DNA of 64,000 nt. Source: Botryllus schlosseri (Eukaryota). The position numbers and the translations under genes are program-made. Positions 1-64,000 of the stretch are shown piece by piece. The stretch's first letter is position 1; every line of letters begins with the position of its first letter. Under the pieces are notes generated by a model. It was not told where the DNA came from. It made no database searches and was given only the letters and a program-made list of their open reading frames with translations. The stretch is from positions 28,274,001-28,338,000 of the forward strand of contig CM119371.1 in the NCBI GenBank assembly GCA_051294905.1, read 5' to 3'.

Positions 1-271
1 TTAAAAGGCGAAGCGATTTTCAAACAAGCATAGTGTAATTTTGACGTTCATAACATGGTACTTTCACAACAACATAATCCAAAATCATTAAGGAGGCGCA
101 TGTTTTGCCCCTCCCCCTATCCATGCATGTAGATTGCAGAATTAACTCATTCCTATATGTACGTTATGTTGGTTTATTATGCAGTGACTTGTCCATGTCT
201 TTGACCGTCTGGATAAACATGAATACGTATTGAAATTTGCGGATAATTGCAACTACTTAGATGTCTTAGAC

Positions 272-1236
272 CAAGGGGCTAGCCAGTAACCCGCGGGCCA
301 ATGTGGCCCGGGTAAAGGTTTTGAGTGGCCCGCGATTTTTTCTCAGATCGTACTGGCTACTTGATAAAATGACTTCCTTTAACCCTACACACTAAATTGG
401 GCTCAATTCCAACCAGTAGCAGCATTGCTACAGGAGAAGAAAGTTTCAAAGGTTTAGAAATTACTTTTATTAATGAAAAAATAAATCACCCATGTAATTT
501 ATTGCGAACTTGCAAGGACGAAGAAAGTTTGATTAGCCTGACTGCGAAATTCGTGAACTTGATGACTAAAATCTCAGCCCCGACGAATTTGCATGGCAAA
601 GAACCAGCCACATTTTTAGTATATCTTTGTATATGACCATAGAATAGAATATCTCGTGATAGATTTATTTGACTTGATATTTTTCTTAGCACTTCGCGCG
701 ATTTATTGTCACTAGAATTATTGCTTTTAGTATTGGTGCCTCCTCCAGAAAATTAGGAATTGAAAATTGAGTCGAATTATATTCGTAGTTCTAAGAGAAC
801 GTGTCGTCCAGCATGTGAATTCACGTCTGCACTCAAAGAAACATAGTAGGCGATGAAACCTCTGCACAAAATGATGGACGCATGTTCACCGAAATCTTCG
901 ATACTGATATGTCCAAGCGCCGAATAATCCTGTCGTTGCGAAATGAGCCCAGCGGTATATAGAGGCGAGCATCAATATATGCAAATAACATTGTTATTGA
1001 CAGAATTCATTCATTACCCATGAGAAGATTTCGCGCTTTGCGTGGCTAAGACTTTAATGCACACTGAGTTTCCAAGACATAATTGTTATCGATTTTGATG
1101 CCTAGTAATGTAAGTCGCATTGTTACCGTTACTTAATCCCATCGGACGACTAAAAAGGTTATCAACATTTAAGAGGTTCTGGCAATGACTCGTAAATCTC
1201 ATGTGGCCCATGGGCCGAAAAGGTTGGCCACGCCTC
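272..1236. mobile_element. Non-autonomous hAT-type DNA transposon
   Basis: Degenerate TIRs with subterminal ggccc motifs; perfect 8-bp TSD tcttagac (264-271 and 1237-1244). Confidence 0.8.
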
Positions 1237-2816
1237 TCTTAGACCGTCATGTTCGATAGATCGGAAATAGTGCTTCGACGCCCTGTCTGCCAAGTCTGTG
1301 TGTGATATCTTCGAAGTATCGTCATTAATCAATGCAAGTTCGGGGCCTTTGTTGCATGTTAGTCAAGATGACGAGACATAGACGAATGTATCTTATTATC
1401 ATGTAAATTCTTATAGAGCTTGAGTCGACAAGTAACCGTCATTAACCAATATTATTTCAGCTCATCCTTTTGAGTGCCCATGAACTATTTGAGATCGTAT
1501 GATCAATATTTTAGTATTTTGTTGACTGTGAATAGCTAATCCTGCCACAATGCGTTTCCACAACAATCGCGAAGTGATGTAGGAAATGAATCATTTTAGA
1601 ATTCAAAGCTGGCGTGGTGTTATATTTCTAGAAGAAAATCGCGAGTAATGAAATTTTGTGTTGAACCTATCTTTTCAACGCGGCCACTATGTTGCGCAGA
1701 GTTAGGCCTATATGAAGTATCAATGCAATGAGGTTTGGACAAATATGTCAGTATTATCTTGCAATCCTGTTATTGCTCGAACACATTGACCGTGTAAAAC
1801 CTTCATCCAAAGTCCCTAGTCGTTATTCCAGCCGTCCCCATTAATTTTCACTGGACTCATTCATATAAATAACCTAATTCCTAATATAATGATTACCCAA
1901 TGAACTCGAACTATTATTGAATATATAATGGAGTAATATTAGGAGCATTGATTGTACATTACTGTTGGAAATTCACCTATTGAGTATTTTCCTATGTAAA
2001 AGTCTGTACTATTTCTTAGCTTTTTTACGAACTATGTCAACACATTACCGGTCGAGGCTGTCCCGTGCTTGTAAATTTCCGGAGAGTACCAAATGAGCTT
2101 CTACCTCTACTCTCGAACTTTATCTGCCTATGAAACCATCAACATTTCCAGTCCTATCAATCAAACTCATATTTCCATATCTGTCCTTACCTTAATCTGT
2201 GAAATTGCAATTTTACAACGCAATTTTTTTATGTGATTGCTCATTTTCCCATGCCATATATAATTCCAATATCTGTCTTGTAGTATCTGTTGAATAGACT
2301 TTGACAATATCAAATTACTTTTACTTTTTCCGAGTATTCAAGTAGATTTTGATTCACTTGTACTACTTATTCAAGTTATTTTGTTTTTAAAACTATTCCA
2401 CTTCTGAAGTTTTCTTGGCAAGACTAGTTACGTTTTACACTTTCGCTTTTGTTAAGCTGAAAGTATATTGAGTCATGCTTGCATTCATTTGACGAGTGAA
2501 TTTCTCATGACATTTGGTCGAAAGAGTCTCTGTAGCTGCAGATATTTCCGAAATTTGCGCATGTTTGTAATATCATTGGTCACTTTGCGTTAGTCGCGAA
2601 GATGCATCTTACAATTTCGAAAGTGTCCTCTTCCGAATAACTGTTAGATGTTTTGAAAGTACTGTATTGAGTATCGTCTTCATTTTCTACTTCCACTTTA
2701 GTTTTGATATACTTTTAAGTTTGCCACGTCTATTTGGAATTTGGTAGAAATTACCAGCGATACTTCTACTTCTAGTTGCGTAGCAACGCTGACTATTTTG
2801 ACCTGATCGGTTAGTG

Positions 2817-3190
2817 CAGTGACTCCCCCCCCCCCCCATTTATCAAGCTCGACACATATTTCGTCCCCCCACCCCACCCCCAATATTTACGGATCCTAAA
2901 AAGACGACATCTAAACTGGGAATTCATTGACTCAACTCTGATCGCTAGGGAATTGATTTCAAAAGGTACTTTTTCGAGTAGGTGCTAGGAAAATCAGCTT
3001 TCTCGTTTACGCTTTTTTGCGTCATATGCAGAATATCCCGTCTTAACGTGCACTATTTGCCGTGTTTGTTAAATATATTCCACTGACATTTTCTCCCCCT
3101 ATCGCCCCTAGTCGACACCCTTGGTATTTTCGCCCTTGTTTCTCAAAATCGCTTACTGGGAGGCATTGTCGCCCACGCTGGGAACCACTG
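2817..3190. mobile_element. Short hAT-type MITE
   Basis: cagtgactccc...gggaaccactg termini; perfect TSD ggttagtg. Confidence 0.8.
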
Positions 3191-3389
3191 GGTTAGTGCA
3201 TTACACATACTTCTCCCTTTTCTGTATGCTTCCCCATCTTTTGAGGATACGATATATGTTGGTCCCAATAATGTATTACGTGTATGAAAGAGTTTAATGC
3301 AAAAATGATTCGACGATACAAGGCAAAATTATGAGACTTTACAATTCACATTCGAAGGTAACAAAATTATATCGTTCATTACATCACAG

Positions 3390-3694
3390 TCGGTGATCAG
3401 ACAAGGAAACAGGAGAATCTTTTCCGGTCCATTATTTCTCAACTTGGAAAGACTCAGTGGAGCGACGTTCGCATGGAATTATACACCGTGATTTATGAAT
3501 CAAACAACGAGAATCTAATGAAACAACTTTCCGAGATCAATGTATCAAACATCAAATTGAACCGGGGTGAAGTACACGTTGTTGGTTCACTGATTGCCAG
3601 GAGCAGGCGTCTCCGTTCTTCGAGTTTATCGAGCTGCCACATAAATGCAGACGACATGCATATATTTGGAAAATACCTGGAGGCCCGAATTCAG
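3390..3694 (+). CDS. NLR-like gene A, post-NACHT (HD2/first LRR) exon; the NACHT exon would lie upstream of the window
   Basis: Acceptor catcacag| and donor |gtgagt, phase 1 to 0. The translation GDQTRKQENLFRSIISQLG...ELYTVIYESNNENLMKQL...LSSC...ARIQ aligns almost without gaps to the exon at 51067-51368 that follows the NACHT exon. Confidence 0.8.
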
Positions 3695-5481
3695 GTGAGT
3701 TGACGACAAACGAGTATCAGAGTAAAATAATTTTTCTCGTGAAAACTGGTATGCACTAGTAACCCTTTCTCAAAACGATAGTAGGAGAGTGTTCTGGTAT
3801 CTACCTATTTTGTAGTTGCCACAGATTGTCGCTAGGGTTGTTTAAAAATTTTTTTCAAATTTCACTCGCTCAGTGATACAATTGCCAGGTGGCCTAAGAA
3901 AACGCTATACACCAAACTTCAGTCAATTCCGACCAGTAAAGGCCGTGCAATCTTGAATTGAAGTTTCTAATTGAATTTTTTGAATTTATAACTTATCAGC
4001 CCTATCTGTGACAACAAATCTAACCGCCGACGCCGACCGTGTAGCTATAGCCTTATAATATAATATAATGGTTATGGTGTATTTAGTGTAACCACATTGG
4101 CTACGATTGTCAGTTGTTTCTTGTCCCCCACTATGTACTATACCGAAATTAGTACAGTGGGTCAACCAGTTCCCCATAACCTACCACTGTTTCGATAACG
4201 AGGTTGAGTCAGGTCAAATCGCAACGAAAATGATATCACAGTGATATTCGGTTCCACGTATACATTGGCTGCTGTGGTTTGGAAGCTAACAAATTCTGCC
4301 AATAGCCTGGTAAAAGGCAGCAACGAGTAACTGTCAGTAATCTTGCGAAGAAATTCTGGTAACTTGACTTTGTAGGTAAATTAGGTTATCATTACATATC
4401 TAAATGTAAAATAACAAACTACTCGCAGGTATTGCAGCAACCAGTAATTCGTTGCAAAGTTTACAAAAATTTATTTGTAAATCTACCAGATTTATTACAG
4501 TGTAGAAACGTTTTACCCTATACTAAGCTGTGATCTGATAGGTAACGTATTATATGTCGATTTGTTATTTCAAGATAACGAATATAGCCACGACAAATTC
4601 CCTACTCATTCCGTCCACAGTCGAGCAATAGGTTAAATCATTGCTGCACACTTCAAATTTAGCTCTTCTCGAAGACCGTATCACCGACGACTGTTTAGGT
4701 TCATACTAAACGGAATTTACAAATAACCAAAAGGGCAATTGGGAAATGTTCATGTAGTTCTTGTGGTACTGCATTCACAAACATGCAAATGATGCTTTGC
4801 ATTGCTGTAAGAAAGATGCATTGATTTGATCAGGAATTTAATAATCTCTAATTTTGTTGTGACATTGTATATTGGAACCCTGCACTTTTAGCAAGAACAG
4901 TGTGTATTTCGACCCGTGTACCACTTCTGATATAGGGGTGTGCTTGTAGGAACGTAGGAAGGATGGGATACAAGCAAGTAGGGTTTATGAACGCGATATA
5001 ATTCTGAATTAGGCTCTGTCTTCGTGCACCATCCTTTGCGACTCTGTGGGTGTAATAGATACGCTATTGTTAAGAGTGCCGCTACTGATCCATGCTATTT
5101 CAAGGGCCTAGACTTCACTACAACAGACGGACATCACCTGAAATTAACGATCAGAGGTGATGTCATCAATATAAGTGGCGATGGTATTTTGGGACATTTC
5201 ACCTGTAAGGTGAGCAAGCAGAATATTTTCATAGAAGCTTTTCCGATCGGACGTACGAAAATCTCGTATATCCGCCCTAAATAGTAGACATGTTTCTGCA
5301 TGTTGCTTTATATGATTTAAAATAGTCTTTGCGCAAGACTCGGACCAAGTCATATGACTCAAAACGGGGTCTACCAAGATAGCCATTTCATTGTAATTTC
5401 AAAGAATAGTAGAGTTCTTGCACTATTATTTTTCGTCTATCAGTACTGGTACTTGATAAAGCTACCAGAAACTGTCTAAAG

Positions 5482-6306
5482 CAGGAGTGGGCAAACTACG
5501 GCCCGCGGGCCGCATGCGACCCGCGAGAGTCTAAACAAACTAATTAAAAATATTGATAAAATGCGTACTAAAAATCGGAATAATGCAGGGATTGGTTAAA
5601 CTTTTTCTTAGTATATTTCACCATAATATAATAAGACAGTGGTTGTTAAACAGAAGGGCGCACCCTCCTTGGAGGTCGTGAAAGCATCTGAAGGGGGTGC
5701 GAAGCTGAGCTCAACTGAATTTTTTTTAGCGCTCCGCGCGATTTACATACAATTCTAAGGTATATACCTCCTATAATACTTTTATATTCAATTTCTGGCA
5801 CGACAGCGCGATCTCAAGGCCCACACAGCTTGAAAGGTTTCAACTGCTAAACATCACAGAAGTCCTAAACGAGACAAAACGAAACAATTAGGGTATTTAT
5901 ATTTTATCTACAAATAGTGGAAGCGTGATTGAAGCTGACATGGTTATGATGCTATCAGCATTGTGTGTCCTGGAACTGTACCAAAAGTGGAATTGGTAAA
6001 TCTATGAACAGATCGCTGCTCACAGATTTAAATTTCAATCCTGTTCTAAGAATAGGGACAAACGACTTTCATCTCTTTAGTTTTGACAAATGGGTTTTTG
6101 AGGCCACTGTTTTTCGCGCTTGTACGATATCATCAGAGTAATGCTTGGTTTGTTTTAAATAAGCATAGCGTGCAAACATGTCATCACTATATAATCTAAT
6201 ACCAATATTGCATTTTTGTGTATAATCCCAATTTTATAAAGTGCGGCCCGCGAATGGATTCAGATGTTGAATGCGGCCCGCGAGCTCGAAGGTTTGCCCA
6301 CCCCTG
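5482..6306. mobile_element. hAT-type MITE (same family as 51423-53539)
   Basis: caggagtgggcaaac...gtttgcccacccctg TIRs, gcggcccg subterminal motifs, perfect TSD gtctaaag. Confidence 0.9.
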
Positions 6307-6387
6307 GTCTAAAGTGAAGAAAATTAGTATATTATGAACGCGAAGTATTCGATATCACTCAGCAGAGTGGTGAAAGGCGGTTTCACA

Positions 6388-7722
6388 CAGAGGTGGTCAA
6401 AGTAGTCAAGAAAGCTACTCAAGTAGAAGTAGAAGTAGCGACGAAAAAATGTTCTCAAGTAAGAGTAGAAGTACTTCTTCCATAAGCAACCTAAAACTAC
6501 TTGAAGTAGAAGTAGAATTTACTGACTTTAAAAGTACTCAAGTAAGTAAGTAGTTGTGAAAACGATCCTAATTCGTTCACATGGATTGTAAAAAGGTGCA
6601 AATTGAGCTATGCGAAAGGTGACGAGCTTGATTCATATTGATGTATACCAGCAGGTATCCAATTTTCGATAGCATAAGCATTCGTTCACATCATAGGATG
6701 AAAATGATAGTATTATTATGGAAATGCGATACTTAATGTCTGTTTTCTCGAACAGCACTTTTTAGAAAATAGCATGGTATGACGCCATCCCCCATATTAT
6801 ATGATCCGTAGTTTAGTCCAAGAGCAATACGGAGAAGTTGTATAGGATACGGAGTTAACACTTTGCGCGATTAGTAAAACGTTAATAAAAATATGGGGGA
6901 CCGTAAAAATGCCATATTGTGTAGCTTTATTTCCATAAATTAAAGGCATTACTATACACTTGCTTTCATACTTCAACATGTATTTTATCTAGACAAAAGA
7001 ACTGATATTAATTATAACTCAAAGTATATGATACTGGGAATTGAAAATAAAACATAAATACTACTTCTAAAAGCAGAACACATTTGTCATGCCTTCAGTC
7101 CAGAAAATTTCAAAGGCAGTATGCTAAAACAGCACTAAAACTAACAAAAAAGTCAGAGTTCACTTTTCTTGGTTAGGACGTGCCATGGACATGCTAGATT
7201 ACGATATGACAAGTAAATAATAGATTGCGAAACATCAGTTTCAAACGATATGATGAGCCATGTATACTGTGATGAATTATTTCATATGGGCGATGGGCGA
7301 CAATGTGATGTGAACGCAAGGATATCTAGTTCTAGATATCCCTGTGTGAACGGAATCATGCCAACCTGCTACCTAAATTATATTCATCGATACTTTCGTG
7401 AAACCATACTGGTAACTCCATATCCACTGCGCGCGAAGAGCGACGGAAATTCTGGTCTTTACTTAACTTTTATGAAAATTATATGTTGATGCTCCGTGAA
7501 AACAGCCCCGAAATTCCTCAGGCTATCTTCCTGAATGAAAGATTGAACTACTTCTACTTGACAAACTTAAAATAGCGAAAAGTAAGTAGGTAGATCACAA
7601 AATCTTACGAAGTAGAAGTAGAAGTAGCGAAAATCAGATCTACTTGAGTAAGTACCAGAAGTAGAGGATAACTACTTGAGTACTTCGAAAAAGTAGAAGT
7701 ACTTCGTTACTGACCACCTCTG
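6388..7722 (+). mobile_element. hAT-type element with AAGTAG subterminal repeats
   Basis: TIR cagaggtggtca/tgaccacctctg; TSD gtttcaca/gattcaca (7/8); full-length inverted relative at 43057-44315. Confidence 0.88.
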
Positions 7723-9526
7723 GATTCACATGACATTAACTCGGAACGGTCAACACAACGACTTGGTTTCGGACACGAGTCAGAATACTACGACTTGGAC
7801 TCGACACTCTACTCCGTGATTTGGACTCGGACTTGACTAAGCGGTGAATTGAAGTTTTTGAGGCTTAGTCATATTTGTTAAATGTATGAATGCCAGCATT
7901 CCTAACAATTGTGGAGGGGCTTTGCAGTCATATTCAGTAGAAGTGTATGCGATACTCTCGTTTCTGTAGTTGATTGACACGAGCAGTTTGACTCACGGTG
8001 ATGTTGTTGTCAGTCATCAATTAGGTGGACTGCGATAGATCATAGTCAATTACCAAACAAATTGACATTTCATCGTCAGTCAAATCTCAGAATTACAAGA
8101 CATATTGACGATTAGGAAGTGGTCAATCAAACCCGCACTTAGATACCGTTCCCGGAAATGATCATCGGAAATGACCTTGCCTTGTCTGGCCAACGACGCG
8201 ACATGGACAGGGAATCTCTCAATTCGATATCTGAAAACCATTACAAAATCTTTTATTCAAATCTGAAGCTAGACCTACCACCAATCCCACCGTGATCCCA
8301 ATTCGGAAACTTTCAAAAACCAAAGAAATAAGTTTTCATGCTACAAGTGGCATGGTGCAAAAATCTTTTGTTGTGGTAAGCTCGACCAAGTGATTGTATG
8401 GCAAATGATAATAATAATAATAATTGGTTTATACACCTTACGGATAGATAAACTAATCCAAAGTTAACGATATACGTGCATCAGAGATGGCTTGTAAAGT
8501 ACGACCTAATAATAATAAACTATCCGGCTTTCAGATCATATACGCTAGCTTACATCCGAAAATGGACAATCCTTTCTACCTAATTTAGTAACTGCAACGC
8601 AAATCGATTTAAAATGATATGATCTCACTTTTACAGGAAAGAATACTCGTATTCGAATGGTTTCAAGATTTTCACCGAATGCACATCGCTAAGTTTTTCA
8701 ATAGACTATTCAAGCCAGAAACCATCAAAATCAATGTTAGGTGTGATGATTTGCACACGATAGCAAAGACAATGCGCCAGGTGATTTCTGGACTCTACGT
8801 GTAAATTTATTTGTTCGTGATCGCAGTTTAATTAATCACGTATACATAGCATATGTAACTGGATATAAACTTGCAACTAGTCTCGAAAGCATGAAGTCGC
8901 CGGTTAGCTGCATGTCACCAAGATTTAATTCTGGACTTTCGTAAGACTTTTATTGCAATGCGGGTTTGAATGAGCTCTGGCCATTGCAAGAGTTGCACAT
9001 GGTTAGAAGTAAATTTAGGTTTTGTATTTGAACTTGGATTTGAACATTAAATTCAGAAGGATTTTGATTTGACGGACCATCCCTGCTAAATGATAATTGA
9101 TAGCTTTGGCATTGCCAATCTGCTTCGGAATGGGCAGAATAAGTGACCCACGACCTGAATTCTACAAATTGCAATATACAGATTCATTGGGCACAAGACA
9201 CCAATGTGTTGAGCTTACCGTAATATTGTTTTGAACAATCTCCGATACTTCCAAAACTTGAAGCACGTGTTACCCATTTGCTGCGACAAAAGCAATTGTT
9301 CATTGTGCTAGATAACGAATCCGAAAATGACAAATTAGGCAGTGGTTCGCAAACTGGGGGCATGAACGTATATCTGAAGGGGGCGCGAAGCCGCCTGAGA
9401 GAAATGATGTTTCTCGAACTCGGAATGAGTTTAATTTGTGCTGAAACTTCAAAGTTCTAACTTCGGGAATAATCCTAACTATATCACGGTTTAAATGCCA
9501 TAGTTGCGTCGTACCATACACACATC

Positions 9527-10127
9527 CAGGACCACAACTGCCGCACCTCAAACCTCCTAATTGGTGGGACCGAGCTCGGAGGGAGCCCATAGTTATTTCA
9601 TGTATTACAATAGATTATAAAGTATTTATTTAAAAAGGTATGCAACTTTTTCAACATTTAATATTGCCAATTATCATGAGTATGTGCTACCCTTATTGGA
9701 TAAATTTATAGAAACGGGCATTTTGGCGTTGGCCATTACCGCACCACGACACACCAAGCCGTATAAAGTTCAAAGTGACTCAGTCAAATGCACCATATAA
9801 CATGCGACTCCGAGAAGTATGCCTAATCGATTGCCAGCGAGAAAACCTTGGCCGAAAAATAATGCCCGCATACTTGCCAAAACATCGATATATATACATC
9901 AAATATGGCTGGCAGTGAATGTTCATGTCCTAACAATCGGAACCCCAAAAGACAAATGACATCCCCCAGGAAAAAAATATTTTTCAGTGAAGAAATTCCC
10001 ATTTAATATCGAGTGCGTCTTTAATGTTAGTACGTTTGGGCGATTTTAATATCTTTAATATCCTTTGACATAGTTATCAGGTCACGAAATAACATCATGT
10101 AACTAACTCATTATACCAACGGGTCCG
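9527..10127 (+). mobile_element. 5' half of the 52038-52976 hAT family
   Basis: Collinear similarity to 52038-52615, from caggaccacaactgcc to ataccaacgggtccgc. Confidence 0.75.
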
Positions 10128-12256
10128 CAGTAAGCTGTTAAATTAGGGGGGACCGGAGACAATTGTAACACTTTTATATTTTCTAACATCTCATGTTTTT
10201 CTCATGTAAACTTCATTTCCAAAGTTTTATATAAAGAAGCTAGTTCATATGAAAACTAAAATGGTACTCAATCAACAATCAATCACGGAAATTTTGTGTC
10301 GCGGAAATGGGAGACATTCACATCTATGGTCAACCATTAGAGGCGCGCAATTCCAGTCCTTCATTCTTAACTGAGGTATATATCGACTGCTTTAAATGGA
10401 CGGTGTCTCGATGTTGTATTGCGTCCTTGCGACGGAGAATGGATGGATGCTGACCAAATTGATGGTCATGTGTGTTGAACACCTCGAAGAGAATTATTTT
10501 GTGCATGGGAAACGCAGTGAGGCCGCAACACGGGTAGCTTCGTGAGATAAGTTGATAGAAGCAGACTAGTTAAAATGAATGAATCTTCGCATGGATCCGA
10601 CAAGATCTCAAGATCGAGGCCCAAGGGGTTTCAAGTCCGAAAATCAGAATGCCATATAAATCGACAGCCATTTGAAAGTGAAGCTGACATATAACTCGAC
10701 CGACAACGCTCTGCTCGAAAGAAACAGTTTGCGAAGTACCGGTACTGAGTTTGCCAAGCTGTTTTTTTATCAGTCTCGAGCCTTGATGAGCTGTGGATCC
10801 TGAACTGGATATTTGAGAGTAGCTGCGAAATGGAGATACTTAAAGGCTGAGGGTCATACCATCTTCTGTGACAATATATGTCCCGGTAGTGATTAATCTT
10901 ATACTCCATTTTGGTGGGGTGTTTGCAGTCCAAGGCTGGAGCCTGGAGGGAGTATGCCTATCGGTATTGATTTTTCAAAGGCTATATAGCTGCTGAAATC
11001 CGATTGGAAAATTTTCGAGGACGATATTATGATGGTAGCTGAAATGTATCTGCCAAAATGTGTGCTATTTCACAACGGTAACTACTGAATATTATGGTGA
11101 TGACGATACAATCTTTCAGTGTGAGCCGTAGTTGAATATTTTGTTGCTGCCTTCATTTCCAAGGATCTGTACAAAGTAATATAAACTGCATTAAGTCTAG
11201 CTTATCCATCATGGCTGATTAAACTGAAGATCGATATGATGAATAATCCGGTTTGTTGCATAGGCCTAGGTTTCGGTTGATTATACCTGTATTGCAAGTG
11301 GTTCATTTTGTATTCGATTGCTTTGCTGCTCCAGATTCGGCTAATTGTCTCGCATCCAACTGCGCCGTACAATAATACGTGTGTTGAAATTTGTGATAGG
11401 TAAATCCCGAATCGCTTGTAATGATCATTGCAAAAATTGTACAGATGTTGCGTTAAAAGTAACTGATCTTGTTCATAAAAATATGCAGAAATGAGTAAAT
11501 TCCTCTGCTATAGGACACTCTGTTTTCCGCAAAGAATTAAGAAATGATTGTGAAATAAGGTCTTGGGAAATTTGTTTCCTAAATCTCAAATTTGAGAGTT
11601 TTGCAAACTTTTTTCCCAAGTTCTGAAAATTTGGTTTCTAATATTTTTCATGCACCATACTATTTGAAATTCGATATGTATCCTTGCAAAGTTCTACATA
11701 ACATATGTTGTTGATATCATTTTTCCGTTATATGCATTATAAGTTATCGAATTCAATGTGCATCCCGTCATGCAGTAGCCTATAGATATTTTTTCCTGAT
11801 ATATGACTGCAATAAACTATTTTTTATAAACATTCTGCCTCTGTGTGTTTGTAGACAGCCAGAGTCAGGGAGCATTACGACAACGTGGCATTTTCCGACC
11901 AGTTAAGTGGAAAATAGAATTTTGGCCTCTTTATTTTCATGTAAAAAGGCTGGGTGTAAGGACTGCAGACTGCGGTGCATTCATCTTAAACCAAATTACT
12001 AATGATAGGATTGCGTCTATACAAATATCAAAGACTACTCCAAGGGCCGAGGCCAATTCTGTCACTCAGTCGTTTTGATACATGCCTGTTGCTTATCTTT
12101 TCATCGTATCGCAGTCTTTTGGTGTATTGATTCAATAGGATTGTGAACAAACCGCGCTGATTGTGATATTGCCGAGACTCGCACTGCGGTCTCTCGAGCA
12201 TTAATCAGCTACGTCAGATAAGAGACGAATTTGAAACTATTCCGGTACTTCACTTT

Positions 12257-12710
12257 ACTTAAATTCGATAAAGTTGATCTTATTTGAAAGCTACTGCCAC
12301 ACTGATTCCGAAAATATACATTAAAATCCAACCAGGGCAATGGAACGCCCTGGAAATACACTTCAAAATCTGAAAATCGGCATTATTCCAAACAATCGCA
12401 GCGACGCAGCACAATGACCATAACAATGGCCCTTGCGTGGTTGCGATTGTTCAGGACAGTGCCGATTTTCAAACTTTGAGGTGTATTTCGAGGGGGTTCC
12501 ATTGTCCTGATTCGATTTTAATGTATATTTTCGGAATCAGTGCGACATTAGCTTTCAAATAAGACCAACTTTATTGAATTTAAGCACGCGGATCGTCAGC
12601 TATAGGATTAGCGATTATGTTGCGTTCAGATTGCTGAGCAGTAATTTCCTCCGGGCAAGCAAGCGTGACGACATGTGTTGCGTATCTATCCGTAGGTTAG
12701 TTATCTATAG
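12257..12710. mobile_element. Palindromic (foldback) MITE, older copy with truncated left arm
   Basis: Self-complementary around ~12415; the right end gcgtatctatccgtaggttagttatctatag matches the neighbouring copy. Confidence 0.8.
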
Positions 12711-12715
12711 TCATA

Positions 12716-13292
12716 CTATAGATTACTAACCTACGGATAGATACGCAGGTCCCGTCGTTACGCTCCGGCAAGCAGTTACACTTGTTGCTGAGCAATCTAA
12801 AAGCTGCATAATTGGTGGTGTTATAGTTCGCGACCCGAGGGCTAAAATTTAATGAAACTGGTCTTAATCGAGAGCTACTGCCGCACTGATTCCAAAAATA
12901 CAAATTAAAATCTTTACGGGGATATGGAACCACCTCAAAACAGCCTACAAAATCCGAAAATCGGCATTGTTCCAACAATGGCACCACCGCAACACGATAA
13001 ACGTAACAATTGCAATTTCACCAATCGATTGTTCAGAACAATGCCGATTTTCATATTTCAAGGGATATATTGACGTGGTTCCCTTTCCCCGACAAGATTT
13101 TAATTTGTATTCTCAGAATCAGTGCGACAGTAGCTCTCAATTAAGACCAGTTTCATTAAATTTCACCTCTCGGGTCACAAGCTATAACACCACCAAATAT
13201 GCTGCTTTTAGATTGCTCAGCAACAAGTGTAACTGCTTGCCGGAGCGTAACGACTGGACCTGCGTATCTATCCGTAGGTTAGTAATCTATAG
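12716..13292. mobile_element. Palindromic (foldback) MITE with ~260-bp arms
   Basis: ctatagattactaacctacggatagatacgcagg... and its reverse complement at the right end; flanked by the direct repeat tcata. Confidence 0.9.
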
Positions 13293-13641
13293 TCATACGC
13301 TAATAATGTTCTTGCTTCAGTCAGACTTGAATATTCGTATCATGATATATTACTGTATGTCTTGATAGTAATGAGTGCATTGGCGGTATTAATAAGACGT
13401 CACATCAGTGTTTTAACGCGGTAGAGGCCTACATCGATCGCATGTTTTGATTTGAAGTGCGTTCTCGTGCCAGTCGTGTGTGTACTGTGTATGAGTATGT
13501 CTACTAGAAATCAATATGTACCATGTACGTACACGGATATATTGTGACGTCACATATGGTCATACAAAATTACGATTCGCCTTCTATAGTACTTGCGGTT
13601 ACAAGCGTCCATTTGTGTCGCTACAAGTGTTTTGACTAGCT

Positions 13642-15732
13642 CAGAGGTCTCAAACACGCGGCCCGCCAGATTATTCTGTGCGGCCCGCAAAGACATTTTA
13701 GAATTTCAAGTATTTGACAATATATAAATACAGATATATATCTTTTCATGTTTAAAAGTTAAAATTCCTTTTCAAATTGCTCCGAGAGCCTGAAACTATT
13801 CATCAAACTTCACCATCACATCAATTGCAAACGCTACCATGCTGTAAAAGATTCACTATTTTGCCACATTTCCAATTCATGATGATAAATCCGGACCCTT
13901 AGATGATTCATGACTGAAATTTGTAAGTTATTGTGACTTGGACGCGAACTTTCGTAGAATTACTCGGACTCCGGCAGACTCGATGACAAAATGAGAATGA
14001 CTCAAGTTGACTCGGAACGCCGTAACTTGGTCACAAATATATGGACGCAACAAACTATTCAAGTGTCATGGGGAATAGTAATAGATCAGAAGGTAATAGC
14101 TTGGTATTCCGCTATCTAAGCAAATCTTTATGGCAACAATTGGCAATTTGGTAGTTACATTTATGGGTCCCTATATCCATGTTATTAAGGTGACTTAAAG
14201 GTACTGACTACTGAATACCGCAGTGGTACGCTCCAACGATGTGACGATGTTCGGCGTTCCGACATTTTTATTACTATGACACATTCAATAATATTTTTAT
14301 ATTGTTGTTTATATGCCCCAATATTCCACGGTATTTGACCAAGGACAATCATGAGATTAATAGCCCACTTATCGGGAGTGTACCCCAATCCTGGATTGGG
14401 CTACACTGCTCAACCATAAATGCTGTGATATCAGATCAATATCGAACATCAATCTGTTAAATTCAAAATATTCATAGTAGCTTCAAAATTATTACGCGAT
14501 AGCTTTTATGAAGACATCATGAATTTTTCCATCCGCATGGTATCTATATCTTATAATTATTATCTATCAAGTACAACGGCAATCCTATTCAAATAGTTAT
14601 AATTGTGATTATCTTTTTCGTGCCAGGTCCAAATTACTCAAAAGTAAATCACATTTTTGCTATGTGTGTTTAATGTCAGTCTGTTAGGTCGGTGGCTTTT
14701 GAATAGGACAATTTTATCCAGTCGAATATGGCCTACTTGGAAAGACATAGAACAGTGGTCGGGAAGCTATGGCTCGCGAGCCATATATGGCTCTTTTGGG
14801 TGGAAGATATGGCTCTTTGACATATTTTCAATTTTGTACTTGATTTTATCGATATTGCAGCAATTTTTTGCTAAATTTTCCTAACAGCTAGAATAATTAT
14901 ACTCGTGGCAGCATAAATAAAAATAAGTATTTGAGAGGTCAAGACAGTAGCGTGTCCAGGGTTAAGGGTTTGGACTCCTTTACAAAATCCTGAAATTTAA
15001 GTTGCTGTAGGGCCAGCGACTAATATCACTCGCGAATTCGATGTACCCGGCATCGCGCGCTGCGTAATCTTGGATGGCACCACACGTTGTTTGATCAGAG
15101 AGAACAACATGACATGTGGACGCCTATATGACGATTTAGTTTTCAAATACATATTGTCTTCCTGATCTACGCCGAGAAATGAAGTGCCTTGGAATTGACA
15201 TTCCAATTACAAATCCAAATTACAAACAACGCTTTGCCACCAACGTTCGTCATTGATTAGTAGCTTTCTAGTACTGCCGTTAAAATGTAGGCGTGTAGTG
15301 CAACGTTTATGTTACCGCCGAATTGAGAAGTCGATCAATATTTAGATTTGTGGAATCAGTGCTACAGTTATATTAGATTAATATCAATTATTATAAATTC
15401 TCAGCTATTTACGATGAATTGCGCTACCACAGGATGATTAGTAGCCTATACCAGTTTTACACAGAAATATGGCGCACGCGATTAATCCCATGTAGGGAGT
15501 TGGAATTTGTACTACCATGACGTCACGAATTTTCAATTGTGACGTGACAAATGATTGACATGTATGGCTCTTTTGGAGTTTAAATGGAAAATATAGGACA
15601 AACATGGCTCTTCAGACGAAAAAGGTTCCCGACCATGCACTGACATAGAATATCCCTATTGATGCTGCGGCCCGCGGCGTCGTCAAAAACTGGAAAATTG
15701 GCCCGCGAGCACATTTGAGTTTGAGACCTCTG
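13642..15732. mobile_element. hAT-type element with a nested insertion
   Basis: TIR cagaggtctcaaac/gtttgagacctctg; TSD gactagct/gactaggt. Confidence 0.85.
14753..15642. mobile_element. hAT-type MITE nested in 13642-15732
   Basis: cagtggtcgggaa...ttcccgaccatgcactg, tggctc subterminal motifs, perfect TSD acatagaa. Confidence 0.85.
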
Positions 15733-17516
15733 GACTAGGTGCTTGCCTGGGTGGCCAAAGTTGAGTGAATGCTCGCTAATTCTGGTTGTCACTGTTTATA
15801 CTGACCGCTTTCAATGATGACATCCCTTCACCAAGCTAAATTAACCAAGAAGTGCGAGCCGTTTAACATGTAATGGTTGTCGGAGCATGTGAAAACGGAA
15901 GACATAAGTAGGTACGCCCGAAGACCTTTAATTACTATTTAGGGGTCCTATACCTTTTCCAACACACCTGACTCGATGAGCTCAACCGGTAAATCTAATT
16001 ACGTAAGCAGAGAGAGCATAAAATTGATAGCAATATACCTACTCAATCATGAATTACAGAGATTTTTCGCGCGTTCAGGCGACACACCCACTAAACAGAC
16101 TTCCAATGTAGATGAAAAGCAGCCGCAAAAAGCGCATAGCCCGAGGGGGGTCTGGGGGGCGAAGCCACAGATGTAATCGCAAGTATATCCGACCAAGTAC
16201 GGTACTGCTCAGATTTAGATCTTGTTCTTCGGCATGTGTACAATCGTTCGCCGTTTTGCCTCTGCCATGCTGCAATAGGGTTGCTCCAAAGCATAAACTA
16301 CTGCTATCGACTCTAAAGCATTCAAAGAACACGTGTTACAGTACTACTAATGACTCGTCAACCCACAACGGACTTGTACAGAACCACACCCGCTGCTAAC
16401 AGACTCGACCTCAGCAAAGCAGACTTTCAATTTAGCAAAGCGAAGCACCCGATTCCGAGTCAGCTGTTTCAGTAATTATTGAAGCTTAGCCGATTACCCA
16501 ATCAAGAACCGTGCTTTCGTGATTGCCCGCCTTTTCGCAACTCTGCTGTCAGTGGCCCGCCCACTCTTCACCAACGACTTTCAAACGCATTTAGACAAAT
16601 AGTACTGACTTTCCTGCGAGCTTCTTTCAGGCCCATTATTGTTTTTTACCAATAATCTACAGAATAAGCCATGGATACGCAGTATTCCAACCATTTTCCA
16701 AATTTTGAACAACCCTAGTGTACATATACCTCAGTGATGAATGAAGGACTGGAATCGCGCGCCTTTAGTGGTTTGACCATAGATGTGAATGTCTCCCATT
16801 GCCGCTAAAATGATCCAATGGCCCCGTGCCCAGAAGCAATTTTACCGCCTTCGCGGGGCAATTATACCAGTGTTTTTTATTACAAAAAAACGAACTGAAC
16901 ATCGCAAACAGGAGCACAAAATGTATTATTGCATTAAAATAACTAAATAGAAGTTTGAACGCTTCCTGGCTACGCCCATCGCATTTTTCGCATTAAAATA
17001 CAGTATCACCCTTCATGCCTTCTTCATGAGCTCAAAGTGTACTGGAAACACATTCATTTCATCATCTCCCTAGTCATATTTGGCCTCTTTTACCAAGGTG
17101 TTGTTGGTCAGCGTGCATAATGGATTGGGCATTCGGTCACCTGCGAAGGTGCGAATCTGACTTGGCTAAATATCTGGATTGAATGGGCCGATGATAATGT
17201 AGTAAAACGAGGACGCAACATTGCGTTGCGTCAAAGCTCGTAGTATTCTTCTGTTCTGTACGAAATTAAATTAAATTGTTCACACCAAATGACAAAATGT
17301 AAGTGGGCCATGCTCAAAGTCAAGGGATGAGGATTCAATCATGGGCAAGTTCTTCAGTGACAATTGAAGATCGACAAACCGAAAGCCGAGCAACATGAGA
17401 AAAGGTGTAGAATAATGGAAATAACCGAACCTTAAGATTGACATCACCACTTCGGTGTGGCCGTTCCGACAGATGATCAAGCTACAATTGGTATGGCAAA
17501 GTAGTATGTGTTATGG

Positions 17517-18770
17517 CAGGGGTTCTCAACCCGCGGCCCGCAAACGCTTCTTCTACGACTCGCGAGATCTTTCAATATGATCGCAATCACTACCGGCACA
17601 GTATTGATACATAATAATTTAGCTACCTAAGCTCTCTTATCGCACCGTCTCTATTTGGTTTGATTTATTCTCCTTCTTCAATGTGTTCTGGTTTCTTGAT
17701 ATATGGTCGAGTTTAGATTCCTATTGTTTTGAATAGGTTTTCGGACAGTTCCGTCTGGAGTTATACATATCACCTGATCTTAGAAAAAAGTGTTGCTAGC
17801 TAGGTCTCATGCCCAGCAATCCATATTTTGAGGCATTTGTTGAGATTGCCGACGACGTTAAAGACGCATGGTTCAAAATTGCTTGGTATATCGCTAAACC
17901 CATGAAATCTGCTAGAAAAGGTGTGTTTTCAACAAAACGTTACTATACTGTGCGAATCTCCGCTGTTTCCGACATTTAGTACCAAGGACAACTTCATCTA
18001 ACAAATTTCGAAGCTGCAGTTGTCCGATTCAACCGTGACAAGAAGAGTAACAGCAATGTTAGTTAATCTTTTGTCGCATGTTTTGAAACACGTTGCCGCG
18101 TAAACTACTTTAACCTAGCATTGGACAAAATCCACGGACATTGCAACGCTAATGTATTGGAGTATTCTATCGGAGTGGATATATTCGTAGACGTAATTCT
18201 GGCCGGGCAAACGTGGAGGGAGGGGACTAGTAAACAACATCAGGACAAAGCTGACTTCTGTAACTATTGGTGCAGGGCATCAGCTATGGAAGGAAATGAT
18301 AAGGGTTGATTGGTTTGCTCAGAAATTACCCCGGCCATGAGACTTCTTATCATATAACTGAGAGCTCAAAGTGACAATGGCCTCAGTAACGAAAAAGTTA
18401 CCGTAATTGTATACTTGCTCGCTCACGCATTGAAACAGAGAGTTCAGTTGTCTGGTACAAGGGTTTGAAGGTGCACACTGCACATACCGACTTGGGAACG
18501 AATGCAATGCACGCTTCATGAAGGGATTTACTTGTTCCGTTGGAAGATGACATAATCTCACTAGAAACAGCAACTGAAAGCTTACGAACGCTGTCCATTA
18601 ATGCTGTAGAATGCATACAAATGTACTAAATGCCCATATACGACTGGTAAATAGGCTATATTAGACTAAATAAATTAGTCCACAAATATACGGTAATAAT
18701 GTTCTGCGGCCCGCAGCGGTTTTTGCTGTTAAGATGCGGCCCGTTATGCAAGGAAAGCTGAGAACCCCTG
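17517..18770. mobile_element. hAT-type non-autonomous element
   Basis: TIR caggggttctca/tgagaacccctg; perfect TSD tgttatgg. Confidence 0.9.
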
Positions 18771-19147
18771 TGTTATGGTATTGAGCTTCTGACTGTTGCA
18801 AAATTCATCTGTAGTAGCTAACATATGGACATAGATATTCAGCATTGAAAAGATATTGTAAAGGGGCACAACAATTGCCCCTTACACGCCCCACCATGAT
18901 TAGTGTCTCAGTATGGAACCTTCCCGGCGATGCAAGTCCTAGTTTTCCTATCATCACGGTAGACTATGGTATCATCGATCCAGCTACATATATTGCGTTG
19001 CAACCACTTGAGGTATATTCTTCTTAACAAATTATTCCAGGTCATAACACTCAATGGTCCAAAATTTCGTTCTTTTTTAAATTTTCCGGGGTTTCGCGTC
19101 GTAACTCAGCGTAACTTCAGGTATGTTGGGAGACATAACTATAGTAC

Positions 19148-22100
19148 TAGGGATGGTGTGGGCGTGAACGTGAGGTTCACGTTCGCGTTCTGTGTGTGAA
19201 CCTCAGATATTTTGAGGTTCACGTTCACAAACGAACCTTGGAAGGTTCTGCACTGTGAGCCTTTTTCATATATCACAATTTCCACTTCATTATAACGTCT
19301 TTGATTGAAATTTATTGCAATTCAACTGCGGGCCACTCTATGCATGGCGCTGGCAGCATAAATAAAATCAACACTAAACTAGGGTTGCCATATTTTTGTG
19401 GGGCAAATTCCGGACACTCTTTAGCGCCAACTAGCGGATTTCAAAATGAGGTGTAACACAGTGACAGTCAATATCACGTCACACTAGCAAAGCATTGCCC
19501 ATCGACTGTATACACTATACAGGAATGACGTGGAACATATGTCATGAATTGGGCCATCTGTAATGTGAGCTCTGGTGATTGCTACTTGCTAGGGTTTGCA
19601 ATAGATACCTCTACGGGTCTGATGAAATCATCTGGCGGGCCGTGTCTGACCTGTCAGGATTGTGTTTGACAGCCCTGCTATACAGTTAGGTCGGTGAGGC
19701 TATCTGTTTAAGTGTTTTAATCAGGTCCGAAACATTATCCCCCCCCCCCCTTCCGTCAAAAAAGCACTGATCTTGGACCCACCATAGGGTAGTCGATGTA
19801 ACTTGTTGGGCACTTCCTATATGCATGTAGCTGTTAAATTTCATGTGTAAATTCTGTCGATAATATTGATTCTTCGATATATTAGACTACTATAAAATGC
19901 ACCAGCAGATTGCACATCCGGTGATTTCCAACCTTTTATGCTCGTTACCTCATTTCCTACTTGAAAATATTCCGCGAAAATTCAGCTTGCCCAAACTTAC
20001 TCACGGCCTAGGAAGCTGATTACGTCCCACATCGTCGCGATCTCCAGATAAAGGCGGACGACTCCAAGATTTGGAACCACTGTCTGTGATTGAAGCATCC
20101 ATTCGGCCTTAACCAACTCTAGGAATATACCGTTAGCTTGTAATTTCGATTACAATCAGACTTATTCAGTAAATGATGGTTATTTATATTTATTTTGATT
20201 GCATTTTTGTCGAGGGTGGTGCCTGGAGCCCATACTAATATCATTATACGTTGCATTAACTCGCGCGCGGCGCGAAGAACAATTTTGAACAGCATAAATC
20301 TGCTTGAAAATAATATTGTTTATGTTGATTTACGAAAAACTTTTGAGACTGCTTCAAGCCTTCAAAATTCCGGACATTTAGGCCTATTTTAGAAATTCCT
20401 CCCGGACACAGATTTTTCAGTGAAATTCCGGACATGTCCGGGAAATTCCGGACGTATGGCAACCCTACACTAAACGAGCATACACCTTGACAATCTCAAA
20501 AACTTTACTTGCTCCGTTACAAAAGTTTGCTCGAAATATCCAGCTTTCCGTTTGTGGACTCTCTGCTGTGAGCTTGACCCGAAGTGATACAACTTCAAGA
20601 GCGAAATACACTGCATGTAGTCAGCGAACGATGCTTTGTCAATCAATCAATGGAATTGATATTGTTGACTGATGTAAAAAATCTAGATGGTGTACTGGGT
20701 CAATCTTGACTTCATATGTTTGTTGTATCATACGAACAAAAAACGTGCGATTGGAGTGCTGGCTACTGCTGTATAACTTGTTTACGGGGTAATATCGGCA
20801 GCAAGTATAGAAGCCGGCCGTTTTACACTACGCTCAATATCAACGTTGCAATACTCAGACGCTGAATACATTGTCCCGTCTGGCCTAGACCGTTATTGCG
20901 TAAGCTCATAGTCCCTTGCAAGTCCTTGTCGAAATTGTAGGCCAAACTACACAAGATGTTAATTTTATGGGATAATCATATCAGTTGAACTGGGGCACCC
21001 CAAACCGCCCAATTGTAGAGGTGCCGAGCTTGAAAAAAGCCCCAAATTATGTTGCAAATTAACATAAATTAAGGCGTATTCTTTTGAAACTTTTCCAACA
21101 TTTTTCAGTTTCTTTTCGCGCTTTGCGCGATTTAGTGTCACTAGATGTCATGTTTATTAGGTGCCCTTCTCCGATAAATACGCATGATTTATACAAAATA
21201 GGCATTTCGGCGTCAGCCATTACCGCGCCACGACGTACCAACACATAATGAAGTTTAGGCTAACATGGGACTCCGAAAGGTGTGCTAAAAATTCGGCAGC
21301 GAGAAAACCGATTCAGTCATGATTGATCGAAAAAAAATTGGAGCGATTGAGCTACATAAACTCTCTGCTTGCCCTGAACAGAATGAATGTGCTGACAAGT
21401 ACAGGTGAAAACATCCACCCCATTGTAGGGTCTGGGGGAAAAGTCCCTGGAAATTTGTGTTGTCGCCCTGTGAGTGCCCAAGACATACGTTTTTTGGGAG
21501 GGCTGACGAAGTGCTTTTTCGGCCGGACTGGCCGATGGCCGGTATAGTTGTTGTATGCTGTTTTCTTACGGCACGCATTGTATTCGTAGTTTCCATAGTA
21601 GCCTATGCGTCCGGTGGCAGTGGGCCATGAGCAAGGTAACAAGGTGCTTGGTTCGACTCCGAAACGCTTCTTCTCTCGATATTGTCAAAGAGAAGAATAT
21701 TATTCGAGTTGGCGTGATCGGTTAAACCGACGGCATTTGGCGCGAAAGACTGTAAACGACTCTCGGCGGTAGCACGTTTATCTGAACAAAGCAATTTTAC
21801 CTCGACTCAGCAGACTGACTACCATAAAATCACATGGATGCCATCATGGAAATAATTAATTACGATTAAAACCGCTAAATGTCACTTGCTAGCACCATAT
21901 AATTGCAAAAAACGGTTGCATACTCTACATTTTAGCATCATTTCAATTGTAAAAGTTCACCGGTCCGCCAGGACATTTTTCGAAATTTTACCGGTCCGCG
22001 AGGTGAAAAAGGTTGAGAACCACTGATATAGACTATCACCTCACTGAAATGTAGGGATGGAATTAGCAATATGACGTCACGTGACATCATGAGGTTCACG

Positions 22101-22178
22101 TTCGCGTTCACACAGAACCTTACAAAAAGGTTCGCGTTCTCACGAAACTGAACCTTTCATAGGTTCATACCATCCCTA
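19148..22178 (+). mobile_element. tagggatgg-family hAT element (GTGAAC/GTTCAC subterminal repeats) with nested insertions
   Basis: Collinear with the uninterrupted copy at 33010-34019; TIR tagggatgg/ccatcccta; interrupted by 19380-20467 and by ~20990-22026. Confidence 0.85.
19380..20467. mobile_element. tagggttgcca-family hAT element nested in 19148-22178
   Basis: TIR tagggttgccata/tatggcaacccta, ccgga subterminal repeats, perfect TSD cactaaac. The sister host copy has a single cactaaac (empty site, ~33216). Confidence 0.92.
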
Positions 22179-22881
22179 ATAACTACCGCATGCACACTCA
22201 AAATATGCACCCTACTAGCGGGGAGGTCGAATGTTACATTTTTCCATGGCTACATTTGTCCCCGGTCTTCCCTACTATATACAGCCCTACATTTTCCATG
22301 ACATCTGACATAGCTCTACGGGTAAATGTTATTACATGAACAGAGTGAAGATAAGAAATTGATAGCAATATAAATGCAATTCCCGAACATTTCCGCACGT
22401 CACGCGACTAGACGAAATAAGCTGAATCAATGAACAGTACAACAGATCTCGCTAAAAAGTAGCGACAAAAACATACAGCCTGATGAGGGTGTCGGGGTGA
22501 AGCCCCCCCCCCAACCCCATAAGTTGGATATATCCCCCTAAGGACTAAGACCAACATTTTAGGAGGGCTGACGAAGTTCTGTTCCGGTCCTGCGTACATC
22601 GACGATGGATTTTGACTGATACCCGACCTTATACTGATCAAAAGATGTCTCTGGATTATGAGTGACTGAGTGAATTCGCATAGCGATTAGCTGATGCTAT
22701 TTTGGTCTGTCTTTTAAGCACATATGAAAAGCGTTTACTTATGGATAAATAGGATATTTCCATAAAAGGCCATGTGATATGCAAGCTATAATATGCTTTT
22801 TGAATATAAGAAACAAAGATTGAAATCGAAGTGGCTCACAACGTCCAACTCGTTTTCTACGCCTATATGACACATTTTTAG

Positions 22882-22974
22882 AATGGCAATCTTAAGAAGC
22901 TCATCATATCGCAACCCAAAAATACTCACCTTAATTATTCTCTTGCCGTAGAGAAAAATTGTTTTTCTCGTGAA
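22882..22974 (+). CDS. Gene A putative LRR-like exon (NGNLKKLIISQPKNTHLNYSLAVEKNCFSRE)
   Basis: Acceptor acatttttag|, open phase 0-0 frame with an LxxLxI motif. The donor is either gtaatg at 22975 or a GC-type gcaagt at 22981. Confidence 0.5.
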
Positions 22975-23477
22975 GTAATGGCAAGTTAGAATGGCGCGCG
23001 GCCCACGGTATTTGTTTTTGATTTAGCTTATGCTCAGGTACCTTTGAGCCAAGCTAACCCACGGTCAAAGATTGTATTAGACCCCCAAATCACAAAAATA
23101 CGCATATGGTACTTGCAACCATTGCACATGAATATTTTTGACAAGTTATTAAACTGGAAGGTTTTTCTTTCAGCTCATAATTAGTGGTTCTCAAACTTTT
23201 TAAGACTCGTCTCCCTTTGATGATATTGAACGTTTTTGCGCCCGCCTTATCGTGATATCAAAAAATATTAGAATGAGCAACGAGAATGTCTGCAATCCCC
23301 AAGCATAGTTTGACGTAATGCCAAGTTATAACTGGTAAAGGCTGCTACTTATACTGGACAGAGGCTTGAAACTCGATAATGGACATTGTGTTCTTGCCGT
23401 TATTTGACATGGTGTTGTGACGTGTGATTACTGGTCTGTTACTATAACGATGACGTAATGTCAGATTTCACGCTCAG

Positions 23478-23558
23478 GTGAAAGCATTACTGGTTAATTG
23501 TTACCAAGAGAAGAGCATCGACTGGCAGTCGATTAGCAATTTTGTCAAGAAACATCAG
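23478..23558 (+). CDS. Gene A putative LRR-like exon (VKALLVNCYQEKSIDWQSISNFVKKHQ)
   Basis: Acceptor tttcacgctcag|, donor |gtaaga, 81 nt, phase 0-0. The size matches a single-LRR exon, and a 53-nt intron follows. Confidence 0.65.
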
Positions 23559-23611
23559 GTAAGATTTTATGGTTCACGGAATTTCCGATAATTCTACTTT
23601 TTCTGCTTCAG

Positions 23612-23788
23612 GTTGAACGTCTTGATATCATTTCGAATGGCGATGCTACCGCCACACAATATATCGATGTTGTAAATCACGGGAATGAAATCTCGACTTG
23701 GGGCGTTTGCGTCAATATCCATTGGTCGTTTTATCTTCGTAATCCGGACGACGTGCAAAGCACATTACAAGTTTGTCAGCAACATAAT
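23612..23788 (+). CDS. Gene A putative LRR-like exon (VERLDIISNGD...LQVCQQHN)
   Basis: Strong acceptor ctttttctgcttcag|, open frame of 59 codons, donor |gttcgt, then a 63-nt intron ending in gtacag. Confidence 0.6.
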
Positions 23789-23851
23789 GTTCGTTAACTA
23801 GACTTACCCTTTAAGTCGCAGGCGTATCTTGAAATACGTTTAACCGTACAG

Positions 23852-24038
23852 ATGTGTGTTAGATGTGTGATCGACTGGTTTTATCGTCCTTCGTCTGATG
23901 ATATTAATACCCTCCTCCAATACTCAAAGAAGCTCACTCTCATATATTGGCGGAAGGATGATATTTTGGAAAAATACGACCTCGACAAGATTTACAAGAC
24001 TTCAAACCGCCTCGGTATTGAGCTGGAGGTTTTATGCG
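23852..24038 (+). CDS. Gene A putative exon (MCVRCVIDWFYRP...GIELEVLC)
   Basis: Acceptor taaccgtacag|, consensus donor |gtgagt, phase 0 to 1. Coincides with ORF 23852..24046. Confidence 0.6.
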
Positions 24039-24182
24039 GTGAGTGAATGCACCAAGACGTGTTTTAAACAAATGCAATTTCAAACTAAAAAAATCAATAG
24101 GCTAGTTTTAAAATTACTTCGGAATTGGATTAATATACTTCTGAAAAACACGCAGTATGAGCCTCCGAACTCTTTATACTAG

Positions 24183-24241
24183 ATATGGTCGACATGGAAT
24201 GCTTGGAACCCTTTACATCGTCGTCGCCGCAGCAGCAGTAA
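24183..24241 (+). CDS. Gene A candidate terminal coding exon (DMVDMECLEPFTSSSPQQQ*)
   Basis: Acceptor ctctttatactag|, phase 1 compatible with the previous donor, TAA stop at 24239-24241. Confidence 0.4.
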
Positions 24242-25386
24242 TGCCGCGTATAGTTTTGTATCACTTGAAAATAAGAAATGTTTTGATGATGATGATGATG
24301 ATGACCGTCGCCCGTAAAATTGCTGCATGCTGATGTAGTTCTGGTCTAAGATATTCTTTGACCTATTTAAGACAGGATTCGGGAACCTTTTCGACAAAGG
24401 AGCCATATCGGTCCTGTATTTTCAATCGTAAATTCCCGCATAGACATAAGACAGTGTCAACTGCGGCGACAAAATCGAATATGTGTGACGTCATCATGAC
24501 ATAAAATTGAGTTTCCGTATATGTTATTAGTCGTTTAAGTCATGTTTAATGTGTTTGTTGGCTACACTCTCGACCGGTGATTCCCATATGCGGCTCCAAG
24601 GTAACCTGCTTGAAGCTCTGAACGACCTCTAAATGCGCCACAAAATATAACAATGGGCGATTGAAGTATGATTCTATGAATAGTTGTAGCCAATTTTTGC
24701 ATATGAATGCGAAAATGGGGGATATCAGTTTTGTCTAAACCCGTCGAAGGCCGCTTCTGAAAACCGGGAAAGATAATTCTTGCAGAGAAGCGTCGGACCC
24801 ATGAATGAAGTCTCTTCAGACATGGATATATCTTGAGTTCTGCTGGTGATAGACCTTTATATATCGTGAAGAGTGAATTTCGACACAATTTTCCTAACAT
24901 CAAAATATCGGCTCATAGTCCGGTAAAAATTGCTGCTAGTCCAATATTACTCAGCTTATATCCGAATAATTCCCCACAAACAGGTGTAATAATTCCTGAA
25001 AGGTATAAAGAGCTTTTACGTAACGGCATAACAGTATATTGTAGTAATGATATGCATTTTCAGTTTATTTCAATGTATAATCTGTATATCTGCGTCCATG
25101 AATGCTGAAGTAACCGATATATAACCTAGAAAAGTCTACGTGCATGCTTTTGAATTAGCAGGATGGTGAGATCCACAGGTAGGCTAGCTTCCAATAAATT
25201 TTTGTTATAAGTAGCCTACTCTAGTGTTTTCATGTGGCTCCGTACGTACTCTGAAGTTTGAAAGGCGGCTCTGACATCCAAAAAGGATGGGAACCACTGC
25301 TCACAAAAGCCGCTATGCGCTTGGAAAGACTAGCAGTACTCTGAAATCGCATGACCTACTAATGAAATTGAATGAAATTGTTACTG

Positions 25387-25390
25387 ATGG
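25387..25390 (+). CDS. Gene B candidate start (ATG G followed by donor gtgaga)
   Basis: ATGG|gtgaga gives a phase-1 donor compatible with the exon at 25975. This is speculative. Confidence 0.25.
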
Positions 25391-25974
25391 GTGAGAATCT
25401 GGTGAAATTATTGATGAAACCCGAAGACGCGCCATTGGAAATCGACGTTGATGAATACCATGCGAGTCTTGAGTCGTTTGGATAATATTCGCAACCCACT
25501 GCTGCGGGTTTACAGTTTTGCGGATCCCTTCGTTGCGTACGATGACCTATTTATGGATATATTTACATTGAAGATAATACCGCAAGGTCAAGCAGTTGCT
25601 TCTCTATTCAACACTGTATGGCGTGAAGCCTTTTCGGTGATTTTGTCGCATGAAATAGCGCAATTTCTTAAATACAAGAACCATAATCGAGCATTCCATC
25701 CCGTGCACTCGAGTGAACCCCAGTATTGCTCCTTCAGTATAATAAACCTTCAACAGGTGGTATTTTTGTCTGCAAGAAATCATAGCTAAAAAAGCATGCT
25801 TTAAAAAAGAGACATGTTATTAACATGCCTCTTTTGAATGAAACCCCGGATGTATTTTGACTACCCAAACATTTCATATTGTATATAGCTTGACGATCAC
25901 TTACAACCTGCGGTATAAAGTCGTGTGAAGCTGAAAAGTGGGCTACTTCCCAATTATGCTGTTTTTGCTTTCAG

Positions 25975-26022
25975 ATATCGATCTTGCTTCTTGGTGGCAA
26001 CTCGGCGTTGAATTTCAACCGG
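25975..26022 (+). CDS. Gene B putative N-terminal mini-exon (DIDLASWWQLGVEFQP)
   Basis: Strong acceptor gtttttgctttcag| and consensus donor |gtgagt. 48 nt, frame-preserving and open in phase 1. Confidence 0.55.
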
Positions 26023-26260
26023 GTGAGTTATATTGCAACATGGCGACGGACTGCAGTAATTTTGACATCCTCGTCGATACTGATTTAAGCGACGTCGAAT
26101 AGTTGTAACACAATCAATCGGGTATAAAAAACGCCGAATTAAATTGGCCTTAGCTTAGCTCGGGCCACAAATCCTCTCCCCTAACAAGCTCCATTCGTCC
26201 CTATTATCGGTGATTCCTTCGTTTACAGTGGCTTTGATTCAAAGTTTGTACGCTCTTTAG

Positions 26261-26368
26261 GTTCCTCAACATTGGATGAATATGAAGGCAGTAAACTGTC
26301 ATATTCCTTTGTTTTCCCTGTCGTCTTGTCGTCCGATCGAGTCGCAAGATCAACATTCAGAATCGAAG
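26261..26368 (+). CDS. Gene B putative N-terminal exon (GSSTLDEYEGSKLSYSFVFPVVLSSDRVARSTFRIE)
   Basis: Acceptor gctctttag|, donor |gtgagc, 108 nt, phase 1-1, compatible with the NACHT exon acceptor. Confidence 0.55.
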
Positions 26369-27148
26369 GTGAGCTATGTAGGATTACCATATTTGGGAAT
26401 CTGAAAACAGGACCCTTTAAAGGAATTCAGACATACAATACAAGAGGAAAATCCGGAGAAATCGGTAAATTTATTCCGAGTTTGTAGTGGGTTGACCAAC
26501 GTATTCACTTTGATTCGACTCCTGCATTACCCACTTATTTCGGTAATTTTATGATTTAGTTGAACAAAAAAAGTTCGTCTTACGGGCTCAACTCCCGAAA
26601 GAGCCGGCAGACCGTTACTGCGGTACTGATTTCCGTTTCTCAGTTGAATTTTCAAATAACTTTAACCAAAATTTTCAAAAAAGAGGACAACTTCCCGAAA
26701 TAGAGGTCATTTGGGCGTCCTGCGTGGACAATTCAAAAAAGTCAAAAAGACGAAAAATCTTCTTAAAAGAGGGCGCATGGCAACCCTAGAGCTAGGTAGC
26801 TTAATCGGAAAGGCGTATTTCAAAAAGATGTCAAACTCCACCCTGAACGTTATAAAATGACTCCCCCCAGAGTATTTTGAACAATTGAGACCATGATCTA
26901 AAACAGTGATTTCGAAGCCACCGGTCCGCAAAATATATTAAAGTTTTTTGTCGTAATTCCAAAATGCAATTCTAGTTCAATTTTATTTCAAGATAATTCC
27001 AGTAATCTAATTAGACTAATTAGACCAGCGGTTCTCAACCTTTTTGGACATGCGCCCCCCCTTGTCGATGGTCAAAAAATTCGCGCCCCCTGACCCCCCC
27101 CCCCTCTGCACTATTATCGTCATGTCAAAATGAGCTCATCTTCTAATA

Positions 27149-29385
27149 CAGTGGTGGGCAACCTATTTGCTAATCACGGCCGCATTTCGATTACTTATGT
27201 AGCCTAAGGCCTGATTCCAGGGCATAGCCGCAATGAACGCACTGAACGCACTGAACGCAAAATGACCATGTTAATCCGTCCATATCAACCCAGTGAACTC
27301 CGGACTATTCTACTTTTCACAACGGCCTATTGTACGCACCGAAATCACGAGTGGCAATGTTCTGAATAGTTGCTAGGATTGCATATTGACGCGCGGGCGC
27401 GAAAATTTTTCAGATGCACGAATGAATTGTGTAATTGTTAGTAGCAGTATCACATATTACAATCAAATATTTATCCTTTCTCAGCCCATGTGATCAGATT
27501 TACCGGTAAAGTTTATACAGGCAGTGATTTCGAAAATTTATGGCATGTTCGGGTGGGCCAATTGTTATTAGTCACTATGTTGCATGCTGTTATTTCTTGA
27601 CCCCAATCAAGATTATCGAATGTATCGGTAGTGGAAATATATTGAAATCGCCCAAATGTACCATGAACAATTTTATTTCGTGAGAGCACACGATTCCGAT
27701 TCCGGCTCAGATTGAGAAGGGCACTACTACATGGTCGCTCTGATCATGCTGGATCTCTCCGCTGCCTTCGATGTAATCGACCACGTTCTATTGGTGGAAC
27801 GGCTCCATCATGTATTGGGAATCTCCGGCGTGGCATTAGAATGGGTAAAATCTTACTTGAAAGATAGAATGCAGTGTGTATCTGTGGATGGTGTCCGTTC
27901 GTCAGAGATTCAAATCGAATCAGGAGTACCACGGGGTTCTGTTCCCGGCCCATTGCTCTACCTCATGTACACGAAGCCAGTCGGAGATATTTGCCGTCGC
28001 CATGGTTTCTTCCACCAATGCTACGCGGATGATACACAGGTTTACGGTCTAATGAGAAATAGCAATGACTGGGCTGGGAGAGCGTGTCATCCAAGTTACA
28101 GCGATGTCTTATCGATATTGAGCTCTGGATGACACAAAATCGTCTCAAGTTGAACAAAGAGAAAACTGAACTCATCATTTTTACGCCAACCAGACGTCCC
28201 ATCGACCACAATCAATTCACCATCAGATTCGGACCAGACACCATCCAAGCATAGACCTGTGTACGTAACCTAGGTATTCACCTTGACGGCATGCTCTCAA
28301 TGGAAAAACATATCGACTATACATCAAAGATCTGTTTCATGTATATCCACAAGATCAGTCGAATCAGGAACTACCTATCTGAGGATGCATGCAAAGCCAT
28401 AATACTGTCGCTGGTGATATCACGGCTTGACTATGGAAATGCTCTGCTTTACGGGGTAAACCAAAATTGCATCGACAAACTACAAAAGATCCAAAACATC
28501 GCTGCTCGTTTGGTAACTCGGTCAAGGAAGCGTGATCACGTAACGCCGATCGCTTCATTGGTTACTCGTGAAATTTAGGTCTGAATACAAGCTTCTTCTG
28601 TACGTCTTCAAATGCATCGAGGGAAGTGCACCAGCGTATCTTCGTGAGCTAGTGACAATGTATAATCCCGGAAGAGCGCTGCGTTCTCAGTCACAAATGC
28701 TCTTGTCAGTTCCAAGAGTCAGAAGATCGACCAACGGCGCGAGAACCTTTTCTTCCTCGGCCGCCATTCTGTGGAACAATCTTCCAATTTCTATCAGACT
28801 ATGTGACTCGCTATATGTTTTCAAACGCAAAATCAAGACCATTTTATTCACACGAGCGTTCGAACTAGAGTAGTTCATTCCGCCCTACAACTATGCACTT
28901 CGTCTTTCATACATATCGTACTTTTATATTTTATTGCCTTTTATGTACAGCGCCCGAGTGTAGTAATGACATATTGCTATATTCGGCGCTCTATAAATTA
29001 TTTTATTATTATTATATTCTTCTTTATTCACAGTAAAACTGGTAGATACACACATAATCCGGGGGGCAACCTGCCCCCAACGGAAAATGGCGAGATTGCA
29101 GTAAATTTTTAAAATTTCAGTAATACATTCAAATTGTTATTCCTATGCAATACACGGAGAAGTCAGATTACATAATTGCAGCAGATTATTATTATTATTA
29201 AAATCAAAAAATGACGTAATGTTGCATTGCGCAGCAAATTTCAAGAATAATTAAAATCTCTTTAAAATTTGGGAGGGAATTCGTAATTTCAATTTGCATG
29301 TCGACGGCCGCCAATACATACTAATGGAATTGGGTGTCGACGGCCGCACAAATTCCCTTCTACGACCGCAGGTTGCCCATCCCTG
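27149..29385. mobile_element. hAT-type element, middle layer, hosting the LINE
   Basis: cagtggtgggcaacct/aggttgcccatccctg, cggccgc subterminal motifs; TSD ttctaata/tactagta (6/8). Confidence 0.75.
27708..29018 (+). mobile_element. 5'-truncated, frameshifted L2/CR1-group LINE (reverse transcriptase C-terminal half plus 3' tail)
   Basis: RT motifs LDLSAAFDVIDH, GVPRGSVPGP and YADD, then LKLNKEKTE, SRLDYGNALL, LQKIQNIAARLV and LWNNLP, spread over several frames. Ends in a hairpin and a TTA-type tail. Confidence 0.93.
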
Positions 29386-29983
29386 TACTAGTAGTATACG
29401 TATGGTATATCTTACGCCAAGTCTGAATCGGCATTCCAGTTGTTGAGTCTTTAACATTTCTGACAGATTTCCCCCGTCTTATTTGAAAATAGCAAAAAAT
29501 GTTGAACATGACATCAATTTAGTTCAGGGTAGGTTGCATTGAGGTTACAGGCACAACAGCTACTCAGCGCACCGAGCTTAAGGCTACTGACAAATCTATG
29601 AAGTAATGAATGACTTACACGAGGTAATTGCTCTAAATCTTCAAGGATCATAAAAAAAATTGCTTAAATGAAGTTGAAATAAGCCTACACTCCGTTAAGC
29701 GCGACTGCTGGAATTTGAATTTGGCGAGCTTTCTTGAATACGAATTTTTTTTCAACAATTGTCTTCTCAGAATGGTGGTGAAGCACATGTTTAGTCAGAA
29801 TTCATACAGACTTTGTAAATTTCTCGTGCCCTCCCTGAGAGCCTCCCGCGCCCCCCCAGGTTGAGAACCACTGAATTAGACTGAAATCCGGATATCCAAT
29901 TCCAATCTAATTTGCAGAATGTTTCTACGTTAAATTTAAATTCCAATCCAATTTGTACATTTCTCGAGTACGGTACTGGTACA

Positions 29984-32900
29984 CTATGGAATGTGACTAT
30001 GGAACGGAAAGTCCCGTTTTCCCATTGTTAAGTCACGCTCGACTGAATCTAGCGGCTTTGGGCAACAATCGAACAATTTGCCTTACGTTAAATGGCATAT
30101 CACACTTATAGATACTCGACTTCGATAACGAAATTACTAGACTAATCAGTCAGTGGTAATCTTGAAACTTGCTACAGTGTTAGATGACATCATCAGGATA
30201 AATTAGGAAGCTAGTCGCTCATCTGGGTATGCAACACAATCAAAATCCACATGGACCGATAGCGGCTTTTACGAAAAATCCGTTACGCGCTAGGCTGCGC
30301 GCACCTATATACTCGACTTCGATAACGAAATTACCACCCTAATCAGTTAGTGATAATCTTCAAATTTGCTACAGTGTTAGATGACATCATCAATATATAC
30401 AATTCGAAAGCTAGTCGCTCATCTGGGTATGCAACACAATTAAAAGCCACATATAGACCGATACCGGCTTTTTCGAAAAATACGTTACGCGCTAAGCTGC
30501 GCTCACCTATATACTCGCGTAAAATCCACTACCGGTATGCGATAGCGCACTTTGCGCAAACCTATGCAATATACAAATACACGCAACTTCGAATGGGCAT
30601 TTCGGCGTCGGCCATTATTTATCACCCTATTGGGGGCCCAAGAACAACGTTTTGGGGGGCCTGACGAAGTGCTGTTACGGTCCTGCATCCAGCCTATAGG
30701 CCTACCTGCGGAACAGATTTTACGCAAAAATCTGTGTTGCTCTATAGATTTTGAAGGTGTTTCCATAGCGGGAGAGATGACCAGATTTCGTATCTATTAT
30801 TCGGATTATGCGTTCTAGCTCTGTGCGAAATTTTTAGGCTCTTCCTACACAGTTGGATTAGTAATTTCGTTACCGAAGTCGAGTATGTATTGTATAGGTG
30901 CGCAATGCGCAGTGCGCACACCCGCACAGCCTAGCCAATAACGGATTTTTCGCAAAAGCCGGTATCGGTCAATGTTGATTTTGAATGTGTTGAATACGGA
31001 GATGAGCGACTAGCTTTCGAAGTGTATACCTTGATAATGTCATCTAACACTACGGCAAGTTTCAAGATTGCTACTAACTGATTAGGGTGGTAATTTAGTT
31101 ATCGAAGTCGAGTATATAGGTGCGCGCAGCCTAGCGCGTAGCGGAGTTTTAGCAAAAGCCGCTATAGGTCTATGCGGATTTTGATTGTGTTGCATACCCA
31201 GATTAGCGACTAGCTTCCGCATTGTATATCTTGATAATGTCATCTAACACTGTAGCAAGTTTCAAGATTACCACTAACTGATTGGTCTAGTAATTTTGTT
31301 ATCAAAGTCGAGTATCTGTAAGTGTGATATGCCATTTAACCTAAGGCAAATTGTTTGATTGTTGCGCTGCGATTGACCAAAGCCGCTAGATCAGTGGTTC
31401 TTAACCTTGCCCCCAGCGCCCCCCAGGGGGCGCTGGCGATCTTGAAGGGGGGCGGAAACGCTCAGGGGGCGATATGGGGGGCGCTGGGCTCAGGGGGGCG
31501 GTATAGGGGGCGCTTGAGAAAAATGGCTTCGCAGTAGATGATGTGGTGATAGGACATACTTGATGAGTATTCAGAGCAAATTAACACCGAAAACTTCGTT
31601 ACATATAACCTTTAAAATACATATAGGTTTAATTGTCCATGGGCGCATAAATGACTGACACCGAATGTTCCTGTCTTGGCAATCTGAACCCCAGAAGACG
31701 AATTCCATCTGGCAGGAAAAAATTATATGTCAGTGAAGAAATACCAATCTGAAATCGTGTGCGTCTTTTAGTTTAGTACGATTGGGCGACAGGGATATTG
31801 CTGTTGGGCGATATCCCCGTTGGGCGATTCTATATTTTTTGATATTGCAGACAGGGGGTCACGAAATAACATCATGCAACGAAGTCATACCAACGGGTTC
31901 GCCCGCCCGAATATGTTTAATTATTAGTAACGGGCCCTACAGTTTCCAAGAAACCTCACAATGTTCGCTTTAAGTTTTGATGAGTCTGCGCACACTCAAC
32001 AACTCACTGCGCTGACCCTTGGACAACAGTGCGTAACGACTAAAAAAAGGTAATAACTCCGGATTTGTTGTGCGCAACGTAGATTTTCTGTGTGCAGAGA
32101 CCGTGTCAGCACTGCGCGCGTGCGCAGCTTAGAGGGAACATTGCACCTCACTCAGCTCTACCGGTAAATGGGTTTACGTGAGCAGAGAGAGGATAAAAAT
32201 TGGTCTCAATTTACATGCAATTCCCGATTATATTGACCAATTCAATCATTAATTATTGAAATTTTTCGCACTTCGCGCGAATAGGCGAGAATAGCTGCCT
32301 CAGTAAATGGACACCCAATGTAAATACCTAATAGGCTATCAGCAAATAGCGGACAGCCTACTGGGGGTCTGGGAGTGAAGTCCCCCGGAAGTTTGGTTTA
32401 TCACCCGATGGGGGCCCGGGACCAACGTTTTTTGTTTGGGGGGGGGGCTGACGAAGTGCTGTTACGGCCCTGGTAACGAATAATTGTACCGGCGGGCACG
32501 CCCGAATATGTTTAATTATTAATTACGTGCCCTTTATTTTCCTATACAACAGCTCACTCAGTGCTACTGGTAAATCCGATTACGTGGGCTGAGAGGATAA
32601 AAAGTTTATAGCGACTTATATATGTAATTACCACCTATTCACTCATGCATTATGGAAAATTTTGGCACCTAGGGCGACCATGCCACACAAACTTTGCTGA
32701 CCATCAAAATCACGATATGGGGTTCGTAGGGGCGAAGCCCTCAGAAGATCGGTTTATCACGCTATGGGTGCGCAAGGCAATCGTTTTTAGGGGGGTTAAC
32801 GAAGTGCTGTTACGGCCCTCCCTCTTACTCATTGTCTTTATTACATTCCTTACAATATGAAGTTGGGGGGCGCTGGAGCACGATAATTTTCGAAAGGGGG

Positions 32901-33001
32901 CGCTGGAAGAAAAAAGGTTAAGAACCACTGCGCTAGATTCAGTCGAGCGTCATCTAACAATGGGAAAACGGGAGTTTCCGTTCCATAGTCACATTCCATA
33001 G
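29984..33001. mobile_element. Foldback element with ~530-600-bp inverted arms built from ~200-bp tandem units
   Basis: ctatggaatgtgactatggaacggaaa...tttccgttccatagtcacattccatag; 5-bp direct repeat gtaca on both sides; right arm interrupted at 31392-32930. Confidence 0.9.
31392..32930. mobile_element. hAT-type element inserted in the foldback right arm, itself containing fragments of the 52038 family
   Basis: TIR cagtggttcttaacctt/aaggttaagaaccactg, gggggcg motifs, perfect TSD cgctagat. The left arm shows the empty site. Confidence 0.92.
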
Positions 33002-33009
33002 GTACACAG

Positions 33010-34019
33010 TAGGGATGGTGTGAACGTGAGGTTCACGTTCGCGTTCTGTGTGTGAACCTCAGAATTTTTGAGGTTCGCGTTCACAACAGAACCTAGGTTG
33101 GTTCTGCACTGTGAACCTTTTTTCATACATTACAATTTTCACTTCATTATAACACCTTTGGTTCAAATTTATTGCATTTCAACTGCGGCATAGCGCTGGC
33201 AGCACAAACAATCAACACTAAACGAGCATGCACCTTGACAATCTCAAAAATGTTACTTGATTTGTTAGAAAAGTTTGCTCAAAATATCCAGCTTTCCGTT
33301 TGTGAATATTTAGTGGCTCTCTGCTGTGAGCTTGACCCGAAATCTCACAACATCATGAGCGAAATACACTACATGTAGTCAGCGAATGATGCTTATTAAA
33401 CCAATCAATGAGATTGATATCGTTTTCTGATGTAAAAATCTAGCAGGCGTACAGGGTCAATCTTGTACAGGGTAAATCTTAATGTATCATAAAACAAAAG
33501 TCGAGCTATTGTGGTGTTGGCTACTGCTGTATAACTTGTTAATGGGGCAATATCGGTAGCAACTAGCAAGTATAGAAACCCGTTGTACATTCTGCTCAAT
33601 ATCCATGTAGCAACACTCATACATACACATACACATACATTGTCCGGTCTGGCCTAGACCGTTAAGGCGTAAGCTTATATTCGCTGTCAAGGCATCCTCG
33701 AAATTGTTGGCAAAGCGACGGAAGATATTGATTTTATGGGATTATTATATCATTTGATTGCCTCAGTAGATACATTCAGCGACTTTTAAAACGTCAATAT
33801 GTACTTCAGCATTGTGGCATTATGTGGCCCGAGTCGTCGCTAGGTATCGTGTACTGTACATTAATTCAGGTTATCACTTCATTGAAATATACGGTTGAAA
33901 TTAGCAATATGACGCCACGTTACGTCATGAGGTTCACGTTCGCGTTCACACAGAACCTTTCAAAAAGCTTCGCGTTCACACGAACCTGAACCTTTCAGAG
34001 GTTCACACCATCCCTCCTA
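33010..34019 (+). mobile_element. tagggatgg-family hAT element, uninterrupted copy
   Basis: TIRs, perfect TSD gtacacag; homologous to 19148-22178 and 58243-58767. Confidence 0.9.
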
Positions 34020-34024
34020 GTACA

Positions 34025-37000
34025 CAGTGCGAAACGAGCGAAGTTTGCTTTACAGGCAGCATTTGCTATTCTGCTGGTTATGAAAATTACCTCTGATTGG
34101 ATATGAACTGAAAATATGTTAAAGGTCAAAGTCTTGTCAGATTTAGAAATTCTAATTCTAATCTAATTTAAAAATAAAACGGCAAACATATAGTTCTAAT
34201 TCGACACTATTTTGAGAACAAATGTTTTAGTATAATTTGGAAAAAATTGGCAACTCTAATTCTAATTTTAATCTAATTCGGTAACAGTGAAATTTTCTAG
34301 CTGTCAAAGTCTGTCTAGCAAGGGTCGTTTGCTTATGGTGTCAGCGCCAGTCGAGATATTGTTAATAAGAGCCTTCCCAACGTTCATTGGTCTGGCTCAC
34401 CACATACTGCAAACTCTCCAAACTGAGCCCGCTTTGCGGTAGTGCTTGGACTATGGTGACGGTTCAATTTCGCAGTAAGGGTTGGTTCTCGGGTTATAAT
34501 TAGAGCCCACCTTGGCTATATGCAATAGATATTGCATTTTGACTAATTTATTGATGAAGGTGCTAGCTATCGGTATTGGATCAAAAAATTCAACATCGTG
34601 TTCTTTCCAGTTATAATGCCCATTTGCCGTTCATTATTGTATCGCATGGCCAGTGCCGGGCACCCAGTTATGATGCGAGTGTAGACATGAAAAAATGAAT
34701 TTACTTGAATGTTGTTTTATTGTAACGATTTCTCTCATTGCGTATTATTTGTTTTGATCAACCCATCAACCCTTAGATAGGGTGATTGTAACTTGCTGCA
34801 TGAATGGATACTGTAGCCATGTTCAAAACTATTTTAGTTGTTGTTGTTGATAAACTGGTTATTGATAAAATAATTTGATGGACTAAAAAAAACCTAAATA
34901 CTATTTCTTCAAACCAAGATTTTCCTACTTCAATAACTTTGTTTCTACGGATTTAATTAGAGCCGAATTCGCTTTGTATCGTAGCCAGTTAAGATTTGGA
35001 TAAATACTTTTTCATAATAAATTTGATATTATCTACTTTTATAGTTACGCTTCGACTAGTTGCAATCGAGCCAGATTTTATATCCAGCATTAATTTGGCC
35101 AAATTTACATTTTTTTCAGGTGGTGAATGGAATTTAAAAAAAAGAAATTTTAGAACAGGCCTTATGGAAACAACATTTTGTATATTGCTTACATTGATTT
35201 TTATTATTGCGATTCCCCTGGCAAAGGGCGATCTCATCATGAATCATGAATGAACAGTCAATTTATTCCAATGGTGTTTTGGGAGTTTAAAGAAATCACA
35301 TTGCTTCACAGCAATTATCAAGCCAAACACAATGTTCATAAAATTTTGAGACTACATAATTTTATACAGTACTCCTCCCAAGCTTTTCTCTAATGTAACT
35401 TCCTATTTTATGAAAGTATATTTCAGTCGCTATATCATTTCTGCAGTATTTGGCTAAATATCAATGGAACCATTATTCTGACAGGGAACAATCAGACAGA
35501 AGTTCCAGATGTAGCGGTCGACGATTCCGGCTTATCTCTTCTGGTCGATAGAGGTAATTAAAGATTTTTACTCGTTAACTCATTCCAGATTCAAAATTAC
35601 AACAAAACCGGTTGCTGTAAGGTGGGTTTGTAAACGCCATTCAGTTCACAGCCATTCCATAGGGCAACTCATGGTCGTTGAACTTAATTTAGTTGGAAAA
35701 GTGTACTGATAAACAAATGAGGCGCAGCTCTAAAAATGCTGGTACATTTGGTATAACGTATATTGTTCTTCGCAAATGCGGACTTAAACAACATACGAAG
35801 ATGTAATATGACACATATGACTGTTCTCCGTATGATCTACTCAGTAACATGCTTATAAAGTGTGTTTAGAGCAATGGTACTCTGCGAGGCAATTTCATGG
35901 GGTCCGTGAGACCTTCACCTTTGCAAAATGATTGAGAACCTGATTTGTATTTTTTTTAATTTGGGAAATCATGAGGCAATTTCGCTCCACAACTGCCAAA
36001 ACCTCTTGTCTCACATCATCGGAATAATTGTCTGACATGAAATATCCTACTGTGTAAATTCATTTTAATTGCCAATTTCCCAAAAATTATTGATATAAAC
36101 GTATTGCTCTAGAGACGTTTCCTTGGGGTTTGTGGGAAAAATTAAAGTCTGGAGATAGTAAGGTCAATCAGGTTAACCTGCGTAAAATCTGCGAATTTTT
36201 TTCGCTATGAAGTTGTCTGTCTCATCAAACTATTGAACAGCGGTTTGAAATAAATATTCCTGAAGTATCTTCTCTGATTTGTCCCAATGAAGGGATTGAA
36301 ACCTCACCAGGAAATCCACAGATGAAAGACCAGGCGGAATGAGATAATATCTTTAAAAATATGCTTTTTCATTGTTGGTGCCATAAATGTTGTGATAACA
36401 CCAAAAGTGTCGTCGGAAGCGTTACACGTAAATATTACATTAGTCTCCGTCTATCTATCTATCGTATATCACTCGCTCATATCAAATCGAAGATGCGGAT
36501 TTTCAAGGCACGGCCACGTTCTACAAAAAACACAGCTGCGAAATTAGCTTCGAATAATAAAAATCCACCCAATTTCTACATAAATGGTGTGAGGTTATTT
36601 TCAAGAAAAGTCATTTTGTTGCTGTCTATAGAAACAACATATTTGCACATGACAGATGACGGTTGCGCCAAAATCGAGTAAAATTTTACTTGAACAAAAC
36701 TTGAAAGTGTCCGCAAGGGTTCTTGACGGTCAAAAAGGATTCCGCAAAGACAAAAAGGTTGAAAACCACTGGTTTAGAGAACACCAGAAACAATGACACT
36801 AAACAATTCATTTACAGTCTGATCAGTTATGTGATTAGGCTGAAAATTTCACAAATGTGGTCGACAGAACAGACCATCTTTTTTCCCAAAATTATAAAAA
36901 AAACGGTGATTTGTAAAACAGAATTCTGCCAGAATCAGGCTCTGAACTCTGCATTAATCTCACTCTAATCAATTTCAAATTGATATTTATCGACAGTATG

Positions 37001-37644
37001 CTTCCCGATCTACATAAATTGTCCGGTTTTGACAAAGCAGTTGACGGGAAGATGATTACTTGCAGCGGGCTTTTGTAAAATACGTTTAAAGGGCAATTAT
37101 CCACAGGAACATACACCAATTTTATTAGAATAAAGTAAGAATAACTTCGATACCGGCAATATATAAATGGGACTAATTTGAAACGACGGTCGTCAGATCG
37201 GGTTGTTCTTCATCAAGACTTCACTACTGGCCACTTGTCTTGGAGGTAAAAATTACCATCTTGGTAATTTCTAATCTTCCGGCAGCTCAATCTTCATGAC
37301 GATATCCAGGCATACCAGGCTTCCATTTAAATAGTTCATAGTAGGATTCGAAATGACGCTTCAGCAAATCTGATACCTTGTTCGAAATTAGATTATAATG
37401 AGAATAAGAGCTACACAACTTTCCCAAATTAGATTAGAATTAGAATTAGAACTTCACAGCTTTTTCCGAGTTAGATTAAAATTAGAATTAGAATTACTGA
37501 ATTCGGAAAAACTTGGAAATTGAATTAAATTGTGAATGAGGAATAAATACAGCAAAAAGTCCAGTTTACATCAAATCACGGTGGAGTCTCACACGCATAA
37601 GAATGATTAACGTCTGTATACCAAGCTTTGCTCGTTTTGCACCA
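34025..37644. mobile_element. Old TIR element with (TTCTAA/ATCTAA)-rich subterminal arrays
   Basis: gtgcgaaacgagcgaagtttg...acag at the left is an inverted match to ctgtataccaagctttgctcgttttgcac at the right. CTAATT arrays are mirrored (34140-34290 vs 37380-37500), and another end lies at ~44960-46240. Confidence 0.5.
35872..36771 (+). mobile_element. hAT-type MITE (family of 40378-41089)
   Basis: Right TIR aaggttgaaaaccactg, degenerate left TIR, perfect TSD gtttagag. Confidence 0.8.
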
Positions 37645-37772
37645 TACCAGGGGGGGTCATCGATACGCGGCCGGGGGGGTCATATTTCGCAGCCAGCGAC
37701 ATGATCTGTAAAGTTGGAAGAACGCGAAGTAGTACTGTAGAATTTGGTCTAAAAATGGGTCAACCTAGAAAA

Positions 37773-38478
37773 AATTCTTATAAAGACGTATGATATACCG
37801 TTGGAAAGGTAATTTTATCAGCTTTTCAATGATATGTTTTGCCATTTTTTTCACTTTGGGGAAAAAAAGTTATGACCAAAAACGTGCGAAGGGGTAGAAA
37901 TTGAAATTAGGGAAAAAATTGACATAAACATATGAACAGAAGGCTAGAAACTAATGATTTATCAACAGAAGAGCAGGATATAGATGCAGAAGCTATAAAT
38001 GAAAATGACAGTAGAATGACATATCTGTTTCAGGGAGAAAGAGTGAGCAAGACGGGGTGTGGGGGGGACGTCGGGGGAGGGGGCACCAGTAGAGCTGTCG
38101 TTGTTCGTTATAACTTCATTGTGGTAATTCTTATAAAGACGTATGATATACCGTTATAAAGGTAATTTTATCAGCTTTTCAATGATAGGTTTTGTAATTT
38201 TTTTTACGTTGAGGGAAAAAAGTTAGGACCAAAAACGTGCGAAGGGGTAGAAATTGAAATTAGGGAAAAAATTGACATAAACATATAAACAGAAGGCTAG
38301 AAACTAATGATTTATCAACAGAAGAGCAGGATATAGATGCAGAAGCTATGAATGAAAATGACAGTAGAATGACATATCTGTTTCAGGGAGAAAGAGTGAG
38401 CAAGACGGGGTTGGGGGGGGGGGACGTTGGGGGAGGGGGCACCAGTAGAGCTGTCGTTGTTCGTAATAACTTCATTAT
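37773..38478. repeat. Two near-identical tandem copies of a 353-bp unit
   Basis: aattcttataaagacgtatgatataccgtt... begins at both 37773 and 38126. Confidence 0.95.
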
Positions 38479-39329
38479 GTTCTTGTTTACTTACTATGGG
38501 TTGTTCCATTTACCCTGCTTGTTTTTTAAATAGTGCTTAGTCAAAAAGAAACAGCAATTTGTGTTAAGTGTAGAAAAGGCTATCGGACCGGGGATTCACT
38601 GTGTCATGTTGGAGCTTATTTTTGAGAGAGTCATAGTAATATACATCCTTTAGACTAGGGTTACATTTAGAACAAAAATCAATTAAAAACAAACATGTTC
38701 AAAACAAGACCCTAATTTAAAACTTGTTTTTTATTGTTTTTTGTTTTTGTTTTTAAGTCACGACGTCACGATTATTCAATTGTGGCGTCATAATGGATTG
38801 AAATTAACCATTGAAAACATAGGGTAAATATAGCCCCTTTGACAAAATATATGTACTGCAACTGTTGAACCGACTATTTTGAGGGTTCCAACCATCCCAT
38901 AACGATATGCGTCGTCTAAATTGGGTGGTAATTGTCCGTGTGTTCATACAAGATGTTTTTGGTAAGTATTTACACAATTATGGTATAACTTTACAACTTG
39001 AAAAAATACCATTTTGGGTTTTTTTCTGAAGGCTTTTGTTTAAAATATGTTTTAACAAAGTATTTTAAAACACCGTTTGTTTTAAATGCAACCCTACTTT
39101 GCACACTATAATTGGTCATGCTTTGAAACTGGATTGTGAAACGCTGATCGCAACTTATCAGAAAATTAGGAAAATGGCCGTATGCACACAACATGCCGTA
39201 ATTTATTGAGAAACCATGCGAGATCCAAGAAACGTTTGTGGTGGCTTTATCGAGAATTGGTATTTCTTAACTGGCAAATAATTTTTCTCTGATAAATGTT
39301 ATTTGACCTGTGGGGTTCAGATTGCCACG

Positions 39330-39676
39330 GTCAAGGTTTTCTCGCAGGCGACCTATTGGCACACTTTTCGGAGAACCATATTGGCAAATACTTCGTATGT
39401 TTTCGTGCATCGCGGCGTGGTAATGGTCGATGCCGAAATGCCTATTTTTATTTTCTATAAATCATGCTTTTTTCGTGGGGGAAGGGTACTCAATATTCAA
39501 AAATTTGGCCACATGAAATCGCGGACAGCGCGAAAAAAATTGAAATGAGTTGCCTAAATTGTCAATAAGTGATGTAGGCCTATAAATAATTTATGTTCAT
39601 TCACCGACATAATTTCGGGCCCTTTTCGAGCTTGGGACCCCCAATTGGACGATGGGGTGCGGCAGTTACGGTCCTG
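39330..39676 (-). mobile_element. Terminal fragment of the 52038-52976 family
   Basis: Reverse complement of the family left end (ggcagttacggtcctg). Confidence 0.7.
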
Positions 39677-40377
39677 GTTAGAGGTGAAAGTCCGGTCGCT
39701 GTTTTCTAGTTGTGATTTTACTATTGGCAATATTTTGTGCCTCAATCCCATATATATAATAATTGCATGTGGTATATTAGGGTTAAATCAAGGTTGTTAT
39801 ATCAGCCATCGGAGAAGGGCTCACACCATGTGCTTCGAATCAGATGTACGCAATCCGAATTCCCATCTGTGATTGGCAATACGGGAAATTATTTGTATTG
39901 GGTTTTGTTTTAGTGCTCTGTATGACTAGTAAATCAGCTGGGAACGTCATGGAGATATCTGCCCACCTTGGATTTGGTACTGCACCCAGTAATTAATTTT
40001 AACACGAGTGCATTCCAAACAAAGGTCCGCTCCGCAACGATGTTGGCTGTATATGATTTCATAAATGTAGTAGCCTTAACAGCCCCTAAAGCACGGTAAC
40101 TGAATATATTTTCGAATATTCTACCAATGGGTATTGTGTCATTATAAACATTTTGCGTTAGCCGACAAGATACATGTTGCGATTTCGTATGTAGCCACCT
40201 CCGACTAAATTTCGAAAGTATGCGACCACCCTCCCCCCGACCAAATATACTTAGTTATTTCTGCCACATGAAGTAGTTTTCACATGTCTTGGAAATTACT
40301 ACTTATACTGTTAATTGAGTAGAAAATATAGGGAGTTACTTGAGTAGCAACGCCAATCACTTCTACAAAATCTAGTT

Positions 40378-41089
40378 CGGTGGTTCTCAACCGAGGGTCG
40401 GGGTCCGCGAAGCCTCTAAACTTACAAAATAGTTGATTACCTAATTTATATTTTTCAAATTAGGAAAATCACGTGGCAGTTTTGCTTCATTACAGTTGAA
40501 CTCACATCACCACGATGGCCGCCTGAGATGGAATATCCTGCTGTGTGGACTCATTTTAGTTGCTAAATTGCCAATAACCCACTGATACAAATATTTGGCT
40601 GTATAGAGATGTATTGTTGTGCATTGCCTAAAAAATAAATGGTTGGATTAGTAAAGTCAATCACGCAGACTTCAAAATGTTCGCAAAAATCCGTTTTCTT
40701 CTGTGATATAGGCCTATATAACCATTTTCCCTAATAACTTCAAGATGAGCTGCTAGATATAAATTAACAGGCTTGAAGTTATATGTTCAATAAAAAAATT
40801 GTTTGTCAATTTTGGCGTCATCATTGTTGCGACCATACCCAAATGTGTCACCGGTAGCGTTGTGCCTTATTATTACATTCGCCACCATCTTTCTTTGTCT
40901 AAATGGATTTTCAGCACTCGTTGATATCAAATCAAAGGCACAGAAAAGACACGACCACGTATTTCAAAAAATGCAGTAGTAGCAGCTTTGAAATAATAAA
41001 AGTCAACCCAATTTCTACATAAATAGAATGCTGGGGGTCCGTGATGGTCCAAAAAGGGTCTGCGAATACAAAAAGGTTGAGAACCACTG
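40378..41089 (+). mobile_element. hAT-type MITE nested in the Academ-type element
   Basis: cggtggttctcaacc/ggttgagaaccactg; TSD atctagtt/ctcaagtt (6/8). Confidence 0.75.
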
Positions 41090-42088
41090 CTCAAGTTCAT
41101 AATAAATATTACGGCAAATCAGAAACCGCCAAAAATGTTAAGATTTTTGTAAATAGAACTGGCGTTTAATATTGCAAAACACAAACAAAAAGCCTCGACA
41201 CCCTTTTAAAACATCTCTGCCTCTGTTCCAGTATGGAATTTGGTTTTTTTTTTTTAATTTTTCGACCATTGTAATTCTATGGATCGAAAAGAACTTCTGA
41301 TTGAACGATGATAGATAATCACTGTATTTAAGTTCACCGAAAACTCACTCATTCTGTATTACAACAACCCAGGTTTCATGATAGATGATTTCAATAACAA
41401 TATTTGATCTGTTGCTATTGAACGCCAACCCTGATGTCACTAACGAAAGCTGAAATTTGATTAATTTATGAAAATGGCAAAATTTAATACGGAAAAAATC
41501 TGACGTGATGGAGACATTATTATAGCACAGAATCGAATTCAGCAACCATAAATTAGCCTAAAATCAATCATTAAAATTTTTGACGCAATTTTTTTTTTCG
41601 AAATTTGTAAACCAGTGTTATCTCCGTCTCGGTCAACTTTCGCCCCCTTAACGTATGATAAATACCCCCTATCAAAGTTATGTTTCATTTTTTGCTGTTC
41701 GATTGTTAGTATGCTTTGCTGAGAGTCATATTTCAATTCATGGTGTTGTATTCTCTTAACGAAGGTATCGTATTTTAGCTTATAATTGTATATAAATATC
41801 AGGCAAAATAGTGTTTTACCCCCTAGCACGTTTACCCCCATAACTTTTTTTCCCCAAGGTAAAAAAAATGACAAAACCCATCATTGAAAAGCTGATAAAA
41901 TTATCTTTCCAACAGTATATAATACGTCTTTATAAGAATTTTTTCTAGGTTGACCGGAAATTCTACTGGACTAAAGTATGATCAATGCACGCACAGTCGC
42001 ACATGCACATTACAACATTTGTTATCATGACGCAAATAGCATGATTAGGCGACAAGCGTCACAATTGTTCAATAAAACAGACAAACAA

Positions 42089-44805
42089 AGCTACTATGCC
42101 AGCATGGCTATTATTCGTCGCACAACAACTACTATTTCTGTAAGGTGTACGTGATGCGATAGCGGCTAGACACTGGATTTCCCTGTGCCACAGGGATATT
42201 CTTGTTAACCCGACTGGGTACAGCTGCTAGCGGTTTTTATCACTTCGAAAATGCAGAGAACGTATTTCTAAATTGTTACGTCATGTTCATGTCACACGGA
42301 TAAGACTATTTATGAGTGGAAATGACGGACCGCACCAGCAGGTTGCACAACCCGTAGTTTCCAACTTTTTATGGACACGACTCCATTTCTAATTGGAAAA
42401 TATAACCTGACCCGGTTAAAAATTTGATAGGATGAATACTATAAAACTCAGCCCCTCTGTCCAGACTCACTCTTGACCTATTTTGGAAGATCATTACGTT
42501 CAACATCTCCACGATCCCCAGAATAAAGGCAAACGACCCTCAGGTTTAGAACCAATGTCCTTGACTAAAGCATCCAAACGGCCTCGACCCACTCTAGTAA
42601 TATACCATGATCATTTATTTTCGATTACAATTAGACTGATTTCAGTGATTGATGGTTATTGCTATTTATTTTTGATTGCATTTTTACGAGGGCGGTCGAC
42701 ATCATACTACATTCAATATATGTGATAGCAAATCGCGCCCAGCTCGAAGAATATTTCAAGTAGCATACATCTGCCTAAAAATGATATTATTTCTGCTAAT
42801 TTACGAAGATTTTATTAGCATACTCAAAGCATTTAAAATTCCGGACAGTTAGGCAGATTTTATAATTTCTTCCGGACAGAGTCTGAACAGTAAAATTCTG
42901 TACATGTCCGGAAAATTCCGGTACGTATGGCAACACTATTCTATTTTAACATCTTTATTCGAAAACAATGGAATGCTCAACAGTACAATGATTGTCCGGT
43001 TGAATACTGTTATACACCGCTACAGCTCTAACGGCCATATAAGTTAGCATATTTCTCAGATGTGGTCAGTAACGAAGTACTTCTACTTTTCGGAAGTACT
43101 CAAGTAGTTTTCCTCTACTTCTGGTACTTACTCAAGTAGATCTGATTTTCTCTACTTCTACTTTTACTTCCTAATATTTTGTGATCTACTTACTTACTTT
43201 TCGCTATTTTCACTTTGGCAAGTAGAAGTAGTCTAATCCCCTAATACGAAAGATAGGCTGAGGAATTTTGGGGCTGTTTTCACGGAGTAGAAACATTTAA
43301 TATTCCTAAAAGTCAAGTAAAGCCCACACAATTTGTTGCGCTTCGCGCACAGTAGTTAATAGTTATGGAGGGACAAATATGTTTTCACCAAAGATTCAGA
43401 GAATATAATTTACGTACCGGATTGCTTATTTCCGCTCACATCGCATCGTCGCCCATATCAAATATTCCATCACAGTAAATATGGCTCATCATAACGTTTG
43501 AAACTACCGTTTCGCAATCTAGCAATTTACCTATCATATCGCAATCTGGCAACCTATAACGTGACCTGCTAATCTAGAAAATCCGGCTTTTTGAACGTTA
43601 CACCTGTTTTAGCAGATCACCTTTGAAGCTTTATGGACAAAAGACATGAAATATATTTTCCGCTTTTCAAAAGTGGGATTTTTATTTCACTTTAATTCCG
43701 AGTATCATACATTGAGTTCTAATCACTTTCAGTTCTTTTGTTTGCAGAACATACATGTTGAAGCATAAAAGCAAGTGTAGTAATGCCTTTATTTTCCGAA
43801 AATAAAGCTACACTAAATATAAAATTTTACGATCCACAATATTTGTTATTAACGTATACTAATCGCGAAAGGGGTGAAATCGTATCCGATACAACTTCTC
43901 CGTTTTGCTCTTCGCCTAAACTTGGGGTCTCATAATGTGATGTAGGGCGCCATGTCATGATATTCTCTAAACCGAGGCCTTCTAATAAACAAAGAATTAG
44001 TATCGAATTTTCATATCAGCACTGTAATTTGCAACCCATGATGCGAAAGAATGTTTATTCTGTCGAAAATTGATACCTCTTCGGATATATCAATTTCAAT
44101 ACGAATCAAACTCTCTGCACCTTCTGCATAGCTCAATTTGCAGCTTTTGACAGTCCACGCGAGCGAATTAAGACCGATATCAAAACTACTTACTTACTTG
44201 AGTAGATTTCAAGTCAGTCAGTTCTACTTCTACTTCAAGTAGTTTTAGGTGACTTATAGAAGAAGTACTTCTACTTCTACTTGTGTAGCTTTCTCGGCTA
44301 CTTTGACCACCTCTGATTGTTCCACGCTCCCTTTGTTTTAGTCGTAATCTTGACGTTAGCCATGGGTACGCATTGTGAGGAATACAGCAAACGCGGACGT
44401 TGGAATTTGGTTCATTAGTATTACCAGACTTGGACAACCAAATAATTCTAGTGGCCTAATTTCAGTAAACAAGACAAAAATGCCAGTAATCTAATTCTAA
44501 TCCAATTCGCGAAATGTTTCTATTCTCTGATTCTAATTCTAATCTAATTTGTGAAATGTTCCTATGCTCTAAATTTCATTCTAATGTAATGTGTTGAATT
44601 TTTCTATTCTCTAATTTTAATTCTAATCTAATTTGTTGTTTTCCGGAAGAAGCACTTTTTGTCTACGGTATTTTGCAGTGAGTGGACAAAAATAACCCAT
44701 CTCGCGCAGGGAAATCCAGTGGTAAGCCGCCATCGTATTGCTTACACTACATTACATTGTCGTAGTACTCTTGTGACTAATAATGGCCATGCTAGCACAG
44801 TAGCT
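42089..44805. mobile_element. Old element bounded by ~120-bp diverged inverted repeats
   Basis: agctactatgccagcatggctattatt...cactggatttccctg vs cagggaaatccagtg...aataatggccatgctagcacagtagct; no clear TSD. Confidence 0.5.
43057..44315 (-). mobile_element. Inverted copy of the AAGTAG-repeat hAT element (6388-7722)
   Basis: End-to-end reverse-complement similarity, CTACTT arrays, TIR cagatgtggtca/tgaccacctctg. Confidence 0.88.
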
Positions 44806-45120
44806 TGTAGTCTGCGTACGACCTTCTAGTTTCGATCACAAACAGAATAGCAGCAAGAAAAAAAGATGATTAACCCAGGCTTATTCACGTAGAAGTACAA
44901 ACGCAACAAGAAATATCATGGTCATAAACAGGCCTCGTGTTGGTGAACCCTGGAAGGCTATAATGCAAAACGAGCCAAGTCTTGCGTACAGACATTCGCA
45001 TGCTTATCGGAATGCACTGTAATTTAATGTGAATCGAACTTGATTTTTGCTGTATTTCTTCTCATTCGCAATTTCATTCAATTGTCAATTTTTTGTGAAT
45101 TCAGTAATTCTACTTCTAAT

Positions 45121-46086
45121 CAGTGTTGGGATGCCTCGAGTCATGACTTGACTCGAGTCAGACTCGAGTCAACTTTTTCGTATGACATGACTTGACTCGA
45201 GTCACGTTGCAAAAATGACTTGACTTGACTTGACTCGTAGCTTCAGAAACGTGGATTGACTCGTGACTCGGAGCAAAATTTTCGAGTCAATTTCAAGTCA
45301 TCAAGTAACGATGTCGATTAAGTCACCCTATCTTATGTATGTTCGGATTGTTCACGATATGTGGATGTCACTTGTGAGAGCAACCAGTCATTTACTGATT
45401 GTACGTTTCACTGATCCTCCATTGTTACATCACAAATAAATTGAGCGCAAACGAAACGATCACAGCTTACGTTGTAGTATAATCTAATAGCAACGTATCT
45501 TTGTTCTTATACGACTCTGCTTATGTGCAGTGCTCAGTGAGCATTTTATAATTTAAATCGAACGAACATAGTATATGTGTTTATATTCACACGGATGTGT
45601 AGATGACGTAGTGTACCAACTACCATATCGATTTGTTTCAACTTTTCAAGGCTTCGTATTTGATCCTCTATTTAGGCCGATAATAACAGACTGTAGCATG
45701 TAGCTATACAGTTACTCATGAATTTTATTAGGACTTCAACGTGTGCGTGAGCGATACAACGCATTTATGCATGCATATTTAACTTTATATTCGTTATCTG
45801 ATTCAAGACAAATGGACAGTTAATTTGTCTTTCACCCAGTTAGCAAAATGTAATGACTTTGCATCGTCACTCATACTTCGAAAATTCAATTTGACTTGAA
45901 TTGTGACTTGACTCGTGACTTGACTTGACTTGACTCGACTTGACTCGAGTCACCTCCAAAAAACGAGTGACTTGACTTGACTCGAGTCACTTTCGAAAAT
46001 CGATTGACTTGACTTGACTCGAGTCAAAATGTGCAATGACTCGACATGACTCGTGACTCGAAGGTAGTGACTTGATCCCAACACTG
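45121..46086 (+). mobile_element. hAT-type MITE with GACTT/GACTC subterminal pentamer arrays
   Basis: TIR cagtgttgggat/atcccaacactg; perfect TSD cttctaat. Confidence 0.92.
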
Positions 46087-46619
46087 CTTCTAATATAGTT
46101 TGAAAGAAAAAGCAGCTCAGATCTAATTATAATTATAATCTAAATTCGAAAAAGCTCTGTAGCTATAATTCTTATTCCAGTCTAATTTGGAAACAACTGT
46201 GTAGCTCTAATTCTAATTCTAATCCTATTTGGAAAAGCTGAAGCTTTTCTAGTTTTCCAAGTCTGAGTATTACATCGCGATTCGGGAAATTTCCTTCAAG
46301 ACATAATATAGCCTTGTACGGTTCAAAATTAAACGAATCTGTCACACGATATCACAAACGCGGCAACAGGGGTAAATAGCTCAGGCATAGGACTAATGTC
46401 GTATGCTTATAATTTTGCCTATGAACTCGAACATACTCGACAATTGTTGTCTTCAGGGATTATTTAATGGAGGCATTTCCTGCTAAAACTTGTATATTTG
46501 TTAGACATGTGTGGAATAATACAAGCACCTCTACTCAGAATGGCTTCACAGGCCAGATAAAATCGTGTTGCGGGCCTGATACGGACGGCGGACCGTATGT
46601 TTCACATCCCTAAATATAC

Positions 46620-47514
46620 CAGTGTTGGGATCAAGTCACTACCTTCGAGTCACGAGTCATTTCGAGTCATTGCACATTTTGACTCGAGTCAAGTCAAGTC
46701 AATCGATTTTCGGAAGTGACTCGAGTCAAGTCAAGTCGAGTCAAGTCAAGTCAAGTCAAGTCAAGTCAAGTCACGAGTCAAGTCACAATTCAAGCCAAGT
46801 TGCCTTTTCGAAGTATGAGGCATGATAACGTCATTGCATTGAGCTAGATGTCTGAAATACAGATTGAGTGGTCAATGATTTTGAACCGATGAACGAATAT
46901 AGAGTTAAATATACACGCTAAAGGACCTAAGTAATTGCATAGCCTCAGTTGATAGTTACCAGCCAAAATTGAGAAAAGAGAAATGAATTGATAAGATGAG
47001 ATACAGTACCCATTGACAAGCTGATATGATACAATTCTAGCCTGCGCCAATGTTTGAGAACTATATAAGCTAAATTCTAATTCAATTATAATTAAACAAG
47101 TGGTTTCGTTAAGGTGAGAACAGAAATAGACATTTTGAAATTAAATTACTTTACTGTATACTAGTTTACGACAACGTAAGCTGTAAGCTTCGGTCACTCC
47201 GCTTGCGGTCAATTTATTCGTGAGAGTACAATAGAGGCCCAGTAAAACGCACGATCATTGTATGATTGGTCGCTCCTACTGGTTACAACAGCGTTTCGAG
47301 AACATTACGAATATATGCAAGATACAGTGATTTTTATCGACACCGATTACTTGATGACTTGAAATTGACTCGTGAATTTTGCTCCGAGTTACGAGTCAAT
47401 CCACATTTCGGAGACGCCAAGTCAAGTCAAGTCAAGTTATTTTAGCAAAGTGACTCGAGTCAAGTCAAGTCATACGAAAAAAGTCAAGTCATGACTCGAG
47501 TCATCCCAACACTG
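46620..47514 (-). mobile_element. Inverted second copy of the GACTT-array MITE
   Basis: Same TIRs in reverse orientation; TSD aaatatac/atatatac. Confidence 0.9.
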
Positions 47515-47995
47515 ATATATACACACACTTTCGGCGCGGCCTAGTAACTTATAGATCGCTATCTGTATTTCACATGATGCAGAAATCGTTCCAAAAGACC
47601 TGTTTACGCTGCTATAGTCCTGACAGACGGAGGTTAACGAGTTCACAGTTGCATTACTGATATTACTGCACACATATTCGCTAGCTTCTCATATATACCG
47701 AGAGTGGGTATGGGTGAAGGTGATGACCATTTTTTCAGTAATCAGCTTGCAAATTGAGAAGTGGGGTCGCCAAACATTTTAAAATCGAAATTTGGAGTCA
47801 CGACCATAGAAAAATTGGGAACCCCGGCTTAGGCAACTTGAAATTATACGCACCGTATGCGAATCACTGTCTCGATGGGATAGGAAACTACTTCAATATA
47901 ATTAGAACCAAAGCGGCTGCCAATAGCTTAATTTTGTGTATATCGCATGCGCATGGTATCGGCTCAACGAAATATTGATTTTATGTATCTAATAG

Positions 47996-49354
47996 GTATC
48001 AACTATACCAAACTCATAAAGACGGTGAACAACAGCACAAAAGAAAAAACATCATTTCGCATCCTCGACAACTTCAAGGATGAAGGACTTCAGGAACCCG
48101 ATTTTGAAGTTTTCCCGCAGATTATAAGATTTGACTTGTCTGATCATCTGCATCGGCACACATCTTATATATTTAGCAGCAGTTATCCTAACGAGTATCA
48201 AAGCGAAGATAAAGTGATAAAAGTCGAAGACTTCATGGCATCGATATGGCAGAAGGAGGAGTCGAAACCGGGCAAGGCGATTGACATCACCGCCATCATT
48301 GCATCTGCTGGTTCGGGAAAAACCACTCTCATACGAAGAATTGCTAAGGAAGCGCTCAATACATCATTGGCTGAAATAAACAACCAGCCGAAAATGGTTC
48401 ATTATGTTGAATTGAAGGGTATCCGGGACGTCAAATTCATTAAAACGTCCAAATTTCTATTTGGTAGTGTTTACCAATGCGATTCTGAAGAAGAACAGGC
48501 TTTCGAATGGTTGGTCAGAAACCAAACTGACGCAATTTTGATTTTCGATGGATTCGATGAAACAGAATGGATCCTTGATGAGAATAGTAACAGAGAAATA
48601 AGAAGTGATGAAGTTGCAAGTCCCTCGACCATTATGCACAATATCCTAGCTCGCTATATCCTTCCTCGCGTAAAAATCTTCATCGCTTCACGTGAATTCA
48701 GAATAGCGGAGTTACCACTCACAATAATATCGCAAATGAATGTCATCGCATTGAACGGTTTAACTTTACAAGACGCTCGAAGACTTTTCATCTTTCTCTT
48801 GGGAGAAAAAGGGGAAAATCTTTGGGAGATAATAGAAACCATGCCACCTCGATTACTAGAACCTATCTCTGTCCCCGTTTTCCTGATTGTAACGGCAATT
48901 GTGCTGGGAAGGGACCCCACAAGAGATCCTCCCACTACGGTCACAGAATTGTACAATAGGATCATCTCGAGTTTACCGACCATACCAAACATCCGAAATG
49001 GGGAAAAAATATTTTCGATACTTAACAACTTAAAATGGGTGGCGTTTCGGGGTATAAGGAAGGGAATTGTATTTAACCAAACACATTTGAAGCTATTCGA
49101 CGTCTCAGCCGCAGAAGCTCAAGACTTCATGACAAAGGTCCCAAATCCAAGTAGTCTACAGAAAGACGATTTCATAATTCACTTCGTTCATAAAACTATG
49201 ATGAAATTCCTTGCGGCAAGCTTTTTAGCAGAGTTGGATTTGGTTGCATTCACAGGCATTTATGAAAAATATCTCGAGAAAGACGAATGGCGTGACGTCA
49301 AACAATTTGTTGCCGGAATCGTCTACTCAAGATCTTCAGACAAGATTCACAAAG
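47996..49354 (+). CDS. NACHT-domain (STAND NTPase) exon of NLR-like gene B
   Basis: Lies in the 488-aa ORF. Walker A ASAGSGKTT, Walker B AILIFDGFDE, sensor-1-like IFIASR, VPVFL, PTTVTELY, winged-helix FVHKTMMKFLAA and WRDVKQFVAG are present. Acceptor tatctaatag| and donor AAAG|gtcagg are both phase 1. Confidence 0.92.
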
Positions 49355-51066
49355 GTCAGGATTATAAGTCGCATAGGTCATATCATGATTGTTGTCTGTG
49401 GTATTCATGGTGATTGTCGATTCCAACGGACATTTAGGCTACATCAAATCGATTTTCTTTATTTTGATTCCTTAGCTTGCGACTTAGGCTACAGCATATC
49501 CCACTTCTAGGCTTTTTATAAGAAACCGGTCACGCAGTTGAGATGGCGAAGAAGAGCCTGGTTGGACCCCCAACACTTAGGGATTTGGGAGTCCGACTCG
49601 AATCCGCAACCAATTGGTATTGTAGCTATGGATTATATGACCACGCTATCTCCCCACTTTAGGCATGTCGTGTCAGAGCGTGTAAAATTCGTAGTATTCT
49701 AAACCAGTGTTCTTCAACCTTTTCCGTCGTGGTACGCCCTTATAACGTTTAGCCGAAACTCGTACACCCCTGACCACATATTACAGTATTACACGGTTCC
49801 GTATAGTAACCCTAATCCAGGGGTGTTTATTTTTTTTGCTAATCTAGGTCGTATTTTGATTACATAAATAGCATGCGGCCGCATTCCGACGAAGAGTCAT
49901 GATAGCTCATCTGGACGTCATTATACTCATGATAAAATAGGCCACTGGGAACTTCGCACCGTGTAGAGCTCTTGTGGTGCTCTGTGCCATTACTGATTGT
50001 ACATTAAACGCTCTCATATTTGAGATCTCATTTCATGCTGGCGACGTGATACTTTGTGATACGATTGTTGATATATAATGTGCTTTCGAATTCTCTACTA
50101 GTTGCTGACGATTACCCCTGACGAGTGTCAGTCGTTAAATATTTGGGTTCATTTCAATATGAATATACTATTTAATTAAGGCACTTCTATTTAAATCCTT
50201 GATTCTTCGATTCGAAAGGCATATTATACATGCCATATATTTTATCTCCAAATAGCAGCACAACACTAATGAAATATTCGCAGGATATAGAGATGTTATT
50301 CGTAGAACCCTATATATGTTTTCAACACCATGTAACTTCAATACAACCGTTCAGCATTGGTGTTTTAGTCTCCGAGAGTAACTAACTTTTAATACATTTT
50401 TTCTTGAAACATCCTCACGATGCACTTCGTTACGTCCTCCGAAACTGGTGTTGATGTCACAGGCTCCTAATTCTTGTTGACAGGGTTAGAAACACGACAT
50501 GGCTTTCAAGAAGTTGCGAGTAGTATATGAGCAATTGGACATATTTCGTATTTTCCGTCTTTGCGGACGTGGTAGTAATTCTTGTTACAAATTTCATTTT
50601 TGATAAAAATGCTCTGAATGATTCAAGCATCCTCATATTTACTCAGCATTGCTCCCAGTGCCGAATGAAATCGTTTGGTTGACACTCCTGCTTTTAGTGA
50701 AAACAATACCGTGTCAAGAACAAATGCTGTGCCATACAACGTCAATATTTCAGTTCTTCAGCAGTGTCAAGTATTCGTGTGGAGCCGTAGTTAGCATTCT
50801 CTCCCGAATTGATATTTCTGTTGTCAGAGAAGCTTACTGAATTTACGATTGATGTGTTACGTGAAGAAGCAATATAAATGACATACGTATGGCTAAATAT
50901 TTCATATTTTGGTGTGAGGAGTACGAGGTGGTCTAGTCTGGTCGACCTCCGATCACGCAGCAATATCAACACCAGGGTCATCCCGGTGTGTACCGTCAGA
51001 TCCTACAGATATATTGATTTTGAAATTGTGAACATAACAGCTTACTGATGTAATTTGTTGTGTCAG

Positions 51067-51368
51067 TCTCAGATCGGAAGAAGAAACAAGATTACATTTC
51101 TCGCACAACTCTTTCGCAATTTGGGACGATCGTCGAAGGACACGCTCGCGAGGAATTATACGCTGCGATTTACGAAACGAATGACGACGATTTGATCAAA
51201 AATCTTTCTGTTATCGATGTGTCTCTTCATCTTTTCCGACGTGCTAAAAATCATATTATTGGATCATTGATAGCAAAAAGTGGAGGACTCAAATATTTGA
51301 GTCTGCGTTCTTGCGACGACGACGACAAATTTTCCATAATCACAAAATGCCTGACAAAGAGAATTGAG
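51067..51368 (+). CDS. Gene B post-NACHT (HD2/first LRR) exon
   Basis: Acceptor ttgttgtgtcag| (phase 1, joins the NACHT exon in frame), donor |gtgggt. Contains the LRR-like LKYLSLRSC and is paralogous to 3390-3694. Confidence 0.85.
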
Positions 51369-51422
51369 GTGGGTCTCTTCACGTTTTGAATCGCATGACG
51401 TGCTGTACTGGTTCACCAAGCA

Positions 51423-53539
51423 CAGAAGTGGGCAAACTACGACCCACGACTGCACTTTGTGCGACCTGCGAAAGCCTCAAAAACGGTAGGAAAGTATATA
51501 TAAAAAAACATATTGATAAATTGGGTAGCGTAAATTCAATTGCAGAAGCGACTTAATTGAAACTCTTTCCTAATATATTTCACCAATATATAGATAGGTA
51601 ACTTCAACTACATTTTATAGTACTGGCGGCACCGTTAACTTTTGATCCCGCTTATTTGAGAGGATGTGGTAGCTAAATACCCCAGAAAGTCTCAAAACGG
51701 AAATTACTTAATTCGGATCAGGAGTACAATATTGAATTCCTAATCCCAGCACGTCCATTACTTTCAATGCGTTAGACAACGTGGAACAAGTGATTATTCC
51801 TCTTGTGTGCAGTTAGATAAAACTCATTCGTAACGTTTTGTAATGAGTCTTTCTACGCAATCTAAACAGCGAGTTGAAGTCCAAGTTGAAGTGATGCTTT
51901 GCCTTCAAGAAAGAATCGACAACAATGATTTTTGTTTGGGCGTCGGAGGAAACGCATTGGCATTGTTTACTATATAGGCCTTGTGAATGAGTCCCTTGCT
52001 AAAGTTTTAAACGTCACTTTAAACCGATTATCCTAGTAAGGACCGTAACTGCCACACCCCAAACCCCCCAATTGGGGGCGTCCTGAGCTCGAAGGGGGCC
52101 CCAAATTATTTCGTGAATTAACATAAATTATATAGAGTATTTTTTGAAAATTTATGCAACTTTTTCAAAAAATTTTCGCGCTGCGCGAGATTTAAAGATG
52201 CCAAATTTCCTAATTATTTGGTACTATTCCCCCAAGAAAAAACACGCAAGATATATAGAAATGGACATATCGGCGTTGGCCATTACCACGCCACTACGCA
52301 CCAAGATATATAACGATTTAGAACATATTACATGCGACTCGAAGAAACGATCGGCAGCGCGAAAAGCTTGGCCGAAAAGGACTGCCCTTACGATGACCGA
52401 AAACTTCGTTATATATACAAAATAATAGGTTTAATTGTCCATATGCGCCTAAATGACTGGCGCCATATGTTCCTGTCTTGGCAATATGATCCTCAGAAGA
52501 CAAATTGTGTGCGTCTTTTAGTTCAGTAAGTTTGAGCGATTCTATATTTTTGATATAGCAGACAGGTGGTAACGAAATAAAATCATGTAACGAAGTCATA
52601 CCAACGGGTCCGCCCGCCCGAAGATGTTTAATTATTGTTTACAGGCCCTACAGTTTCCGGTAAATTTGATAACGTGAGCAGAGAGGACAAGAAATTGATA
52701 GCAATATATATGCAATTCCCGATCTTATTGACCGGTGGTATCACGAATTATCGAAAATTTTCGCACATCGCGCTGGCTCGCTAAACAGTTCAGCTAATTT
52801 CGTGACAAAAGCGAACACTGTGATGAGGAGAACCAATACAGATGTCAAATTGCGGCATAAAGCGGATAGGCAAAGGGGGTCTGGGGGACGTAGCCCCCCA
52901 TAAGTTCGCTTTATCACCCTGTGCGGGGCTCAAGGCCAACGTTTTGGGGGGCTGGCGAAGTGCTGTTACGGCCCTGATCCTAGTAATAGGCACAATTTAT
53001 CAAATTACGAGCTCCTGAAAAAATCAACCGAAATATTATTATCTTGACGAGAACATTAAATTATGTTGATGTCATTTCATTAACGAAAGTGCTGTTAAGT
53101 TTTATACTGTACCATAGTAAGCTATATTTGCTGAGACTTATATGTGTATCGTGCTCGTGATGCTGGCAACATTGTGTTTCTTGAAGTTAAACTAAAAGTA
53201 GAATCGCAAATCAAGATCGCTGCTCACAATCTCAAATTGCCATTTTGTTCTATAAGAAGCGGCACAGCCGACTTTCATCCCTCATTTAGCAAATTTGTTA
53301 TTAAGGATGACCAGGTTAGAAAATCTCGTTGATGATTCTGACGTACGCGCGTTTTAATCAAATCCATGTTTGTTTTGTGTTAAATGTGTACAATAATTAT
53401 CTTTATGTCCAAGGCCAGGATAAAAATAATATCAAGTTTAAGTTGGGGCTTATAATCTCAATTTTACTATGTAGTGCGACCCCAATGGATTCAAATGTTC
53501 AATGCAGCCCGTGATTAAAAATGTTTTTTCTCGCCCTTG
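51423..53539. mobile_element. Diverged hAT element related to 5482-6306, with a nested insertion
   Basis: Shared left end (gtgggcaaactacg) and internal blocks (atattgataaa, atatttcacca, agatcgctgctcaca, cgactttcatc); TSD not preserved. Confidence 0.65.
52038..52976 (+). mobile_element. Full-length copy of the most abundant local hAT MITE family (cagggccgtaac-type ends)
   Basis: aaggaccgtaac/gttacggccctg, perfect TSD atcctagt. Fragments also lie near 9527, 15930, 20990, 22300, 30580, 31590, 32490 and 39330. Confidence 0.9.
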
Positions 53540-53547
53540 GTCTAACG

Positions 53548-54771
53548 TAGGGGCTCTCAACCAATGGGCCATGGCCACTGTTGGGACAAGGGGTCATGGT
53601 GAGGTGGGTCACAGAGCTATCTGGAAAATTTTAGATTTAGAGAAGGTTTAGTTTTAATAATGTTATCCGCTCGGAACATATATGCAAATTGTCGAATCGT
53701 GTATAGGTAGGCTACATCAAGCCTTTCAGTCGACTCAGATGAGACGTAGTGACACGTATGGAGTCACAATTCACTAGTAGAAAATGGAAGATATACAATC
53801 GCATCTTTTGGCTACACCCATGTTGACAACCTACGGCCAACAGCAACGAACATAATTTCAATTATTTAATAAGTGGAAGGTAAAGCTGAAGTAATCAAGT
53901 GTTCCTGTACGGATTTACATCGTGTGTCATTTAAAAATCTGTGAATTAAACTCGGACTGAAAGGCATTTGATGTAGATTCACGGTGCTTTTGTATTATTG
54001 CAACATAAATTGTGTCACAATGGCAATTTATTATCAACATCCCGAGGAGGTATACGGCAGCACAGCAACCAATCGTATTGGATTAATGATTTAGAGCAGC
54101 GCCTAAATCTTGTTGGTGTCGGCCTAAAGATGTCTGGCCTAAAAATCGTTGTGGGCTACATAATAGAGTCGCATGAATTGTTTGTATGATTGTATTGAAT
54201 GTTCTGACATCGCAAATTCAGTAGTTCCACGATATACGCACAGCTTGCATAATAAAAATCCTCTTTCCACTTCTCTGTAGTGACCAATTAATCGATACCA
54301 CGTTAAGAATTGTTTGAAGCGGGCCTAGAATCGATCCGCTACCACAGTTTCCCCACCATAGTGGGACTAAAACCCCAATCACACAAACTGAGTTCGTGAT
54401 TGCGGGGATTCGATAGTTGTGTTTCGCGACGTTCGTTGAACAGTGGAGAGCCATAATGTACACAAGAGTTACACAGGCTACCAGGACCGTAAGTACCGCA
54501 TCCTAAATCGCTCCAATGAGGGAATGGATGAGATTTATTTAACCTGAAAATTTTCTTCGCGTGACTTCATGACGCTAAAATTCTAGATTTCATTATGAGT
54601 ATCGATTATAGGAAGACAAATGCGAATATTTCAGAGAAATAAGGCATATCGGCGTCGGCAATTACCACTCATTGAGCAGGGCTATGACTCTACTGGGCTA
54701 AAAGAGGTGGGCCACAGAACATTTTCTAATGGCAAAATGAGCCATGGCCATAAAAATGATAGGAGCCCCTG
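53548..54771. mobile_element. hAT-type MITE
   Basis: taggggctc/gagcccctg termini, gccatggcc motifs, TSD gtctaacg/gtctagcg. Confidence 0.8.
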
Positions 54772-57700
54772 GTCTAGCGTCTAGCTAGCCGAAGTCAAAT
54801 ATTCAAATGTTTCAGATTTCCATTGCAACCGAAGATTCACATATCTTTGCGTAGCTTGCCACTGCCACCTAGCCACGCTGACATAAACGTATGTGACGCT
54901 ATTAATCGAATGTGGGTCTCCTCGAATGAATTGGGTATTTTTTAATGCTAATTTGCATCGATAAAGCAACTTCTCAAATTACTTCTATCGAAATTTTGCA
55001 GCCATATAATGTAAGTAAAATACTCTCATCAACAAGTATATTCTTTCAAGAATAAATACAATTGAAAATATGAAATGGCGAGAAAAGGTCCGTTACACAC
55101 GAACTCGCCAGCTCCAGCTGATGAGAACACGTCAAACCCGCGAAATAACGATTCTTGAATCATACTGAGTTGTCATTAAACAAAAGCATGCCCAAATCGT
55201 CAAACGAGAAATTTGCTCGGCAATTTGCAGCATTTTCAGTGATTTGCGTATTGAGATTGAGCAGTTTAAAGTTTTTGTAGCCTATGAGGTTACTCACATT
55301 ACCTAAACTCGCATGATCGGATCATATCAAGAAAATAAAAACTATAATCTCGCGTGGTGTCGGGGCTTTATATCGCCTTCAAAATGAAATTCCTCATCAA
55401 ACCTGCATACCAGTCTGATATGCCTTAATTCACTGCTATCTCATTTATGGGATCTTCGTTTGCGGGCCTGCTGCTACAAAACATCTGTGTAAATTGCAAT
55501 TCTTGCAAACCCGAGCCATACGAATTCGCTTTCGGAAATTTAGACATGAAAAATATAATAGGATATGTCGAAGCGTTTGAATATTAAAAGTGGACGACAT
55601 ATTCAAATTTAAGGTAATGAAATTTATGCATAGCTACCATTAGGATGAACTGCCACAACATTTTGATAATCTGCGCAACTTACCTTGAGATACCCACCCA
55701 CATCACATCAGATTTTCTTCTAAATTTTCTCTGTCTGTGCAACACCACTCTACCAGTCTAATGAAAAATCCAATCAGTTTTATTAGTGTCAATATTAGGA
55801 ATAAGCTACTACCTAATCTCCGTAATTTAGACTCTTGTGCGATTAAAAAAAAATGTGTTCATTCTCTTATCTATAACTAGCGCTAAATTGTATTTGTATT
55901 GCATTTCGAATCGTTCCATGTTACCGTGTGTTGTTTTGCTTTTCGTTTCCTATTTTTTTTTTCATTTATTAGTTGTCAGCTGTGATAGTTGCTCCTGTCC
56001 TGGGTGGCTCGGCTCTGAAGACTCTGTCATATCGAGCCTCCCGTCTACCTTGCATGTCGCATTTCACTGTGTTGAATTTATGTTGTGTGATGTTGATAAG
56101 TAGTGTAACCGAATAAAGACTCTCGCTCTAACCAAAATGCGTCTGACAGGATTTTCATTACAGGTTCATCATATTGATTTGCGAGAGAACAAATTATCAG
56201 TGGAAGCGCTAGGGTCGTTTCTCGGACTTCGTCAGAATCAACCGAAGTATTTGGACTGGAAAGTGAGTATGATGGTTCAGTCATAACTTTGGTAATGAAT
56301 AGTTGATGGGAAACAAAAATATGCAGTTAACTATTATGATGGATGTTCTCCCAGTCGCCTTAGGTTCTGATCTTCTGATTCAGGTCGTTCGATCAACGCT
56401 GGCAATGCCGATTGCAACTTCTTCAATCAAACCTTATATGTCCCGTCAAATCAAATTGATGAAGGAAAGTGGCTTCATCAAGATGCACGACGAAGAAAAA
56501 GAGTTTAAAGGACGATTCCACGAAGAGGTCAGATACCTGGACCACTTCTATCCAGTAGGCCTAGGGGTCGGATAAGCTCTACTGGATTACTAGTAGAAGT
56601 AACGATGTTTACGATGTATCAAGAGTAATTCAAGTTGATGTGAAAATGGATGGTTTGAAAAGCACTGAAGTAAGTAGTTTCGAAAATAGATTTGAGCGGA
56701 AGCTTCGCAAACGAGTAGTAGCAAGTGGACGGCGGTCTACATTGGAAATGAAATGTTTCATCGTTGCGACCGATACAATAGGACAGAGCACGATACATCA
56801 GTTGCTTTTAACTGAAGTGCTATTTGGAATGGTGAAGGGTGCCGCGAAATATTGAGATTTCCCAAGATACGGTCTATTACTTTGTTTAGCTTTAAACATT
56901 CAGGTGCGGATCATATAATTCTCAAACCTGGTGATGTTGAGGCTTGTGTCTGAAAAAGCACTCACTAACATTCGTCAATATAAGTATACTGCGATACTGC
57001 TTGTCTAGAGTCCTCGTAATTTCCCAATGCGGCGAATTGCTGAATTTGTCTCAAGCTATTGTTAAATTAATGAGTTTCCTACACCATTAGAAGAATATGA
57101 TTCTCTCGTGCAAACAAATAACATGAATGAAGAGAGATAATAATCAGTGTATAAACTTATCTTCGTTGTTGGTAGCACATAGATGATAATGCGACAGCCG
57201 ACAGGCATACATCAATTGATGTATCAGGCATATGATATGATATGATAATTGTGTATTCGGACGGGGGAGTTCGACTCTTTGCTGCAACAAATCTACCATT
57301 TAACGCCTTTTGATGAAGATATATGCACGGTCATATTAAATGAAATGATTAAAATATGAAATGAATTATTGCCATCGCTACTGAACTAATGAAAGGTTCG
57401 AATGAATGCCCGCCTCCTCCGAAAAATGTTGCCTGAATAAACGCGGTCATGCTCTCGTTCACTTGTTCATGCAATCTGACGTCCTCACATGCCAGTTTGA
57501 TCCGCTTCATGACGTCTCAGACACACTTCGCCAAAATGTAAAAGTCAAAAGTCAAAAGATGAGTCCAAAACTTCGTGTTCGTTACATTCCAAAAGGGAGC
57601 TGGAAGTAATTATGAGCGTATCGTTGCTATTCTTTAATCTGGATGCGTGCAACCTGTGGGTGCATGATCATATTCTTAATGCACCAGAACAAGCCAAGTC

Positions 57701-58242
57701 ATATTAAGATAAGGGTGATAAAAAGAATTTAAAATACATTAAGTTTACCATTGTTTTGAACTATGATGGCGAATAATTGTTTGTGAAATAATCGTCACTT
57801 TATCATTACCTAATATCAACAAATCCAATGAAGCAGCATGTATTAACAGTGCAATTCACTGCTTTCCATTTAGAAAACATAGACAAGATTTTTTAATTAG
57901 CCCGCCAACGTATTTTCCGCTTTTTATTTGGCGCTGGGGGGAAACAATTACTCACCCCTGGTTTTGACTATGAGTCAATTTTCTGATACATTTCTAGTTT
58001 TACCGGTATATCTAATCACCTGGGCCAAGAAAGGATTAGGAATTCATGCAAGATCGATAATAATTACACGAAATTCGCTTACCCTAAAACATTGGTTATT
58101 ATTCGGTGTTCCACGGAAGACTGGGGCATCCGTGAGCCAGTCTCAAGGGCTCCGCTGAGGCCAAGAGATACATACACTCAATTCATATATATTATTTGTG
58201 ATGATACGCCCGTCTTAGCCATCATGCGTTGCAGGTAATTAG

Positions 58243-58767
58243 TAGGGATGGTGTGAACGTGAGGTTCACGTTTGCGTTCTGTGTGTGAACCTCGGAAATT
58301 TAGAGGTTCACGCTCAGAAACGAACCTTGGTAGGTTCTGCACTGTGAACCTTTTTCATGTAGCATACAATTTTTACTGCATTATTATATATCTCGTTGAA
58401 ATTTATTGCATTTCAACTGCGGGCCATTCTATGCATGGCGCTGGCAGCATAAAAAATTAACACTATACGAACATGCACCCTGACAATCTCAAAAATTTTA
58501 CTTGCTTTGTTACAAAACTTTGCTCGAAATAGTCAGCTTTCCATTTGTTAATATTTAATGACTCTCTACTGTGTGCCTGACCCGCAATGACACAACATCA
58601 ATAGCGAAATACACTACATGTAGTCAGCGAATGATGCTTATTTAACTAAATTGATATCGTAGTCTGATGTAAGAAAAAATCTAGCAGGTGTACGGGGTCA
58701 ATGTTGACTTCATATGCCTATTGTATCATAAAAACAAAATCTGTGCGATTGGGGTGTTGGCTACTGG
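58243..58767 (+). mobile_element. tagggatgg-family element, 5' part, truncated at a SINE
   Basis: Collinear with 33010-33530. Confidence 0.85.
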
Positions 58768-58969
58768 TGTTTGTTTGTTTTTGGGGTATTCATGGTGTTT
58801 GTCGACTACTATGGTCATTTACATCAGGCCGATATTCTTCTTATTTCCGTAACTACCGACTTATAGCACGGCCCACCTCTAGGCTTAGGGTAACACACCG
58901 TTGACGCGGATGAGGTGGCGTGGAGGAGCCTAGGTAAACCTCCAACACTTAGGTATCGGAATTCGGAAG
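58768..58969 (-). mobile_element. SINE copy lacking the tRNA head
   Basis: Reverse complement of ~62282-62482, including the (AAAC)n tail. Confidence 0.85.
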
Positions 58970-59316
58970 GGAGAGGAGGTTGGGGTTCGAAATCGAAACC
59001 CCGTTCTTCTGAAATGTCAATTCGATCTCCATTTTAAAGCTTAAAGCTTAAAGCTTAATTAAGGAATTGGTATCACGCTGTTGCGCTTTAACCAGATAAT
59101 ACGATGACATTTCAAGGTGATGCCTCGCATTTTCAATTCGGCATTAGAAAGAAAACATCGGAAGTCACGTTGATTTCCAATAAATATTAATAACAATGTT
59201 ATCGTTTTGTGTGTATATTGTATTTTAATGGTTTGTCCTTTTATCACTCTGCTGATGCGCAGGTAGCTTTGTGCACCATTAACTTGTAGTATAGCGTAAT
59301 GTATTAGATGTGTAGT

Positions 59317-61258
59317 CAGTGGCGGCTCGTCCTATAGGGCAACTGGGGCATTGCCCCACCTAAAATTCTGTTCAATAACAATTCTTTACCATTTATAGAC
59401 GCACACCTATCTATATAAACCGAAATCACAGCGAAAATCGTATACTTCTTGTCCTTTCGCTTGTAAATGCCCATATATAGCGAAGTCTCTGCGAAAATCG
59501 AATCCTCTTCTGTGTTTTCGCTTTGCGAATGCCTAGCCGGGGCTTGCCCCGGTTGCGCTCATAACAAGCTTTGACTGTCTATTCTCTCAAAGCCGCGCAC
59601 AATAAAGAAACGGTGATTTACTCTCTCCTATTCATAAAATTACCGAGCAACCGGGGCTCAATAGGTCTGTGCCCCTAAGGTGTGATGTAACAATCGTATC
59701 TATATCTGAACTCGGTTACCGTCATATGCGTTTAGTCGACCTTTGCTGGTATAGGTCGATTTTGATGGTGTTTCACACCATGAAAACTCTTGAAACTTGG
59801 TATGTCAGGTCGTGATGGTGGTATTCAACATTGCCCCAAGTTTCAGGGTTTCTACTTAAAGTTTAGGGTAGTAAATCCGTTTCCGAAGTTGAGTGTGTGC
59901 TGATCCGTCATGTATCGCAAACAGATTTTACTCGAAAGCCGGTATTGGTATCCATTGATTTTGACGATGTTCAATACTGAGATCGGTTATGACATTTGGC
60001 ACGGTAAGTCTTAATGTTAGTATCGAACGCTGTACCAAGTTTCAAGTTTGTCACTGAACTATGTTAGTGGTAATTTCGTTTCCTAAGTCGAGTGAGAGCT
60101 GACTCGTCATTTATCGCTAACAGATTTTACGCAAAGCCGGTATTGGTCTCTATTGATTTTAACGATTCTCCTTACCTAGATCTGTCATGAGATTTTGCAC
60201 GGTGTGTTTTGATTTTAGTATCGAACGCTGTGCCAAGTCTCAAGGTTGACACTCAATGATTACGGCAGTAATTTCGTTATCAAGGTCGAATATGGTAGAG
60301 ATGTGCTCAGATCTGACACTTTAGCCTACAACGCATTGCGGATTTCACGCAAAAGCCGGTGTATCTGTGGTAACGTTAACTGTGTTCCATACTGAGATAG
60401 GTGACGAGATGATGATATCATTCTCATTTGCATTCAAATATTTACTTTGATATTATATTCTCCAATGTCAATTTCACCGTGAAATTGTGGCCTTCAAGCC
60501 ATTTGCTTACAACCCCCTGTCAAGCGCGACAGCTATTTCGTTTTCGATGTCGGCTAACAGCTGATCACTTGATCAGCCTGTTCCTCAGTAAATTTTACGC
60601 AAAATTCGGTCTGTTTGCATTATTTTGACAGTGTACCATACCAAAAAGGGCCATGAGGCTACTTCTCGATGATGTCATGTAACAGTGTACGGCTTTCACC
60701 CACGTATATATTCGGTAATATATTTTCCAAAGGCGATTTCGCAGCAGACCTATAGACAGTAATAAAACCATATGTGTCGTGTTACAGTCTCCAGTTTCAA
60801 GGCCAAAATCTCCTATGCTGTACCGAGACCGAGTTTCCGAGACTGCTATTCTTGGTTCTTCAGAATGATGTTTTGGATTCAATATGACAGGCCCAATGTA
60901 TGAGATAACAATTGGGTACGTGTCCGAACTCGTTGACCTTTCCAATTAGGCTTACGCAATCTCTCGAGTTATAGTCATTTCCATTTCTGCAGATAATTAG
61001 TCAGGTCTAGTGCGAACATGAACCGCGTTGAATCTTTGTTCCGTACGCCGTTTACGCAGTTACCACACTTCAAGTCACAGCTCACCGGCAGACCTCTCGT
61101 GGCACATACGTTAAAATCACTGTTGTCGGGAAATTCATGTTACCGTAACATCATTAAGTTACTTGTTTACGTTGGAAAACGTCATTGTGACGTCATGTTG
61201 ATAAAAAGTCGCTTGCAGCCCTTGCCCCACCATCCGATATTGTCACGAGCCGCCACTG
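59317..61258. mobile_element. hAT-type element containing ~200-bp degenerate tandem units (~59720-60410)
   Basis: Perfect 14-bp TIR cagtggcggctcgt/acgagccgccactg; perfect TSD tgtgtagt. Confidence 0.9.
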
Positions 61259-61600
61259 TGTGTAGTTACAGATGGGTGATGTGGTAGAATTTTCATTTAA
61301 TGACTTAGCTAAAATTCGGGGTTCCACAATGTCATGCATATTAACGAAAGTATTTAGCGCAGTGGCTCCCAAAGTGAGTGCCAACGCCCCCTGGGACGTT
61401 CGCGAGCGCCAAGGGGGCGCTGGCCATGACATGGGCGATTGGGAGCGGTGACTATTAAAGTGGACGGTAGGGGGGCTGAGAGCAGAGGGGACGGTGTAGG
61501 TTCAGAATGAAACTGGGGTGTAGTGTTGAAACGATTGATGAATAAAACAGCGTAATACGCACTAGAAATGCAAAATCGATACAGGCAGGACAATTTAGGG

Positions 61601-62919
61601 CAGTGTTCCCAAACTTTTTTCAGGTACCGCCCCCTGGACAACGAATAAAGTGCCAGCAGTGTATTATTACCATCATTCTAGTCATATTAGGTTTGAGTTT
61701 TGATAAGAACAATCTCATTCTGAAATCTCCTGACTCCATGTTTCGTACTGTCAAGTCGGTTTCTGCTGTGAGTCAGAAACTTGAACGCACCACTGAAAAT
61801 ATGTTCTTTCAAATATGAGCGGGGAAGGGAAACTACGAAAAGCTCCACCACACTCCAGTGAGAGTATTTCTATTCAGTTCCACACGATAGATTGAAGATA
61901 TTGAACTTTCGGTTCAACTAAAAATTGTTCTACACATCAATATAATCAACTCCTCAAATATTTCATACTCGCAAACTTAACAGAATTGATTGATAATCCG
62001 GCAAGGAATTGGTAATTGGAATATATCCTGTAATCAAATCAACATATGACATATTTTCTGATATGACGTATTTATGATTCTTCATCAAATCGGGTATTCG
62101 AGCTGGAGCGGTAGCTCCTGAAAGCTTTTAAAATTGGAACAGGTCACCTGTCGCAAACTTTCGGTGAAATATCACGGGCTTATCAGTTATCACTGAATCC
62201 GGAATGGCGGCGAGATAGCGCAGTGGTATAGTCCGCGGCTGCAACACCAATGGGTGCGGGTTCGAGTCCGACCGAGGTCGACTTCTGAATTCCGGTACCT
62301 AAGTGTTGGAGGTTTACCTAGGCTCCTCCTCGCCACCTCATCCGCGTCAGCGGTGTCTTACAAAAGCCTAGAGGCGGGCCATGCTATAAGTCGGCAGTTA
62401 CGGAAAATAAGAAGAATATCGGCCTGGTGTAAAGACCATAGTAGTCGACAAACACCATGAATACCCCAAAAGAAACAAACAAACTGAATCCGGACAGCGT
62501 CCGTTTCTCCTTTATCAGGTTCCATCATTTCTTAGAACAGATATATTCTACTCATAAATTTTGAACCAGGCTTTCTAGGGATTTTACCGACTGCTAAACT
62601 AGCCCGTTGAATTAGTATATTTATTGATAGGCAGGATCAACATTGTCATATAACAATGGACTTTCCGGTACAGCTGAATAAATAGACGACCCTAAATTGC
62701 CCAGACTGAATCGATTTTGCATTTTTAATGCGTATTTAGCTGCTTTATTTATCAAACGTTCAACCTGGCACAGCAGTTGCCTTCTAAACCTACACATATG
62801 CTCTCAGCGCCCCTTACTGCCCAATTTTACAACCAGTGCCCCCAATCGCCTATTTTCTTGCCAGCGCCCCCTTCACGCTGGCGAACGCCCACAGGGGGTG
62901 CTGGCGTTGCAAACCACTG
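61601..62919 (+). mobile_element. Same-family hAT copy inserted in inverted orientation into 61360-63973
   Basis: cagtgttcccaaac...caaaccactg; TSD atttaggg/agttaggg. Confidence 0.85.
62204..62482 (+). mobile_element. Full-length tRNA-derived SINE
   Basis: Pol III A box tagcgcagtgg, B box ggttcgagtcc, unique body, 3' hairpin and (AAAC)n tail; 12-bp TSD actgaatccgga. Confidence 0.9.
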
Positions 62920-64000
62920 AGTTAGGGCTGTCCGTCTATTTAATCAGATGTACAGGAAAAGTCCATCGTTACTTGACAATGTCGATCCTGCCCATCAATC
63001 GACTGATTTAGCAGTCGGCTGAATCCCTAGAAATTGTGAAGTAGGAAGTATTTGAGCAGTTATTGCTCCCTGCGAGGTGTGATGACTTTCTAAAATAAGC
63101 TATGTCTTGCGGGATTTTAATCTCTGTTTCGGACGATCTTGGATTTTCCACAGTGCTGCGACCGTTGCCTTCGACACGGCGTTCCTAGTTGCGAGAAATG
63201 ACATAGCTTCTACTGGACGGGCATATTCACCAAAATTTATTAGCAAAATAGATCCGCGATGAAACCAGAGCAAGGTGAAAAGGCACTGTTCGCAATCAGT
63301 GATGAGTCAGTAATATATTAGCGAAAGTTCGCATGATGTGAACTGTTGTAATTCCCCAGCTTCCCAGAGCTACCGGTTCAGTTCGCAACCCAATTTTCAT
63401 AGAGAAGCATGAATAAATCATCTCGAAAAACTGTGTAAGGACATGGTGATTTGATTCCAGGATTCCAACCAATCGGAAATTCCTTACTCTATCATCAATC
63501 CATCGTGTAAAGTTTCCGATCATGAAATGATCAAGGACCGATGATTACATTTTAGAACTTTTATGAGTTCAAACCAAAGATCCGAACAATCGTTCTGGAT
63601 ATACAATCAAATCAAATAGTAATACTCTCACTGGAGTCGGGTTGACTTTTTTGTCGCTGTCCCTCCCACTCATATTTGAAAAGGTGTTTTCAGTGCCGTG
63701 GCAAAGTTTCTGACTCACTGCAAAAACTGACTTGACAGTACGGGACGTGGACAATGGAGATTTCAGAATGAAATTGTTCTTTCAAAACTCAAACCTCATA
63801 TGACGAGGAAGATGTTAATAATAATACACAAGCATCATCCGCTTCATTATTAACTGTAATAAATGAAGAACAAGTTTCGTTTTATTATTAGACGTTACGA
63901 GGGGATGTCGGGGGCGCTGGCACTTTTTTTGCTGTCCAGAGGGCGGTAGCTCAAAAAAGTTTGGGAAACACTGGTTCAGCAGATTAGTAAATATTAAGAA

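Follow-up and report, generated by a model that had tools for sequence, protein, structure and literature searches.

Does this locus of Botryllus schlosseri encode two tandem NACHT genes, or one chain that carries two NACHT modules? An earlier note on the 64,000 nucleotides that were analysed (positions 28,274,001 to 28,338,000 of contig CM119371.1, here called the window) had described tandem NLR paralogues, with two genes as the preferred model and, as an alternative, one fused reading frame over a chain of nine exons between 3390 and 51368. This chain is indeed phase-compatible and stop-free: AG/GT borders flank each of the nine exons, and the 2660 bases contain no stop in one frame, compared with 45 and 56 stops in the other two. 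By itself, an open chain put together from hand-picked segments with AG/GT borders is no more than chance can produce; judged by comparison between loci, the element that is beyond chance is the exon pair 24038>25975, which is kept in nine loci. The reading we put forward, with a probability of about 0.5, is one transcription unit that holds both NACHT units in one frame via 24038>25975.

The NACHT family has more than 100 members in the genome (the lists of genome matches are lower bounds) and the window carries two units. Genome-wide family matches, syntenic loci and a NACHT tree all support their description as tandem paralogues. Comparison with two syntenic loci, C10 (also labelled C10a) and C14, indicates that the window covers the interior of a conserved locus with two NACHT units: a first NACHT exon just ahead of the window is followed by a short, non-canonical tail, two linker micro-exons, the second NACHT exon and a second tail with its end about 10 kb past the window. 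In the tree, the three syntenic loci group together by their unit-1 NACHTs (100/100) and, in a separate clade, by their unit-2 NACHTs (100/99), and thus the two-unit pair is old.

The NACHT exon that had been expected upstream of the first gene is present at window positions -2018 to -618 (Pfam NACHT, 70.4 bits). The features of unit 1 within the window are:

3390..3694, + strand: exon after the first NACHT exon, phase 1 in and 0 out
5105..5209, + strand: exon absent from the earlier list, phase 0-0, donor 5209 tentative
8613..8798, + strand: exon absent from the earlier list, phase 0-0, acceptor at 8613 or 8637
22882..22974, + strand: exon of the earlier list, unsupported; open frame with AG/GT borders
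23478..23558, + strand: tail exon, 56-59% amino acid identity to C10 and C14
23612..23788, + strand: tail exon, 33 genome matches, 61-64% identity to C10 and C14
23852..24038, + strand: last large tail exon, 81 genome matches, phase-1 donor G/GTGAGT
24044..24046, + strand: in-frame stop two codons past the 24038 donor, which would end a unit-1-only protein if the intron is retained
24183..24241, + strand: terminal exon of the first gene in the earlier list, unsupported; no similar candidate peptide behind the tails of C10 and C14

The exon at 3390-3694 has 65% amino acid identity to C10 and 61% to C14, and its proposed paralogy to 51067-51368 holds (305 and 302 bases, same phases, 41% identity over 100 amino acids, E 2e-18). 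Both exons absent from the earlier list are conserved: the first lies within a block at 5099-5242 (52% to C10, 53% to C14, collinear order) and the second has 58-63% amino acid identity to C10 and C14. In contrast to these, the exon at 22882-22974 has no counterpart in either locus. A three-way locus comparison for 5' exons of unit 1 gave nothing convincing, and no spliced relatives of the tail exon came up in a protein search. The positions of the exons at 22.9-24 kb in C10 and C14 suggested that they could be 5' exons of unit 2. This was ruled out on two grounds: in solitary paralogues a NACHT exon lies 10-30 kb upstream of their counterparts, and unit 2 owns copies of them at window positions 73.6-74.2 kb (23478-23558, for example, is also similar to the unit 2 tail at 73620-73700).

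The features of unit 2 are:

47996..49354, + strand: NACHT exon, phase 1-1, P-loop GSGKT, Pfam PF05729 at 63.3 bits
51067..51368, + strand: exon after the NACHT exon, phase 1 in and 0 out, 131 genome matches
56164..56262, + strand: exon, phase 0-0
56384..56554, + strand: exon, phase 0-0, donor tentative, 61% to C10 and 48% to C14

The exon at 51067-51368 has 51-53% identity to C10 and C14, and a conserved block surrounds 56164-56262 (56143-56277; 64% to C10, 69% to C14). Intact second NACHT exons were found in five loci: the window, C10a, C14, c10b (another C10 locus; first 116 amino acids only) and C8. The impression that several loci lack a second NACHT exon was refuted for C8, since its exon (in L054) is intact with 499 codons, and search lists are lower bounds.

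The exon 47996-49354 of the earlier chain is a NACHT exon: NACHT NTPase domains are found in unit 1, in unit 2, where the P-loop reads GSGKT, and, with 53.9 bits, in the second unit of C8, all above the PF05729 cut-off of 26.7 bits. A winged-helix domain behind the NACHT is detected in the NACHT exon of unit 1 (NOD2_WH, 25.3 bits, cut-off 23.1), together with a match to the helical domain NLRC4_HD2 that is below the cut-off (17.6 bits); for the NACHT exon of unit 2 Pfam lists no winged-helix or helical match. The LRR part of the earlier reading found no backing, as none of seven tail exons, scanned singly, matches Pfam LRR models at E values up to 0.1, a scan with little power for exons of 27-62 amino acids. 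No Death, CARD or PYD effector domain was matched by Pfam in the NACHT exons, and the micro-exons are too short for such a match. The tails of the units are short, with about 245 residues after the first post-NACHT exon.

The region between the two units contains the following features:

25387..25390, + strand: candidate own start of unit 2, proposed in the earlier note; ATG G/GTGAGA with a phase-1 donor
25975..26022, + strand: linker micro-exon 1, motif W-x-Q-L/V-G, phase 1-1, 48 bases
26261..26368, + strand: exon of the earlier list, unsupported; its only genome match is itself
35485..35553, + strand: linker micro-exon 2, absent from the earlier list, motif V/I-P-E, acidic, phase 1-1, 69 bases

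A genome search with a 23-base IUPAC pattern was used for micro-exon 1. It has intact splice sites and lies directly behind a unit-1-type tail exon in 9/9 loci, and all nine retain the donor at 24038; an nhmmer search of the loci examined gave no further match elsewhere. The introns between tail and micro-exon 1 in the nine loci are 1936, 2710, 1072, 167, 182, 188, 89, 81 and 81 bases long, and the joined frame of tail and micro-exon 1 is open in all nine (computed in seven, by eye in L033 and L035). At the compact locus C10:12364800-12369000 this intron has 89 bases and the complete linker spans 2.9 kb. The GTGAG at the tail end is itself family-wide, with 17 of 20 fetched paralogue tails carrying it; the motif alone is no proof of splicing, because 14 of those loci lack a W-x-Q-L/V-G micro-exon within about 1 kb. 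Micro-exon 2 is kept with AG/GT borders in four loci, the window, C10 (60 bases), C14 (69 bases) and C8 (66 bases), and keeps the phase into the second NACHT exon; in C10 it sits 625 bases upstream of that exon. A micro-exon-2-like piece with a stop inside is present upstream of the solitary paralogue C5. The exon at 26261-26368 has no counterpart in C10 or C14. Thus, of the fused reading in the earlier note, the junction 24038>25975 stands, while the onward path runs through 35485-35553 rather than 26261-26368. All linking exons, including the NACHT exon of 1359 bases, are in phase 1-1, and the three conserved exons that had been missed (5105-5209, 8613-8798 and 35485-35553) are frame-symmetric and therefore leave the frame of the chain unaltered.

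Conserved splice sites hence allow two NACHT modules to share one open frame. Splicing would lead from the phase-1 donor at 24038 to 25975-26022, then to 35485-35553 and on to the second NACHT exon at 47996, and the open frame formed in this way would run to at least about 1,640 residues and include both NACHT modules. If the intron were retained, the in-frame stop two codons on would give a clean one-unit protein, so that the 24038 donor may decide whether a single or a double receptor is made. We infer this splice use, and its proportions, from exon conservation, phases and open frames, which the compared sequences show.

The model in which unit 1 and unit 2 are separate tandem genes, for which we see an appreciable chance although we would not favour it, has unit 1 stop at 24044-24046 and unit 2 start at the ATG at 25387, which is then spliced to 25975-26022; the agreement in phase between this exon and the upstream donor would be a relic of family-wide exon phases. 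The form of this model that the earlier note preferred, with a stop at 24241, is not backed by the comparison, as the exon at 24183 is not conserved; if unit 1 ends in the window, its end would be the conserved stop at 24044-24046. A stop is found behind the donor in all nine loci (at the same codon in six, three codons on in two and six codons on in one), as at an ordinary gene end. The long gaps of the window and C10a (1.9-2.7 kb) contain two and seven polyadenylation-signal hexamers, respectively, and scanned relatives from Styela clava have one NACHT each; both are in line with two genes, as are the ATG and strong phase-1 donor at 25387-25390 and a similar candidate in C10a. First exons are often poorly conserved, and unit 2 may have a promoter and a first exon of its own in the window, with this ATG. 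However, C14 has no candidate with a GTRAG-class donor. In six loci the gap between tail and micro-exon 1 is 81-188 bases, and a usable ATG-donor pair is absent in four and weak in two of these: the gap of c10b has no candidate, in C8, L033 and L035 the sole candidate leaves an impossibly short intron of roughly 8-16 bases, and C2 and L032 have candidates with weak donors only. All the same, these six loci preserve the micro-exon together with its acceptor and frame. Start candidates are conserved neither in sequence nor in position and occur no more often than expected by chance; the one at 25387 is thus present as claimed but compatible with chance. None of nine micro-exon 1 peptides and none of four micro-exon 2 peptides has a methionine, and there is no conserved methionine at the start of the NACHT exon, the acceptor and first residues of which are kept in 11/11 aligned paralogues; therefore, the frame of unit 2 must be entered from upstream. 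An in-frame ATG at the start of the NACHT exon is found in c10b only. Spliced-leader trans-splicing onto the acceptors of the micro-exons or the NACHT exon was considered as a start of unit 2 and rejected for the window, where no in-frame ATG follows these acceptors. Together, the comparative data suggest that the fused reading is better supported than the two-gene model.

The micro-exons could also be 3' coding exons of unit 1 alone: 25975-26022, whether or not 35485-35553 comes after it, would be followed by an unrecognised and poorly conserved terminal exon, with an unrecognised start of unit 2 nearer to its NACHT exon. This would agree with the position of micro-exon 1 next to the unit 1 tail in 9/9 loci, and the gaps of 0.6-12 kb to the NACHT exon offer room for an end and a start; we nevertheless consider it improbable, as there is no conserved block between the micro-exons or ahead of the NACHT exon, micro-exon 2 of C10 matches the phase of the nearby NACHT exon and has no methionine, and in c10b the donor of micro-exon 1 and the NACHT acceptor are in phase with one other candidate exon between them. 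More generally, the comparisons of syntenic loci gave no conserved end or start exon between tail and micro-exon 1 or between the micro-exons. Finally, the locus or its second unit may be silent or decaying, the open chain having no present function. A look-up of RNA sources for 22800-26400 listed none. Four bulk RNA runs with the same species label (X3, X5, X7 and X8) were aligned to the region 22700-35700 with about 6-13% of each run sampled: the depth is zero or near-zero in the exon bins 23568-24435, 25304-26171 and 34418-35700, there are no splice joints at exon borders, and 96-99% of the aligned reads are partial repeat matches at 26.6-34.4 kb. Against this stand the NACHT exons of both units, which at three loci with 40-55% divergence are open over 450-500 codons and retain the P-loop, the splice sites and frames of the micro-exons, which are kept in nine loci, and the small part of each RNA run that was sampled; we consider a silent or decaying locus very improbable.

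The closest annotated relatives are uncharacterised NACHT proteins of Styela clava, for example XP_077967979.1 (1184 amino acids) and XP_077976001.1 (1650 amino acids), with 31-33% identity over about 440 residues of the NACHT exon. They share the NACHT plus helical-domain core with the window units, and a variable N-terminal region precedes a motif that aligns with the start of the NACHT exon. Each of ten scanned proteins has a single NACHT, in contrast to two in the possible frame of the window, and some possess LRR_6 repeats and a Death domain at the N-terminus, neither of which was detected in the window exons. Vertebrate NLRs of the NLRP/NLRC class are alike in having the NACHT in one large exon followed by small frame-symmetric exons, and in the NOD2_WH and NLRC4_HD2 helical-domain matches of unit 1; the window differs by its short tails with no Pfam LRR match, by the absence of a detected PYD, CARD or other effector domain and by two NACHT modules.

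Several NACHT units of a tandem array strung together in one predicted frame are also found in fish NLR-C models: Mugil cephalus XP_047435511.1 has 6252 amino acids and 21 matched stretches, and others have 2-6 Pfam NACHT domains. These are automatic models of FISNA-NACHT-LRR-B30.2 arrays, are distant (21-25% identity) and do not have dedicated conserved linker exons like 25975-26022 and 35485-35553. In read-through or conjoined genes ("tandem chimerism"), the donor of the last upstream coding exon is joined to the acceptor of an internal downstream exon, and the upstream end and downstream start are skipped. The geometry at 24038>25975 is the same, but the arrangement is kept in nine paralogous loci and the downstream start is seemingly missing in several, where the joined form would thus be obligatory rather than a rare by-product. 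Plant paired NLRs have NB-ARC rather than NACHT domains and are usually encoded by head-to-head separate genes; they and plant double nucleotide-binding NLRs resemble this locus in having two genetically linked and possibly paired STAND NTPase units, with homology limited to the STAND class. A literature search at listing level on tunicate NLRs and on proteins with double or tandem NACHTs found nothing on point; a passage of PMC3879445 describes many NACHT genes per genome, not two NACHTs per protein.

If the units are separate genes, the locus is an ordinary tandem pair and a lesson on exon phases in NLR arrays. Either way, gene models of the NACHT family need the linker micro-exons added, and annotation should not treat the tail exon as the last one by default. 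The usual description of animal NLRs is that of oligomerising proteins with one NACHT, sometimes acting as sensor/helper pairs from separate genes. If the fused reading is true, the union of two diverged NACHT units in a single chain would be a receptor architecture new for a chordate and would clearly exemplify gene fusion in which the second exon of a downstream paralogue is captured, and the splice-dependent stop between the units would add an extra layer of control. Still more tentatively, and rather unlikely on present data, an ascidian-type NACHT subfamily may consist of obligate double receptors, with two diverged units, two dedicated micro-exons and a splice-dependent stop that chooses between single and double forms: a built-in sensor/helper pair.

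Exon 47996-49354 codes for a NACHT domain that scores 63.3 bits in Pfam (cut-off 26.7) and has the P-loop GSGKT; a further NACHT exon (Pfam 70.4 bits) lies just 5' of the window, at window positions -2018 to -618, where the earlier note had guessed one to be. They belong to two tandem units of a NACHT exon plus a tail, unit 1 upstream and unit 2 downstream. The 495 Mb eukaryotic assembly, of which the window is C1:28274001-28338000, has more than 100 NACHT exons of this family (at least 116 matches, with 93 of 212 candidates scored). Counts from such whole-genome searches are clear underestimates, because the intact NACHT exon of the paralogous C8 locus is missing from three search lists; this exon (L054 877-2376 = C8:3093876-3095375) is very divergent, with 39-41% identity to all other NACHT exons. 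The nearest annotated relatives are proteins of Styela clava (31-33% identity), and the ten that were scanned have one NACHT each.

Two further loci are collinear with the window across both units: C10:11.50-11.56 Mb (minus strand; C10a) and C14:19.55-19.62 Mb. Across the three loci, the unit 1 NACHT exons are 65-71% and the unit 2 NACHT exons 57-60% identical to one another, compared with 45-51% between unit 1 and unit 2. A maximum-likelihood tree built from 14 NACHT exons groups the three of unit 1 in one clade (100/100) and the three of unit 2 in another (100/99), indicating that the pair is older than its three copies; the second-unit exon of C8 has a long branch and its placement is unsure. 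The C10 copy of the unit 1 NACHT exon is split by about 4.5 kb (reverse-strand 7866-8051 and 12583-13824 of the C10 locus, L013-L018), and the insert has repeat-like blocks in common with a stretch located 29 kb before the window.

Comparison with the paralogues defines the following exons:

3390-3694, + strand, unit 1, conserved exon
~5105-5209, + strand, unit 1, conserved exon
8613-8798, + strand, unit 1, conserved exon
23478-23558, + strand, unit 1, conserved exon
23612-23788, + strand, unit 1, conserved exon
23852-24038, + strand, unit 1, conserved exon
51067-51368, + strand, unit 2, exon
~56164-56262, + strand, unit 2, exon
~56384-56554, + strand, unit 2, exon

Unit 2 has its own copies of the three tail exons at 73620-74172, past the window end, and the exons at 22.9-24 kb thus belong to the upstream unit. 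The earlier note had chained nine exons from 3390 to 51368, and its arithmetic holds: all nine have AG/GT borders, one frame of the 2660-base chain is free of stops, versus 45 and 56 in the others, and the 305- and 302-base exons are indeed paralogous (41% over 100 amino acids, E 2e-18). The exon list itself needs revision: C10 and C14 lack a counterpart of 22882-22974, for 24183-24241 none was found, 26261-26368 matches only itself genome-wide and nothing in C10 or C14, and 35485-35553 had been missed. No Pfam LRR model matched the tails when scanned exon by exon, so that for now the units are best described as NACHT plus a short unclassified tail instead of NACHT-LRR.

Between the unit 1 tail and the unit 2 NACHT exon, only two short blocks are common to the window, C10 and C14. 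Micro-exon 1 (25975-26022) has 48 bases in all three, a strong acceptor, a GTGAGT or GTGGGT donor and the peptide motif W-x-Q-L/V-G. Micro-exon 2 (35485-35553) has 69, 60 and 69 bases, respectively, is acidic with a V/I-P-E motif and has a donor of the type G/GTAAT; in C10 it lies 625 bases 5' of the NACHT exon. The two micro-exons share the 1-1 phase of the NACHT exon, and their peptides contain no Met. Profiles of either block have a single match at each locus and, in the ~290 kb searched, no other except one weak, stop-containing copy of block 2 before a solitary paralogue. Genome-wide, a 23-base pattern for micro-exon 1 had 8 matches in all, versus 5 for a reversed control pattern; the five with no more than 2 mismatches all lie behind a tail exon of the unit 1 type, and a profile run over 20 retrieved tail loci identified four more. 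Acceptor, frame (48 or 75 bases) and GT donor are kept in 9/9 loci.

The acceptor and first residues of the NACHT exon are conserved in 11/11 aligned paralogues with no conserved Met, which means that only an upstream phase-1 donor can lead into its frame. Micro-exon 2 provides this donor in the window, C10a, C14 and C8; in c10b, a second C10 locus, the micro-exon 1 donor fits the NACHT acceptor directly. All five have an intact second NACHT exon (in c10b, the first 116 residues were seen; in C8, it is a 499-codon frame with 53.9 Pfam bits). The second unit likewise has a post-NACHT-type exon at the loci C2, C1:11.2 Mb, C1:12.1 Mb and C8. That some second units have no NACHT was considered and rejected, as the intact C8 exon existed despite its absence from three genome searches.

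The tail exon ends with ...TGC G/GTGAGTGA in the window and with ...TGT G/GTGAGTAA in C10 and C14: a consensus phase-1 donor with a stop two codons later. Across nine loci, the stop is at the same codon in six, three codons on in two and six codons on in one. The introns to micro-exon 1 would be of ordinary size, given that neighbouring introns of the same gene have 53 and 63 bases.

Length of the tail-to-micro-exon intron in the window and at paralogous loci
Window: 1936 bases
C10a: 2710 bases
C14: 1072 bases
C8: 167 bases
C2: 182 bases
L032: 188 bases
c10b: 89 bases
L033: 81 bases
L035: 81 bases

In the 89-base gap of c10b, no ATG has a phase-1 GT behind it; with the sole own-start candidate in each of the C8, L033 and L035 gaps, only some 8 to 16 bases would remain for the intron, and the C2 and L032 gaps offer an own start weak donors only (GTCAAA, GTTAGA). 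The simplest reading of these sequences is that, in the micro-exon-bearing subfamily, the tail exon is not terminal and would be spliced to micro-exon 1.

In four of the 20 fetched tails, all of the main family and located elsewhere in the genome (L036, L043, L046, L048), the frame behind the conserved GTGAGT has the CaaX-like end ...ESLFGCIVS. Second-unit tails (window 73989-74300 in L012/L026; C10; C14) also end with ...LCG/GTGAGT, GTCAGT or GTGAGA; they have no stop directly behind the donor, and the frame continues for 7-65 codons with little conservation. Those of C10 and C14 have a short block in common; it is in frame in one of the two, and reading it in the other would require a 40-base intron.

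In four RNA runs, of each of which 6-13% was read, depth was zero or near-zero over the exon bins 23568-24435, 25304-26171 and 34418-35700, and no joints were found at exon borders. About 50 bases at 29694-29744 have high depth in 4/4 runs (bin depth up to ~50); on either side, the reads continue into unrelated sequence and their loose ends are consistent. The segment resembles a piece of a repeat or abundant transcript that originates elsewhere in the genome. One repeat family occupies long introns (19149-20987, 33011-34021, 58235-58787, also 68738-69432 in L012), with 70-89% amino acid-level identity in all frames and copies at the C14 locus too. Presumably the copies are transposable elements; the RNA reads at 26.6-34.4 kb match them partially (90-95%).

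The two genes that the earlier note preferred, with a stop at 24241 and a start at 25387, are not the model that the paralogues support. Of its fused alternative, the 24038>25975 splice is backed by the comparison, with the route leading through 35485-35553 and not 26261-26368. We put the probability that a single double-NACHT frame is read, at least in part, across both units of the window at about 0.5; in this frame, the tail exon donor at 24038 would be joined to 25975-26022, then to 35485-35553 and finally to the NACHT exon of unit 2.

A less likely arrangement is a pair of separate genes in which unit 2 has its start at 25387, and other arrangements of the two units take up the small remainder. 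The conserved stop behind the donor looks like a normal gene end too; GTGAG at the tail end is found family-wide (17/20 fetched tails, with a stop 0-31 codons further on), and 14 of these loci have no exon of the micro-exon 1 type within ~1 kb. The 1.9 kb gap of the window also holds two polyadenylation-signal hexamers, and its ATG at 25387 followed by G/GTGAGA would be a usable own first exon for unit 2; C10a has one similar candidate, and in C14 no candidate has a GTRAG donor. Also on the side against fusion, the multi-NACHT proteins found in the public library are automatic fish NLR-C models and not relatives of the window NACHT family. Among these predicted models (P0013, P0026), which are either real proteins or fused array models, one of Mugil cephalus has 6252 amino acids and 21 matched stretches; another fish gene model has 6 Pfam NACHT domains in one protein.

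As to the double-NACHT frame, a conserved donor with a conserved stop just behind it would be in keeping with splicing that decides between a one-unit and a two-unit protein, and both products may exist.
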